Below are positions 1-64,000 of a stretch of 64,000 nt of DNA, piece after piece. The first letter of the stretch is position 1. Every line of letters starts with the position of its first letter. Where the stretch lies: NCBI GenBank assembly GCA_905178155.1, contig CAJINV010000001.1, positions 15,686,142 through 15,750,141 of the forward strand. Reading direction: 5' to 3'. Made by a program: the position numbers and the translations under genes. Source of the DNA: Amoebophrya sp. A120 (lineage: Eukaryota; Protista; Dinoflagellata). The notes below the pieces were generated by a model that saw only the letters and a program-made list of their open reading frames with translations, did not search any database and was not told where the DNA came from.

Positions 1-1970
1 GTAGCAGCAGATGAAGCGCAGTTTTCTAAACTCGCTAATATGCCGGTATGTGGGTGTTCGAAGACCTCCCGCACCGTCCGGGTGCCATTCTCGTAGCTGA
101 CGACGTCGCTGGCATGCAAGGCTTCCGCGAAAAGCCCTTTCGTTTCCTCCACTGGTCCCTCCAAGTGCTGCGGTAAAAACCAGTTTTGCAGCTTATCGCA
201 GGCGTAGTTCTGCATCAGCTTCTCCACATCCGCGGGCTCGTACGCACTTGCGGGTTGCGGCCGATCGCCGGAGGTTGTTAAACCGATGGGGACTCCCGCG
301 AGATTCGTGTCTTTTCCCGAGGACAGTGGATCGTAGAGGGAGACCGTGTGTCGCGCCACCGCTTTCCCCGGGTCCGGTTTAAGCTTTTTGTTGACGGCGG
401 CAACCAACTGCGACAAGAGTCCCTCGTACAGGTGCATGGCGAACACAGCGAGGTTGTGCGCGACTTTCTCCGTCGCCAGCGGCTCCTGGAGCGGCAAGTC
501 CTCGAAGCTAGTAGCGGGCGTGATGCGGAAGTTTTTTGGCGGGCGATAAATCAAGCCGCGGCCCAGGTGCTGCACGTCGAGCTCCAGCAGCTCGACTACT
601 TTCAAGATCTCCTCCGACAGCTGGCACGCCTGGTGTTTACTGGTCGAGGCTCCGGGAGAGCTCATCGCGCTGGGCCCCTTTGGGGAAGCGACGCGGGTCC
701 GGATCCCGCGGATGAGATCGACGGAGCTCAGGACGGCGAGAAAGGTCTCCGCATCTATGCCAATCTTCTGCAGGGCCGCGGGGACTGTCAGCTTCTCGGA
801 ATCTGGCAGCACGGGTGGAAAGCCGCCACGGAGGTAAAACGCGGTTGACGGCTTGTTCTCTTCTCGTTCTTTCGTGTCTCCTTTGTTTTTCATTTTCTCC
901 TTTTCTTTCTCGCTGCTGCGATGCCTTCTCTTATCGTACCAATTGTGCCGGCCCTCGACCTGGAACTCCTCGTCTAACAGCCGAAAGATCGCAAAGGAAG
1001 GCCGTCGGGCGTAGAACTGCGCTGGGGAGAGCGCACCCATCTGGCCTACGCTGAGACTGCATCCGACGGCGACGGCTTTTTTACCCGACGCTGGGAACTG
1101 AAACGTGAGTTGGAGATCGAGCCTGGATTCGAAATCGTGCGTGATCCCGGGTTGGCTCGTCATGCACTGCACTAGCGAAAGCAGCTCATGCAGCGACGGA
1201 ATCGATCCCGCCTGGGACTCGAAGGACTGGTCCGTAGTGAGGTATCGGGACAAAAAGTGCATCCACGTGCTCTTCCCCGCCTTGTTCGCTCCCTGAAGGA
1301 CGATGAGCGAATCTTTATTCGGAGCTGCTTGTTCTTCACTAGTGTTCTTCACTACTTTGTTCGGCACCGAAGAAGAAGACGAACCACCACCACCACTCGC
1401 CCCAACCCGAGATGAAGATGACGCCGACGACGACGATGTCGCTTCTCTCCAACAGGTGTCGACCAGACAAAAAGGGTGCGGCTCCACGTCGGCAACTACC
1501 GCACTCTCGTCCTGCAGCTGCCTGCGGACCAGATTCGCCTCCGCCTCCAGGTCGACGTTCAGCACGTCTTCGAGAGCAAACGGTCCCCGGGCAAGCAGGG
1601 ACTGTCCGCCCACCAGCCAGGTGAAGTCGCGGTTGAACCCAGCGTGGAGAGCGAGCGTGGCGAGATTCACTTCCTCTTCGTGCTTGACGAAGTTTTCCAG
1701 CACTCCCGTTACCTTCTGCGGATTGTACGTGCGATCGAACTCCTCCGTCCAGCGGAGGAAAACGCACGCGCGCGCGATCCACTGCAAGCGCTTATCCGAA
1801 AAGGAAGAGCTGCTGCCGGTGGAGTTCGTCTCGTCGATTTTGTCATACCGAACCAGCACCCGGTCGCCGTCCACGTCACGCACCGTCGCGGCAGCAAGCA
1901 CGTCGTCGTTGCGGTACACCCACACACGCCGCCCGCGTAAGTCGCAACGAGCCTCCGAAACCAGGTCCAT
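1..1970 (-). CDS. Highly divergent myosin heavy chain, N-terminal SH3-like and motor-domain part; runs off the window end
   Basis: Open minus frame from ATG at 1970 to base 1, absent from the ORF track because it has no stop in the window. Motifs in myosin order: GRRVWVYRND..AATVRDVDGDRVLV (SH3-like), SLLARGPF, EPHPFCLVDTCWR (cf. PPHIFAIADxAYR), LIVLQGANKAGKST (P-loop), FAMHLYEGLLSQLVAAVN (cf. LAKxLYxxLFxWLVxxIN), MQNYACDKLQNWF (cf. CINYANEKLQQxF), FEHPHTGILASLEN (cf. IEKxPxGILSLLDE). Confidence 0.8.
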   Translation of the reverse strand, partial: MDLVSEARCDLRGRRVWVYRNDDVLAAATVRDVDGDRVLVRYDKIDETNSTGSSSSFSDKRLQWIARACVFLRWTEEFDRTYNPQKVTGVLENFVKHEEEVNLATLALHAGFNRDFTWLVGGQSLLARGPFALEDVLNVDLEAEANLVRRQLQDESAVVADVEPHPFCLVDTCWREATSSSSASSSSRVGASGGGGSSSSSVPNKVVKNTSEEQAAPNKDSLIVLQGANKAGKSTWMHFLSRYLTTDQSFESQAGSIPSLHELLSLVQCMTSQPGITHDFESRLDLQLTFQFPASGKKAVAVGCSLSVGQMGALSPAQFYARRPSFAIFRLLDEEFQVEGRHNWYDKRRHRSSEKEKEKMKNKGDTKEREENKPSTAFYLRGGFPPVLPDSEKLTVPAALQKIGIDAETFLAVLSSVDLIRGIRTRVASPKGPSAMSSPGASTSKHQACQLSEEILKVVELLELDVQHLGRGLIYRPPKNFRITPATSFEDLPLQEPLATEKVAHNLAVFAMHLYEGLLSQLVAAVNKKLKPDPGKAVARHTVSLYDPLSSGKDTNLAGVPIGLTTSGDRPQPASAYEPADVEKLMQNYACDKLQNWFLPQHLEGPVEETKGLFAEALHASDVVSYENGTRTVREVFEHPHTGILASLENCASSAA

Positions 1971-2519
1971 TCGTAGCAGATTTCGGTGGGCTTGTTAACT
2001 ACCACCGATCGAGAACACAAGCAAACGCCAGGACCGGGTGCAAGCGTCCAGCGGACGAGCACGAGGACTACCACAAAAATAGTATTACGACATAGAGTGC
2101 CATCACATCTTGTTCTTCGTGCTTGTTAGGGAGAGGCCAGTTGCAAGAGGGCTACTTATTCATTAAGAGGAGCAGCTTCATGATGAAGTTTCTTGCAGAT
2201 CATGTAGTTCGATGATCATAGCCGTATCATGATCTACTTACGTTGCTTCTTTCCCTAAACCGAAGTGGCCCGCGCTTTCCCCATCGCCATTCCAAAGGCT
2301 AACGCGACCGGTGAGCGTACAAAATTCAGAATACCCGAGAGCCCGAGGATGGGATTGCGATGCTGCTTTCAGAAGGAAACGACAGCGCTGTCCGACGTCT
2401 CCGTCGAAATTTTGATTTTTCTGGTGTGATGGTGTTCTAGACTGTGAAGTTGCGACGCTTTTTTTACATTCATTGTTGTTTCAGGCTCTTGAGCAGCTTC
2501 CGCTGACCTCAGAGGTTGT

Positions 2520-5500
2520 TCATTTCTGTATCTGTTCTGTTTTATTCGGTACATTTGGGAAAAAGACTGACGAGTAGCAAAAGTCCTGCAGCAGCAACAA
2601 ATATCCGCTCATTGAAGTTCATTTGTTTCTGAATCTGCACCGCCTCGATGTGCACGACCATGGCAGTGGGACTCGGAAGGATTTTTGATGCATGCTGCAG
2701 GTTGAAGTTTCTATATCCTTTGTGAAGTCTGATTCTTCAGTTTCTTTGTTACAAAACAAAGGTGGGACCAAATATTGGGACATGGGGGAAATAGCAGATG
2801 ACCCACCGCAGGATGGCCTCCTGCACCTCGCTGCGAAAATTCACCGCGGTCGTGGTCGCACCCGGAGGAGCGGAGCTCCCTCTGGCGAACGTGAGCGTTG
2901 TCCACAAAGCGATGTTTTGGTCATGGCCGTCGGCCGAGAAAGCAAAGTCCGGCTCCGCGAGGCAGCGACAGTGTTTCCCCACATGCACACTGCGCAATTG
3001 GTCAAAATTCCATCTCCGGCCGTCGAGGAAGAGAAACGACGTTCGGCCAGTATTATCGCGGTCGCTGGTGACGATGGAAAATCGGAGACTGTTTGTTAGT
3101 TTGTGTTTATGGTCGAGTACTAGAGGTTCTGTTCATACTTGAACGTGCAGGCGAGCGCAAACCCAAACGTAATGGGATTTTTGGCTGAGTTTCAGACAGA
3201 AGCAGGAATAGATCGTTTTTTTTTTCATTTCTACCGCGCAATAACATGAGCTTACCCTGTCGCGACCCTCCTGGTCTTTTCGTCCCAGTATGTGACCGAG
3301 AATGCGTGCGCTAGTGTCTGCTCGACGAGAGCCATCGACCATTTTCTGTCGCGCAGCTCAGAAGGCGAGATCGTCGGCGGAGTCAGCGGGCTAACCGGCA
3401 AAAGCGCAGATGCGGGCGTGAGTCCGGACAGCGGAGATCGCCGGTAGTGCGGCTGGTTCGCTCCCGGGGTGACGGCAACTACTCTTTCCGCAGCGGGAGT
3501 TGTTTCGTGTGTGGATCCAGTCGAAGAAGAGGACAGATTAGACTTAGAGACGTCAGCTGCATAATCTGCAGTAGCACCACGACCAGAAGCAGATAGCATG
3601 CTGTGGTCTCCGAACACCGCCGAAGTAGATGATACCGCTGTTGTGTTAGTGTTTTTCCTTTCCGTGAATATGTCCTTCGAGGATTCCTTTGATGTAGTTG
3701 ATTTGGAGTTTGCATATTGCGAAGGCGTTGCAAGAGAGTTCTGCAGGTTGAGCGAGGTCTGGTAAGGACTTCTGGATTTGTGCTTTCGGATGAAGCCTCT
3801 CGCGTCCAGGAATTCGGTGCAGCTGCCGTTGCTCCTCTCGTCGATGTTGTCAAGGTGTGCGATATTTCTGTGATCCCCCGTAGTCGGAGTCGGTGTCAGC
3901 ACCGGCCGTGCTGGTGTTTTGTTCGGCGCTGTGGCGGCCGATTTGCTCAGCTGGCTGTATCCGAGTTGCGAGCGCGACCGCGAAGGGTCCACTTCATCTT
4001 GCGGCGTGTCGGGGAGATTCATGTCCTCCAAGAATCCGACATCAAACTCGATAGAATTCGACGGCGCATCCTCAAACTCAGTTCTATTTTCAACACGACC
4101 ATATCCATAGCCGTAATCGTAAGCTTCTTGCTCTTCTCCTTGTCCCCTCGCTCTGCGGTCGAGATCCTCCGGATCCACAGGCGGAAAGCATGCGGATGCG
4201 GTGCCTCCATTTCCTGTGGTCGATGACGAATCCCTGCCGCTTGTGCAGTGCATCAGCTCGTCTATTCCTAGCGAGGGTGTTAGCTCGTGTAGCTCGTCTT
4301 CATACTGGTCCAGGATGGGCTGCCCGAAGCTGGCGCCCTGAAAGCTGCTTGTCGAGGCCCTGCCGCGGTTTTCAGGAAACGTCAAGACGCCGGCGTCACT
4401 GGAGGACGAGCAAGCCGCTGAAGAACCTGAAACCGGATGCTGGTCATTTTGAAAGTACGGGGTGACACGCCGGTTTGCGTGGTTCTCCACGTCGAGATTT
4501 TTTGGCAGCGGTGTGGATATCCGTTTTGGTTTTGCGTAGTGCAGGTATCGGGAAAGATTGCAGCTGCCCGACCGGTCACGAGACGCCGCCGGGGGCGGCG
4601 TCGTAGCCGAAGATGCTGAGGACGCACTAGATTCCGCGTAGTAGAGCAAGGGGGGCCCGGATCCACCGTGCTGCAATTGTCCACCTTCGGGGTCTTTGCT
4701 TTTCTGGTATCGCTGCACAACGTGCTGGTAGACGTGTTGCAAGTCCTGGTCCTCCTGCGTAGTCGAAGTCTCTTCGCTGTTTTCGGCCGTACTGGTGCCA
4801 AATTTCGCTGGTTTGGGGAAGAGATCCGGAGACCTGGTGGCCGCACTACGGCGCTGTCGCTGCGTGTCCGAGGGTCTGGAGGAGTTTTGATCTTGCGGAA
4901 AGAACGCCGCTACGCCAGAGCCTGTTGAGAAGCAACATTTCATGTTTTTCGTCCGTTGTGGAAGCAACCCTATTTTTTCAACATGGGTCAACGACGTCCA
5001 TGCGTTGCAAAGACCTTCACATTCTGCAAACTAGTTACGAGCATGAACGAGGGCTACGGCTATGTGAACATACCAGCGCGTTCCGGTTCCGCGTCTGCGG
5101 CTTCCTCCTGCAAACCGAGGTGGTGGAGTAACCGATCGCTCTGACGCTGTGGTGGGCTCACGCTGCGAAAGGTTGCGTCACTTGCCGCTTCGGGATCGAC
5201 ACTCGGTCGCGGTTCCAAGACTGTTCTCGATGGCGGCTCGCGGTAAGGGACGCGAAAGCCTGTTTGCGCAACTGCTGTTTGTAAAGGGGGAGCCTGCTGC
5301 GGTGCACGATTAGGGTCCTTCCGACTGCGATCTTCTTGTTCGCGCCAGCCCCCCCTGTTTCTCTTCTCGTTCGTTCTGGACGATAATGAATTACTCTCTA
5401 TCTCTGGCTGCAACAAAATGACGGGGAATTTCGGTCGGATGCCGGCGCGTGCTGCCGCTGATTGGCGCTTCTTTTGGTCCCATGGTGCGAAGAACGGCTG

Positions 5501-6424
5501 CACTACGTTGTCGGCACTATCACTAGAGGAACTAGACCTGCTCTTGTTCTCTTCCGAACTGTACTCGTCCGACGTTTGTCTCGTCCTGCTTCTCGTACTG
5601 TTCCCGGGGCGTGAAGCCGTGGTGCCGCGCTTTTTCTTCTCCAAGACTGGTAGGGGCGACATGCTCATGATTTGTTCCAGGGACGGAGTTCCGGGGGAGG
5701 CCTGAAAAGCCACATGCACAGAACCGTCCGCGCCGTGCTCAGGAACAAGCAGGTCATCTTGCTTTTCATGTCGAGCAGGCGTGTCATGTATTTTCTTAGA
5801 AGCCGCAAGGCCCTGCGCATCGAAATCAGTGACGTGTTCCAACCTGCGCCGCAAATCCTCTTCCATGAAACGGAACACACACAGCAGGTACTCCGCCAAT
5901 TCCTTTTCAGACAGCTGCCCGCCGGTCTCCCCATCATCTCCCCCTGTAGGCGATCCCGGTGCAAGCGATCTGACCGACACGACACCTCCGGTTTCGCCCG
6001 TGCTAGTAGAATAATTGTTCCTAGAACGACGAGTGTCCGCAACATTACCATCAGGAGAACGATAGTGTGTTCGATCCTTCACAAAATCGCGAAAGACGCA
6101 GCTGATTTCCGGTATCGCGTCCTTGATCGCGTAGCTGTCGATGTAGTGCTGCGTTGCCTGCTGCACGAGCGGCGCGGAAATTTCTCGCTCGACGAGAATT
6201 TGGCTTGTGTATTTTTGCCATACCTTCCTTGTTTCCTTTTCCAAAAGTTCTGCATGTCGCAAAAACTGCATCAACCGCCGGTGCAGTTCCCGCAGTTTCT
6301 GAAACCGCAGCTGCCTTTTCTTGAACTCCGGGTCATTTTCGTGAAACTCTTCGGCACCGCCCCGCGCAAGACAGAAGTCGTTGAAGCTCTTCCCGCCGAA
6401 GCCCTTAGACTCTTGCTGACCCAT
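2520..6424 (-). CDS. Multi-exon hypothetical protein, N-terminal MGQQES (possible myristoylation), long S/T-rich disordered middle
   Basis: ORFs 5060-6424, 3252-4991 and 2749-2997 join in frame through GT-AG introns 4922-5073 and 3089-3255 (CTAAC branch site), plus a likely intron at about 2711-2806. Stop TGA at 2522-2520. The 3' end is less certain. Confidence 0.6.
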
Positions 6425-7321
6425 AATGTGCTTGTGGAGCGATGTTAAGTAGATTCAATGCAGGAGGTTGATGAAAAACGCAGAATGTCGCTTGGTCTTG
6501 CCGCTCTACTCTGGAGGCGGCCGCGGCCGTGGGTCAAACTAACAAAAGCAATGCCGACAATGTGCGTTCGAGTTCGTAGAACGACGGAATGAGATAGAGA
6601 TACGGAGGTGGCTCGATCTTTTCCTCTATACTTGTATCATGTACACACTGCTCGTTGTATGCTCGCTCAACGCTCTTTCTGGAAAAGAACTTCATCTTCC
6701 CTCCGCTCAGTTTTTACTACGACGAGACGCGAACGAGCCCGAGGAAGATGTCACAAACACAATTGTCAACTCATGCGAATAGATCCGGGTCATCCGCTCA
6801 TCACGGGCACAACCAACAGCGATCAAGTGCAAGACCAAGACGCCGGCTACGACCTACAGGAGCTACAGCAAGCATTTGTTCTGGATGCACTTCGTCACGA
6901 CGACGCCGGTGCCAAGCTCAAGGTGGTAGTACCCCAAATGTACTTGTGCGTTGAGTTGTCGTTCTTAGGTACATTCATTCAAGTTGTCGTTCACGAGCAT
7001 GGCTGCAACGGACTGTTGTCTCCGTGCCGTTCAAGATCATTTTCTTTTTCATTCTCATTGATTGGAGATATCACACCATAATCTTTTACTGCCATGCATT
7101 GCGTGTAAACCTTTAGCAGACATACGTATGCGCGCAACTTTTTTACCCCGGCGGGCGGTGCTTGTCAATTTTCATTTTCTTTGAAACGCAAAACTTAACG
7201 TGATCTTCGTCATCAATGCAGATCAAATCAACCAAAAAACTACTGTTTATGTCGTAAAACGAGAAGCAGAAGGCTTGCCTTGAGGGCAAAAATCTAAAAA
7301 CACACACACGGCCACAGCAAA

Positions 7322-9070
7322 TCACGCGAACGGCACCGCAGCGGTGTGATCGCAATTTGGGTACAAGGGCGAGTAACGGCTGCGATGCTGGTCGATTCTG
7401 GTCTCCAGGTCCCGAACTCGGCTGTACACCAAACCCTGCTGTCGGTGCTGGTTTCGCTGATCCAGCTTGAAATTTCGGTGTGTACTTTTTGACGACGCGG
7501 AAGTAGTGGATGCAGTGCTGTCCTGGGAGAGTGTGCGATGCAGGAAGTCACTCGCAGCTGCATTGGACATGCTGGTTGTACTACCCCAGCTGGCATCTTG
7601 ATCGTCATCGCATTGCGTGCTTGCGTTGTCAGTTTCAGAGCACGATACCGAATCGGCGTCTCGTGCAGCTTCAGTAGGCATCAGATCGCGCCCCCTTGGA
7701 GCATCCTTCTGATCACGCTGCACGAAGTAGTACGGGGCACAGTGTTGCTGCTGCTGTAAGGGCAAAGATTCAATCTTCATCATATCTTGCGAAGGATCTT
7801 GTTCAGCCTGTTCTTCACAATCATGGCCGTATGGTTCACCTGGAAAGACCCTGGACAGCATGGTAGCTTCGACAGAGCAGAGGTGCGAATGAAGGGAAAC
7901 GCAACTATGCGATTCCGTAGCGCTCCTGTCGAAAAGTGCAGTACTGGTGTGTACGTTCCCTGGTGCAGCTTGTAGTTCATCTACATCAGAACCCTCATCG
8001 TACTCGGACTGTGCGGATTGGGCGTACACTGCGTACTCGTAGTCTTCGGGGCTGAGCAGCGGTGACTCGTCCAGGGCACCTCCGCGTAACGTGGGGCAGC
8101 TATGCGATGGCTGCAGGAAGAGCGGCGCGACTGGTCCCGTCGCCGAGTCGTGGTTGTAAGAAAATGAGCCAGTAAGATAATCATGCTGCTCGGCTGGGTC
8201 GTGGGAGGATGAGGCGTCCAGGCGAAGGGGAAGGCGAAGACGAAGACGAGCGGTGGAACTTGTTTTTTGAAAGCCTTCAGACTGCACCTCCTCCTCAGCC
8301 ACCGGCGGTTGCGAGGAACTAGAAGCAGCTGTTGCAGCAGAAGCATCAGAACTTGATGTGGCTGGAGTTGAAACAGAAACAGTACCGCCAGAACCCTGGC
8401 TTGCTTCTTGATGTTTCAACAAGTGCGCACCGAAGATCCACCGGGGCCGCGCCCACGAGGACAGAAACGGCGACAAAGATGTCGATGGTGCCGGTCCTTG
8501 ACCACTTTCGCTTTTTATATCTGCTTCGCTGGCATAAAAAGCCTGGTACTTTCCGTTTGTATGACGCCCGTCGAAGCTCCACTTTTGCTGAGGAACACAA
8601 GAAGACTTTAGTCCGCTGCGCGGGTACGCTGTTGTTCCAGAGTCAGCTTTCGTTCGTGCGAGCAGTCCGGTAGAAGACGCGTAGGCGGGGGAAAACAAGC
8701 GAGAGCGCGGCCCCACTCCTCTCGCGCGCAATTGGGATGCTAGTGTGTAGTGGCAGTTGGGATGTGTTTTACTTGAAGACAAAGACCCCGTCCTTGGCGG
8801 AAGTTGTACATGAGATCGGTCATTTTCGCATGATTTTACTGCTGCTGCGTAATCGACGGCGGCCTCACTCTGCTCCGGGATAGAATTCAAGGGTGAGCCA
8901 CCGGGCAAGGCGCCACTTGGAATGCGAGTCCGCTTCCTAGCTGGCGTTGGGTAGTTATGAAAAACGCGCTTCTTGACGCCCAAGCCGAGCACCTCTTTTG
9001 CAAAGGTAACCAGCCGTAGCAGAATCAGTTTGAAAAGCGCATATTGCCAGACGGGACTGGAGTAACGCAT
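7322..9070 (-). CDS. Hypothetical low-complexity (S/A-rich) protein, 582 aa
   Basis: Long ATG-initiated ORF with a hydrophobic N-terminus. No family recognised. Confidence 0.55.
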   Translation of the reverse strand: MRYSSPVWQYALFKLILLRLVTFAKEVLGLGVKKRVFHNYPTPARKRTRIPSGALPGGSPLNSIPEQSEAAVDYAAAVKSCENDRSHVQLPPRTGSLSSSKTHPNCHYTLASQLRARGVGPRSRLFSPAYASSTGLLARTKADSGTTAYPRSGLKSSCVPQQKWSFDGRHTNGKYQAFYASEADIKSESGQGPAPSTSLSPFLSSWARPRWIFGAHLLKHQEASQGSGGTVSVSTPATSSSDASAATAASSSSQPPVAEEEVQSEGFQKTSSTARLRLRLPLRLDASSSHDPAEQHDYLTGSFSYNHDSATGPVAPLFLQPSHSCPTLRGGALDESPLLSPEDYEYAVYAQSAQSEYDEGSDVDELQAAPGNVHTSTALFDRSATESHSCVSLHSHLCSVEATMLSRVFPGEPYGHDCEEQAEQDPSQDMMKIESLPLQQQQHCAPYYFVQRDQKDAPRGRDLMPTEAARDADSVSCSETDNASTQCDDDQDASWGSTTSMSNAAASDFLHRTLSQDSTASTTSASSKSTHRNFKLDQRNQHRQQGLVYSRVRDLETRIDQHRSRYSPLYPNCDHTAAVPFA

Positions 9071-9434
9071 CTTGGCTCCTTTCCACTCGTCTTTCTGCAG
9101 AGTAAAATGATTGGACCGAGAAAAACCAAAAAAAAAAGAAAAACTTCAACTAGATCAAAAGCGCGAAGAACAAGATGTTACAGGACGTACACACAAGCGC
9201 GACACCGACCAGCATCGAGTGACGCAAAAGGAAAAGCTGTGTAGGGAAACGTAGCCGGACTTCTTATGAGTTAAAGTTATGACGCGGAACACAGAGGATC
9301 TTGTAAAACAAAAACGTCGTCCAGTTCCAGGCGCATCTACGGAGAACAAGGGAGAGAAACAGTACCAGGGCGAGTCTAGCTTCAAGCTTAAGTCTCTGAG
9401 GTGCATGGCATGTTCCATTTCAGCGCCTGGGTAT

Positions 9435-10631
9435 TCACAAATCCTGCGAGGCATTTGTTGCAAAGGCACGTGCCAGAAGATGGGGCACACTCATTGGACC
9501 GCTGGAGTTTTCCATGAGTGCCAGCCACGCAGGGCTAGACGCACTGAGAACCTCGGTTGCCGAAGAATTTACGGCACTCGAGCTCGCCGCGGCTTTGCTT
9601 CCACCGGATGAAGAGCTACTGGCCGACCGGATCACCAGCTGACCCAGGTTCGGCGCAAAGCTGGAGCTGATGTGCCACACGTTGTCACTCCTCATGCGCA
9701 GGCGCCAACCGAGGAATTCCTCAACCCCAACACGGTAGCGCTCGGTCTGCACTTGGAGTGCATTTTTCAGCTTTTCCGTTCGCTGTCGGTCGGCCTCGCG
9801 TTCCGCCTCGAGTTGCGCGACGCGGTTTTCGAGCTCACGTAGACGAGCGGATTCTGCTGTTCCGGGCAAGCTGGACGTTGTCCCTCCATTCTGGCTTCCT
9901 TTCCCTGCACCCGGCATGGTACTGGCAGCAGCAGCAGCAAAGCGTCCTCCCATATGATCCGTCTCTTGGGGCTGGTTTGCGTTTGCATCTTCCTCGGTGC
10001 GTTGTCGCTTCTTGCAAGTAGACATGCCGCCTCCCGAGAAGGCCGAAGATGAAGATGATGAGTTCTTGAAACCAGCATTTCCTATACCACCGGGCGCGAC
10101 ATCGATGCTGGCGTCCTCCCGACCGAGTCCTTCTCCTCGTGCGGGTGGAGCGTCTCCACTTCCCACCTGCCTCCCAGGACGACCGGAGCCACTTGTTCTT
10201 TGTCTTTCGCCGGGGGGCGCGGAGGTTCGGTTTGGAGAATGATCCTTATTTTTTGTGTCGTCCTCTACGACCGGGTGCACCAGGTCTACTGCCACTGCGG
10301 GTCGTGCGGCTGCAGCAAGCACCTCTTCTCGCGCTTTCCCCGCTTCCACAAACTCCTCCACGTGGTCATGCAAAATTTTCTGATACGTTGGATTCCACCG
10401 AAAGCGCAAAACCTTCGTAGTTTCCGAGTTGACCCCCCCGGCTCCGATCCGCCCCTCCAAGAGAGCCACCTCATCGATCTTTTGGTCCAACGCACGGGTC
10501 AGGTTTGTGCAGTTGCTACAGGTGGTGTGTCGGGGTGGATTATTTGCCATTGATAGACCTCCTTGCTGCTGTAGTACCTGCTCATTGGTTCCCTCACGAT
10601 AGGGATTATTGTGCTCGCCGATCGTTGCCAT
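9435..10631 (-). CDS. MAD1: Spindle assembly checkpoint protein MAD1-like (C-terminal half only)
   Basis: TKVLRFRWNP resembles the MAD2-interaction motif (KVLHxxxNP). A coiled coil follows, then KLKNALQVQTERYRVGVEEFLGWRLRM..WHISSSFA..SVPHLLA, matching the MAD1 C-terminal RWD domain pattern. Confidence 0.7.
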   Translation of the reverse strand: MATIGEHNNPYREGTNEQVLQQQGGLSMANNPPRHTTCSNCTNLTRALDQKIDEVALLEGRIGAGGVNSETTKVLRFRWNPTYQKILHDHVEEFVEAGKAREEVLAAAARPAVAVDLVHPVVEDDTKNKDHSPNRTSAPPGERQRTSGSGRPGRQVGSGDAPPARGEGLGREDASIDVAPGGIGNAGFKNSSSSSSAFSGGGMSTCKKRQRTEEDANANQPQETDHMGGRFAAAAASTMPGAGKGSQNGGTTSSLPGTAESARLRELENRVAQLEAEREADRQRTEKLKNALQVQTERYRVGVEEFLGWRLRMRSDNVWHISSSFAPNLGQLVIRSASSSSSGGSKAAASSSAVNSSATEVLSASSPAWLALMENSSGPMSVPHLLARAFATNASQDL

Positions 10632-11324
10632 GATAATGATGTTGAGTTCGATGTGTCAGTGCAGTCTTTTTGGATGCAGAAAAAAGCTTGAACTTGTGTC
10701 GTTCTCTAGTAGTGCATGCCACGTATTATTTTTTTGAGTGTTGCTAATGCTATTTTTTTTTCTTTTCCAGCTTTTCTAATTTCTTGCGCGCTTCCGAACT
10801 GAATACAGGTCGGCATCACCACCTTGTCGAACGAGCGAGGCAACCCAAAACGATAAGAAACGTAAAGCGTGCGATGTCGATGGCGAACTGGGGATATACA
10901 TGCAATGTCTTCAGGCCTATGTCCACCCATGTCATAGTCGTCTTAGACAAGAAAGCGAAATAACCACGACAAACAACACAAAAATGGATCAATAAGAACA
11001 GAGTTGGCTATAGTCGGAGGCCACCTCCACTGATTTAATTGTCGTAGATCTAGATACATCAACACGTCTGCTTCTTTAGGTGAGCGAGTAACTCAAAATC
11101 ATCTATCATCATTCACGTTGCAAAATCTGACCAACGTTCCTTGTCCTTCCCTGCGAAATTCAAATTTGACTTTTACCTTATGTTAGACGCGTGAGAATCA
11201 AGATTATTCGTAGCTTGTGATTTCCATGTACATGTTCAAAGGTGAGTTTCGACAGTTTTGTGAGAATTACTCAACATCAAAATAAGATTACCCTGTCGAG
11301 TCATGATGTATGAGTATGTAGCCT

Positions 11325-12557
11325 TTAGTCCGCTTGTTCTTCTTCTTCTTTTTCTTCATTTTCCTTTTCTTCAGCTACCCGCCATCCGTCGCGCGGCCCG
11401 TAAATCGCCAGCGCTTGCTCCAAATCTATCCAGAGCTCAGTTACGTAGCGCGCGTGCAGAAGTTTGCATGTGTCCCCCCAAGCAGACTGCAAAAAAGGAA
11501 CTGGTCCTTGTATCAGTCCGAAGGCTTCCGGGATTTCCTCGAGCTGTTTCACTGCAGTCGGGATTTTCATGTCGCACAAAGCGTTCAACCTCTCCAGCTC
11601 CTGGGCAGTCGGCACCGGGAAATACTTCGTCACCATCTGCAGTCGCGGTTGCACAACACCGTGAAAGCACTCCCCAGCGCCGGTGCCACGCTTCGTATTC
11701 CACGGAAATTCATCTGGTCGCACGACTGTGTTAGTTTCCGGGTCTATCAAAGTCATCGCTTCGGCCGCTAGCTCAAAGACGTCGCGCGGGCGGCTGCGCC
11801 TGCTGGTCCTCGGTCTGCCTTCCGGATGATCATGGACCAGGCGAGCTACCGGAATGTCGGTTCTGTTGCGGTTTTGCCGCATACATACCGATGGAGGTAG
11901 TCCATAGCGGCACACCTGCTCGTCCACGAGAAGCCTTAGCTCTGCTTGCTCAGTGACCTCAACCACCTTCCGCAAGGTGGTAACGCGGGCAATCGCGATT
12001 TTAAGGCGAAGCCATTCTATCTCACTAGTACGGGATCCGTAGCTCCTGGAGCTTGGGGAGGCGACTCCGTCGATGTCCTCTTCATCTTCTGTTTCTGCAC
12101 TCGTATCGCTTTCGTATTCAATAAACTCGTTGTCTTCATCCTCTCCAGATGAACTCGAGAGATTTGCCCACTGCTCGAAAGGTAGCCGCGCTATTTCGTC
12201 ACCACTGAGAGGTGAGAGAATGATCAGGTCGGGTCGATCTGGAGCAGCTGTAGTGGTTCGGGGGTCCTCCCGTTGAGCGGACGATGAGGCCGTGGGTGAG
12301 GCATTTTCTGACACCCAACGTGAAGCCGCCTGCAGAACTTCGCCGGATCGGAGGTTGGCACCAGCAGGCTCCTGAGCTGCGTCCTGATCGCCATTCTGCA
12401 GCAACGTCGCGGAAATTGAAAACTGAACCTTCAGCTTCACAGCATAAGGACCACAAAAAAACTTGGTTTGGAATAAAAAAACGAGGCACAGGAAATGGTG
12501 TGCCCTGGTTCTCAAACCGAACCCATGCGTAAACTTAAGCCTCATAATGGGCGACAA
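11325..12557 (-). CDS. Hypothetical protein with hydrophobic N-terminal segment and acidic tracts, 410 aa
   Basis: Long ORF with HHFLCLVFLF near the N-terminus. No family recognised. Confidence 0.55.
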   Translation of the reverse strand: MSPIMRLKFTHGFGLRTRAHHFLCLVFLFQTKFFCGPYAVKLKVQFSISATLLQNGDQDAAQEPAGANLRSGEVLQAASRWVSENASPTASSSAQREDPRTTTAAPDRPDLIILSPLSGDEIARLPFEQWANLSSSSGEDEDNEFIEYESDTSAETEDEEDIDGVASPSSRSYGSRTSEIEWLRLKIAIARVTTLRKVVEVTEQAELRLLVDEQVCRYGLPPSVCMRQNRNRTDIPVARLVHDHPEGRPRTSRRSRPRDVFELAAEAMTLIDPETNTVVRPDEFPWNTKRGTGAGECFHGVVQPRLQMVTKYFPVPTAQELERLNALCDMKIPTAVKQLEEIPEAFGLIQGPVPFLQSAWGDTCKLLHARYVTELWIDLEQALAIYGPRDGWRVAEEKENEEKEEEEQAD

Positions 12558-13384
12558 CCACTTCTAGTACTTCACACTCAAAAATGCCTCTGTCTGTGAC
12601 TACAACTTTCGATTTTATGGCTTTGTAGTTCCCCATACTTCGGTCTTAGGGACGTCCTCGTCCATGATCATGATCGATCCTGCTGTTATAAGTACCTCAA
12701 AGTGGCGACATGAAGATTTGCGTTCCGTGTAAAGAGGAGTACTGCACAACAAACACTTAAAACAGATAAAGAGAACCAATGAAAAACGCTGATTGAAACT
12801 GAAGATGGTCAAGATCGTCTTCTGCAACGGAAGATTAGAATCACACCATAACCGCAAACAGGTAGACCATGTCGATGACTATGACCTTCGGAGTTTGTAC
12901 TGCGTTTATTCATCTCATTGATCTACCATCATGGATCTACATCTACCAACATCGTCATAGAACTTTCGACATCAAAACGCCTACGAACTGACACTGGCCG
13001 CGAGCTTCGGAACAAATTCTTGTGAAGTGCCGGAACGCGAGCCCCATCATCTAGTAGCCGGCGCCAACTTGAAGTTGTGATTTGCGGACGAGAATTAGAA
13101 CCAGAATCTGTTCCTCGCGTACTTATCATGAGTCAGCAGATCAACGTATATCTGGGTCCGAGTCTCAGTCTCTCAATCCTTCTGTATGACTAAGTGGGAA
13201 TCGATGGTGTGTGCGCTAGGATCCAATCCAAACTCAATCGTCGAACCTAGTAGTTGTACTTGTAGTACTACTTACCCATCGTGCTGTATAAAAAAATTCA
13301 CCTGGACTACACACAGAGAGTAAGAGGCTTCCGCGGTGATTTTCAATTTGTACAAAATCCGGGTTTACTAGCCTGCACCTACCC

Positions 13385-16300
13385 CTACTCCTTCTTTCCC
13401 TCGTCCCGGTAGAACTTGGCTAAGTAGTTGTTTTATGCATTGCAAAAGTATCGCACTAGTATAAATCGCAATACAAATTTTTTCAGAAAAAAAATGGAAT
13501 TTGTAATGCTGATTTCGCTAAGACACAAGATTTGCCATGCGTGATTGCAATTAGTACGAGTACGATACTTTTGCATTGCATATGTTTTCTCTGGCGACCA
13601 TGTCTTTGCACTTGTAGTCCAGTACCAGTTCTCGCAGTAGCGTTCGAATCGCGATCGATACGTCTTCTTTGTCCCCAACCAAACTATCAAATGCAAAAAT
13701 GTCTGGGTCTGGAAAGTTGCCGGGTTTGTCATGCACATTTGCATGACCCAGGACGTCTGTAATGCATGGCCTAGCATCGCAGATTTTTAGAGGGCTTCCT
13801 GGACCTGATGTCTATTCCGCATGACAAGTGCCCTCCTCGCGTAGCACAAACTAGACTCCTCTTGCTGATCATGCAATACAGATTTTTTTAGAGTCCAAAG
13901 TTAGCATCACAAGCTCCAACCTTCCAGACCCAGACATTTTTACATTTGATACAACCCGGACGCTCGCAGTAGCTCTGCCAACACGTCGAAATCCGGCCCC
14001 CGATACGCGGCGCAAACCGCCGCAAGTGCGGCGGTTTCGTTCCCAACTAAAGAGCACGCCCAGACCGACGCAAACCGCTCGTGCACGACATCGCTGGTCG
14101 CGAATGAGGTAATATGCTCAGCGTTCTGTTTAGACGCTTTTGACGATGTTACTGCCGCTGCCAAAAAAACCTCCTTACTCGTAGTTACATCTGCACTAAC
14201 AGAATCGCTACCACCGCAACCGAAAAGTTCGGTGAGCTGATTCAGCGTCCGCTTGAATGTGGATTCGCGCTCGTCCACCGAAGGCGAAGCAGAAGCAGCG
14301 TTCTCGGCTGAGGCCGCGGCCTTCTTCGCTTTTTTCCTGGGGGTGCTGCTAGAACAAGATCCTTCACCATCTGGCTCGAACAGTTCCTCCAGCAACGTAT
14401 TGTTACTACCCACCACTTCCAGGTCGTCCAGCTCATTCGCGTCCCGTTGCCGCTTGTTCTGTTGGCTGTAGTTCAACATCAAAGCAGCACTGCCCGTTTT
14501 CGCGAGAAGCAGACTCTTCGGAGGCGCAACTGCGCGGTCTACCCCCTTCATCCGCGACCACGGTTCACCACTTTCATCAAACTGCTCCACCTGCTCTGTA
14601 AAAAAATCGGAATTCGCGGCCTGTTCCATCTTCTTCGCTGCTCCTTTGTAATCCTGGTACGCCGCGCCCTCCTTCGCCAACCGTGCCCCATAGGCCTTTT
14701 TGCAGAGGTCGAGAAACTGCGCTTTCTTTTTCTCGGCTGCCGCACGGACTTTCGCTACTTCCGCGTTGTGCGCCTCCACCACGCCGGGCGCCAGGCCCGG
14801 CAGGGGCTCAATCGGGTCCGGGAGCGGCACCACGTAGTTCGGGTCTTTTGGTTTTTTCATGTAGCCGCCCGCGTTCACGTGCGTCTTGCCGATGAACTTG
14901 AGGCGAAACAGGCACTCCACGCAGGTGTATCCCGTCGTGCCACACACCTCGTTCCGCACGCGCGCGCAAAAAGTTTCGAAATCCGGCGGGTTGTTCAATT
15001 CCTGGGCTATGGATCCCGATGTTTTCTTTTGGTTTTGCTTTCCCGACAAAATCACCGCCCGCAACGCCTCGCTCGTCAGCCTCTTGACGCTGCGTTTGTT
15101 CGTGACGGTGTCCGTCGAAGTGTACAGCTCGAGCAGCGTTTTTCCCGTGGGCTTGGTCTCGCCCGTGAGCTTGTTCGTTTTCGGCACCTGCATTCTTACG
15201 TCGAACTCGGTCTTGAAGTCCTCTAGCGTGGATGGAAATGTGAAGGGCTCCGCGGTCTTGCTGTGTTTTTCAAATCGGTTCACGTGCCGGCCCGAGGAGG
15301 CCGATTTCGGGAAGTGGTGTGGCGGTTTCAGCAACCAACAGATCGCGCAGAACTTCGAGGGCCGCATCACCATCACGGTCTTCAGCTCTTTGCGCGGGAT
15401 CGGCTGGAGAATGTAGTTGCTCACGATATCCCCAGAAAAAAACCCATGCCATCTTCCCACCCATCCATTTTTTGCATGAGATGAGACAATGTCTTCACTC
15501 GATTTGAAGATTGTTGTTTTGCAATGGCATCAAATTGAATGGGGATCATGGGTGTTTTTCCTGGATACGCGATGTCCGCATCGTATTGCTTCTTCCGCGC
15601 GTCGTAATCCTTCCACAGCTCCTGGATATACGGCTCGCACATTTTGTTGAAGAACCGGACCAACTGGCGGCGCAGATTCGCGCGGAAGCAGCTCGCGTCC
15701 AGTCCCGTTTTCGGAAACACCGTGGCGAGCACCAGAAGCAGGTACCAGTCGCGCTTGTCTTCCGGCAGTTCCGGCCGGGTGGGCACGTTTTTGCACACGC
15801 TCCACGCGTTCCCCAAGGGCTTGTCGCCCGCTTGGGTGATGCCGATCGCGGTCAGCACCAAACTGCGCAGCATGCTCGGGACCGAGTCGAACCGATTCGC
15901 GGGGGTGAGGGAAGCGACGTTCCGCAGGCGGTCGTGCAGGACCAGGGACAAGTCGAGCAAAATTTTCACCAGCACCCACTGCGCATTCTGAATCGTCAGC
16001 TCCCCACCGCCGCCGGTTTGCGTCGTCACGACGCGTTGCAGGGAGCTGGAGTTCTGGATCACCTTCGCGACCGCCATGCGCCACATCTGGACGTCGGGCT
16101 TGGCCGTCTCTTCGTCCCACGGGATGTAGGTTTGCTTCCTCATAAAAATCTCCTCGGCCTCACCGCCCTCCTGGACCGCGTAGCGCGCGAAAATGGGAAT
16201 CGGAATCACCGGCGCCGTGTTCTGCACGGGGCGGTAGCACAGGGTCGTCTTTGCGTGTTTCTCCCCACCGCCTTGCTGCTCGTTCAGGGCGATGTTCGCG

Positions 16301-19300
16301 GTGGCTTCCGGGATGGCAGCGATGTCGGAATACACATCTGCCTCGAACGTCAACATGCGGTTACTCACCCCACAAATGGCTGGAGAGATCGAGGTCGTAG
16401 GGGAAGCCGCCGCGGAGGTTGCTGCACCGGTAAAGGCACCGGAGCTAGTACCTTGGGTTTGGTTCTTTTGTCGCTGTAGTGGCTCCTGCTCAGAGCCAGC
16501 CGGGGAGATCGTCTTCATCTTGTTCTCCCTCTGTGCAATACGGTTTTCAACCGCTCGCAACAGCTTTGCGTCGGGTTTGGTGCGTAGAAAATCCTGGTTA
16601 GGGCCGCAGATCGCGAGCACTTGGTGCTCGAACGTCGTCTTGCTGTCCAAGGTATCGATGACCGCGTGCAAAATCGTTTGGCACACCTCTGGCTGGCTGT
16701 AGTAGTCGAAGAAGTCGTCTCTACTCATGTTCTTCAGCGTCGACAGGTTCGTCTTCGTAGTATCCGCCTTCTGCTGCGCGCGCGCACCGCGCTTGTTCTT
16801 GGCGGCCAGCTCGACGCATCCTACAGAAAAGCACACCCATAGATACCAGAAAAGGATGAGAATTTGTGTTGATGTTGCGGCTGCGGGTTTTAGTTTCACT
16901 GTATTAGTAGATTTGCGAGGTACTCAGCATGTGCATGATGAACTTTTTTCGTACCTACATCGCGAATTGCCAAAACCACGGTCACGACATGAATTTTTAT
17001 CAATATGGGTGTGTAAACTTGTTTTCTGCAGGATACCACGATCATTGCGTAGGTCGCGTTGTTCTTTCGCTTGCTGCTCAGGTCGAAAAATCGCGCCAGG
17101 TACACACACTTCCGCTTGATTTTCGCGCTCATCTGCTTCAGTTGCTGCGCAACGCGAACGGCCTCAAGGTCCCCGTTCTGCCAGGCGCGCGTCAAAGCGC
17201 TGATCGCAGGCGACGCTCGGTCGGTGTTCTCTTTCTGGGCGGTGGAGGCGGACTCGGTGGAAGGCACTGTTCGGATCGACATGGGCACATCTCCCTCAGC
17301 GGACGACGTTGCGGAAAGCAATGGCGCTGCGGCGCTGTCGCCACCACCTGAACTAGCAAGGGGTGTTTCATCTTCGGTTGTAAGAACGAGGGTTGCGTGC
17401 AGGGACAAAATCTCCGGCACGATCTGTTCGTTCCAGAGCGAGGCGAGCGATTTTCGGCATGATGATACTTGGCCTTCAAACGCAACCCACTCCAGGTGGC
17501 TCAAAAGACTTTTCAAATGCGGGCCCACAGTGCCCTCGAGCCGCTTGCCCAGTTCCTGCTCGAACGCGTTGTGCTTCCTCAACAGCAGTGCTTGCTCGCG
17601 CTGCTTCCGCAGCGTCGCAAGTTCTACTTCCCGCGGCGCAGAATGATCTTCAACTGGTTGTGGTTCATCCGTGGAGGGGGCCCCCGCAGATGTTGAAGTA
17701 GTTCCATTATTCGCAGTTCCTAGCTGGAGCTCCCCAATTCCCGCTGCCATGTCGTTGATCCGATTTTCTTCGTGGAACGCAGCTGTCAATTCCGCGAGTT
17801 TCGGCTTCATCTCCGTTTCCAAGCCCTGCAGGAGAAGCGGTTTGAACAAAGATTTGTCAACGAAGGCAGCCAGCTCGGAGAACGGAACGTAATCACCCGG
17901 AGGAATGAGAATCTTGCCCACGCAATCTACAAAGGGTCCGGCGGTGCTAGTCACAGAAGTACTCGCAGATCCGCGGGATGGTGGCGCAAAAGCAGCGGAC
18001 GATGTCCTAGTCGTTCCACAGAAGTCCCCCTCGTCCGAGAGAAGACCTCGAAAGGCCCAATCCCGCACATTTGAAAGCATCTTGGCCACTGTGATGTTGG
18101 TGCCGGTTGTGCCAGTGCCGTTTATATTATCTTCGTTCACGACCTCCGGTGATGTTGCGAACAATAGCTCTCCCGTTCCCAAGCCTATTTCTTCGCGCAC
18201 ACTCATTTTGGCCTGCCCGTCCGGTCGGCCGACAATGTGCAAGCGGTCCACCACGAACTCCACGGGCGCAAACGCCGGTGAGGTCGGGTCCGCGTCTCCG
18301 AAAATTTTCGTCGAAAATTGCTGCATTCGGGTGTCCGCATCTGCGGACGCGCACTGCCCGAGCGTCAGATGCGGATGGAAGTAGTCGGCGGTTCCTCTTT
18401 CCCCTGTTCGCGGTTGATCCGCGACGATTTTATCGGCACCGCAGTCCATCAGCGCTTGCTCGATTGCGTCTATCAGTTGGCTGAAAGAGCCTTGACTGCT
18501 GCAGCTCGGTGTGCCTTCCATCGGGTCGTCGAAGTCGGTGGTGTTCTCCTCGCCGCCTTTTGAGAGAGAGGACGACGTGGACTGCACCACGTACTCCGGC
18601 ACTAAATGTAGCGTTGCAGAGCCCTTTTGGCTGAACTTGCCGACCCGAGAAAACCGAATCTTGAACGGTGAAAGTTTTTTGCATGCAGCCTGCAGGCTTT
18701 TCAGAAGCGGGGACTCTTTCATCCCGTCTGTCGCGTCGTTTGCTTCGAACCCTTTTACAAAGGGGAACAAAAGGTTGACGTGCGGCATCCACTTGTGATA
18801 GGCCTTATCGTGGTCGCGACGGACGGCTTCGACCTTTGCATAGAAACTTGCCAGCTGGGGCTGCGCACCGGGCGGAATCAGGCACACGGCGGAGTGCCGC
18901 GACATCTCTTGCAGTTTCAAATTGGCTACAACCTTATTTTTCGATTGACTAGCTTTTGCTTTGTTGCTCAGGACCGAGCTCCCCTCCTTGCTATTTTTCC
19001 CTGATGCCGCCGGTCCGAAGTAGGTCACGCCCTCGGGCACGTGTTGGAAGACCTCGTCGATCAGCGTCGACCCGCAGCAGCTCGGCCCCTTGCGCAAGAC
19101 CCGCACCGCCGTCACCTGCGTCTCGTCGGCTTTGTTCACCACCACGGCCAGCACAACACACTTCTGTCCGAGGAGGAAGAATGGGTTCATGTCAATTTGC
19201 CCGATTGCCGCCTCGGCCGCGGCCTGGACATCGCCATTGGTCAGCTTCAAGTCTGCCCGGGTGTAGATCACGCAGAGGCAGTCCTCGAAAGCCCGCTTGG

Positions 19301-21972
19301 GTCCGTCCACGAAACTCATTGCTTCGTAGGGAATGCGGTTCGCGTCGTCGATTAGGAGCAAAGTAGGATTTTTCGTCGGGGACCATTTCGTAAGCGGCCC
19401 TTCCTCAATCTCCCCCATCATCAGCAAAACAGGTTGCTTCGAGTGCTTTGCGGCAGTCAACTGGCCGAGGAACGCTTTAGTAGTAGTATTCGAACTAGCA
19501 CCAGCAGAGGACGGCATTTTTCGAAACCCGTTGGCAAACTCGATAAAAATGGACACCTCCGTTAGTGATTTTTTTCCTTTGGCACTACCGGTGGAGGAGG
19601 TCTTCTGTTGTTCACCACCATGCTCTTCCGGATCGAAGAGTTGCGCCAGCGTCTTTGCAGCACCAACGGAGTTCGAAACCACAACCGGGCCAGGAACGTG
19701 CGCGAATGGATCTATTTTTACGTCCGCGTTCTGTTGATCTACTTTTCCCGTTGAGGTGGATATCCTGCTCCCAGCCGCCGGCGCTCCCTGCCTGTCCTGA
19801 GCTGTACCACTGGACGAGGCTCCTCCTGTGGCCGAATCACCATCGGCTTCTCCCGCTGCAGCTGCCCTACGTTCGATTTCGCGCAGGGACGGCGCGGTGG
19901 CGAAATACGCTTCTGCCGTCTCGAAGTAGTGTTTGTAGCATGCTGCGGACACCGGCGCAGACTTGTCGAGGCCGCGCGGGCAGTAGCCCTCCTGTGCAGT
20001 GTGAAGGTAAAATCTAAGTTTGTGGGTCCACTGTTCCTCATCCTGGCTTTCCCCCTCGTCAGACGCAGCTGGTTCTTCTTTATTTTCATCGGCCGCGTCA
20101 ATTTCATTTTCTTTCTCTGCGAACCGAGACTTGAGTCCGCTCAGAGACATCTTCAGCTTCTTTTTCTTCCGCATTTTTCCTTCAAACAGTAGCTGCCCGA
20201 GAGAAGTAGAGCCTCCGCCTGTGTTCCGCACAACCTGGAAACTTATCGCGCCATACGTGATACTTTCCCCAATCCGGTCGTTCATGGGTGCCGGGCAGTA
20301 ATAGCAGGTGTTCAACCCGTCGGAATCGACGTGCATCAGCATCACGATCGGGCGGTCACGACTCCACGCCTTCAGCTTTGTGCTCTGGTAGCCGGAAAAG
20401 AGCACGCAGCCGATTCCTTGTGACTCTTCCTCGGCACCGCAAGGGGGAAAAGGCAGACATTCCGGGCGGAACTCGAATTCGTGCACGAGCATCGGACACG
20501 TGGTCCCGCCCGGAACGTTCTCGCTGCCCAACTGGTCCCCACTCCCGAGAGCCAAGCTGCCGCTGAACCGCGTCCTCGAATAGGTTAGGTTCAAGCGCTT
20601 CTCGGAGCCAGCGAGACTCAAGTCGTAGTAGGTCGGCTTCTGCCGCGAATACACGACGAGGAACACTTATCAAAAGAAAAAAGCTCGTCACGATCACTCA
20701 TGGGCATGTTTGCAATACAAAATTGTCTGTCATGCGTAAAAATGCATCACAGCCACACTTCATAAGGGATTTCCCTAGTGTTTCTGCAATACAAGGCGAA
20801 GCTGTGATGCTAAAAAAATTTGTAATGCAAAACCTGCAACTTAGCGACTGTGACAAACTTTTTTCTCCCCATAACACTTTCCCGTCCTTCAACACAAAAT
20901 CTTCGCCGGGGTTCATGTATGGCGTTCTCAACTGTTACAACATTCACAACTGTTACATGAAATTTGTCACGCAAGAACAGCAACAGTGAAAGTGGCAATA
21001 TTCTTGCAGCTTTCGCATCACAGATTTTCCACAGATCATCATGCTGGTTAGCCCTTCGAAAATTTGTCATGCTAAGCACCTTGATCAAGTGGAGCGAGGC
21101 GGGTGGGAATTGTGCATCACAAATCCGTGTAACAGTTGAGAATGTAACAGTTGAGAACGCCATATCATGGGGCGGAGCATTGGGGTTTCCAGATCCACGG
21201 GAGGCTGGCAAGTCTTCAGCAAGGACTTCCCACTTTGCAAAACACCCGGTTTGGTTAAGTACTTCAGCGCCCGCTGGACCTTGTCATAGGCAGATTGCGT
21301 GTCGAAATTCAGGTCCGCAACCTGCTCAGCGAATTCCAGCCGCTGGGCGTACGTCTGGTAGCCGCAGTCGTGGAGAAGTGCAATGTTGCCGGACTTCGAC
21401 GTGCGCTCCTTCTGAAAAACAATTTCCCCAAAGGGTAGTGGTTGCGGACCGGTGCTGATGGCGTTATTCGCCTCTCCATTGCCATGTCTACTGTTGCTGT
21501 TCGTGGTCCCTTCTTGATGGCCTTGGTGTTGTGTCTGTCCAGGCGAGACGACACGAAAAATGAACACGTTCGAGCGGTATTTTTCTGCGATCTTTGTACT
21601 TGCCTCACCAGCGCTCAAGCCGCCAGCAACCGCAGCTTGCGCCTCCTCGTCGTGATCCGTGTTGCTGAGGTCGAGAACGCAGAAGAGAACCGCGGTCCCT
21701 TTTTTTCCCAGGTTATGCAAGTCGTTCCCACTGCTCCTACAAGTCATTGTTGTACCAGGCGAAGATATAGAAGCAGACGTATTTATTTTCAAGCCTAGCA
21801 CTTTCGAAGCGAAATACTCTTGAGTACAGAATACTAATTCCGCGTCGCGATTCCACGTATCGGTTCTGGCCGCCTCAATGGCCGATTTCAAAGTTGTGCT
21901 TCTTTTACCGTTCAGGGACTGGAGCCAAGAGGAGGGCACGCGCCCCCGCTCACTCGATTCCTGGGCACCCAT
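13385..21972 (-). CDS. Giant (~2442 aa) protein with internal 2H phosphoesterase (2'-5' RNA ligase-like) domain and C-terminal CxxC motifs; six non-canonical introns
   Basis: ORFs 21085-21972, 20698-20931, 16896-20666, 15421-16899, 13940-15460 and 13551-13736 join in frame when each TIR element plus one 5-bp TSD is removed. 8588-1259 = 7329 nt = 2443 codons ending in TAG at 13387-13385. 2H motifs: RHSAVCLIPP..WMPHVNLLFPF and FHPHLTLGQ. Confidence 0.8.
13434..13582. mobile_element. TIR element / non-canonical intron, family B
   Basis: TATGCATTGCAAAAGTATCGCACT...AGTACGATACTTTTGCATTGCATA; TSD TGTTT/TGTTT. Removal gives AREN-NYLAKF in frame. Confidence 0.9.
13685..13951. mobile_element. TIR element / non-canonical intron, family A
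   Basis: TATCAAATGCAAAAATGTCTGGGTCTGGAA...TTCCAGACCCAGACATTTTTACATTTGATA; TSD CAAAC/CAACC. Joins ASGL-VGDKE. Confidence 0.9.
15427..15567. mobile_element. TIR element / non-canonical intron, family D
   Basis: TATCCCCAGAAAAAAACCCATG...CATGGGTGTTTTTCCTGGATA; TSD CACGA/CGCGA. Joins DADIA-SNYIL. Confidence 0.85.
16817..17035. mobile_element. Degenerate TIR element / non-canonical intron, family D-like
   Basis: CATCCTACAGAAAAGCACACCCAT...ATGGGTGTGTAAACTTGTTTTCTGCAGGATA; TSD CGACG/CCACG. Joins AMIV-ELAAK. Confidence 0.75.
20668..20873. mobile_element. TIR element / non-canonical intron
   Basis: TATCAAAAGAAAAAAGCTCGTCAC...GTGACAAACTTTTTTCTCCCCATA; TSD ACACT/ACACT. Joins DGKV-FLVV. Confidence 0.9.
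20918..21164. mobile_element. TIR element / non-canonical intron
   Basis: Perfect 22-bp TIR TATGGCGTTCTCAACTGTTACA...TGTAACAGTTGAGAACGCCATA with a sub-terminal repeat of CAACTGTTACA; TSD TCATG/TCATG. Joins LRPM-NPGE. Confidence 0.92.
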
Positions 21973-22969
21973 CTTCTTACTTTGGGTGACGTAAGCGTGA
22001 GTTTTTGTTTTACATAGGGCGCTGTGACAAAATTACTGCTCCCCTGCTTCAAATTCAACACAACCAGTCTCAATAAAACATAACAAAATAATACTCAGGT
22101 AGTTCAGGATCGATTTCTTTGTAGTTAGTAGGGCGTATGTATGAAATTCAAAACTAGCGCTTAATAGCGCGTATGTATCATGTGACCTGCATAAACTAAC
22201 ACAAAAAAATATAAAGTAAAAATCACATCATCAACAACGACAAAAAAATCAAAGCAGCTGCAAGCTTCGGCTTACTAACTTCATTGTAAAGTGAGCATAT
22301 GTCAATGAAAATACTTGGCAGAAACCGAAATACAGAACCACAACCAGATTGATTGCGTGCGGCTTCCACGACCGAACTTTGGAAGAACCTTGATTCCGTT
22401 TTCTATTCTATTCCTTTTCAAGCCTGTCAAGAAGAAGACCTTCCTGGTGCTCGTGGTGTTTTCCTATTCCGAGTAACGCTCGTCCACTTGGGTTGGCGTA
22501 TTCGTATACAGCGACACAACAACACTACACTTTGCTCCACAAAGACATTCATCCACCGATCGCTAATATTTTTTTGCTGCAAGAACCGACCACCTACGAT
22601 CATGCTGAGCTGATTAAAGAAATGCCGGTATATATTAACTGCCAATAAAACCATGTTGCCGAAGCCGGAGGAAATGTTGAAAGGTAGAGGTTTCATCAAT
22701 CGCACATCTTCCTCGAAAGGACACAGTATATCAACGTAGCCGATAGACTGCGAGTACGAAGCAAATCAATGTGTGTAACTCTGCAAATCGCCACAAAAAT
22801 GATGTAGGTTTGATATTCTCATCTGACTTTCGTCCCTTCCGCGCGGCCTTTAGCGCCGGCCTGGACCGGCAAGAAGTCTGCCCAACTTCATGATCATCTT
22901 CATGCACACACATGATGGTTGCGTTATTCATCTTTTTAAATAGTACCAATAATAGCCGCCTCAGCGGGG

Positions 22970-23663
22970 GTAGTGAGGTCATGGCGGTTTTTTTGTCTTC
23001 ACGCCAAAAACACAAGCGACTTCTCTGCCCACCATGCCATCGCGATTAATGTTATGCACGATGGCACGGCGGTCGCTAAAAATGACGATCCAGAACTGGC
23101 CTCCATTTGGTTTCGAATCGAAAAACCTTCCCCGCATGCTGTGGCCCCGTCAGGCCCCACCCCAGGGTCGGCCCCATCGGCCCCCAAATCGGGCCCATAG
23201 CATGCGGATTCGCTTTTTGCTTTTGGCGGACTTTGCTTTTTTTGGTTTTTTTTGTTAAAATGCCGCATCTTCTGGCCTTACGTCCGCCTCTGAAGTGGCT
23301 GACTTTGGTGGCGTCTTTTGGGCGGCCCAAATGTGGGCCAAAATGGGGCCCATACCATGCGGCTTCGCTATTTTTTTCGGAGAGCTGCTTTTTGGGCGCC
23401 CCTTTTGGGGCGCCCGAAACCGCCAGAAACCAAGGCGGCGGGCGCCTCAGAAGGGCGCCCATTTTGCCGGCTCCCCTGCGTCGTTTTATCAAATGCGAAT
23501 CGATAGTTTTAGACCGGGCTTGTTTGACGGCAAAGCCCCGGCCGCTTGATAATTGAAAATTTTTTATGCCCAAAAACACTTCCGCCCGCTTGAAAAGTGC
23601 CGGCCGTTTTGCGCACTGCCTGTCAAAAAAGCCGCTAGATTAGAACGCTCGCGACCTCACTAC
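22970..23663. mobile_element. Putative non-autonomous TIR element in intergenic region
   Basis: Inverted repeat GTAGTGAGGTC (22970-22980) / GACCTCACTAC (23653-23663) brackets a compositionally odd stretch of repeated GGCCCC(A)/GGGCGCCC motifs and T/A tracts. No TSD found. Confidence 0.4.
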
Positions 23664-23968
23664 TTGTTGGTCATGGAAATCGATCCCGCACACACGTAAC
23701 ACGATCGCCCCAAATGAAGCCTGTTCCATGATGAAAATGGCTGAAGGTTCTGACTCAAATCGACCCCGTGACATGCTGTTTCGTTCGGATTTTACCTAGA
23801 CCAGCCGTCCTTGGTAAAATCTTGAGCAAGGACCACGGTCCTGAGTAAAATCGTCAGCCAGGCTCTGTAGCTGGTGACGTGATCCTTCTCTCAAGTGATC
23901 CCAAGTAGCTCTCCAGATTGTCCGCGCTTTGGGCAGGTCTCCCGACCTATACCAAGCCCGGGTCAACA

Positions 23969-24090
23969 CTTTATCTGGGACCCCGTCCCCTGATCAAAAC
24001 TTTATCTGGGACCCCGTCCCCTGATCAAAACTTTATCCGGGTCCGCCGTCCTTGATAAAATCTTTACCAAGGCCCGAGGTCCTGAATAAA
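23969..24090 (+). repeat. ~31-bp tandem repeat (2 identical + 2 degenerate units)
   Basis: CTTTATCTGGGACCCCGTCCCCTGATCAAAA at 23969 and 24000, degenerate copies at about 24031 and 24062, related degenerate units at about 23790-23850. Confidence 0.8.
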
Positions 24091-24724
24091 CTAGCTACCT
24101 ACGAAGCGGATCTAGACCCTGGAATGTGTTGAATCTGGTGAGACTGATGCAAGAATCTTGATGAATTTGGATGATTTGAGCTACAGGATGTAACGCAGCA
24201 AGAGACTTGCGTCACTTGCTTGCTTGCTTGCAATTGAGAGAACTCATTGGAAAGCTGTTGATAACGAGCTCAGTGCAGCAAACGTGCAAACGTGTGTAAG
24301 TGTGTGCGAGTGTTCTCAAGTCCACTAACACTACATATGAAGTGATATGCACTAGCCAAGCATAAAACTTAAACGTGGTAAGGCTGAGCATACATAATGA
24401 CTCACTGTCCTCCGCGCTGTTCTGCTTTTGGAATCAAAACTGCGCTCTCGCGCGGGTGCGTGTGCGGCACTTCCAAAGCTGAAGACCATCACGATCAAAA
24501 TTTTGACTGAAGTAGGAGTAGCTCTGGCTCTACATAATTTTCAGTTCTTTACCTTTTACTGATAGATCACACAAATGATCAGGCTATGGCTGCGCTGTTT
24601 AGTTGACAGACCAGAAAATGAAAGGTAAGAGTCCCAGACCCAGTGCGTTGTTTGATAAAATGATAATGATGGTCGCCGTGACCTACAAAAATAAATCAGG
24701 CGAAGAGCCTGCTGAGCAAGTTCT

Positions 24725-27700
24725 TTACAGGTGAAGAGGAATCTTCCACACGTTCTCGATGACCGGAAACGCACTTCCCTCACCCGGACCGCCTTCAGAA
24801 TTGTACGCGAACATGATCTGGTGAAGCAAAATTTCGTTCCATTTGTCTTTCCAGCGTTTTGCTTTGGCCGGATCCATTCGTCGTTCCTGAAGTTGCAACG
24901 CCACATGCAGGGTGAAGTCCCGCTCTAGTTCGGTAGCATCATTGAGCTTCATGTGCGAGGTCGTAATTCTCTCGGCCAAACCTTCTCGAACAGCGGCATC
25001 TAACTCGTAAGTCGCAAACTTCAGCACGCGGCGAGCCGACTCCGAATCCTCTGCCCCGTGATCAGCAACAGGCTGCGTGTTAGTTTCAAAAAAAGCTACG
25101 AACTCGCCGAACAGCTGCGCGATATCGGCCCCACTGAGGTCCCGACGCAACGTTAGTGGCTTGCACTTTTGCTGCTCTAGGGCTACTTCTCCCGAGGCAC
25201 TTCCCGAAGTATTCCCCGCGCCCGTGTTTGCAGTCGTCACGGACGCACGTCGGAGCCCCATGGAATCAAAAAGAAAATAACTCACGCTCCCCTCGGTGTC
25301 ACGTTCTGCCCCGATGGTGAAGGAGTGCGAGAAGACGTCTAAACACACCTCGTGCAAAGGGTCACAGTACAAGTTTTCACGGTGCGAAGATTTTGCGGCG
25401 GGAGCCAGAAACTTTACCTGCACCGCAAAAGCGGATAGAACTCTAGCTCCAGAAGGCCACTCTTCTTGTTTCGCCCGTGAAGAAGGCCGCGATGAAGTAG
25501 ACCCTGCAATTTGAAGGGGTTTTTCACCTCGGTCCGGTACGATTTCCGATTCCACCAGCTTTGCATTTGCTATCCTCCGGGTCGTGCGCTCTCGCAGCAG
25601 TAGGAGTTCTGACACAAAGTCAGGAACCGCTACTGGCTGCAGCACTGTGTCCGTGAACGACCTCCCCCCCGTCAGAACCCAGGAGGCCAGGGCTGCGCCG
25701 ACGTTGGCGGAAAACCGAAAATTGTGGCTGATGTCGGCGATAAACGAGTCGTAGCGAACAGCTGCCTCGTTAACCACCAGTTCCTCCAGTTTCTCTGGGT
25801 CGATTCGCATTTCTGCAAGCGAAGCGTCCGGCTTGAGCATGACGTTTTGATGCAGTCTGGCTTCTCCGTTTGTGACCTCCACCAGAGCCCCTGCACTGGG
25901 CACAGTTCCGTGGGCGACAGTGACTACAGGTGCAGGAACCGCTGGAGCGGGACCGCCCCCACGCTTGTTACCTTCTTGAGCACCCCACACAGTACTAGCG
26001 TTCTCCGTTTCAGTTGTTGTTGAAATGGACTTCACCAATGCCAGGTCGTACCAGGTCATTTCGGCCTCGTTCCGCTCTGCTCCCTCCTGCGAATACGTCA
26101 ACTCTTCAATGTCGGTGTAGAACCCGAAATTGCTTGCTAGAAAGTAAAACGCGTAGTCGGGCCGAGGGAAAATTGTCTGCTCCTTCGCGGCTTTTTCCCC
26201 GCCAGCAAACGCCTCCGTCGTCTGGTATTTGAACAGCTTCTCTGAGTACACGTTTTCGGTTATCAGCTCCGCGCGGAGATATGCATTGCAAACATGTCTG
26301 GATCTGGAGGAATGCGTATGCCTATGCGCCGGCCAACACCAGGTCACAAAAAATAAACCTGTCTGTGACTATGCAAAAGCTCCTGTTCACTTTTTGTTAA
26401 GATCACAAAGAATAAGAAAGAACGACCATCAATGTATAGCATCGATTTCCAAGAGCAGCACTCCTGAACTAGTCTACCAGTGGGGCATTGATATGATTGT
26501 CAGAGGACAGCTGCACGACAAAAACGTGCATTGTCGATGTCGTTGTCCCTTTGACCACGGCGACATATTTGCGTTTGTGTTTGATAGGAGAAATGCACTT
26601 GCGATGGTCGGCGTGGAAGTACTTGGCGCGACCACCTGCTGGCTTAGCGCAGACCCTTTTTTGAACAGACACTCTGTCCACAGCTTGTAGACCTGCTCGC
26701 GCCATTGCGTTTCGGAAATCACTTTTCTATTTGTATTTTCATCCAGACCGACATTATCTACGTATTCTACGTCATGTCTGGGATGAAACGGCCTTCCATG
26801 CGACTCAAACCACCAAGGGAAGGACCGCAAAAGGGTGCGAAAGGGGTTCTGCGTTACGGGGCCAGCTGTTGCTGTGGTCTGACTTTTCTGCTGTAGCTGC
26901 TCTAACCGCAAATCGTTTTGAACGACGGATCGGAAAAACCGCAGGATGTTGGCTTTCGGAAAGACAGCTTGCCAGAACCTATAGAAAAAATCCTTCGGAT
27001 AGTAGGCAGCCATTTGCAGTCCGGCGAGACCGCGCGTAGGTGTGCTGGTAGAGGCTCCGCCTGCCCGTCGTGAAGACGCCAAAAGCGGCTGCACGGCTTC
27101 CGCTGCCCGGGCCCCCAGAAACGTTTTCCGTGCCTCCGCAGTCCTCTCTGGAAATTCCACTAGCCTGCCGCTTCGCAAGTCGTACCAGTAAGGGAGCGCC
27201 GGTACCTCGTAGTCATTAGAGTAAAACGGGCCATTGTCGTTCGCGAACTTCTTCGGGTAGCAATGGCCGCCACAAAAATGTGTCTCAACCTCGGCTGCCA
27301 CTCCGATGGGCACGCGAGGAAAGGAGCATGAAGAGATGCCAGTTGTTGACAACGGTGGTGCTATTGACAGCGTCGAGGAGTCATCTTCCATGTTCGTCGT
27401 GTAGGGTCTGCTGACTGCGTCTCTCGCAAAATGATCCACCACGTGGTGCGAATATAGGTCCACATGCCCCTCGTCAAGAGCGTCTTCTACTTCTCTTCCG
27501 CTTGTGGTCCTCGTTCCACAGTTGTCTTGTGCACTTCCCAAATACCCAAACTGTCTGATTGCACTTTTGTACACGTTGCCACTTTTCTCGTCGGTTTTCA
27601 CGAATGGGTGATCCAAAGCGCGTGCAAGCGGGGATCTAGGCAGTAGGGGTCCTCCAAAACCAAAAAAACTTCCTTGACCCTCCGGTCCCGTGCCGGCAAG

Positions 27701-28114
27701 CCCGACCAGACACACGATAGACATCGTTGCGGTGGTGCATAGAGCACACCTGCTCACTCGCTCGCAAATCGGCCAACGATCTGGATCTGATGATGTTGTA
27801 GTGCCACTTCTACTGCCCCTGCCGGCCGGTTGTACGGGAACCAGCAATCTGCCCAGCTGAAGCTGTCGGTGACTTCGCCTGTCTTGACCTTGAGCCATGT
27901 TGCCGCTGCCAGTGTACGTGTAGCGGTTCATCTCGTCGTGTATTTCGGGCTCTGAAGTAGAGGCTGGGGCATACCATCCCTTGTCGTGGTCATCTTGCGC
28001 CGCTCCCGTCGCCACAGGAGACGTCAACTTCGTTGCGTTGACGAATAAAGCGCCACCTGTGCAACCACTGTAGAGGTGATCGCAGCATAGCACGGCTGCT
28101 CCCAGAATACCCAC
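24725..28114 (-). CDS. Hypothetical ~1000-aa protein with N-terminal hydrophobic segments; one non-canonical intron; start uncertain
   Basis: ORFs 26474-28114 and 24725-26347 join in frame (ASAFL-RAELI) on removal of element 26280-26586 plus one TSD. Confidence 0.65.
26280..26586. mobile_element. Degenerate TIR element / non-canonical intron, family A-related ends
   Basis: TATGCATTGCAAACATGTC...GACATATTTGCGTTTGTGTTTGATA; TSD GGAGA/GGAGA. Removal restores the frame. Confidence 0.75.
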
Positions 28115-29357
28115 TTTTGCAAAATGATGTGGCCCTCCGCGCCGTTCCCGTGATGTGCAATGTGCTTCTTGCCGTCTTCGTACCCGCTCCCTACGGGCCG
28201 TACGGGAGTGGCACTATAACGGACACCATCTTCCTTCATTTTTGTAGACGGTCAGCTGCTGCCGAGTTTCTTTTAAAATCAATTGGAAGTAGCGCAGCCG
28301 AAATGTACAAATACACTTGACTTGCAAGAGAAAAAAACAATTCAGAGGAGCATGGCGTCTGCCACAACAAACTGTGACGGAACGCCCAAAAACTTTTCTT
28401 CGAACCTATTGACAGAAACACGACGTGGAATCAAGACTGGAGATCATGGCATTGACTGTTTCAATGCCATATTGTCGCTTGTCACGAGCTGTCATTGAGA
28501 TGAGTGGTCACTTCCCCTCGCATTGAGCGTGTGGGTTTCAAGATCACATGATCCTTAATCATACCATGATCGACGCCTGTAATTGTACCTCTCCTGCGAT
28601 ATCGAATCAATAAATGAGATCTTGATGTTGATCTTCCTCCACTTTATGTTCCTTTCAGTGTCCTCTAGAAGCTGAAGCACCCAAGAACTAAGTACTTGAT
28701 ATGACCACACGATAAACATAAAGACCACATCCGACTGATTTACTTGTTCTATCGACATGCACATGCTCGCACTAGCAACAGCAAGCACCAGAGCTCTTGC
28801 TTCAAATAGATTCGTAGAAGATCAGGCGTTGGTAGTTGCTTAAGATCGGTTTACTCGCTAGGACCGAAAGCGAAACCAGAACGAAGGTGGATGACAATAA
28901 AAGTCCTCCAATCGCGATTCCGACCAGCAGGAGTAGTGTAGCTGTTTCTCTTCCTTAATAGCGGGAAGGCTGCAGCGCTTCATTTTGACAGTCGCATGTT
29001 GATCAACATCAAGCTGCACAGGCAACTCAGTACAGCAGGCAAATATGTCCCAAAAAAAACAGTCCAGCGTCGACATCAATGTAGTTTTCTGATGCTGTTG
29101 AAGCCCATTCTGCTCCGTTTCCTTCTCCTTTCGCTTCATCAAGTACAAGAACTCAAACTTTTTACATAGCACTAGGCTGTCGCTGTTGCGCTTTTTCGAA
29201 ATAAAAAACACCAAGGAGGAGTAGCGTTCGTTGTCGTTCTTCTCGCGAGAACTCAGATCAACTGCAACAAAAGCATCAACCACAGCTACGACTGCTATTT
29301 CAAAAAATCGTGAGGTTTCAGTTCCCAAATCGTCATCATCTTCATCTCGCTGGCCTG

Positions 29358-30977
29358 CTACAAAATTGTGAGCCCGTTGTCCAATTCGCGAAAATGGCGG
29401 AAGGCAGAGAGACAGAACCGCTGGAGGTGGTCGAGATCGATACTGCTGCAGGTCTCCTTGACGCTGTGCATGGCCCACTGCGGAATCCCCAGGTCGATGG
29501 CCCGCATGCCCAGGTTGCTGCTCACCATGGGTCCGATGGTGGACCCGCAGGGACAGTCGTTGCGGACCACGAAATCTTGAACTGCAATGTTGTCTTTCGC
29601 AGCCACCGCCCGGAGCAACGCGGATGTCGTGGAGGTGGTGGCGTACCGCTGGTTGGCGTTGTGTTTGATCACGATACCCTGGTGCAGAACCGGGCGGTGC
29701 TCGGACTGGTGTTTCGCGGCGTAATTTGGGTGGTAGGCGTGGGCTGCGTCGATCGAGAACAGAATGCTCCGGGAAACCGTCGCAAGCCAGGCGCTCTGGT
29801 ACGGGATGCAGGAAGAACCTGGCTGGCCCGCGCGCGGGGGAAATTGCACCGTCATAGCGTCGTTGTTTTTCAAAATCCCTGTAGTTTTCGGCGAGCCGGG
29901 CTTAGCGGAAGTGGTCGTGGAATCCAAAACCTCGCCGAGAATTTGCTGCAACCACTGCTGCAGACAGCCACTGTCCGCTCCCGCAGTGCTCTCGCTGCCG
30001 ACTTCTTCGTGGTCGAAGGCGCAAGCCACCGCGATATCCGAATAAGTCGCGGCTTCCGGGGACTGCGCGAACCGAACCAGCGCGTCGTACTGCGCCCAGA
30101 CGGAGATCAGGTTGTCGATCCGGCCAGAAAAAATAAAGTCCTCGCGAGCTCCGATCAAGCGGCTCGGCTCCGCGTCGAAGAGGCAGAGGTCCAGGTCCAC
30201 AATCTTCGCTTCCGCGTTGCTCACCCCCATTTCCTCGTGCAGCAGCGTGAGCAGTTCTTCGCTGTGTTGCTTTGCCCCCTGCATGGGTGCGGCCGCCGGC
30301 GCCGCCGCTCCGGGTACGGGTTCGCACAGGACCAAGCCGGAGGTAGGGACAGCGGACGTCATGCACAGCACCGGCTGCAAATTTGTCTCGGTGTTGATAC
30401 TGAAAGCCTTGCGCTCATCGGCCGTCTGCAGGTGGATGGCCAGATTGGGGACCAGCAAGACTGGGCGATCGATCCGAACGAGTTTTTCTTCCAGTTGCGC
30501 GGGGGTTTTGTTGCGGGACAGAACGACTTTGCCGGCCAGCCCGAGCGGGCGGTCGAACCAGGTATGCCACAGGCCGCCGCCGTAAGTCTGCACCCCGACC
30601 TGCACGTGCTCCTTCGTACCCGTTACTTTCGTGTTCGGACGCAACCGCAGACACGGCGAGTCCGTGTGCGCCCCACAGATGACGAAGCCGCCGCCCTTCG
30701 CCGCTGGCTTGGTCGTGGGATCCGCGGTGTGAAACTGGCCACCGACCACAAAGGCGCAGACCGTGGTGCCGAGCTTGGTGAGAAAGTACTTACCGCCCTT
30801 TTGGAGCCGCCAGGGCAGATTCGCTTCCGATAACTCCTCGAAATTTGCCTGGAGCAGCATCTTCTTCACGGCCGCGACGGCGTGGTACGGCGACCCTGTC
30901 TCGTTGACGAAGGGTAAGAATTGCCGGGCGGCATTGGTTGCCACGCTGGTCATCTTCGACGAGGCCGGTGATGCCAT
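29358..30977 (-). CDS. DNPEP: Aspartyl aminopeptidase (peptidase family M18), intronless
   Basis: SPYHAV, GAHTDSPCL, YGGGLWHTWFDRPLGLAG, PNLAIHL, SGRIDNL, FDHEEVGS, SIDAAHAYHPNY, NANQRYAT, PCGSTIGP, AMHSVKE: the canonical M18 motif set. Confidence 0.95.
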   Translation of the reverse strand: MASPASSKMTSVATNAARQFLPFVNETGSPYHAVAAVKKMLLQANFEELSEANLPWRLQKGGKYFLTKLGTTVCAFVVGGQFHTADPTTKPAAKGGGFVICGAHTDSPCLRLRPNTKVTGTKEHVQVGVQTYGGGLWHTWFDRPLGLAGKVVLSRNKTPAQLEEKLVRIDRPVLLVPNLAIHLQTADERKAFSINTETNLQPVLCMTSAVPTSGLVLCEPVPGAAAPAAAPMQGAKQHSEELLTLLHEEMGVSNAEAKIVDLDLCLFDAEPSRLIGAREDFIFSGRIDNLISVWAQYDALVRFAQSPEAATYSDIAVACAFDHEEVGSESTAGADSGCLQQWLQQILGEVLDSTTTSAKPGSPKTTGILKNNDAMTVQFPPRAGQPGSSCIPYQSAWLATVSRSILFSIDAAHAYHPNYAAKHQSEHRPVLHQGIVIKHNANQRYATTSTTSALLRAVAAKDNIAVQDFVVRNDCPCGSTIGPMVSSNLGMRAIDLGIPQWAMHSVKETCSSIDLDHLQRFCLSAFRHFRELDNGLTIL

Positions 30978-31777
30978 TTTTTTTTCTCAAGTAGACGCAC
31001 AAAAATACCACTAGTCGCTGACGGTAGGGGTCGTAGGGTCAAAGTAAGATTTACATGTAAGAACGTCGTAACTACCCGATTTCGATCCGCGTGTAAAAGA
31101 ATCTATCTCTAAATCTCGGTGTCCCCCATGTAAGTCGCAGAAGAAAAGAATGCAACGCAACAGGGAAATTTAAGGTCGCTGTTCTACAGTGAAAATTCAA
31201 TTATTCTCCATCCGATCACGATGGACAGACTGCGGAAGTCCTTTTGTTTTGCTGTCGTTTTTGTAGTTTCTTTTGCTTTGCAGCTAAAGCGATGATTCTT
31301 CAGAACTCACTTGTTAGCTCATGTCGTTATTGTTCCCATTGTCGGTCACTACACGAGATGGTCCTGGAATATAAACTCAAACGGAAAGGCTACCTGGCAA
31401 ATTTGTGTTTATTCTCGAAGCCTCATCCTCATTGCGATTCGGATTCGTGTCGTCAGAAAATTTTTGTACCGTTGTCTTGTAGGAGTGAACAGCACCATTA
31501 TCATGTTTCGTGGTTGTTGAATCTTGTCTGTTCCCCTTCTTGTATTCGACACAGCAACAAAGAGGCAGGTTCGTCCGCAAGGACGAAAATTCCTTTGCTA
31601 TTGATTCTAGTGCGTAAGCTTGTGTGCCCACAACTAAGAAAGTTAATGTCCTCTTCTTGCTGTTTTATTCTGTAGCTGCTTTGTTGCTTTTGCTTTTCGC
31701 ATGTCAAGAACGTCGGAAGTACAAGTATCTATATGATGGGTCCATCGCAGGCAGCGGTACATAATTTGCATTTATTT

Positions 31778-32575
31778 TCAATGGTGTGTCAAATCCAGGC
31801 CACTTGCACTTGATGCTGATTTCTGCGCTTGGAGTTCCGTCGACAGTGGAGCCTCGTCTGCTGTTTCCGAATAAAAGGCACTAGTGGCATTCATCCAGGT
31901 TTCTCCTTCACCGTCTTCCTGGTCATCATGGTCTTCTCGTGCCACTTCTGCATTGAATTGTTTTTTGTGGTACCGCGGTATGTAAAATGGATTTTTAGTT
32001 TGCTCCGGATGAAAGTGGTCCAAAATTCCCAAACCGCCGAAAAAGGATATCGGAGATGCGGCCAGACAGGCCATGAAGCAAAGAGTAGACCTCTTCCTCT
32101 CTCCGACGACGTTTCGGCAGCAGGGCAGCCTTCTAGCAAGTAAATCGCTGCGATCGTCGAGGAGAAACTCCTGCTGCTGCTGTTGGCGTAACATGTCATG
32201 TATGCGCGGTAAGCCCAGGCTGTCGTTATGCGGGAAAGGTGTAGTACCATAACTATCATACATGAACGCAGTAGTGTCTTCGTTGCTGGGCGGGGGTGCC
32301 GCGGCTCCTGCTGAACTCGGCGGCACGAAGTAGGTAGCAGCACCACTTGTTGGAGCTGCCTGAGCACCACGCTCGTCAGTGCTACTTCTGACGCATAAGA
32401 AGCTGCCAGTGCACCCTGCGTCGTCAGCTACAGGCCCGCTTGACACCCTAACGGCACCTATGCCTATCTTCAGCGCTGCGACGTTCACGACATGCGAATG
32501 GAATAGACAGGACGCGACGAGCGTAACCACCGCACGACACGAAAAAATCGTAAATATCATTTTGTAGTTGAACAA
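31778..32575 (-). CDS. Hypothetical protein with signal-peptide-like N-terminus and one internal hydrophobic segment
   Basis: 265-aa ORF with AVVTLVASCLF and LCFMACLAASPISFFGGLGIL. Confidence 0.5.
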   Translation of the reverse strand: MFNYKMIFTIFSCRAVVTLVASCLFHSHVVNVAALKIGIGAVRVSSGPVADDAGCTGSFLCVRSSTDERGAQAAPTSGAATYFVPPSSAGAAAPPPSNEDTTAFMYDSYGTTPFPHNDSLGLPRIHDMLRQQQQQEFLLDDRSDLLARRLPCCRNVVGERKRSTLCFMACLAASPISFFGGLGILDHFHPEQTKNPFYIPRYHKKQFNAEVAREDHDDQEDGEGETWMNATSAFYSETADEAPLSTELQAQKSASSASGLDLTHH

Positions 32576-33507
32576 GTAGTCGGGCTGCAGTCGTTATCGT
32601 TCAGGAAAGGAAAAGGTTGGTTGCCAGATCATAATCAATACGCCAACGGTATGAAGACTATGACAACATTCAATTAACGTAGTTCCTTCTTCCTGCTTCG
32701 ATTCAACAGTTGCGATCGCTGTACTAATGTCTAGGGACGTGGTTTATTTTTCGTGTGTGTGATCATTCGCCGTTGAAGTTGTACCCGTGCCCTTCCATGC
32801 AGCATTATTCTACTATTATTGATCGCACGCTAGTACAGACAAAAGATGAATCCTGCTTTCACGTCGACCTGGATGTGCGACAAAGTCAAACCGAAAGTTA
32901 AAAAGCAACAAGAAAAATCAAATCAAAAATGATAACGCTGCGCGGTATGGATTTTTTGATCCGCGATCGTTGTACTCTTTGTCTTTCTTCATCTTGTTGC
33001 CAACGTGGACGAAACTAGAGACCCTTCGGATCGCAGTTTTCTCTCTGTTACAACTGTTGTGGTTACTCAGATCCACCCGCCCTGGCATCCTGTGGCTATC
33101 GCAGATGGCGCACTTTGAGCCTGAAGAACTTAGAACATCGAAGTTGTTGGTGCGTCCAAAGAAAACCTCGGCAAAAAGCCACTCAGACTCAAGAATACTT
33201 AAGTAGTACTTACGGACTCTGACACCCGTCGCCTTTGCGGCAACTGAGTGAATTTTGCATTTTATTCCAGGGGAGAAGATATTCATTCGATTTCAGTGTC
33301 TATTCCAATTACGCGTGCGCTAGCCCAACGGAGACGAACAGAAAATGCTCGATGAAGAAAGCAATGTTCTTGAGTAGCACCAGGTTTATCCAAGGGCAGC
33401 TACAAAGAAGTCGAAATGAGTGGCCCTCGAATAAATGACAATGTCGTATCGTACTTCTGCACTCCGACTGTCACTGTGCCGACCTCCATCCGTCACCTAA
33501 AATGCAT

Positions 33508-36500
33508 TCATGTCCATACCGTCCTCCACGGAGCAAGTAAATGAACCATCATGACCACACTACTGAGAGACAGGAGGAAAGCCGTCGAGAACTCTTCTGC
33601 ACGTCTCCTCCCCCCGGTCGCTCCTGATGCATCTATCGCTAGCGTCACACCCGACTCGCCGTTTCCGAGAGAAGGGCCCGCGTTTCCCGGTAGAATATTG
33701 CTTCCCGAAGAGGATCCAGTGCCGGAATCTGACGACCCACTCGATGTGGGAGGGGTGTAAGTCATCGGCGTGATGCTTCCCTCCGACACCGTGGCGACCG
33801 CAAAGTCCGTCCCTAAATCGGAAACCAGCTGCGTTTGCAAGTTCTGCTGCAAGGCTGTCAACCCGGTGCTGGGAAGCGTCTGCAAAGTGGACGCCAGCGC
33901 CGATGCGTCGGAAGTACTCTGTGCGCGCACCTCGTAAATAGCTTCCAGCTGTCTCTGGTTCTGCGTCTGCAGGTTTCGTATACTTGATTTTATCGACGGG
34001 CTGCCTTGTTGCTCTTGGTGTGATATTCGTTCTGCTTTTCCGGTTCTTGATGCAGTGTGTGACTGTCCAACATTTCGTGCACCATAATCATCTCCTGCAG
34101 GCTTTACGGATATTTCCCTTTCGGTTGTTCTTACACCATGCTGAGTGTAGTCATCCTTATCTAGTACGGCATCATTGCTAACTTGGGTCTCAATCTCTTC
34201 CAGATTTCTCACCGTGTAATGTTGCTGTGAGCCTACGACCCCTGTTAGCACAGCAGGGGACATCGATTCTGCCAGTGCTTTCGGTCGCGGCTCCGGCTTC
34301 GTCTTCCTTATGTCCAACCGGTCCGGAGCCGGGTACCGCTTCCGACTTTTCCTGTTCTTCTCGCGATCGACAGGGAGCTTCTGGGCGTTTCGCATCCCTT
34401 TGAAGACAACGGAGAACATTTCTTGCTGCTTCAGAGCCCGCGTGGTACTACCAGTCCACCTTAACATTCGATGGCCCTCGGTTGGATCGGCGATGCCCGC
34501 GATTTGGTGCTGGCCGGGAAAGACGCTGGAGGATTCTAACGCTGGCTCCACCGAATCGACGATCTCGTCGTCCCGGAGCATTTTCGACGTCGCCGCGCCA
34601 GTTTGCACAAACCGCACGATCAGCACGGTGATTTGCAGCGGAGACACGTTCAACGTCGCCGCCAGGGCCGTCGCGATACTCGGGCCGATCTGGGTGGTCA
34701 GCGCGCTGCTCACCGTCGACACGTCGTTCTGCATACTGATGATCAACGAGCCCGAGACCGACGGACACTGCAGGTCCGCGGTGTTGGTGCCGCCCCCGGC
34801 GGCGACGTTGGCCGCGGTCGGGTTGGCGCTCGACACCGTCGCGCACCCGCCCCAGGGTTTCGGCGTGGTGGTGCTGGAAGTTGAGGACAGCGTGGTGGTG
34901 ATCCGGGTGTTGTTCTTGATGCTCTCGGCCAGGTTCATCTGCGCCTCTATGTCCGCCTTGGTCACGATGGTGGTACCCGCCAGCGCGACGGGCGAGCAGT
35001 AGTCCTGCCACTTGGGACATAAACCGCAGGCCATGTAGCAGGACTGGTACTGCGCGTTCGTCCAGCCGAGCTGCACCGCGTCGACCGCGCACTTCTGGTC
35101 GCAGAGCTTGCATTCCGGCGGCACGCACATCCCCGGTCCTTGCAGCGGCTGACAGAAGTCCGCGTAGTGGGCGCCGCAGGACTCGGGGCACGAGGGGTAC
35201 GGGACGGCGTCGATCGCGTATCTGGTTCTGCAGGCCGTCGGTACATTCGCCGGGTCGTACTGCGTGGTCGTCACGGTGGTTGTGGTCTGGCCTCCTGACA
35301 GCGTGGGTGCCGCTGTGGTGCTGCAGGTCAGACACGGCAACGCCGGCGGTTTGGCCGTGGTCGTCGCCGAGGGGTCGTAGTTCGGGTCAAAGTGAGGCGT
35401 CGTGGAAACCGGCGTGTTGCCGCAAAACGACCCGGCGGGACAGGTTTCGCAGCTGGCCCAGCAGGTCTGAGTTATCCAGTGCAAAAGTATCGCACTGGCA
35501 CTCTTCTCTTACAAATACTGGTCTTGCATGACATATCGTAATCTAATCGAGTTCTTTAGCTTTACCTGAATCTGCATGACCAATTGATTCCATTCTTCTT
35601 TTTGGAAAAATAATTGCGATATATACTAGTACGATAGTTTTGCAAAATGCATATGGATGTCGAAGTACGGGTTGGCCTGGAATTGCGAAACGCAGTTCGT
35701 GTCGCATTCGTAGCACCCCGGGTCCACGCACATACCCGGGCCGGCGTTGGTCGAGCAGAAGCGCGCGTAGTACTTGTTGCACGAGGCTGGACAGTAGGCC
35801 GGGGTGTAGCCCCAGGTGTAAACGGTTTCGCAAGCCTTATCCTGCACCACCGAACTGCAGATGACGCAGTAGTCTTTACACTTTTGCTGTCGGCAGTCCG
35901 CGGTGCTGCAGTTGTGCGAGTCCATGCACTGCTTGCACGTCGAACTCACACACATCCCGCTGTTTGTCGCGCAGTAGTTCGGAAAGAAGTGCTGGCATAT
36001 CAAATGCAAATATGTCTGAGTCTGGAAGGGCGTAAACTTGTCATGGATGTTTTCCATGACCCATGAGGTCTGGAATGCGGGGCCTACCATGACAGACTCT
36101 GTGCGGTCTCTGCCATGCCCATCCTGCATGAGAAGCTTCCTCCCAACTTGGTCGAAAGTGGACAGCTTTTGGGACTTATGCAACACAGAGCTTTGCATGA
36201 TTGAGATTTAGCATGACAAGTTGGAATCTTCCAGACCCAGACATATTTCCACTTGATATGGCAATAGGTCGGGCAATTTGCGGCGGAACTTTGTCGCTGC
36301 AGGCAAATCTCCGTGGACCGCCCGTAGAAGGCCGCGACCGGGAAACGCGTTTCCTTTTCCACCTGCGAGAGCGCAAGTTCGTTCTCGTGCAGCCCGCCGT
36401 ACAGGTGTGCGGACTTCACGCGGTTGCACACCTCGGAAAAGGAGTTGCACTCGACCAGCTGCGTGTTCGCGATGTTGGCAGACAGGTCGTTTGTATTGGG

Positions 36501-38842
36501 AACGAAGTTCTTGTTCGCGTCACACCGCGCGATCCGCACTTCCTGCCGACTGCCACTTTCGTATCGGCCGTACACGTCGTAGTAGTCCGTGCCGCAGACC
36601 ACGCGGTAGCAAGACGCGGCGATCCGGTTGTTCGCGAACAGCGACACTTGCGTACTGGTGATGGTGCCGAGAGTATCACAGGAAAAAAGTGTTACAGTTA
36701 CACATTTGATGCAATTACAGCATCACAAAGTTGGTCCGCATAGCAAAGAAAACTTGTGATGCGCAGACTCTAAGGGAAAACACCTATGAAATGGGGCTGG
36801 GAAGCATTTCCTGCATGACAGAGGTTGTCTGTCTTGCTGGTCTTGCATCTGAGTGTGTAACTGTAACACTTTTTTCTCACGATAGAGAGTGTTGAAGCAC
36901 TTGCTGTCCGAAGTCCCGGCGTTGAACATCAGATTCTGCAGATACGCGTTGGTCAACGCACAGTCCCCGGTATTCGCTGAGTACGCGTACCGACGCGGGC
37001 AGTGGTCCAGCATGCCAAAGCTCCCGCCTTTCTGCGCGTTGTTCGCCCAGTATTGAAACTCGGTCGGCAGCGTTTGCCCCGTGCCGCTGTCCTCCAAGGC
37101 GCAAAAGCCGAGCTGGCGCCCCCGTCTATGCGGAGCGCAGCCCGTGTCGGTGGGCACCGTGCAATAGAAGTTCCGATCCACCGCTACAGCGGAATCTGAC
37201 ACGCACTCGTCGGTCACGAAAGCGCAACCGCGTTTGTAGCCCCAGTGCAGGTTTTCAATCGCGATGGTCGCGCGACTGTAGTCCGCCTGGTACCACCCCG
37301 TGTCTTCCGCGAAGGCCAGGGAAATCGTGGAAACGAACGTCGCGTCGTCCGGATTCCCGGTTGCCGCAAACATCTCGTTGCTGTGTATCCGCTGCTCCCA
37401 GTGGTTCCCGTAGGCAGAGCAGCGACTGGTTGGCGTGTTCTCCAGTGGCATGCCGGTGAGAGAGGGGCAGTTGAAATATTCCCTCGCTTTCTCCACCACC
37501 TTCGGGGTGCGGATCTCGTACTGGCAGTGCGGGTGGTCGGTCAGGCAGTTCTGGAAATTCGCCCCGTTGTACTGTTGCTGCAATGCCTTGGAGCCGTAGG
37601 GGCACGTGCACTGGTTTAGCTTGAAATTCCCGTGCTCAACAATACCGAGAACTTGGCCCGCGGAACCGTCCTCATGCAGGCCGGGGTACCTGCGTGAAGT
37701 ACTTGACAAAAATCTTCATGTTTCAGCTGTGGTTACCACAAAGCGTCGTTAACAAAAAAATTTTCCACCTTCTGAGCGAAAAAGACCGACTTTCATCCAG
37801 TCCTATTTTCGAAGTTTGCACCTTGCTAGCTACTTAGTACGTCTAGTAGAAGAGAACAATGATGTTGAAGCGCCGGATTCCATATAAAGTACCCCATATA
37901 AAGTACCATCGTCTCCCCGTGTTGTAGGGTAGGTTCCACCTTCCGTAGCAGTCGAACGCATAGTAGCTTCGGTCTTGCAGCTTCAGCGTGCCGTCGTCGT
38001 TCACGAAGTTTGGCCAAAGCAACTCGAAAAAAAACAGCACGTGCCCGATCTCGTGCACGACGTTGGCATAATTGAAGTGCAAGTTTCGCTCGACGTTCAA
38101 GTCGCCGTAGCCGCTGTTCGTGCACAGAGTGACCGACCCGGCGATCGGCCGCCCGCACTGGTCGACGTAGCAGGAGGCGGCCGCGGCGAGCGTGTTCCCC
38201 GTACAGAGATACTCGTCGTCAATGTCGATGAAGAGGTACAAATCGATGTTGTCGACGAGGAAGTTCCTCGGCGTCGAACTCGCATCCAACGTGCTGGTCT
38301 CGTACCCGCAGGCGCGGAAAGCGCTATCGCGGTCCAAAGGGGTGCTTTGCGAGTACCGACGGGTCTTCAGCGCGCGCGACCAGAACGCGAGCGAGTTTTT
38401 CATAAGCGTGGTCTCCAGGTGGTTGGTCCAGCTTGCGGGAGCGTTGCCGCGGCCGTAGGAGACGATTTCGTACCTGAAGATGCATCAGGAAAAGACATAA
38501 AAAGCAAAAGGCATGAAGCAAAGCTACGTGCTTCATGAAACAAAAAACAAAAACTGCTTCAATTGTCATTGTTTCAACGTCAACTATATCGTTATCTTAC
38601 CCTATCCTTATCGGCCCCCAGCTCGAGCCAGTATGTAGCTGAGGACAGGTAGGCGCTGTCGTCGACGCGAGAGATCTGCCATGGTAGTGCACAGGCAACG
38701 GCTCCTCCATGACGCGCGGTGCTGTCGCAGTTACGAGTGTAACAGAACGTTCCAGACACAACACGCCGCACCAGAAAAAAATGCAAGCAATCAATAACCG
38801 TTCCAAGCGTTGCGGGAACGTGGCCAAGACGAAAGACTCCAT
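33508..38842 (-). CDS. Leishmanolysin/GP63-like zinc metalloprotease (M8) with Cys-rich repeats, Thr-rich stalk and C-terminal hydrophobic (GPI-like) tail
   Basis: PIRI, LAAAASC..DQCGRPIAG, HEIGHVL (HExxH), AREYFNC, HWEQR, NEMF, ISLAFAEDTGWY, WGYKRGCAF, DHCP. Exons join through two GT-AG introns and three TIR introns (36674-36884, 35998-36258, 35473-35653). Confidence 0.88.
35473..35653. mobile_element. TIR element / non-canonical intron, family B (opposite orientation to 13434 and 42395)
   Basis: TATCCAGTGCAAAAGTATCGCACT...AGTACGATAGTTTTGCAAAATGCATA; eroded TSD TGAGT/TGGAT. Joins PYFD-(I/T)QTCW. Confidence 0.82.
35998..36258. mobile_element. TIR element / non-canonical intron, family A
   Basis: TATCAAATGCAAATATGTCTGAGTCTGGAAG...CTTCCAGACCCAGACATATTTCCACTTGATA; TSD TGGCA/TGGCA. 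Joins PTYC-QHFFP. Confidence 0.92.
36674..36884. mobile_element. TIR element / non-canonical intron
   Basis: TATCACAGGAAAAAAGTGTTACAGTTACAC...GTGTAACTGTAACACTTTTTTCTCACGATA; TSD GAGAG/GAGAG. Joins CFNTL-GTITS. Confidence 0.92.
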
Positions 38843-40497
38843 CTTGCTTGCACGAAGGCGGTTCAATCTTCACCAAGCTCAAGATTTGCAATAATTTTCT
38901 TTGAAAATGAACTTACACTGTATAGAAGGAAGATGAAATAAAGAATGCCGCGCTCTTGTTTCTACCTGTATATAACTGCTGGGTGCTGATGCTCATGCTC
39001 TGTACACGAACTACAAAAACATTCTTTCAGGGAGCTTCTGTGCAACAAATTCTTGGGAAAAGACTATGCGAAACTAAAAAATTGAAAAAGAAATTAAATC
39101 CATATCCATCTTGTCATGAGGAAAGCGAGGATAATGCGTTTTTGTGAGGCACTAAAACACGAAACGACGAAAAGAGTACCACCTGTGCGGCCATAAAAAT
39201 GTGCAATGCCGGGGGAGATCGAAAAGATAATAAGAATTAAACGGGGTCGGGGTAATATTCGTATCAATGGGAATTTTGCATGGGAGATGAGTGGCTGCCA
39301 AGGTACATGGACAGGGACTCGCATGTTGAGGAACCATCAGAAACTAGCAAACAATGCGAAGATCGATCGTGCTGTCGTGCTTCGCAATCGCATTCGCACT
39401 GCTGGTGCGAGATAATTCAGTGACAGAAAAAACTAACCGACTTTTCAGAACAACTTTCAATGCTTATTTACTTCTCCATTTGCAAGGCCGTTCCCAATGT
39501 GGTCTCATCTTCACCGACAGAGACACATTTGATTGAATCAGAACCTGGTAAGAATCAATTAATATGATGCTGATCGGAACACTGTTGAAAGATCAAATCA
39601 TCACATCGTCTCAGTCTCACCTCCAGAAAAGGCAATTGTCCCAATACAGCCAAAACTTTTGCGTACATTATTTCGAAGCTTTACATTTCATCGACAAAAC
39701 GACGATGATGTCGATACAATCTTACAGTGCAAGAGCGAACGGGACAAAAAACCAAAACGAGCTGTGAAGCATGCATTGATTATGTTACACGATAAAAGTA
39801 GTTTCATCGCCATATCAATGCGGGTCCGCGTAGTTGTTCGCACGTGCACTGCATGTTGCCTTCATCTTCTACACGTTGTCTGATGCTTTATTCTACCGAT
39901 GTCAGCGAGGGTCATTTTTGGCGGGTTAAAACTTCGTTCTAAAATAGAGGCGCTACTTGAGTTTTACATAGCGTCGAGAGGGGGGAAAACTTTAGATGAG
40001 CTCTTGTTGGGCTTGGCCTTGGGATACGCTTACTACTATTCCGCGATAACTAAGGTGTAGTTACCAAAAAGTGCGGGAGCAGCGTCTCTGACGAATGACG
40101 ACGTGTCTGTCAGGTTCGGCATACGCATATTTAAATATACTCGGGTCAAAATGTAAATGGCGCTGAAAAGGAAAACTCAAATGTAAGGATCGTCTTCTCG
40201 GAAAATGGGAACTCCGAGATGAACTAGAAACCTGTAAAAAAAACTCAGATTTTTTAAAATGCTGTTCCAGGGTGTGAAGATTAACATCACGTGCTTGTTA
40301 TTTCAAAAGTATTCCATTCGTACTCCAGTTCATTTTTGTCTGCGTGGAGGTCGTTGCAGTGCTAGTGAATTTTCATCGGTACAATCTATCGGTCGAGGAC
40401 GGGAAGAAGTCGTAGTGCGTCGATGCGGCCGACGCAAGTTGTACTAAATCGCCGCCCATACACCTCTCCTGCACGATATTTTTCCGCTTGGCAGCAC

Positions 40498-44257
<3,760 letters not shown>

Positions 44258-45447
44258 TTTTGCCACTGCGCTTTCCGGTCAGTACTGCCAGAAAACCAAA
44301 ACGTGTCCAACAACTCCGAGTGAGTGATGTTTGTTATTGTTGGTACGATAGTTGTAAAATAAGCCGGGTCTGAAAATTAATTGACCGGAAAAAAAAAAAA
44401 AACTTGTGCGGCGAAGGAGGAAGTTTTTTAATGTCGTGCTTGTACTTCTCGTAGTTGTAAGTGTACGGTATGCTTTGCAGCCATTGGAAACGAATGGACT
44501 ACGTTTTAGTCTTCGAAAGAAGACTGCTACTAGTACTTCGTCAAAATATGTCAAAACTATCCTCCGAAGTATCTGTCAAGATCGTGTCACCAATGTTACA
44601 ATGTAGAGATCTTCGCTCTTCCAAGGACAAAGTGGAGATCCGATGCCGATCACAGAAGATAAAGTTGTCAAAAATGTAGTTTTTACACCATAGGCATAGA
44701 ATTTGCGTTTTTTCTTTTCCCCAGCGCATTTGCGTCTTCTTCTTCTAGTAGTTGAAATGAGAACGCGATCGCTTTTTGAAAATGACGTCCTTTTTGCGTT
44801 GGATGATCCTTCACGCCGTTGATCTCTTGTGTAATATGCTCCCGAGGATACAATAGTTTAGAAGAGAAAAAGGTGGCTGAGAACTTACTATGAGCTGCCG
44901 CAAATGAGTGTGATTCTCTTTGACCATTCTTCGACGAGTCGTGATAGTTGCAACTTCTCTGCTTTGAAAGAAAGTTCCACCGCGGAGGACTGGGATTGAA
45001 CCCTGTCGCTGTTATGCAGGACCAGGAACTGGAACCAGCATACGAATAAATGCATGCTTTCCTGTCGGATGCGATTTCCATGGTCGGGAAGATGATACTA
45101 GCCGAGCGATTTGATGACTTACCAAAAACCTTGGCTGCCAACGACGAGATCATGTTACAGTAGGAGGACGAGGAACCACAACGCAGACTTGGAGAAGAGA
45201 AAAAACATTACTGTGACTCGCAACCGAACAGAACTGTGATGTACGTGCTGGCGCACAAGTGAACGCATCCTGATCATGGAGATCGACGTAGATAGTCGCT
45301 GTTTACGTTCGGCCCTGTTTCTACTACAAGATCCCTAACACCACAAACATTGCTAGCGACGAGAGGAGCTGCTGAATGTGCTTGTTCATGTTCTTGCCAT
45401 GTTCTTGAGGCTCTACTTACTCTACTTAGAGTTCAAGTCCTAGTACC

Positions 45448-48400
45448 TCACAACGAAAATTTCGAATCCCTTATTTGTTCAGCACTCAGGGCAAGGTCTC
45501 CCACGTAGTACAAGTCTTCTAGCTCCTCATCCGATAGCCCCATTAGTTCTGTCTCGTGACACAAATGCTGCGACGACGGCCAGGCGCGCTCGCGCCCCCG
45601 GGGACTGAGCATGTTTTCAAATGCAAATGTGTCTGGGTCTGGAGGAAACTTGTAATGCTGCCTTGGGACTAGTGAATGCTTTGTAATGCCCAGCCAAGCA
45701 TGAGAAATGTCTGCGCTTCGTTGTGTTGCGTTTTTCGCATGACAGCCTGCGTTATTGCATGACAGACAAAAGGGCCTCTTCTTGGACACGCATCACAAAC
45801 TTTTTGGTCATCCCAGACAAGCATGACAAGTCTCGCAATCCACCAGACCCAGACATTTTTGCATTTGATACACGTACTCCTCGCACAACCGAAAAAGGTC
45901 GTCCACGTGCTCGAAGTCTTTCGCGTATTCCTCCTGCACAATGACAACGGAAAGCCAGCCAAAGTACACGAGTTTGTACCCAAAAGCATTTCCCAGCAGT
46001 TGCAGCCCCCGTGCGGACGCGGAGTAGGCCTTGTGGTGGCCATGTTCCCTTTCGTACACTTCCGAGTGTTTTTGTTGGGCATTTGTCACCGCGGTTCTCG
46101 TATCCAGGAAAAAACACCCATCCCCATCCATATTTTGCATGACAAACACGGCAACTGATGCATGTTTTGCATGACAAATTGGATGTGGATGGGTGTTTTT
46201 TCCTGGATATCTCGTCGGCCTCTCGTACTTGGGGATCAGGCTGAGACCGATCGGGTATCAAAAGGAAAAATCCCCCCTCCCCCTGTCGAAATGCAAATCT
46301 GTGATGCGGGATTTGTCTACACAAATCGGCTTTGTCTTGCAGTAGAGGACTGCAGGCAGATACAGAGCCTGAGTAGGGGCGTTTTGGTGTAGGCGCCTCG
46401 CAAGGCGGGCACTTCCTCTGTAGGCCATCCAGCATTACAAATTGCCTGCAGAACGCAGCGGGGTTTTTCGATTTGCATTCTTGCAATGCAAAGACGATTT
46501 GTGGTCACAAACCAGCATCACAAATTTAAATTTTCACAACTGTCCCGTGTTGGTACTTATGGGGAGGGGGGATTTTTCCTCACAATATCGGAACTCGGTA
46601 GCGGTCAGGATAGAAGTAGCCGTTACTGGTTTGGATCAGCAGTACCCGGGGTTGAAACCATTTCGCCAGGAGTAACCTTCGAAGCACGTGCCAGTCGTAG
46701 CCGTCGATGTGTAAGGAGAACAGCTCAAACTTTGTCGGGACGGATTTTGACTTCAAAAGGTCCAAAATGTTCTCCGGCGTCACCTTGGCTGCGCTGTAGT
46801 CAATGCGGCTCAGGGATCCTATCATGTCAATCATCCGCCCGTCCCAGTTTTCAAACGCCTGCAAATAGCGCGTCTGGTAGTCGCCGGCCAGGCGGCCGAT
46901 GCCAATATCGACGAAAAATTTCGCGTAGGGTGAGGGAGAAGCTGAAGTGGAGCGGGACAAGGCATTTATTTTCTCGCAATTGAAAATGGAAGGATAGAAG
47001 TGTGGTTGCGGCTGAGCAGGGGAGTGATTTGGTCCAGCGCCTTGGCCTGACTTGATGTTACTCATCCGACCCGTCCTTTTTTCCTCGTCCTTCTCTTGTT
47101 GCAAATAGATAGTCCGGTAGACATTGACCAACACAGAGTCGAGCGCGTCCAGACTGTATCGACAGTCCGGCAGCGGAATGGATATCATTTGCAAAAACGT
47201 CCCCACCCCAGAGTCAAGATGGGGATTTTGCAACACAAACCTGAAAGTTTTGGGAGCCACGCATGACATCAAGTGGCAGGCTGTAGTGTAATGCAGTTTA
47301 GCAAGGGACGCCGCAGAAAAAATCCATCTCCTTATCCTGTTTACAGCATTACAACTTCCAAAACACGATAGGAAATGCTTCTCATGGGGATGCGCATTAC
47401 AAATGCTCTTGTGCTTGCAGATCTGCATGACAACTCTGGGGTGGGGATGTTTTTGCACAGGATAATGGAGTAGGCGTCGTCCGCCCACAGGTCGATTTCC
47501 AATTTGGATGTAGTCGTGCCCTTGTGTCGTGTCCTCTCGGGACTTACTTTCGAAGACCCTTGCAGTGCCGACGCGAGATGCCCGTCAGGAGTAGAGCAAT
47601 TTGCCTCTGTTGCAAGCAATTTCTGTGCGGTTTCCACACTGCGGATGCGGTTCTGTAGGCACGACGCGTAGGACTTGAAAACGAAGCGGTTTAGACTCGT
47701 TTCGCGTGCGATCGCGCGTTTCAGCGCCTCCTTTCCGAGTAAGTGGACGAAGTGAAACTTCTTGCCGAACAAGTGCAGCGCCCTCACACCGAGGGCGAGG
47801 TACACGAGCAACGCGTCCAACTGGCTAAACAGAGATCGCCGTTTCTCGAACACATTCGTGATCGCGGTCAGAACTTTTTCGACCAGGAGCGCAGCTCCTG
47901 AAGCAGGAAGATGAAGACCTCCGTTCGACGGTGTTGATGTGGCAGGGATTGGGACACCAACGGGAAGAAACAGGTCAAGCGAAAGTTGTGCAACCGACAG
48001 AATCCACTGTAGATAGGAATTTCTTGCAACCCACAGAAAGCGCCGGTGTCTGTGGTGCCCGTCGGCAGCCTCAATGGTGTGCGTCGGCGCCTCTCCCCGC
48101 TTCCCCAGGAGGCGCCGCACGGCCGCTGGCGGCTCGACTAGAGGAAATGTGTGCGACCAGGTAGTCACTTCGACGTCCTTGTTCTCCTCGTGTGCCGCAG
48201 ATAATTCAATATTGCCGATGTTGTCGTCCATTCCGCAATGCAGTCGTGTGTTCAGGTCTGTCGTGTATTTCATCGAGTGCGGGTCTCCTGGTGCGGATAG
48301 AATCGACGACTCCGCCTTCCGCAGCGCGCCGCCGTCTCGGTTGTGGTAAGGAAGGACCAAGCTGCCGGGAAAATCGCAGATGTGGCGCACGCCGTTCAGC

Positions 48401-51400
48401 CCGTGCTCCGTCACATTCTGCATACGCTCGATGAGAAAATGCTTCTCCGACGGGCCGCGGGCGAGGAACTCTAACCTGGATGCACGTCACGAAACTGTTG
48501 TGGGCGTCCACAACTTTTGGAAAAACAAAAAGTGAGAATGACCATCACGGATAAAACAACTAAACTACATTATAAGAATCGCTCTAAATCTAAGTGGAAA
48601 ATCAAAATCAGTGCAAAAGATGGACAAAGAGCTACAATTGTGTTTCGAAGCAGCCGAACCTAAACAAGTGTATGAAGTCTCAGTGATGTTGTTCTTGTTG
48701 AAAGAAGCAAATTATACCGTATTTCAATACCGAAGTATTTGGTCCCGAACGTGAACTGTCATGGCATTTAGGCGGGTGTAGTAGAGACTCAGGCCACGAT
48801 TCAGAGCCGTGGGGATTTCCGGCGTCACGGAAAGTTGTCTTTCTTTCGACCTTTGCCAACTTCGATTGCCGAGCGAAAAGCGCCACAAATCCCACAAACT
48901 ACTGGCGAATCCGAATCTCCCTTGGCCGTAAAGCTTCTTCAACTTTTCTTCGACGAGCAAGTGGGCCTCCTCCGTCTCTGTGTGGTCCAAAAATCCAAAC
49001 GTTTTCCAAATCACTGCGATGTCTGCGGGCTCTAAAAAAGTTCGTTTCACTTCGTCAATCAGCAAAAGCCCAAGGAGAAAGCGGAAAAGCGGCTCAACCA
49101 GGAAGAGCTGATGGCTTACTTCTCCATCTGTTCGCTTTCCTTTCACTTTTTCCCAGGTATTCCTCGTGGTCGTGGCGGAGAAACCGGACAAAGTTGAGGA
49201 CTCTTGGTCTTTATCTGCGTTCACAGCTGTCACGTCACGCAAACACAAGCGACGGACCATCAGCTCGTGGTGCACGTCTTCTGGCTCGGTGTTAGGCCTA
49301 GAAGAAACCTCATCGAAAAAATCGAGCGTCTCCGAAATCACGAAGCTCTTGACCAGAAAAATCAGCGAACGCAGGTCGGAAACTCGTACGCTACTGAAGT
49401 TGATATTATTACCGCGTGAAGCTGTTTCGGTAGTTTCCGTAGCCGTACCCGTACTGCTTGGTGCGGTGTTCGCGAATTCGATAGCGGACGACATTATATT
49501 CCCACCAGATGATAACATTTCGTCGTCGTCTACCTTCGACGCTAAAGGACCGGTCCGCCCCTGCTGCAATGCCACTATTTCTTGGTCGGGAACAAAACTA
49601 TCAGCGGCAAACGCCGAATTGCGGCGCTGGTTCTCCTGCGTCCGAACCGTTCTCTTCGGAGAGCGTTTGCGGCCACCCCAGTGACTGTGACGGGCGCACT
49701 GACTCTCTCGACACGGGGTGTCATAGGCGTCTTGTTTTCCGCGGTCGCCCTCGTGGTCCGTCGAACTGGGACGGGGGACCACAAGCGGCCCTGATTTTGA
49801 TTGTGAGGACTGCGTGCTGCTTCTGGTGTTTCCATCCCTATCCCCAAACTCCCAATCCCGAATGGCTGTGAACAATGCTCCTTCTGTGCCAATGTCGTGC
49901 TCATCAATCGCGTTCAGCAGTTCCTCGCTCAGGCGGGCACTGCGTAGCTTCCGACAAAACGAGTCCTGCCCAGAAGAGTTGTTCCGCCGGCCGTGTGTTG
50001 TTGATACTCCTGCACCGGGTGCAGAGGCGACAGCGTCCACAACAGAAGTTGATGTCGGGCTAGCTGCAGCTTCTGTGCCTGCGTTTATTCGTATTTCCCC
50101 TTTGCTCATCTTCAAGAGCTTGCGCAATTCCTGCACTTTGGCAGCTGCGCGTGTCGACGCAAAGAGTTGTACCGTCGAGAAATTGTCCACCTCCTTGTTC
50201 AGATCGTCCCCCGCCCTGATTTCGGCTTCGGCAAGCGTCTTTGCGAATGTCCGCGCGTCTTCCAGCTCTTGCGGATCGAGCAAATGCGCAACGCTTTGGA
50301 TTGCCCGCAAAACCTCCGTCTGGTGCTCCGGCGCGTACCCCAGCACGGACAGAGTTCCGATCACAAAAGCGACAACCAAGATCGCGACGCACACGTACTG
50401 ATGGAACGCCAGTGCGCGGCTGCGTCCTCGTGTGCAGCACACACACCGTTCCACTTTCCGACAGGTATCAAATGCAAAAGTGTCTGGGTCTGGAAGAGTG
50501 CAACTTGTTATGCTCAATCTGACGCAAGCAAGAATCTGTGTTGCATGATTACCAAAAGTCGTCCAGTTAGTTTTGACCAAGTCGGGAGGGAATTTCTCGT
50601 GCAGGATAGTCATGAGAGAGATCGCACAGAATCTGTCATGCTAGGTCCTGCATTCCAGGCCTCATGGGTCATGGAAAAGCTGCATGACAAATCGCGCACT
50701 CTTCCAGACCCAGACATTTTTGCATTTGATAACAGGCCTTTCGGCACCACCGCATCTTCCTGCTGTCAGGACTGTACCAGGGCACCTGCGTATCATAAAG
50801 AAAAACTCCCCCTCCCCATATTGAAAACGCATCCGTCTGAAAATTTGTGATGCACATTTGTGACCTCAAATCTTGTCTGTCTTGCAAGAAGGCAAGTCCA
50901 GAGAGCCCCCTGCATTTTGCAGGCGGTTTGTGATGCTGTTGGGCTTAGGGCATACACGCTTGTCATGCTAGGCGCCTACGTCAAAACCTCTCGACCGAGG
51001 CTTGACATATGCCTGCAGTCCTCTACTGCAAGACAAATCTGATTCGTGTACGGAAATCCAGCATCAGAAACTTCGTTTCGATATGGGGAGGGAGAATTTT
51101 TCCTTTTGATACTGCGGCTCCGCCCGGGCCTCTTCCAACCGCCGTCGCTCGCGGTCCTGCTGCAGAGCCTGCTGCTGGTCTTCGGGAACGGACCCTGGTC
51201 CTGGTTCGGGAGGTACAACCCCGAACGGAACCGGGTTGGGCGGCATTCTGATGTAGGTCTTCTCCGCAGAGGAGGCTGCAGATTGTTGTAATACCGGAGA
51301 AGCAGATCGCTTGCGCGGGAACGGAACTCCAGTCAGCCCGCCTCCAGATGGTGCCTGAGGCCGCAACAGCTCCTGCCTTTGGTCGCGGGCGGAGGGGCTC

Positions 51401-51417
51401 TGGTTTAGACTCAGCAT
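45448..51417 (-). CDS. ~1372-aa membrane-anchored protein with C-terminal FkbM-like SAM methyltransferase domain; six TIR introns and one GT-AG intron
   Basis: 5970-1851 = 4119 nt = 1373 codons, with every junction in frame. TM segment YVCVAILVVAFVIGTLSVLG. FVDIG, KVTPENI, LFSLHIDGYDWHVL..QPRVLLIQ.SN and SASARGLQLLGNAFGYKLVY resemble the SIDIDGxDYW/PRVVVIEYN/GASxxAxxxLxxxxGYxLV pattern of FkbM-like proteins. Confidence 0.72.
45615..45870. mobile_element. TIR element / non-canonical intron, family A ends
   Basis: TTTCAAATGCAAATGTGTCTGGGTCTGG...CCAGACCCAGACATTTTTGCATTTGATA; TSD CATGT/CACGT. Joins EEYV-LSPR. Confidence 0.88.
46101..46209. mobile_element. TIR element / non-canonical intron, family D
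   Basis: TATCCAGGAAAAAACACCCATCCCCATCCA...TGGATGTGGATGGGTGTTTTTTCCTGGATA; TSD TCTCG/TCTCG. Joins ERPTR-TAVTN. Confidence 0.93.
46256..46587. mobile_element. TIR element / non-canonical intron, family C
   Basis: TATCAAAAGGAAAAATCCCCCCTCCCC...GGGGAGGGGGGATTTTTCCTCACAATA; TSD TCGGG/TCGGA. Joins YRVP-IGLSL. Confidence 0.88.
47183..47464. mobile_element. TIR element / non-canonical intron
   Basis: TATCATTTGCAAAAACGTCCCCACCCCAGAG...CTCTGGGGTGGGGATGTTTTTGCACAGGATA; TSD ATGGA/ATGGA. Joins DAYS-IPLPD. Confidence 0.92.
50466..50731. mobile_element. TIR element / non-canonical intron, family A (opposite orientation to 13685 and 35998)
   Basis: TATCAAATGCAAAAGTGTCTGGGTCTGGAAGAGTGC...GCACTCTTCCAGACCCAGACATTTTTGCATTTGATA; TSD ACAGG/ACAGG. 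Joins RKAC-RKVER. Confidence 0.94.
50791..51111. mobile_element. TIR element / non-canonical intron, family C (opposite orientation to 46256)
   Basis: TATCATAAAGAAAAACTCCCCCTCCCCATAT...ATATGGGGAGGGAGAATTTTTCCTTTTGATA; TSD CTGCG/CTGCG. Joins AEPQ-VPWYS. Confidence 0.93.
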
Positions 51418-52383
51418 GAAGCAAGTGTGTTCAACAAAGGAAAGGACGACGCTCTGTATTTTTCTCGTAGCGAAATTCGGTTTGCGTCAATATCCACGCG
51501 TCGTGTGAAGGCGGTTCTGCTCGAGGAATGAAGATGACGTAGAGACAGCCTATTCAGGTTACAGCTCCAGCTTCTTCGAGATGAAGCTCTTTCAAGTCAG
51601 CGCCGTTCGCAATAAAGGCAACGAAGGCAACAAGGAACGCGACGTAGAGCCACAGAGCACAACAACACGAGGCAACATTGTGGAAGGTGAAAAACGCAGG
51701 AATCGTGATCTGAAAGGCCATGCTTGTTTTTAGTATGGAATGAAGTAGAAAGGGTAGCTGATTACACAGGACGAGAGGCTTTTTCACGACCGTTGTGGTT
51801 GTGGATGTTGTTGTAAATGGCAATATTAAACTTATAGGGCCGCCGACCTAGAGATAAAGTCCGTCGCGTGCTGCATAGGCAGCGCGGAAAGCAGGATATC
51901 CGTCGTCCATAAAGTGCTCTTTGCCTTTGTTTCGGTGGAGTCAAATTTATGAATTAACCCCTGCTACTAGTATCTCGAAATCAAATGCATTTTTCATGAT
52001 TGAACCTAAGCTGTCCACGAATAGTGCACAGCACGAAAACGAAGGAAAAAATGGCTATGGCAGTGTTTTCACTATAACTACGAACAGGTGGACCAGAACA
52101 CGAAGACCTTGCACTTTTTTCTTCTTGTCGCTAGTATTGCTATATGTGCTTGTCTTCTTGTGAATATGATGTACTTATTCACGAATGCGTCGCATTCTCT
52201 TGGTATCATCTATCGCTTCTTTTTGTACTTCTTGTTGGGGTTCGCTTTTATGATTTTTTCATCGGTCTTCACGAGGACTTCCTGGGGTTGCTTCAGGCAC
52301 GCAGCAATGCGCAATGGGAGGAACGGCTGCTACCACAATCTCCGCCAACTACATATAGAGATGAGAGTGGCTGGAGGCATGAT

Positions 52384-55300
52384 TCACTTCCACCTGTCTT
52401 TCAGAGTTTTGTACCTGACAAGCCTCTGGGTGACGACCCACGCCACGAAAGTTATGCCTCCGGACGTGTACAAAACCGTGAAGTCGAAAGCCTCTCCGAG
52501 TATGTCGTAGGCGTTGCTTGGTCTTACCGGGGCGAAGAACAGATCGAGGCCGTAGGCGAAGGAAAAGCTAGTGGATTCGAGGGAGGTGGGGGAGGAGGCG
52601 AATTTCGTCGTTCGCACGGGAACGTAGTAAGAAAGCACGTCGGTCGGCTGCACCACGAGGAGCGGCATGTAGGGGATCATCACGTCGTCCTTCGTCACTT
52701 GCAGGTTCTTCGGGAGGCTCTGGGTGCGTGCTTTGTCCTCGGTGCCTGTGGATTGGTGTGCGACGATTCGAGGATTTCATGTTTAAATTCAGACAGAAGT
52801 AGACCACGAAGAGCACAAAAGTGAAAAAGGGAAGGAGTGAGCTCATGTGCATCTGCTAGGATTTTTGGCAAGATCTCCAAATGATCACGCACGACCACGA
52901 GCTAAAGACAGTATAAAACATCTCCCTCACCATCGGGTAGTTTCAGTGGCCTTCTTGGGTTAAGCCACTGGTCCTTGTTCAGCTTGACGACTTGCTCCGA
53001 GTTCGCCAGACTGAACAGCACCGCTTTCTGTGTGATTCCCTTGGCTGTGGTGGTGATCCCGAGCCCCTGCACGCGGTGCGGAAAAATGAAAGTTTGGTGG
53101 ATCGCCACGGGTGTATCGAGGTGGAAAGCGCTGCGCGGGGGCGGTTCCGCGCCGAACAACAGTTTCCAAGCCCCTTGGTCCTCCTGGTTCTCGTATAGGT
53201 CCACCACGTAGATCTCGTACCTGTCGATTGATGTTTGTTGTGTCAGGATCGTCGTGATCGTAAAGAACAGCCTATTTGCTGAAAAAAAAGCAGCCACAAC
53301 TCCCTGTCCTGAACATGAACATGATGCAACTACAGCACTGCGCATAAATTTTAAAAAGTATGTCGCGCCGATAGCAGAAACATTCAACATCCCGCTCACC
53401 TAGAATTCGCTTGGCTCCAGTAATGCAACAGTGCCCAGTTTTCCGCAGTGAGGAAATTTATCGGGCCCGTTCCGCTTGGAATTCTGCCCTGATGTAAAAT
53501 TTGTCCGCTGACGGCATTCAGAAGGTACAGCGTCAACCCGCTGCCGTCGTTTTTCTCGGTTACCACCGTCACCATATTTGGATCCAAGAAGCGAAACATT
53601 ACGCTTGCGTCCCCCCTGACGTGGACCGGGACGACGTGCTGGTTCGATTTCAGCAGGCTCTCCTGGTGCCCAAGCACGGTTTCACTCAGGTCGCCAAAAT
53701 CCAAATTCCACGTCTCCTGCTTCTCCAGAGAGTCGGATTGCAGTGCGTAGCCGCTCATCTTGTTCTCCACCATATCGTACCCGTACAGACCCGTGGGGAG
53801 AGCCTGATTATATAGAAAAGATGAAACTTTGGGTGTAAGGACAGAAGTAGACAGTGATGCGTTTACGTTGCTTTAGAGTCAATGAATAAATACTATCGAG
53901 CATCATGTTTGCACGCACATCATTCAGCACGGAGCAAATCACTACCTGTGGCTCGGCCGCCTTAGTGTCTAGCTGGGTGAACACGGCCTTCGTGGCTGCG
54001 GTGGAGGTGTACATCACTCCAGTGTCGGTGATCTGCGTCAGTTTTTCCGGCACGCCGGGCAGCTGCACTTTTTTCGTCACTTTTCCCGTCCGTGGTGCGA
54101 GGAGGAACAGCACTCCACCGAGCTCCGCAACAAGCTTCTCGGTGCTGTCAGGATCGGCGGAGGGCAGCATCGCCAAACGACCCGTCGACGCGGGGGCTGT
54201 GCTTTCATCAGCAGTGAGGTAACGAGACCAGACCTAGAAGTTTCATTCATAGTCACGACATTGAAGAACTATTTCGAGGAGTGCACGAACCCTCAAGCTC
54301 TTGTGGCTGTGAGTGCTAGCAATGGCAAGAATGCAGCAAAAACATTTGTCATTGAACGGAAGAAAATTCAATCATCACTGCCATTTCGACGAAGCGATAA
54401 AACACATCACATACCAGCGCGCCCGTCGGTGCGTCTATGGCGTACACCTTGCGCGCCTCTGCGGAGAGCCCAAAGATCAGCTGGTTGCCGTCATAGGTCC
54501 GCAGCGTTTCCGCCGACTTTGGTACGGTCACCGTGGCGCCCATCACGATCGTGGGGTCGAATTTCAGCTTCGGTAGCTGCGGCTGCGCGGCAGCGGCCTC
54601 CTTGGCCTGCTTCATCGCGAGCGGCGGGACGAGAATGCCGATGATTACCTGCGAGATGTTCTCCAGCGTCTGGGCAAAGGCCGTCAGTTTCTGCGTCAGG
54701 ATCTCTGCAATGGCTTCTGGGCTGAACTTCGGGGCGGTCGTCGCCTGTTTCGGACTGCTGCTTTTTTTGTTTGCTGTCGAAATCAGGGCGTCCGAGCCAA
54801 TTCCGACGTTCCAAAACCTGGCGTCGACCAAGCTCCCCAGCCCCTCCTCTCGTGTCCACACATCCTTCCCGTCTTTCTCGACCACGCGAAGCTGGTGGCC
54901 CTGCTCGGCGTATACGAGCAACTTGCCGGACTTTTCCGCGAGGTAGGAAGGAGGAGCGTCGAGCGCGATTGCGACGCCGTAGGAATCTGTTTTCTTCTGC
55001 GCGAGCACGTCCCAAGATTGGATGGCGAGCAGACCTGGTGGTGCAGTGGAAAAATGTGGAAATCATAATTGAAGGTTCGAGAGAAGTGATCCTGCCTCAT
55101 GATGTTATTCTCAAGTGTTGGAACTGGACGTAGATTCCGATTTCGATACAAATACAACGCAGTCTACGGGCGTCAGTCCTATACCTCTGTTATCCGGTGA
55201 CTGCTCTGCGATCATGGTTTTCCTTTCATCGGTTTCGCTCGACGGTGCCCGCTGGACGGGGACAAGGGTGCTTCCCTTTGCGGTATGCAGTGTGACAACC

Positions 55301-56517
55301 TTGTTTTCACCGGTAAGACATGCCAGGCTGGACTGCCGGTTTTTATCTGCCGCCTTCGTGGACGCGATGAAGCAGTTCGTGTCCGGAAGAGGAACGAGAG
55401 CTTTGCCCGCCAGGGTCTTTTGATCACCGGAAAGCGCAACAGCCTCCCCCGTGATGCTGCTGTAAGCGGAGACGGAAGAAGAATCGAGCAACAAGGAGTA
55501 ATCTGCCAGTCGCACCACGCTCTCCTTTGCACTGCCCACATTGACTTCGCGAAAGGAAGGCCTGAGGGAGTTTTTTTTTTCAAATTGCCCAGCCTTTTCG
55601 TCGCAAAACCCTCCATGTTCTTGTTCTTGAGTGAGTATCACAAGTGGAAAACCAAAGTAGAGATAGCGAAGGGTCAGCAGCAGCAGCACGCAAAAAACGT
55701 CTGATACTTCTTTTCCGGAGACTGCGCAGTGCTGCGTATGAGTAGCCCTTTTGTGTCGATGACGGACAGTGTCTCGGTGATTTCGAACTTTCCTGATAGT
55801 GCCGCTACAGTCTCGGTCCAAAGGGGCTCGCCCTTGGAAGCACTCAAAGCGGAAAGGGCACTGGCGCCGCTTTGCGCTGAATGCGCGACCACCACCTGGT
55901 TGCCGTCAACGACCGCGAGTTTGCCCGTGGCGCCGTCACTAGAAATGCGCTTTTCCCAGACAAGCTCTCCACTTGCGGTGGCCTCGAAGCAGCTTACGGT
56001 CAAAACACCTGAGAAGTGTAAACAAAAGCTGTATTAATACAATCGTGCTGGATTCGCATAAGCGACGATCTGACTCTTTCTCTTCCAGGGAACGCGGTCG
56101 CGGAGCATCCATGCCATTACTCGCTCGGCGCAAAGACTTTTTGCTTCAGATTATTCCTTTACACTTACCTTCTGCGGCCGCGGTGGGCTCAGTCGCAAGG
56201 ATAAAGGCCTTTGCCTTGTCGTCATCTAGGGTAGCATCCAGAATGGTTCTGTTTTCCAACACCTTGCGCCATCCGAGCTTGCCCGTGCTCCATGACACCA
56301 GCGCTATCACGTTGGGCCGCGAGACGGTGAGGACAGCTTTTTTTGTGTGCAAAAACTTAAAGGGACCCCCGATATTGTGTCTGGCCCAATCCCATCGGCC
56401 AATTTCGTCCAGAAAGAGCGCGCTGGCGAGCTGGAGTGTGAGGGCCACTGAAAAAGCGGAAAATATCCTCCATCGGGTTGGCGCTCGTCGGCTGCAGAAC
56501 GCAAGCCAAGAAGACAT
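52384..56517 (-). CDS. EMC1: ER membrane protein complex subunit 1, multi-exon
   Basis: Signal peptide followed by LFLDEIGRWDWARHNIG; WTREEGL; VRGDASVMFRFLDPN; AENWALLHYW; TTTAKGITQK; LNPRRP; PYMP; TSLESTS..AYGLDLFFAPVRPSNAYDIL; C-terminal TM then LKDRWK. No TIR introns noticed. Confidence 0.92.
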
Positions 56518-57260
56518 CTTGTGGTAGCCCTAGCCGAATTATTCGGCTGGATAATTGCTGTCAACTTTACCCTGCTTACCTTGCTCAATGCACCAGCTTC
56601 AAGAGGGGCCTGGCCTCGAACAACAACAAGGTGATTAAAATTACATGCTGAAAAGACAGACTCACTTGTTTCAAAAAACCGCTAGTGTCGTCGTCGACGT
56701 GTACAACGATTCATTGTGTCGCTAAAAATTCAGATGTCGCTGTCGCTGAAATACACTTGCTCGCAATGGATCCTTCTTTCGCTCAATATTGATCAGCTTG
56801 TCATACTGACAGTTGAAAAAAAAGCCTAAGAATAGCAGAAGATCTTGAACTGCGAGATGACATTGTGATGTGTGTGGCAAAACGTAAAAAGATGATCCAT
56901 ATGCCAAGAACTTTTTCGTATGTGCTTCTGCAGCTAGATGGATCTTTTTGTTTAACGACCACAGACTTACATTTCGTTTTCTGCATCGGCGAAAAGAATG
57001 AACGTCATTGCAATGAGAGGATGTGGTCCAAGTCCTCTTTCTGATTCTCCTGTTGCGTTTTCTCAACATCGATAGTAGATTCAGTTCTGCTATTACTAGC
57101 TGAAATCTCCTGCTCCAGTTGTAGCTCGGTTTTTCTCTTATCTATCTTCGATAAAATCTCCCTGTGCGAGTGCAAGGACCTCGAAAGAAGTCTGAAGCAC
57201 TAGCTTTGAGAAAAAGTGTAACGCTAACGCCGATGGGTCCAGCACTAAATCAAATCTTCA

Positions 57261-57976
57261 TCAGACGCCAAGCGTGTTTCCCTTTCCCTGGAATGGCATG
57301 AAGCTCTGGGTTACCGGTGAAGGGGCGGTGGGCAACGTTCCATACAGTTGTGAAGTGTATGAGCCACCTGTGAGGTAGTTTTTCCAAATTTTCGTTGATT
57401 ATCGATCCATTTCGATGATGCTATCCATCCTCATGCATTTGCATCCAAAAGTAAGAAGTGAAGCTGGAGACGAAGACGAACGCACGCAAGAAAAAAAGAT
57501 ATACCACCTCCGCCCCTCCCGCTATTGCGATCATCGCCCCCTGAGGACGCATTTTGGTCGTTGTAGATCTGGTAGACCATGATGCTGACCGTGAGCATGC
57601 TGAGCATCCCGCCGATCAGGACCGCAGACACGAAGTTGCCCTCGAACCCGTTACTGGCGCCGAAGATGTGGATTCCCGGGGGCAGATGGACGATGCGGTC
57701 GATGAACTGCACGACTTCCAGGATGCCGTTGATGAAGCAAATGATGCCCCACGACATCAAGCATTGCATGTCCACACTGCTTTCCCGGAGGCAAAAGTAC
57801 CCACAAAACGCGATCAAGCCGGTCATGAAGCCGTGCATTATCTCCAGCAGCATGAACATCTGGACGGCGGAAGAGAGCGCCATCAGAGTAGCAAGCACAA
57901 AGAACGTATTTCGAAACGCCAGCGCCTTTTGCGTCGGGTAGGGGCTAACCCCCACACTGGGCAGGGGAATCACCAT
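57261..57976 (-). CDS. Small multi-pass membrane protein with C-terminal SHP-box-like (p97/Cdc48-binding) motif
   Basis: About 4 hydrophobic segments in ORF 57431-57976. GT-AG intron 57368-57504 gives a last exon ending SFMPFQGKGNTLGV*. Confidence 0.7.
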
Positions 57977-58505
57977 CTTGTTGTACCAATCGCTCTACTT
58001 AGCGGACGCAAAGAGAGGACAATCACATTTGCTCTTTCTATTCTTTCACGTTCAAAAAACCCGAGGTCTACCAATCCGAAAAGGAAAAATGAAGCACATC
58101 AAGTGAGAAATAATACAGATTCAGGTTCATCCCCTTCCCACAGAAAGGAAAACTACTCCGGATGGTAATCTATGATATCTTGCTCTTGCAGCTGGAAGGC
58201 TTTTTAGATTTAGCTTTCACTTTCTCTCGCCCTCAGCGCACGACAACTAGAACTTTCAATAGTTGTTATTTTGAAATTTGCCGACAAGCAGAACACGAAC
58301 GAGTCGATTAATCGAGGTCGAAAAAACGCTCGAAGTTTCATCATCGCGACTTGTTGATGATGGCTCAATGTACCACTAGGAACGTGCGCAATCGAGTGAA
58401 TTCTCATCCATCTACATGCATTTTTTATTTTTTTCCTGTATCTAAATCTATGTATTGGAATAAAGGACGTCGATGCCGAAAAGAAGTCAAGTGATCTTTT
58501 TCCCC

Positions 58506-59846
58506 TCACCCTTTTGCGTTTTTCGCGACCTGCTTCTGCACGCTGTCTACGTTGAAATTTTTCAACTTTTTTTCATCCTCCGAGCTGCTGGATGAATCGC
58601 TGGAACTACTTGACCCTTGCGCAATCGACGCTTTCTTCGTGGACGTAGGCGAACTTACCGGGGAGGCTGCCCGACTGCCGGATATTATGGACGACTTTTT
58701 CGCCGAAGCTGCGTCCTCTTCACTGCTTTCGTCTCCGCCTGACAGCATGTTTCTCAATTCGTCCTCAGACTGCTCTTCCTCTTTTTTCTTTTTGAGCAAA
58801 TTCGGATCGACCCAGTTGTCCAGCCCCATCATACTCGCGAAGGCGTTGCTGGTTTCGGCGGTCGGCTTTTCCTTTTTCTTCAAGTACCAGGAAGAAAAGT
58901 CCCCCAGTTCCTGCTCCAACTTTAGCAGTTTCTTCTCCTGCCCGTGGTTCACGTTCAGCAGCGAGAAGAAAATCACGGGCGGGTACTCTTCGAATCTTTC
59001 GGTTATCAAGTCGAAAAACTCCTTCATCAGCTCCTGCTCCACCTCTTCGTTCTCCGCCACATCCTTCGCCAGTGTCATGATCCGCTCCGGTAATTTTGGC
59101 TTGGTCATCGCGTTGTTCCACTCTTTCGAGACGAAACACTGCCACGGCTTTTCCAACTCCGCCATCTCGGCGGCGAGTTTGCGCAGGAAAGCGTCTACTT
59201 TTTTCTGTAATTCCCACAGCCTATCCTTACGGTCCTGTTCGTCCTCTTCGAGGACGCGGGGCATGACGGACAGCAGCGTTTCGAACACCAGCCAGAGCAA
59301 TTCGTCCAGATAGGGGTCGATCACGTATTCCTGCACTTTCAGCTGCATCCGCAGCTGTTCGACGGTCAAGAGCTGCTGGAACTGCGACTCCATCTTGATG
59401 CTGTCCTTCCCCTTCTGTCCGTGCGGCTTTTCGAGATACACATCCACCTGTTCTGTTTCGACAAAGACCGCGGGGAAGTCCTCGGCCAGCCGCTCGCAAA
59501 TGATCTCCTTCGTGCGTTTCAAGGACAAGCGGCCGCTCCGGACCACGTCGTCAAAGTCGATCAGGATGGGCGGCGGAGGCTCGAGGCCGAGCAGACCCTT
59601 CTTGTGGATCTCGAGCGCGATTCCGGACCGCATCGCCCACTCGTCCGGCCGGCCTTTCTTGTCTTCGTCGTCGTCGCCTTTCTTCCGATTTTCCTCATCC
59701 GAAGACTCCAACCCCGTGGGCCTCTTTCCTTCCAGTTCCGGAAAACTGACCTCAAACAGCCGGGCCTTCATACGTGCCTGCCGCTCCTCCTTCGTCAGCG
59801 GTACCCGCTGTTTCGCCTTCGCCTTACCTTTCGCTTTTGGCGGCAT
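58506..59846 (-). CDS. Hypothetical charged/coiled-coil protein, 446 aa
   Basis: Long ORF starting MPPKAKGKAK, E/K-rich. No family recognised. Confidence 0.7.
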   Translation of the reverse strand: MPPKAKGKAKAKQRVPLTKEERQARMKARLFEVSFPELEGKRPTGLESSDEENRKKGDDDEDKKGRPDEWAMRSGIALEIHKKGLLGLEPPPPILIDFDDVVRSGRLSLKRTKEIICERLAEDFPAVFVETEQVDVYLEKPHGQKGKDSIKMESQFQQLLTVEQLRMQLKVQEYVIDPYLDELLWLVFETLLSVMPRVLEEDEQDRKDRLWELQKKVDAFLRKLAAEMAELEKPWQCFVSKEWNNAMTKPKLPERIMTLAKDVAENEEVEQELMKEFFDLITERFEEYPPVIFFSLLNVNHGQEKKLLKLEQELGDFSSWYLKKKEKPTAETSNAFASMMGLDNWVDPNLLKKKKEEEQSEDELRNMLSGGDESSEEDAASAKKSSIISGSRAASPVSSPTSTKKASIAQGSSSSSDSSSSSEDEKKLKNFNVDSVQKQVAKNAKG

Positions 59847-60822
59847 CCTTTACAAAACCATAAGGAGAGAAAAGGTTGGAAACGAGGCGGAGCAGGCCGG
59901 AATCAGAATACTGGGTCTGGGTAAGGTAAGGCTAAGGGTAACTCAAAAAATAAAAAGGTTACGACCATCAACAGAGCTCGAAACACTGGGGGATACCTAG
60001 ATGTTCCTGCAGCGATGAAGTATGTGTGGGTGCGCTGCGTTGATCGACAGGAAAAGCAAACTCATTGAAATTTGTGCCATATATCAGTACCTAGCTTACC
60101 ATAGAGGACGAAAGGGAAGTACTTTAAAGCTTGCACGATTTTGCACGATGGTTGGAATCAGTACGATGTATTGTGGGTATCCCTGTAGACTTCGAAGTTC
60201 GCGGATTGCGCGCGCGCACGCGCACGGAACACCACGGACCGATGAAGGTGCAACATTGCAAAATTCTCTACTGTGGGAACACAACTATTCTTTCAAACCT
60301 GCGCTCGAGCTGCTTGGGCATATGTTCTTGCTGATAGTCAAAATGGGAAAATCCAGAAGCTTCGTGCTTGTCTGCTCCATCGACGCCGATCAGAGTATGG
60401 TCTTGAGAAACAGCACAGCCTTATGTGGTTGTATGTTCGGGAGAGCGTGAACGAGGTTCATTCGATATACCTGTGCTGATGAAACTATGAATTATGACCT
60501 CCTCCAAAAAGACGAACTAGCCAAAGCATCGTAAATCATACCGTGGGTAAGAAAGAGATACCAGAATCACATTCGTCGACAGAGTCACTGCTACTGCATA
60601 CAATAACGAAGAGCACTATCATGTACACTAGTCACGAGCAGTGTAGTACAACTGAAATATTTGAAAAAAAGAAAACTCTTGGGAATAGTGAGAGCAAAAA
60701 AGATCTTTGGGTGTGTTATTCGTGCTAATATGCTGCATTTGGTATATAGTAGAGCCGGGAAAACCAGGGCGAGGCTATATGTATCTGTGAATACCGCAGT
60801 AGCAGTACTAGTACTAGGTAGA

Positions 60823-63800
60823 TCACAGCACTTTATAGTCCCGCTTGACTCCCTGCTTCCAGTCCTGCGTGGGTAGTTTTACCGACAGGTAGACGTCCTT
60901 TTCCTTCCTTGTCTCTACGTTGTCGAACTCGAAGTCTCCCCAGAAGCGGAAAAAGCCTTCTCGCTTCTCGTTGTCAAACACCATTGCACACAGTGTTGCG
61001 GAGTAGTCCTCTTGGAAGGTTGGGTCGTTCAAGTGCTCTTGCAGGGTCAAACTGGGAATGGGCCGCAGCAGTGGCGGCTCGCCGAATAGATGGAAGAGGT
61101 CAGAGACGAGCACGCCATTTGCGGCTGGTCTCTGTTTTCGTGTCCTCGCGAGAAAGTCCGTGCTGTGCTTCACGCGCCACTTGGAGTTCGACGGTTTCTG
61201 TAGTTGTTTTTTTTTCAAACAAAATCACACACCAAATGAGCAGCGCTCTAGCCGTCGTGGTCGCACTAGCTACTCTTCACAAGGATCATGACACCGCGGG
61301 GGTCCGTGACAGCAACTACTAAACGAACCAAGAACTACCGGGAAAGTAGATTTTATTCAACGACAACGACAAGCATGAGTGGGGTAACAATTGATTCAAC
61401 TAAGTCGGATCGCCGACTTAGTCGTCCGTCCGGCCGCACGGACGACTAAGTCGGACTTTGTCGCGGGAAACTTCCTCCTTCAGGAAATCGAAGAGCCGAG
61501 AACCCCGACCCGGGGTCCTGCCGTTCCAGCATCTGAAAACCGTATGAGAAAGTGCACTTTTGTAAGCGGATTTTTGCGCTTTTGGCGTGTTTTTTTTTTC
61601 AGGGGAGCATTCCGAAAAAAAATGGCAAATGCTGTTTTTTCTGCATGACAGTTTCTGTTTATGCATGAGAGATTAGCCCTTTCTGCAATTGAAAAAAACT
61701 AATTTTCCTTCATTTCCTGCAAAAGCAAAAAAAAGCGAAAGTCCGCATTTTTCATTTGAGTACTTTTTTCATCTGGAAAAAGTGCAACCTTTTTCAGCTT
61801 CGCATTCACACTCGGCTCGGGGGGGTTGCGCGAATCCCCAGCTCGGGGGGGTTGCGCGTTCGCCAGACGCGCAACGAACGCGAAACCCCCGGAGCTGGGA
61901 ATTCGCGCAACCCCCCGAGCCGGGAATTCGCACAACCCCACCGAGCCGAGCTGGGAATGAAGCTGAAAAAGATTGCACTTTTGAAAGTGCGGGCTTTTGC
62001 TTGCGAACGCGCAACCCCCCCCGAGCTGGGAATGTGAAGGCGAAGCTGAAGAAGGTTGCACTTTTTCCAAATGAAAAGTGCGGACTTTTGCTTTTTTTTG
62101 CTTTTGCAGGAAAGGAAGAAAAGTTTGCTTTTTTTATTGCAGAAAGGGATAATCTGTCATGCATAAACAGCAACTGTCATGCATAAAAAGTAGCTCTTGC
62201 CATTTTTTTTCGGGATGCTCATGCCCACCCGAAAAAAAACACACCAAAAGTGCAAAAATCCGTTTACAAAAGTGCATTTTCTCATAAGGTTTTCGCGTGC
62301 TGTAACGGCAGGACCCCGGGTCGGGGTTCTCGGCTCTTCGATTTCCTGAAGGAGGAAGTTTCCGCCCGCGGCAAACTCCGACTTAGTCGTCCGTGCGGCC
62401 GGACGGACGACTAAGTCGGCGATCCGACTTAGTTGAATCAATTGTTACCCCACTCCAATGAAAAATTAATCCTACCATGAGTGTCATGTCCTTTCCCACG
62501 GGCGGCGGCCCGATGGTTTCCGGATTGTACTGCAGGTGGTTTCCGTGCACGATGGTTCCCCCCTGCACCGGGTGTGCCTCCTCCACCACGAAGGTGGAAT
62601 TGGACACTTCCGCGGAGTAGATGTACCCCGGGTCCGAGATGGTAAAGCAGTTCGGAATCCCGATTAGATCCTGGATGTACACGGCGTGCAGATACGCCAG
62701 TGCGTGCTTCGCCGAGGGCAGCAGCAGCATCTCCCGGATCAGCGTGTTGGTCACCACCGCCTCGCAGCCGGAAACCTGGCCGCGCTCCCCGTTGTCGATG
62801 TACTGCCAGAGCACGGACACGCCGTAGGCGTTGAGCCCCATGTAGGCGCCCTGCCCGGGGTGGGTGTAGATCATGGACGCGCAGGGCTCCAGGAACAGGC
62901 CCTGGTGGAAGGACAGCTCCTTCGAAGTGAACAGAATGTTCATCTTGCGCATCTCCTGCATGAAGTTGTCCAGGTTCGCGGACAACATGGGGATCAGGAA
63001 GTCCGTCACGCGCTTTTTGCACCACGTCTCCAGCCGGTTCTGGTCGTCGATACTCATCTTGTTCAGCGCCGGCGTCTGCCCGTTTCCGGACTCCTCGGAC
63101 CCGATGGAATTCCGGGCGTGCTCCGCGGCGGACTCCGTGCCGGACTCCAGTTCGGATTCGAGGGACCGGTTCGAGGACAGAATCACCACGTCGTGCTTCC
63201 CGTCGTCGAAAAACGCAGGAGACTCATCGTTCGTTTGTCCACTGATCACACGGTGGTTGGGGTGCATGCCGCCGTACAGCGTGGCGATTCCCGTGCAGCC
63301 CACGTCGAAGTCGTTGCGCTCGTATGACCCGTACCTGACCGCGTCGGTGCGGCGGCCCGCCTGTGAGAAAGTCAATTGCTCGATAGAGAGGCGAATCAAA
63401 ACAAACTTGGAAACTAGAATTTCGGTTGAGAAGCAAACACAGATAGGAATTTGCCATGCTCAAGTGAACGATATGTTGAGCAGTAAACTGTACTCGAGAT
63501 TTCACTATGAGTCTGCCAGTTTCGATACAAAAAAAAAGTTGTCTCACCGAGCTAACGATGGTTCCGACGGTCGCGTTGCGCTCGATTACTAGTAGGTCGT
63601 CCTGCTCGCCCTCTGCGTTCTCCGGATGACTTGCTAGAGGCGGCCGGCCACCATCCAAGGAGGCTTTTGAGGACGTCGTCTTCCCAGCAAGCAGCACGGA
63701 GCCCCCTCCACCATAACTGTCGATCCCGGAAGGCAGCGATCGCCTCATGGTAGCCGTCATCCGGCTGTCTTTCGACACGGAGGGTGGCAGGTTGGCTACG

Positions 63801-64000
63801 GCGGACCCGACATCATGATCAACTTCGGTGGACGCCAGCCGCGAGATGTCGCTGTCGTGCATGTGGCGACCCCCCGCGGTGCGGCCCCCCGGCACGCCGC
63901 CGTAGTACTCGGTGCTGGCGAACCGCGAAAAGTGGCTGTCGTCGTCCCGTGCGTGCACTTTCCCATGCCGCCCGTCCGGCTGTTGTTGTCCGGCAAGTTG
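60823..64000 (-). CDS. C45 family (Ntn-hydrolase, acyl-CoA:6-APA acyltransferase-like) domain protein; 5' end outside the window
   Basis: DVGCTGIA (Cys nucleophile), ISGQTNDE, GLNAYGVSV, IVHGNH, SNSKWR, TLCAMVFD. GT-AG introns at about 63361-63547 and 61198-62475 are in frame, and the frame stays open to base 64000. Confidence 0.7.
61377..62455. mobile_element. 1.08-kb foldback (long-palindrome) element inside a canonical intron
   Basis: The outer 79 bp are a perfect inverted repeat (GAGTGGGGTAACAATTGATTCAACTAAGTCGG...). The arms stay alignable almost to the centre, as shown by mirrored ORFs 61391-61648(+)/62157-62441(-) and 61689-62186(+)/61769-62173(-). No clear TSD. Confidence 0.88.

Follow-up and report, generated by a model that had tools for sequence, protein, structure and literature searches.

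The window analysed here, a 64-kb stretch of the genome of the marine parasite Amoebophrya sp. A120, carries five genes, all on the minus strand, which are interrupted by 17 elements of 109-332 nt with TAT...ATA ends. The first of these genes (G1, 13385..21972) encodes a protein of approximately 2,440 aa once six elements are removed, with a 2H-phosphoesterase (2'-5' RNA ligase superfamily) domain. It is followed by G2 (24725..28213; start not mapped), which presents a 1,058-codon open frame once its single element is removed, by an M8 (leishmanolysin-family) metalloprotease gene (33508..38764; 5' end approximate) with three elements, by a DEAD-box helicase gene (40498..44257; 662 aa) with eight GT-AG introns and one element, and by G5 (45448..51417; 1,372 aa), with six elements and one GT-AG intron (48476-48730). 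Pfam searches returned no match for G2 or G5. Two exons or host proteins match Amoebophrya sp. A120 protein records at 100%, and ordinary GT-AG introns, nine of which were mapped, stand beside the elements in the same genes.

The 17 elements had been reported in an earlier note on this DNA, and all were located again, with the stated range of lengths; they are given here without strand. In G1, the element at 13434..13582 (exact 5-nt repeat) lies 12 codons before the stop, at a site where the homologue P0002 is gapless, and the element at 13685..13951 has a repeat matching at 4/5 positions. The next two also have 4/5 repeats: 15427..15567 is retained in the annotated protein P0001 and absent in P0002, and 16817..17035, a degenerate element with a deviating sense 3' end, is crossed by both proteins with removal of the element plus 5 nt (+5). 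Exact repeats flank 20668..20873, which has a 97% copy in one of the related loci (L024), and 20918..21164, with a terminal inverted repeat matching at 22/22 positions. The degenerate element of G2 (26280..26586; exact repeat) is supported by frame fusion.

Within the M8 gene, the elements lie at 35473..35653 (repeat 3/5), 35998..36258 (exact) and 36674..36884 (exact), the last of them within the stretch that the Pfam M8 domain covers in the homologue P0007. The element of the helicase gene (42395..42534; exact) interrupts the DEAD-box core directly before the QT-FSAT motif. Those of G5 comprise 45615..45870 (4/5; sense 3' end deviating), the shortest element (46101..46209; exact; terminal inverted repeat 29/30), the longest (46256..46587; 4/5), 47183..47464, 50466..50731 and 50791..51111, the last three with exact repeats. 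Element families occur inside the window: 13685, 35998, 45615 and 50466 form one family, in which 50466 has the opposite orientation to 13685 and 35998, and 46256 is an inverted relative of 50791.

The end consensus is a terminal inverted repeat starting with TAT followed by seven nucleotides and AAA, and the three end deviations previously reported were seen at 16817, 45615 and 46256. The accompanying 5-bp direct repeat was confirmed as exact in 11 of the 17 elements, but five carry one mismatch and one (35473) carries two. Ungapped inverted-repeat arms of 14-39 nt are present in 14 elements, and gapped stems in the remaining three. The strict pattern TAT[CG]..[CG]ATA with an exact 5-nt repeat occurs 11 times in the window and 0-3 times in each of 40 Markov controls; a generic scan for a repeat with inverted ends and no TAT motif was non-discriminating (20 instances versus 8-22 in 20 controls). 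Near-full-length copies of 13 of the 17 elements were found in related loci. The MITE-like character proposed earlier is borne out by short length (median 262 nt), bounding terminal inverted repeats (TIRs), a target duplication of fixed length and multiple copies. None of the 17 elements contains retro-like ORFs, and an Rfam scan of the 64-kb window returned no matches.

When each element is taken out together with 5 nt, the sequence reads as open frames of 2462, 1058, 1179, 679 and 721 codons, spanning 6, 1, 3, 4 and 2 elements, respectively. The claim that the frame is restored by deletion of an element along with one copy of the repeat, including in the M8 gene, proved correct: only +5 fuses the frames, and +3, +4 and +6 fail. 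The same holds for the DEAD-box core, where the junction at 42395 is correct at +5 only and the resulting motif spacing of 28 residues is the mode, found in 61/81 homologues. Three public proteins whose sequences are identical to the window span 11 elements, of which 10 are crossed at exactly +5, and 16 of the 17 junctions are supported by a protein, either the gene's own record or a gapless homologue. The elements with mismatched repeats at 16817, 45615 and 46256 are still crossed exactly by their own records, and repeat identity is therefore not required. An internal motif considered as an obligatory splice signal was rejected as such, because 16817 lacks it and is nevertheless crossed by P0001.

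These junctions bear on the possibility that the elements are retained, that they are removed through nearby GT-AG sites, or that the genes are dead. The annotated P0001 does retain 15427 and stops just behind it, and 13685 can use GT-AG unchanged; the earlier observation that, in the cases examined, sliding within the repeat does not give GT and AG together holds for 16 of the 17 elements and fails for this one. A U2-type GT or GC donor with an AG acceptor is available in 1/17 window elements and 8/162 related elements, and GT-AG is unavailable by sliding in the other 154. However, the genes' own records cross 10/11 elements at +5, the homologue P0002 continues without a gap where P0001 stops, and the conserved spacing of the helicase motifs is restored. 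The use of nearby GT-AG sites had been named beforehand as an outcome that would count against precise removal; of 11 elements checked for this, 10 have either no in-frame GT-AG option or a best one that fits the homologue with a lower score. Retention, GT-AG use or gene death is largely refuted, and we regard it as highly improbable.

Removal of the element plus 5 nt very probably takes place at the RNA level. The gene models of A120 were built from transcript alignments, and RNA-seq-supported junctions have been published for the A120 introner class (PMC7789003). The alternative of a precise excision from DNA, programmed or stage-specific, with transcription of a copy free of elements, is disfavoured and appears very unlikely. 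Strand-symmetric ends, the use of both orientations and the lack of an RNA-pairing signature would be expected of an enzyme that acts on DNA, but the symmetry of the ends is already explained by a transposon origin, and the elements stand in the assembled genome, against which they were counted as RNA-seq junctions (PMC7789003). The repeat copy kept at the three informative sites described below is the transcript-upstream one in every case, which also counts against DNA excision; this is a weak point, since all genes in the window lie on one strand.

The generality of this geometry was assessed in 130 related loci, in which 348 elements were called without using the repeat. An exact 5-nt duplication is present in 262 of the 348, a 4-nt duplication in one and a 6-nt duplication in none, and removal of one repeat copy is needed in 162/187 and 70/88 frame-called cases. 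Both orientations relative to the transcript are used (35 versus 30), the end consensus presents no 5'/3' asymmetry and the target site no clear base preference in these loci. The codon phase of the target (79:42:41) does not separate the possible registers. An asymmetry of end conservation was considered from the window, where both triplet changes (2/2) fall at the 3' end, and was rejected on 147 related elements (4 versus 2). No transposase, other mobiliser or candidate nuclease was found in the window or the 130 related loci, and no A120 transposase was found by Farhat et al. 2021 (PMC7789003). The longest element among these loci (L053; 2,459 nt), considered as a mobiliser, contains a 415-codon frame that has no Pfam match.

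The elements with mismatched repeats provide information on the cut register. As judged from sequence comparison, the cuts likely fall 0-1 nt upstream of TAT and 4-5 nt downstream of ATA. This register rests on three sites (15427, 35473 and 45615), the 3/3 amino-acid-changing repeat mismatches, which agree with the homologues only when it is the upstream copy that stays; the annotated A120 protein likewise has the upstream version at 45615. The repeat mismatches at 13685, 16817 and 46256 are silent. The 0-1 nt limit is set by 15427 alone, in comparison with a homologue that is 54% identical. A 3' cut located 1 nt after ATA, with a UA-N acceptor resembling that of Fritillaria, is contradicted at all three informative sites. 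The NT-/-AN motifs of Table S4 were set aside as support for a 1-nt register, because aligner sliding towards GT/AT and AG/AC would mimic them. In the related loci, coding likelihood, GC direction and stops gave no register signal across 34 mismatches.

The earlier note proposed that a structure-guided system running beside the spliceosome removes the elements precisely. The precise removal of the element plus one repeat copy and the coexistence of GT-AG introns stand; structural guidance and independence from the spliceosome are no more than a proposal. G-U pairs outnumbered A-C pairs by 20 to 6 in 13 window elements, the excess expected under selection for a sense-strand hairpin, but this gave way to 168 versus 169 in 184 related elements, and hairpin selection is hence not claimed. 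We suggest, somewhat short of calling it probable, that these A120 introner elements are excised from pre-mRNA by a dedicated end-measuring pathway. The elements would enter the DNA through a 5-nt staggered cut made in trans by a transposase or an integrase. Paired TAT-N5-G-N-AAA ends would then be recognised in the transcript and distance measured from them without reading the repeat. The RNA would be cut 0-1 nt upstream of the 5' TAT and 4-5 nt downstream of the 3' ATA, and the exons would be joined again, perhaps with no lariat formed, through cleavage and ligation of the kind suggested for the nonconventional introns of euglenids.

That such a pathway is separate from the spliceosome is a reading of the same, nearly even standing. 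Counting against a dedicated pathway are the retention of 15427 in P0001, two spliced elements with a changed 3' ATA, one of them very degenerate, and the conservation in A120 of 83 of 89 spliceosomal proteins together with U2, U4, U5 and U6 (PMC7789003). A competing explanation, to which we give only slightly less weight, is a rewired U2-type spliceosome. Its 5' site would lie one base before TAT (N|N-U-A-U-S), U1 would be replaced by a protein that binds the paired ends, and the 3' site would be chosen by distance from the hairpin. The near-complete A120 set, in which U1 snRNA went undetected (PMC7789003), is consistent with it, as is the tunicate precedent of a divergent U2AF with snRNA modification reported in parts of PMC13326754. 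With the cut 1 nt upstream of TAT, positions +2 and +3 would be U and A, which is also the case in 7/9 canonical donors of these genes and fits a spliceosome too. In addition, 15% of canonical A120 introns share the inverted-repeat and direct-repeat layout (PMC7789003), and six of the eight GT-AG-capable related cases fall in the 1-nt register, with about three expected by chance (a rough estimate from base frequencies).

Several observations argue against the rewired spliceosome. In the supported register, neither -1 nor -2 holds a conserved base, and G is not enriched at +1 (19/70 in related loci). All nine mapped GT-AG introns come after an exonic G, a rule not seen at the element sites. 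The ends are fully symmetric and used in both orientations, the long terminal stems would hide both splice sites, the UA-N-acceptor register, 4 nt upstream, is contradicted at 3/3 informative sites, and A120 has a single U2AF65 and a single U2AF35 (Table S6). In its broadest form, the dedicated pathway would amount to a second machine for excision from mRNA, independent of the spliceosome, which acts on paired TAT/ATA ends with a fixed ruler (0-1 nt 5', 4-5 nt 3'), in either orientation and at any target, arising independently of the similar ruler of Euglena and making exons safe landing sites; we put this forward as conceivable rather than probable.

The fixed 5-nt duplication, the indifference to repeat sequence and orientation and the likely cut position at three sites narrow the excision question. 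The element+5 rule also offers a way to repair A120 gene models, P0001 appearing truncated at its retained element. Were the machine not the spliceosome, it would remove hairpin-marked inserts from mRNA in a new, programmable and scarless way, and the geometry seen in Euglena would have originated a second time.

The element class itself is already known, having been described for A120 in 2021 (PMC7789003) and catalogued again in 2025 (PMC12130899). As the earlier note recognised in attributing inverted-repeat introners to Amoebophrya, the elements belong to a published class, the A120 introners of Farhat et al. 2021 (PMC7789003): the strain is the same, with 100% protein matches, and they share inverted repeats of TAT, seven variable bases and at least three A, border direct repeats, a length of about 240-260 nt, a hairpin and the lack of GT-AG. 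That study gave terminal inverted repeats of 8-20 nt or more, found the elements absent from A25 orthologues, and reported repeats of 3-5 nt (with a 5-bp example in Fig. S19), leaving the border position unsettled (PMC7789003); the fixed 5 nt and the putative cut 0-1 nt before TAT are no difference in kind. The portions of Gozashti et al. 2025 used here list 58 A120 introner families, mostly non-autonomous TIR DNA elements of 100-350 nt, many with non-canonical ends, and give automated duplication lengths of 2 to 5 among 21 of the 58 family rows, against 5 here; their family 38 carries retro-like ORFs, unlike any of our 17 elements (PMC12130899).

Among other lineages, the MITE introners of Aureococcus and Micromonas share the TIR, the target-site duplication (TSD) and sequence-neutral intron gain through removal of one TSD copy, but, in the sections drawn upon, they carry or co-opt canonical splice sites, of which the A120 elements need none (PMC7789003, PMC9860276). 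Fritillaria borealis introns are similarly described as MITE-derived, with TIR and TSD, and escape GT-AG, although the excerpts relied on report a dominant AG-AN, a modified U2 spliceosome and a duplicated U2AF, whereas no fixed terminal dinucleotide is present here (PMC11282704, PMC13326754). As far as the available parts of the euglenid literature extend, nonconventional introns are likewise non-GT-AG, with paired ends, TSD-like repeats, GT-AG introns alongside and asymmetric spacers around a paired triplet; excised circles have been shown in Euglena, and the machinery is given as not identified (PMC12501133, PMC11282704). Their CDG/CH'G triplet, with spacers of 3 and 5-6 nt and a purine at the exon start, was not seen at the window ends, which are TAT/ATA with probable spacers of 0-1 and 4-5 nt and no flanking-base rule (PMC12501133). 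In the genetically defined code of Euglena, as outlined in that source, the spacer beside the paired triplet is nevertheless shorter on the 5' side than on the 3' side, the geometry that is also proposed here for A120, although the lineage is unrelated to Amoebophrya (Nomura et al. 2025, PMC12501133).

A strict scan for TAT...ATA ends flanked by an exact 5-nt repeat identified 11 elements in the window, against 0-3 in each of 40 locally matched Markov controls; a scan for repeats and inverted ends without the TAT motif (20 in the window versus 8-22 in 20 controls) was not discriminating alone. A profile built from the ends of these 11 elements detected six more, named here by their start (13685, 15427, 16817, 35473, 45615 and 46256), whose repeats present one mismatch in five cases and two in 35473. 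The resulting 17 elements of 109-332 nt reproduce the total and lengths of an earlier note on this sequence, including its three elements with deviating ends. Terminal arms are ungapped over 14-39 nt in 14 of the 17 elements, and all sense-strand folds are much more stable than their 12 shuffles (z -2.4 to -27).

Every host gene is encoded on the minus strand. Removal of each element with one repeat copy, as the earlier note had proposed, restores open frames of 2462, 1058, 1179, 679 and 721 codons (across 6, 1, 3, 4 and 2 elements), and these stay broken if 0, 3, 4 or 6 extra nucleotides are removed instead of 5. Because the 679- and 721-codon frames are joined by a GT-AG intron into one gene (45448-51417), and a DEAD-box gene (40498-44257) adds another, the count of five host genes also stands. 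Pfam domains include a 2H-phosphoesterase in the six-element gene at 13385-21972 (G1), peptidase M8 (33508-38764) and DEAD/Helicase_C. An M18 aminopeptidase gene (29358-30977, minus strand) contains neither intron nor element, and the minus strand carries every mapped gene of positions 1-64000, in agreement with the co-oriented gene clusters described in Amoebophrya.

Exons of G1 and of the 45448-51417 gene match proteins named Amoebophrya sp. A120 (P0001 and P0005) at 100% identity, as does the DEAD-box exon a 662-aa protein (P0015). Of the 11 elements spanned by these three identical proteins, 10 are crossed at precisely the element plus 5 nt. The exception is 15427 (15427-15567), which P0001 translates through before stopping, about 490 residues early relative to both the spliced frame and the homologue P0002; P0002 aligns without gaps across 15427, 13685 and 13434, and retention in P0001 may reflect either a missed annotation or a poorly spliced copy. 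M8 homologues from strain A25 and a transcript assembly show no gaps across all three M8 elements. Protein support thus extends to 16 of 17 junctions, with 26280 (gene at 24725-28213) presenting frame fusion only. Since, according to the available part of PMC7789003, transcript alignments were the basis of the A120 gene models, these crossings constitute indirect transcript evidence. Removal of the element plus 5 nt very probably takes place on RNA, and excision from the DNA itself is highly improbable.

Among the cases it examined, the earlier note had seen no element in which sliding within the repeat yields GT and AG together. This holds for 16 of the 17 elements, and 13685 (13685-13951) is an exception that it overlooked. 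Use of nearby GT-AG sites instead is very unlikely: a suitable homologue was available for 11 elements, and among these the top in-frame pair within ~20 nt scored below the 5-nt rule in eight, was absent in two and tied in one. The same genes also contain nine mapped GT-AG introns of the ordinary kind; an exonic G precedes all nine, and seven start with GTA.

Repeat mismatches alter an amino acid in three elements. The residue of the upstream repeat copy is present in both homologues for 35473, in the homologue from A25 and also the A120 protein as annotated for 45615, and in P0002 for 15427. Taken jointly, with the tightest limit coming from one site, these sequences place the putative cuts 0-1 nt before TAT and 4-5 nt after ATA; a test from repeat mismatches without outgroups gave no signal in related loci. 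Three mismatched-repeat elements are crossed exactly by their own protein records, and therefore the machinery can do without matching one repeat copy to the other; measuring from the ends would be a simpler rule.

A 28-letter end motif retrieved at least 131 related metagenome loci (one record prefix is common to all 80 of the matches listed); being chosen by one family's end, the 130 loci analyzed (452,791 nt) are not a random genome sample. Thirteen of the 17 elements recur there as nearly full copies, at up to 97% identity, and no other part of the window is represented. A repeat-blind caller, which in the window recovers 12 of the 17 elements and makes one false call, identified 348 elements in the loci, with the 5-nt repeat exact in 262, bearing one mismatch in 55 and more in 31; exact repeats of 4 nt occurred once and of 6 nt never. 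Frames called separately per side indicate that one repeat copy must stay in 70 of 88 cases (241 unclear cases and 19 poor repeats dropped), and a second analysis in 162 of 187 (142 edge, ambiguous, weak or closed cases dropped); GT-AG is possible by sliding in 8 of 162. Junctions fall in open frames in 271 of 290 cases versus 4350 of 6717 average positions, a lenient test that one-base shifts still pass in 234 and 238. Four families insert either way round with respect to the transcript (35 vs 30), with strand calls concordant in 95 of 96 neighboring pairs. The ends share the consensus TAT-S-N4-G-N-AAA, conserved to the same degree on the 5' and 3' sides (4 vs 2 triplet changes in 147 elements), and no clear target-site base preference was detected in these loci. 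Relative to the reading frame, 79 of 162 duplications begin at a third codon position, against 42 and 41 at the other two; that placement is symmetric around the middle base of the codon.

Selection on the hairpin of the transcript would be expected to leave more G-U than A-C arm mismatches on the sense strand. The window showed 20 versus 6 (13 elements), but 184 related elements showed no excess (168 vs 169). This counts against the structure-guided removal previously proposed; pairing of the element ends is predicted and may have no bearing on excision. An internal motif, GCAT-N-ACA on either strand, is common to unrelated families: 14 of the 17 elements in the window have it, as do 361 of 369 elements called in the related loci, with a density of 13.6 per kb against 1.65 in flanks. 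It is more likely a candidate mobilizer binding site than a splice signal, because 16817 lacks it and is nonetheless removed. The motif is also carried by an intergenic fold-back element of ~1.08 kb (61377-62455), with nested inverted arms of 91, 132 and 129 nt (98%, 93% and 79%) and an inner TAT...ATA pair (61543-62286) lacking the 5-nt repeat. Intergenic GC-rich short repeats occupy 23086-24090, with a 31-nt tandem unit near 23960-24060. In related locus L053, a 2,459-nt element (476-2934) bounded by TAT/ATA and flanked by an exact 5-nt repeat resembles a family copy split by a 2.2-kb insert, whose 415-codon frame has no Pfam match. Foreign inserts enlarge family copies to 631 nt in L022 (3862-4492) and 697 nt in L065 (765-1461), suggesting that introners offer other DNA a safe place to insert.

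Introner elements with non-canonical borders were, as the earlier note stated, already reported, and in this same strain. The available part of Farhat et al. 2021 (PMC7789003) describes 29,850 copies with inverted repeats that begin with TAT and continue with seven variable positions and three A, direct repeats of 3-5 nt and non-canonical introns averaging 240 nt, leaving border position and mechanism open. In the available part of Gozashti et al. 2025 (PMC12130899), most A120 families are assigned to TIR DNA elements; PMC9860276, PMC12005148 and PMC11282704 offer further comparison in the parts available. No paper resolving the Amoebophrya excision mechanism was found in the literature searched, which covers few subscription journals. 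The observation holds with small corrections, and its class is known from A120; relative to the available published text, the gain is a sharper, directly testable excision rule.

Insertion would involve a transposase or integrase that acts in trans and cuts the target with a 5-nt stagger; no such enzyme was found in the related loci or, in the portion available, by PMC7789003 for A120. Removal would then be performed on RNA by a factor recognizing both ends and measuring from them. Catalysis by a cleavage-ligation pathway separate from the spliceosome is our tentative reading, close to an even chance. A rewired U2 spliceosome is nearly as likely: the A120 spliceosome is nearly complete, with only U1 undetected (PMC7789003, in part), the 1-nt register places U at +2 and A at +3, and a tunicate precedent exists (PMC13326754, in part). 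Speaking for the separate pathway are the lack of any fixed terminal base, the missing exonic G, the symmetry of the elements and their likeness to the Euglena code, in which, as given in the available text of PMC12501133, spacers of 3 and 5-6 nt surround a paired triplet.

Follow-up and report, generated by a model that had tools for sequence, protein, structure and literature searches.

Introner elements of the same family are removed from messages in both orientations in Amoebophrya sp. A120, with palindromic ends that a directional machine may read

We find that introner elements of the same family lie in both orientations relative to the transcript in Amoebophrya sp. A120, and that copies in either orientation are removed from the message. 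The window (the whole 64,000-nt stretch of DNA that was analysed) holds 17 elements with TAT...ATA ends and 5-nt target duplications inside exons. They are the introner elements described for this organism by Farhat et al. 2021 (PMC7789003); an A120 protein matches exon 15574-16809 at 100% identity, and another gene has A25 as its nearest named relative (63%). We lean towards the view that they are non-autonomous DNA transposons which insert in either direction and are removed exactly, together with one copy of the duplication, likely by a directional, altered spliceosome reading signals in the repeats. Symmetric recognition is not needed to account for both orientations, since a polar machine can read symmetric signals: with mirror-image ends, the elements likely offer such a machine the same start and branch signals both ways. 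The elements themselves are already known. Since 2021 it has been in question how A120 removes its non-canonical introns, which number in the tens of thousands; what is added here is a testable anatomy, with insertion sites blind to orientation and sequence, two remaining registers for the cut, an A lying 7 or 8 nt from the 3' end as candidate branch point, and a target motif.

Whichever way it lies, an element opens with TAT-N7-AAA and closes with TTT-N7-ATA, its ends being mirror images. In the window, the 5' TAT and the A at position 13 are each present in 16/16; 20918 is without most of the A-run. The direct repeat at the borders is 5 nt and perfect in 11/17. Wider tallies come from 128 loci of a related assembly, without RNA data, where 46 of 331 elements were dropped for want of a confident strand and an inverted duplicate (L068) was removed; there the duplication is 5 nt only, perfect in 246/327 and mismatched in 68/301. 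Short and non-coding, with inverted repeats, a fixed duplication and strand-blind insertion, the elements have the marks of MITE/TIR DNA transposons. A shuffled-sequence control yields 0 elements against 139 real ones (40 loci), and the repeat motif is absent from the viral and prokaryote contigs in which it was looked for. A one-sided T-N-G target motif lies 10 nt from the duplication; exon-exon pairing as an account of this flank motif was rejected, the two sides being anti-correlated. To the set of the initial annotation we add the elements at 15427, 16817, 20668, 20918, 26280, 36674, 46101 and 47183, and we correct the ends of two others (46256-46587 and 45615-45870). Gene models are corrected as well, one public protein here being truncated by a missed element. 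The features are as follows (duplications in transcript sense).

13434..13582, minus strand: family B introner, 149 nt; duplication AAACA/AAACA; RNA joint 13428>13583 skips 154 = 149+5 (X4, 1 contig, side 83); ortholog P0002 colinear
13685..13951, minus strand: family A introner, 267 nt, same orientation as 35998; duplication GGTTG/GTTTG; RNA joint 13679>13952 skips 272 and retains position 2 of the upstream copy (X2, side only 20 letters); P0002 colinear
15427..15567, minus strand: introner, 141 nt; duplication TCGCG/TCGTG; public protein P0001 reads through; Ala of ortholog P0002 equals upstream copy at position 4
16817..17035, minus strand: introner, 219 nt; decay has left ATG at the 3' end; P0001 and P0002 both join across
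20668..20873, minus strand: introner, 206 nt, with a weak relationship to 36674, which lies the other way round; P0001 joins across
20918..21164, minus strand: introner, 247 nt, atypical repeat; P0001 joins across
26280..26586, minus strand: decayed introner, 307 nt; 5' arm shifted by about 6 nt, no pairing predicted at the ends (probability 0.0); RNA joint 26274>26587 skips 312 = 307+5 (X3, side 135)
35473..35653, minus strand: family B-like introner, 181 nt, opposite in direction to 13434; duplication ATCCA/ACTCA; RNA contig departs from the genome at 35467 (one side seen); DNA contig continues through
35998..36258, minus strand: family A introner, 261 nt, in a leishmanolysin-like gene; frame restored by removal
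36674..36884, minus strand: introner, 211 nt; from sequence and frame test
42395..42534, minus strand: family B introner, 140 nt, in a DEAD-box helicase gene; from Pfam and frame test
45615..45870, minus strand: family A-type introner, 256 nt; decay has left AAA at the 3' end; three orientation comparisons disagree
46101..46209, minus strand: short introner, 109 nt; from sequence and frame test
46256..46587, minus strand: family C introner, 332 nt; duplication TCCGA/CCCGA; RNA contig piece starts at 46587 without mismatch (one side seen), hence upstream copy kept at position 1
47183..47464, minus strand: introner, 282 nt; RNA contig pieces abut 47176/47464, skipping 287 = 282+5
48472..48730, minus strand: ordinary GT-AG intron, 255 nt, leftmost joint 48473/48729; shares its transcript with four introners upstream of and around it
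50466..50731, minus strand: family A introner, 266 nt, opposite in direction to 13685 and 35998; RNA contig departs at 50460; the 54 letters before 51112 are the length left if the 50466 and 50791 elements are removed, each +5
50791..51111, minus strand: family C introner, 321 nt, opposite in direction to 46256; RNA contig picks up again at 51112

The initial annotation had proposed that one intron family occurs both ways among host genes that are all on the minus strand, and the sequence strings it quoted are found where it placed them. Orientation in the window was scored locally, same against opposite, with 40 nt trimmed per end so that the inverted repeats cannot drive a match. In family A, the interior of 50466 is indeed the reverse complement of 35998 (28 same, 218 opposite) and lies opposite to 13685 (27 and 139), and 13685 matches 35998 directly (109 and 32). 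The family C copies 46256 and 50791 are inverted (62 and 220), and because both lie on one 4473-nt RNA contig, the claim that this happens within one gene holds. Family B inversion has support at one end only: 13434 and 42395 agree (64 and 17), and the claimed inversion of 35473 relative to both is backed by one 70-nt end that matches at 81%, but its interior is weak (18 and 43 against 13434); its global scores are 58 and 110 (13434) and 51 and 83 (42395), and on the family-B interior profile it reaches 6.9 bits only, below unrelated elements. The pair 20668/36674 is more weakly inverted (25 and 73). All 17 junctions read on the minus strand, with margins of 8-47 under a codon model trained partly on window exons; Pfam backs this strand for the leishmanolysin-like and DEAD-box genes, as do proteins P0001 and P0002 for the 13.4-22 kb gene. 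Across the 128 loci, leaving out 21 singletons, the split by family is about even: 73:67, 14:17, 13:13, 7:8, 8:3 and 4:7.

RNA contigs from one sample fit removal in either orientation, with exact skips at 13434, 13685, 26280 and 47183 and a fit at 50466+50791; these are assembled contigs of depth 3-21, from runs X1-X4 that are presumed RNA. Raw-read runs X9 and X10 contribute only 47 and 9 reads, mostly partial, and RNA cover is almost nil for the 14-21 kb gene, where the duplications at 15427 and 16817 are mismatched at position 4. Reading frames agree with removal both ways: removing the element plus 5 nt joins the frames at 150/152 sites with independent framing (69/69 in one orientation, 55/57 in the other), read-through is possible in only 5/301 elements, and the other 296/301 would break the frame if kept, including in mid-domain in the DEAD-box helicase. 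As with the introners of A120, these are repeated elements removed from mRNA at borders other than GT-AG.

How, then, are the borders read? The initial annotation favored recognition that is symmetric and depends on the terminal stem and/or on palindromically placed motifs. Palindromic ends do explain both orientations, but symmetric recognition itself is not supported: the cut is lopsided about the stem, falling at TAT or one base before it on one side and 4-5 nt beyond ATA on the other. At 6 informative sites the upstream duplicate is kept at position 1, 2 and 2-3 (RNA), 1 (stop in the other copy), 4 (ortholog) and 3-4 (ETF-beta Val), and because it is kept at position 4, a strictly two-fold symmetric cutter is disfavored. 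For position 5, codon scores are weak, the homologs of L033 carry Thr and Val, matching neither candidate, and a search for a homolog of L026 found none. The ends also decay unequally relative to transcript direction: the 5' TA is decayed in 1/604 and its 3' mirror in 13/604 (p=0.0017, in a post hoc test pooled after 16 positions were viewed, with a best single p=0.015 and with detection favoring intact ends), the contrast is 1 vs 9-11 at stricter strand margins, and position 3 goes the other way, 7 at the 5' end vs 2 at the mirror (interaction p=0.001). The first A of the closing ATA is changed in 2/301 against about 11 expected. Because each family sits both ways, with the same physical end serving as 5' or 3', it provides a built-in control for the bases that the machine reads.

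Dependence on the stem is not supported either. The termini are predicted to pair at a probability of at least 0.7 in 13/17 window elements, but the balance of G-U against A-C mismatches (244:238; private changes 102:92) gives no sign of selection on stem pairing, the sense fold is not clearly more stable than the antisense (154/301, p=0.08), the arms are often mismatched at positions 4-10, and 26280 is cut exactly despite no predicted terminal pairing. Of 7 changes of the last A, however, 6 are A>G and retain a U-G pair; wobble would likewise accommodate the 3 departures at the constrained sites, which means that pairing of the termini may matter. Within the duplication the logo is flat, with no base bias and no enrichment of G or AG at any position; a purine follows it in 157/298, indicating no strong need, and TA directly before TAT occurs 2 times vs 7.2 expected, a deficit whose significance is too low to rely on.

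A directional machine reading the repeats could then work as follows. A transposase would bind T-N-G, on whichever DNA strand it occurs, at 10 bp from the cut, and insert the element either way. In the transcript, the 5' cut would fall at TAT or one base earlier, retaining positions 1-4 of the upstream duplicate, as the 6 sites support; the donor would be the invariant UA and the putative branch point the first A of the closing ATA, and distance, not sequence, would place the 3' cut 4-5 nt beyond ATA. The terminal hairpin may help to juxtapose the ends and does not appear to define the cuts. We infer the involvement of the spliceosome, with the branch A as a candidate. The known chemistry by which exons are ligated is hard to reconcile with a last dinucleotide that is free, and with a free +1 base should the cut precede TAT. 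In the available text of Farhat et al. (PMC7789003), the A120 spliceosome is nearly complete, with U1 snRNA not detected. A fuller and more tentative proposal, to which we give rather less than an even chance, is that this spliceosome was rebuilt without U1 around the transposon end, with a UA donor, a branch A in the 3' repeat, a ruler set to take out the target duplication exactly, and no acceptor dinucleotide, next to a T-N-G-guided transposase. If so, insertion in any sequence, phase or direction would be silent, and a second splicing code would operate beside that of GT-AG introns in the same transcripts; a spliceosome could lose both GT and AG, which bears on the origin of introns from transposons.

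Nearest to the idea of the initial annotation is a separate, non-spliceosomal machine of the kind proposed for euglenid nonconventional introns, which would recognise the terminal hairpin together with a short motif and then cut at set distances and ligate. We consider it unlikely but deserving of attention: a long terminal stem is predicted in most elements, the terminal changes are wobble-compatible, GT/AG is not needed and U1 was not detected (PMC7789003), and in Euglena, knock-ins delineate a code of paired motifs whose offsets are unequal (PMC12501133). The balanced mismatches, the similar sense and antisense stabilities, the arm mismatches and the exact cut at 26280 all speak against it. 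It is improbable that the junction is set by the matching of the 5-nt duplicates (homology-guided joining), or that the cDNA skips are template switches of reverse transcriptase across the hairpin. A hairpin with a direct repeat is a setting for such artefacts, and all of the RNA evidence is cDNA-derived contigs, but nearly all elements would break the frame if retained, the skipped form is the assembled form across the 4473-nt contig, and where RNA shows mismatched duplications it is the upstream copy that is kept each time.

Excision from DNA at some life stage would be suggested by the likeness of exon-borne, TA-bounded transposon remnants to ciliate internal eliminated sequences, and a minor excised fraction is possible, the DNA joint table (X5, 90% likeness) being swamped by other copies. 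However, one contig from a DNA run crosses 35473 without a break and at the depth of a single copy, and the contig that skips is also without a GT-AG intron and is therefore mRNA; we give this explanation very little credence. Just as remote, and largely refuted, is the use by each orientation of its own cryptic canonical GT/GC-AG sites. The same repeat layout is found in 15% of A120 canonical introns (Farhat et al., PMC7789003), but neither orientation carries canonical signals, as the initial annotation had it: GT-AG is possible in 9/233 elements against 8.7 by chance and GT/GC-AG in 11/233 at best, unlike canonical U2 introns, GT-AG with the upstream copy kept is possible in 0/17 window elements, and the GT..AG pair at 50791 would remove one base too many for the 54-letter count.

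The directional, altered spliceosome that we favor can be set beside known systems, each as described in the available text of its source. Farhat et al. 2021 (PMC7789003) report A120 introners with inverted repeats of TAT, seven variable bases and at least three A, direct repeats of 3-5 nt, no canonical sites and a MITE-like character; organism, repeat and lack of canonical sites are the same here, with a duplication of 5 nt only, and that text gives no orientation tally, leaves the border unplaced and describes no end polarity or target motif. IS3EU/GingerRoot transposons have TA..TA termini that fit, but usually duplicate 6 bp rather than the 5 found here (PMC10045372); no transposase was seen here, and they are a lead only. 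Introners of Polarella glacialis and Aureococcus are likewise transposon-derived, several classes being intronic either way (10.1101/2020.10.14.339549; Aureococcus as cited there); they recruit a G-starting donor and/or an AG acceptor from the duplication or element and their classes are reported as biased to one orientation, whereas here we see no bias, no sequence demand on the duplication and no splice site recruited from it. Euglenid nonconventional introns are, as here, MITE-like with inverted repeats near the ends, no GT-AG and unequal motif-to-cut offsets (PMC12501133, PMC11282704), but they have a CAG/CTG motif, pairing shown to be important, a purine wanted after the 3' cut and circular products, whereas our end logos show TAT/ATA, with no sign of pairing selection and no strong purine need. 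Introns of Fritillaria borealis are MITE-derived, with inverted repeats and duplications (PMC13326754, PMC11282704); they have preferred AG-AC/AT ends and an intact U1, whereas here the 3' end is free and U1 not detected, and, being handled by a U2-type spliceosome despite their non-GT/AG ends, they provide the working model for the altered spliceosome proposed here.

Seventeen elements of 109-332 nt interrupt the minus-strand genes of the window, each with inverted repeats and a 5-nt direct repeat on either side (the duplication), starting with TAT and finishing with ATA apart from two decayed exceptions (ATG, AAA). They match the introner elements of A120, for which the consulted part of Farhat et al. 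2021 (PMC7789003) gives TAT, 7 variable bases and at least 3 A, leaves borders and mechanism unknown, and reports that U1 snRNA was not detected. A protein carrying the label Amoebophrya sp. A120 matches exon 15574-16809 at 100% identity; for the aminopeptidase at 29.4-31 kb, the nearest match is in A25 (63%). The element at 20918-21164 has a perfect 22-nt repeat without an A-run and is nonetheless joined across in the public protein. The main host genes are:

13385-21972, minus strand: gene of 2442 aa, six introners, 2'-5' RNA ligase-like domain (Pfam)
33508-38484, minus strand: leishmanolysin-like (Peptidase_M8) gene, long cysteine-rich tail, three introners
45448-51486, minus strand: single transcript from two apparent genes, which a GT-AG intron near 48472-48730 connects, taking out a stop; no match in a Pfam search

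The public protein of the first gene (P0001) runs into element 15427 (elements are named by start coordinate) and ends at 1954 aa; its ortholog P0002 carries on colinearly.

In 150 of 152 cases with independently framed flanks, removing an element plus 5 nt brings the two frames together (69/69 in one orientation, 55/57 in the other), and read-through is possible in just 5 of 301 elements. In the window, 6/6 gene segments tested turn into open frames after removal, and P0002 aligns gap-free over four junctions. RNA contigs from one sample skip 13434, 26280 and 47183 exactly, as well as 13685, where one side of the contig is just 20 nt long; at 35473 and 46256, RNA contigs depart from the genome at the element borders, and across 50466 and 50791 54 nt are left, exactly the sum expected. 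The joints seen include none for 35998, 36674, 42395, 45615 or 46101. The skipping RNA contig is also without a minus-strand GT-AG intron, and a DNA contig passes straight through 35473. Two other joints, 22944 to 24143 and 22921 to 24357, seen in one contig each, have neither GT-AG nor TAT ends; joints in 22921-24357 span 31-nt tandem repeats at 23791-24090, and both may be artefacts.

The initial annotation held that one intron family occurs in both orientations. With element ends trimmed before alignment, this is borne out for family A, where 35998 and 13685 align far better with 50466 when it is inverted, and for family C, where the same is true of 46256 and 50791, two copies within one gene that a single RNA contig carries together. 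For family B, one 70-nt end and the global alignment agree with the proposed inversion of 35473, but its interior is too decayed for confirmation. A scan of one related assembly using the family-A end retrieved 128 loci (391 kb) with 327 elements, and shuffled sequences of 40 loci yielded zero. Only a duplication length of 5 nt fits, perfect in 246/327. Strand, assigned by a codon model, is confident for 261 of 307 elements and agrees in 59 of 60 multi-element loci. Family by family, orientations relative to the transcript are 73:67, 14:17, 13:13, 7:8, 8:3 and 4:7 (window copies counted in), with zero inconsistent links, a tally that describes the relative's loci rather than A120 genome-wide.

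Such even orientations would follow from motif-guided insertion at the DNA level, to which the flanks point. In empty-site logos, positions -15 and -13, counted from the duplication centre, favour T and G, and positions +13 and +15 favour the mirror-image C and A, each base reaching about 50%; across the flanks in the window and the 128 loci, the target motif reads approximately A-A-T-N-G, can lie on either strand and has its end 10 nt away from the 5-bp duplication. Because the two sides are anti-correlated (both motifs at 12 sites, p=1e-9), the motif is one-sided; it shows up in the window as well. Which side carries it depends neither on the direction of the transcript nor on how the element is oriented (62 vs 58 in family A), which argues for insertion guided in this way. 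A target motif at fixed distance resembles Tn7-type targeting. A subterminal motif, TGTVATGC/GCATBACA, mirrored at both ends in 292 of 301 elements and found in none of the flanks, is likely a transposase site. One related contig holds two copies of a single element, inverted and with identical flanks (L068:506-739 and L068:3091-3324), which may reflect either inverted duplication of the locality or misassembly. The window also contains a 1.08-kb foldback at 61377-62455 (456-nt arms, 86% identity, internal 25-nt repeats) without TAT ends or a clear duplication.

Canonical GT-AG borders under exact removal are possible in 9 of 233 elements, and random exon sites would be expected to give 8.7; the duplications have plain coding composition. 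The surviving duplicate can be deduced from elements whose two copies mismatch: the upstream copy (transcript sense) is retained at position 1 in 46256 (RNA) and in the related locus L068 (the other copy would give a stop), at position 2 in 13685 (RNA), at positions 2-3 in 35473 (end of an RNA piece), at positions 3-4 in the related locus L075 (ETF-beta Val, E=0.013) and at position 4 in 15427 (Ala in the ortholog). The intron therefore consists either of TAT...ATA and the next five bases or of N-TAT...ATA and the next four, and in either register the cuts are lopsided relative to the stem, with a sequence-free 3' end.

Recognition had been proposed to be symmetric, through the terminal stem and/or palindromically placed motifs. 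Removal in both orientations through palindromic signals stands; symmetric or stem-dependent recognition is not supported, given lopsided cuts, polar end decay and the lack of evident stem selection. Among 302 elements, departures occur at 1 of 604 sites in the 5' TA and at 13 of 604 in its 3' mirror (p=0.0017), with position 3 opposite in direction (7 at the 5' end, 2 at the 3' end; interaction p=0.001), in a post hoc test on elements whose detection favours intact ends. Against a neutral yardstick of 3.7% taken from duplications, the 5' TA has 1 change where 22 would be expected, and for the first A of ATA the figures are 2 and 11. Removal by a euglenid-like, structure-guided machine, which we consider less likely, would be in keeping with tip pairing predicted in 13 of 17 window elements and with last-A changes that mostly preserve a wobble pair; against it, 26280 is cut exactly despite ends predicted unpaired, and selection on stem pairing is not evident in G-U versus A-C (244:238) or private changes (102:92). 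Because end decay is polar, the 5' TA and first A of ATA are constrained and stem selection is not evident, we lean towards a polar machine that reads palindromic signals, the most likely candidate being a U2-type spliceosome altered as in Fritillaria; in this reading, we infer both the branch point and the role of the spliceosome.

The element class is already published (PMC7789003); in the literature as consulted in part, with supplementary figures S19-S25 represented by their legends, we found no statement on orientation, cut register, end polarity or target motif. Both-orientation introners are real, a known kind with testable properties not previously described. In the accessed part of the Polarella study (10.1101/2020.10.14.339549), the classes found in either orientation take up splice sites and favour one orientation, unlike the elements here, and Fritillaria, as described in the portion of PMC13326754 consulted, provides with its altered U2-type spliceosome the model for the reading that we favour.

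Follow-up and report, generated by a model that had tools for sequence, protein, structure and literature searches.

We analysed a stretch of 64,000 nucleotides (hereafter the window) from the genome of Amoebophrya sp. A120, at positions 15,686,142 to 15,750,141 of contig CAJINV010000001.1, forward strand. Its genes include an M18 aminopeptidase, whose best named relative comes from Amoebophrya sp. A25 (63% identity), a leishmanolysin-like gene and a DEAD-box helicase gene. The window also harbours a series of short elements of 109-332 nt that start with TAT, end with ATA and carry on both flanks a flush 5-bp target site duplication (TSD). Their terminal inverted repeats (TIRs), together with those of related copies, could be told apart into 14 types. 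The elements, a longer foldback structure and their content in the octamer GCATBACA (where B stands for C, G or T) are as follows:

13434..13582: introner of TIR type B (GTATCG core), 149 nt, TSD TGTTT; one exact octamer.
13685..13951: introner of type A (GTCTGG core), 267 nt; four exact octamers, with same-orientation pairs 31 nt apart.
15427..15567: old introner with an imperfect TSD, read from the sequence; no GCATBACAR site within one mismatch (scan of 15429-15568).
20668..20873: introner of type H, 206 nt, TSD ACACT, whose removal restores the reading frame; four exact octamers (20728, 20744, 20803, 20821).
20918..21164: introner of type I (CTCAAC core), TSD TCATG; three exact octamers.
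26280..26586: old introner with a decayed right TIR and a perfect TSD, GGAGA; exact octamers are lacking, and the antisense strand carries an internal site with one mismatch.
35473..35653: decayed type B introner within the leishmanolysin-like gene; one exact octamer.
35998..36258: type A introner, TSD TGGCA; one exact octamer and six one-mismatch sites.
36674..36884: type E introner, TSD GAGAG; three exact octamers.
42395..42534: type B introner, TSD GTTAA, in the DEAD-box helicase gene (Pfam DEAD in an upstream exon); three exact octamers (42419, 42454, 42485), including a pair 31 nt apart.
45615..45870: type A introner; six exact octamers (45651, 45682, 45737, 45757, 45790, 45821), with, near each end, pairs that point outward at a spacing of 31 nt.
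46101..46209: introner of type F, the smallest type, 109 nt, TSD TCTCG; octamers at 46137 and 46169, forming one pair 32 nt apart with both sites antisense to the host gene.
46256..46587: type C introner; three exact octamers.
47183..47464: type D introner, TSD ATGGA; five exact octamers.
50466..50731: type A introner, TSD ACAGG; two exact octamers.
50791..51111: type C introner, TSD CTGCG; three exact octamers, with pairs 32-33 nt apart.
61377..62455: foldback of 1079 nt with non-TAT ends, apparently sitting inside a GT-AG intron; three exact octamers (61643, 62155, 62175) and one variant, the sites lying 20 nt apart in each arm.

The octamer has 44 matches in the window (24 on the plus strand, 20 on the minus strand), while dinucleotide shuffles give a mean of 5.66 and a maximum of 12 in 100 shuffles. 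Forty-one of these matches lie within 14 TIR elements and three within the foldback; none was found anywhere else in the window. An earlier note on this DNA had drawn attention to the octamer as a signal shared by otherwise unrelated element families, and our re-scan recovered every one of its octamer coordinates exactly. The families are indeed unrelated in their interiors, where no homology is detectable, but not at their ends, since the TAT...ATA termini and the flush 5-bp TSD are common to all.

The text of Farhat et al. (2021, PMC7789003) describes A120 introners as bounded by inverted repeats starting with TAT, followed by seven variable bases and an A-run, and as having non-canonical intron ends; short direct repeats and exact removal are described there and in Gozashti et al. 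(2025, PMC12130899). The elements of the window match this published kind in termini, direct repeats, exact removal and lengths: they have the same inverted repeats (TAT, N7, A-run) and short direct repeats, and the family lengths given in the published text (approximately 106, 149, 209, 252-260, 278 and 305-322 nt) are those seen here. The duplication in our elements is consistently 5 bp long and flush with the ends, whereas the published descriptions, in the parts available to us, mention termini and direct repeats only. In A25, non-canonical introns have ends of an unrelated, TTA type. Twelve of the window elements have copies in related loci at 83-97% identity and are thus repeated; thousands of short DNA contigs pile up on the elements, and contigs of run X1, a run of unrecorded kind that covers the stretch evenly, like DNA, read into them. 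Only 18 of the 343 copies could have GT-AG ends.

Six window elements are skipped together with one TSD in RNA-like contigs, which come from runs judged to be RNA by guess (none is recorded as such) and all from one sample. The 287 nt corresponding to element 47183..47464 and one TSD are missing from X3 and X5 contigs, from which 50466..50731 and 50791..51111 are also absent. The other three skips are seen in one contig each: 154 nt for 13434..13582 (X6), 272 nt for 13685..13951 (X5, with a short side of only 20 letters) and 312 nt for 26280..26586 (X4). Contig cover is lacking over most of 14000-22700, including the elements at 15427, 20668 and 20918, and the raw RNA run X9 yielded only 47 matched reads, on repeats. 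An Rfam scan of the window returned no match, nor did a search for two of the TIR patterns in viral contigs.

For a wider set of copies, 137 related loci were fetched from one other assembly with a motif-free TIR pattern and merged into 132 stretches (501,653 nt). Type A is over-represented among them because a single TIR pattern was used, and the loci share the window's families at the identity given above, so they do not amount to a second lineage. In these loci our detector found 344 elements, with an octamer density of 12.1 per kb; the 5-bp TSD is perfect and flush in 269 of the elements. We kept 328 elements (316 with at least four of five TSD bases, plus the 12 window elements), and an exact octamer is present in 325 of them. 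A motif-blind scan, based on TAT..ATA ends, perfect duplication and frame restoration with the A-run filter left off, produced 213 elements versus 0-4 for each of six control termini. The exact nonamer GCATBACAR occurs in 210 of these 213, and a same-orientation pair 30-34 nt apart in 178 (allowing one mismatch). One locus, L073, holds a 2.46-kb TIR-bounded stretch that is an introner with an insert; the 415-aa ORF of this insert has no Pfam match.

Across the set, the octamer extends to GCAWBACAR (fourth base T more often than A), with T-rich flanks. Sites tile the interiors at about three per 100 nt in either orientation, with 107 sites on 19 subfamily consensuses versus 3.7 in shuffles (one mismatch). 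Elsewhere the motif stands at background: coding DNA has 11 matches versus 10.7 expected (168 kb), and the canonical introns of the window have 3 near-sites versus 3.7 expected (15 introns, from 18 picked by eye of which 3 were dropped for a failed end check). This comparison with canonical introns and exons, of the kind for which the earlier note had asked, supports a specificity to elements. Avoidance of the motif in exons was considered, as the window has no match outside elements versus approximately 4-5 expected, but was rejected on the coding count above. In the non-coding, non-repeated DNA of the loci, matches number 85 versus about 19-20 expected; the segments that we read among these matches look like old or low-copy elements.

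The seven positions of the core differ from consensus at 3.7%, compared to 15.6% for the other interior positions (19 subfamilies), while the figure for position 5 is 22.5%, made up of 207 changes among C, G and T and 15 to A; these counts come from related copies and are hence not independent events. A conserved core in which position 5 alone varies freely, except to A, is what a recognised site with a single free base would look like.

The spacing of the sites was a point raised in the earlier note. Same-orientation pairs peak at 31-33 bp; 31-32 bp corresponds to three turns of B-DNA. Of 13 family representatives, 10 have a 31-33 bp pair, where the null gives a mean of 1.6 (maximum 7 in 20,000); this interval was chosen after the data were seen. 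Such a pair is present in 13 of the 14 TIR types when one mismatch is allowed, the sole exception being type I (20918..21164), whose sites are about 50 nt apart. The number of pairs grows with element length, from one at 109 nt to three at 280-320 nt, and the spacer length is unchanged in 83% of 695 cases versus 75% of 894 control intervals. Polarity toward the element ends is mostly outward and varies between types. Periodicity at the helical 10.5 bp is weak beyond the 31-33 peak (p 0.03-0.045), and a general 10.5-bp phasing is not established past this peak. We also rejected an origin of the pair by tandem duplication, as the DNA after both sites is not a duplicate (identity 0.11-0.41).

Could the motif be a functionless leftover of one ancestral element, or of an internal duplication? 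The termini and TSD length common to all types make a deep common ancestry likely and speak for such an origin. However, alignment of the interiors of 18 representatives, after randomising the sites and cutting off the TIRs, gave a z above 4 in just 2 of 153 pairs, both within-type; the lack of duplicated DNA after the paired sites goes the same way, as does a core four times more conserved than its surroundings with a single free position. We therefore hold a leftover to be very unlikely. Recent ancestry of one family, which the earlier note had named as a possible trivial cause, does not explain the motif on its own, since interiors of different types have no detectable homology and the core is constrained. 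The note's notion of a common cis-signal is supported in that the motif is element-specific, constrained and has a fixed paired spacing across types without interior homology.

At which level, DNA or RNA, would such a signal be read? The earlier note had left both options open, with a DNA-binding site on one side and an RNA-binding, Rbfox-like site steering the non-canonical splicing on the other. The host strand could be called by a codon model for 244 of the 328 elements (209 calls agree with the locus majority, 2 disagree), and the larger families are inserted in both directions relative to the host gene. The octamer shows none of the strand bias for which the note had suggested looking, with 350 sites on the transcript strand versus 384 on the antisense strand, and TGCATG is as evenly split (185:179). 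Sense and antisense sites are equally conserved, with mismatches of 4.2% versus 3.3% (4.7% versus 5.8% in old copies). Exact sites are antisense-only in 46 of the 244 elements and sense-only in 43; at one mismatch, these numbers become 13 and 15, and the remaining 216 have sites on both strands.

The Rbfox intronic element is UGCAUG, which the motif overlaps in its G variant when a T precedes, while the C and T variants break it. The overlap, described as frequent in the earlier note, concerns a minority of sites: 12 of 44 matches in the window and, among elements whose gene strand was called, 74 of the 350 octamers on the transcript strand. These overlaps are nonetheless what one would cite for a single-stranded RNA site read by an Rbfox-like or branch-point-reading factor, along with the absence of elements from RNA-like contigs (that is, they are spliced out), a motif core resembling the branch-point consensus yUnAy, and the fact that an element able to insert in either direction could have sites on each strand, as most do when one mismatch is allowed. 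Against this, the strand counts are unbiased, sense sites are no better conserved, in many elements the exact sites are all antisense, 39 of 244 lack GCAUG from their transcript altogether, canonical introns are not enriched in the motif, and the distance to the 3' end is not fixed. The enrichment and conservation on the transcript strand that characterise Rbfox-type elements were thus not found, and we consider an RNA site highly improbable. A branch-point role in particular was rejected: the motif has no fixed 3' distance, is not above background in canonical introns and is strand-blind.

Another way for the motif to act would be within a hairpin of RNA or single-stranded DNA, opposite-orientation copies pairing with each other. 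Whole elements are predicted to fold strongly into hairpins (z -11.3 and -9.1), and 93 of 212 predicted site contexts do pair with an opposite copy. The other 119 do not: 60 pair elsewhere, 51 are open and 8 pair with a same-orientation copy. Several families have all sites in one orientation and a weak interior folding, and pairing alone would need no single sequence across families, all of which makes this reading most improbable. Strand-blindness, mixed folds and the skipping of 26280-26586 without an exact site together favour a double-stranded DNA site. The DNA-binding branch of the note's proposal fits best, and its RNA-binding branch finds no support.

A motif needed for transposition only should decay like its surroundings after insertion, and the signs on this point are mixed. 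Where the TIRs have at least four mismatches (85 copies), mismatch is 5.1% in the motif, 14.5% in the TIRs and 21.7% in the other interior. It is 5.7%, 10.9% and 22.0%, respectively, in 73 end-damaged or partial copies, these being, of 151 further matches to motif-masked profiles, those that cover at least 60% of the model away from locus ends. Within subfamilies, the slope on TIR asymmetry is 0.05 (SE 0.03) in the motif, as against 0.27 (SE 0.05) at other sites. A reading by eye also shows same-orientation pairs 29-36 nt apart persisting in several intron-like, non-repeated segments in which no TIR pair can be recognised. On the other side, the motif is not spared by strictly private changes, a measure that under-counts variable sites: in the two best-sampled subfamilies their rates are 0.8% and 2.1% in the motif, against 0.7% and 1.0% elsewhere. 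Copies with a mutated TSD have a motif mismatch of 3.5% versus 3.3%. The motif is not relaxed in elements with possible GT-AG ends (5.7% versus 5.0%, n=18), and in seven copies in a non-coding context its mismatch is 3.6% versus 4.3% in coding context, a comparison of low power.

These mixed signs of a motif outlasting the TIRs in old copies leave some room, which we would put at a clear minority chance, for a host factor acting after insertion. The motif would then be the site of a host DNA-binding protein, marking the DNA for precise transcript cutting without GT-AG or U1, or setting local chromatin, and elements would spread because they carry the mark; we regard this as possible but doubtful. 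It would account for the slower decay of the motif in damaged copies, the difference in slopes, the pairs retained in segments without TIRs and the equal conservation of both strands, and would suit the reported lack of U1 in Amoebophrya (PMC7789003, in its text). It fares less well with the private changes and the mutated-TSD copies, with the skipping of 26280-26586 without an exact site, with non-coding copies that keep the motif as coding ones do (at low power) and with exons that do not avoid it; moreover, damaged-looking copies may stem from unsampled lineages, which can mimic age. A more specific version strikes us as unlikely: the paired motif would be a splicing mark on double-stranded DNA, bound in either orientation by a host protein, perhaps a domesticated transposon protein, which would direct the exact removal of element and one TSD, replacing U1/GT-AG recognition. 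Were the splicing mark real, the elements would be transposons carrying a chromatin-level "cut me out" tag.

We lean towards reading the motif array as double-stranded DNA sites for one transposition machinery common to the TAT-ended introner families. One putative protein common to all these families would bind GCAWBACAR and assemble the complex that moves the elements. The two sites of a pair, three turns apart, would be held by one protein on the same helix face. The common ends (TAT, with an A-run starting at position 11) may serve as cut sites, and the family-specific arms at 16-28 may mainly complement each other, joining exons for splicing. Transposition would continue only in copies that retain the array, and this would account for the presence of one motif in unrelated interiors. 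As to the enzyme, the literature points to an IS3EU/Ginger-like DDE integrase, or a helper of one, as the probable candidate.

Some observations sit uneasily with a transposition site. The sites are spread through the element, their polarity to the ends differs by type and type I has no pair; also, copies with damaged TIRs keep the motif better than expected if it were useless after insertion (n=85).

The loci have 299 ORFs; no transposase or integrase family was found in the longest 144 of these, nor in 20 further ORFs, so that the IS3EU/Ginger link stays conditional. Likewise, we found no autonomous element in the 0.5 Mb of loci and no binding protein for the motif among the ORFs searched. 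The text of PMC7789003 reports no transposase in A120.

According to the same text, about two thirds of this lineage's introns have non-canonical ends, neither U1 snRNA nor a matching transposase was found, and both the movement of the elements and their removal are left to be explained (PMC7789003). A shared internal motif, a paired spacing or a strand-blind constraint was not found in the text or supplement text of PMC7789003 and PMC12130899, a search that stops short of the PMC7789003 supplementary figures (motif logos) and of PMC12130899 files 13 and 14, either of which could hold the motif. The shared internal motif was not found either in the portions consulted of the full-text literature on Amoebophrya or dinoflagellate introners, PMC9860276, PMC11282704 and PMC11453091, where deposited introner sequences, Roy et al. 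2023 and most subscription journals fall outside the scope and any of them could hold it. The motif is a real, constrained cis-element of a known introner system, apparently undescribed before. Its presence in at least 14 TIR types suggests a single machinery behind many of the strain-specific "families". It provides a defined paired site of 40 bp, usable as bait in a pull-down of this machinery, as well as a tag by which old introners and the autonomous partner may be traced. Should the motif prove to be retained once elements have inserted, this would hint that introns are recognised on the DNA.

Elements of the hAT and CACTA superfamilies have subterminal repeats that are bound by transposase. 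In Emigrant/Lemi1, cooperative binding of transposon proteins to subterminal motifs of miniature inverted-repeat elements (MITEs) has been described (PMC1636448, as far as the available text goes). As to termini, the available text of PMC10045372 gives TA..TA ends for IS3EU/GingerRoot, with a TSD usually of 6 bp, and a 4-5 bp TSD for Ginger2. Our elements share the TA..TA termini of IS3EU/GingerRoot, whereas their 5-bp TSD fits the Ginger2 range rather than the usual 6 bp. In A120 itself, family 38, about 808 nt long, is annotated as "Ginger, 5-bp TSD, TA/TA Termini" with Copia/Gypsy-like ORFs (PMC12130899, in the parts consulted). Family 196, likewise of about 810 nt, is a second published family of ORF-carrying elements. 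Like MITE subterminal repeats, the motif described here is short and occurs in several copies and both orientations in a non-autonomous TIR element; its multiple internal copies are conserved relative to the interior, as in that class. Unlike these repeats, it is a single motif common to at least 14 TIR types with different arms, arranged as a fixed 31-33 bp pair to which binding is putative, in elements that double as introns.

Throughout the element termini of the introners (short non-autonomous elements with terminal inverted repeats (TIRs), removed like introns), positions 4-10 show a small set of variants common to several TIR types. These positions are frequently unlike between the two arms, with an identity of 39% at position 7. 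Positions 16-28 are type-specific, with about 90% identity between arms, and are often made up of a 6-nt repeat. Three introners lie inside a long leishmanolysin-like (Peptidase M8) gene (33500-38800, - strand).

Four non-repeated, intron-like segments, at loci of one other assembly that has the same introner families, keep a pair of GCATBACA motifs:

L024 455-553
L034 4541-4746
L062 4438-4614
L015 3340-3493

In these four segments the motifs of a pair share one orientation and are spaced 29-35 nt apart, and no recognisable TIR pair was found; some of the segments are apparently GT-AG. At 16821-17036 (- strand), both ends of an apparent GT-AG intron resemble decayed TAT-type TIRs, its donor being G plus TAT, and no motif site remains within it. 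Possibly, this is an old introner that has become canonical.

The outer ends of the foldback at 61377-62455 are non-TAT, and the foldback apparently lies within a GT-AG intron on the - strand (about 61203-62477). The inner ends of its arms are similar to introner TIRs, as if the foldback had taken up the end of an old element.

A repeat different in kind from introners occupies 22943-24300, with 31-nt tandem units at 23957-24049 and no GCATBACAR site. Among contigs of sequencing runs guessed to be RNA, loose ends occur at 22943, and skips of 1198 nt and of 1435 nt are seen in single contigs. At locus L073, the left TIR of a type A introner (476-2934) is interrupted by an insert of about 2.2 kb carrying a 415-aa ORF, for which there was no Pfam match.

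The motif itself hints at two half-sites flanking its free base. On the reverse strand it reads TTTGTVATGC, then A/T, which is similar to the animal Sox-Oct composite DNA element, probably by coincidence.
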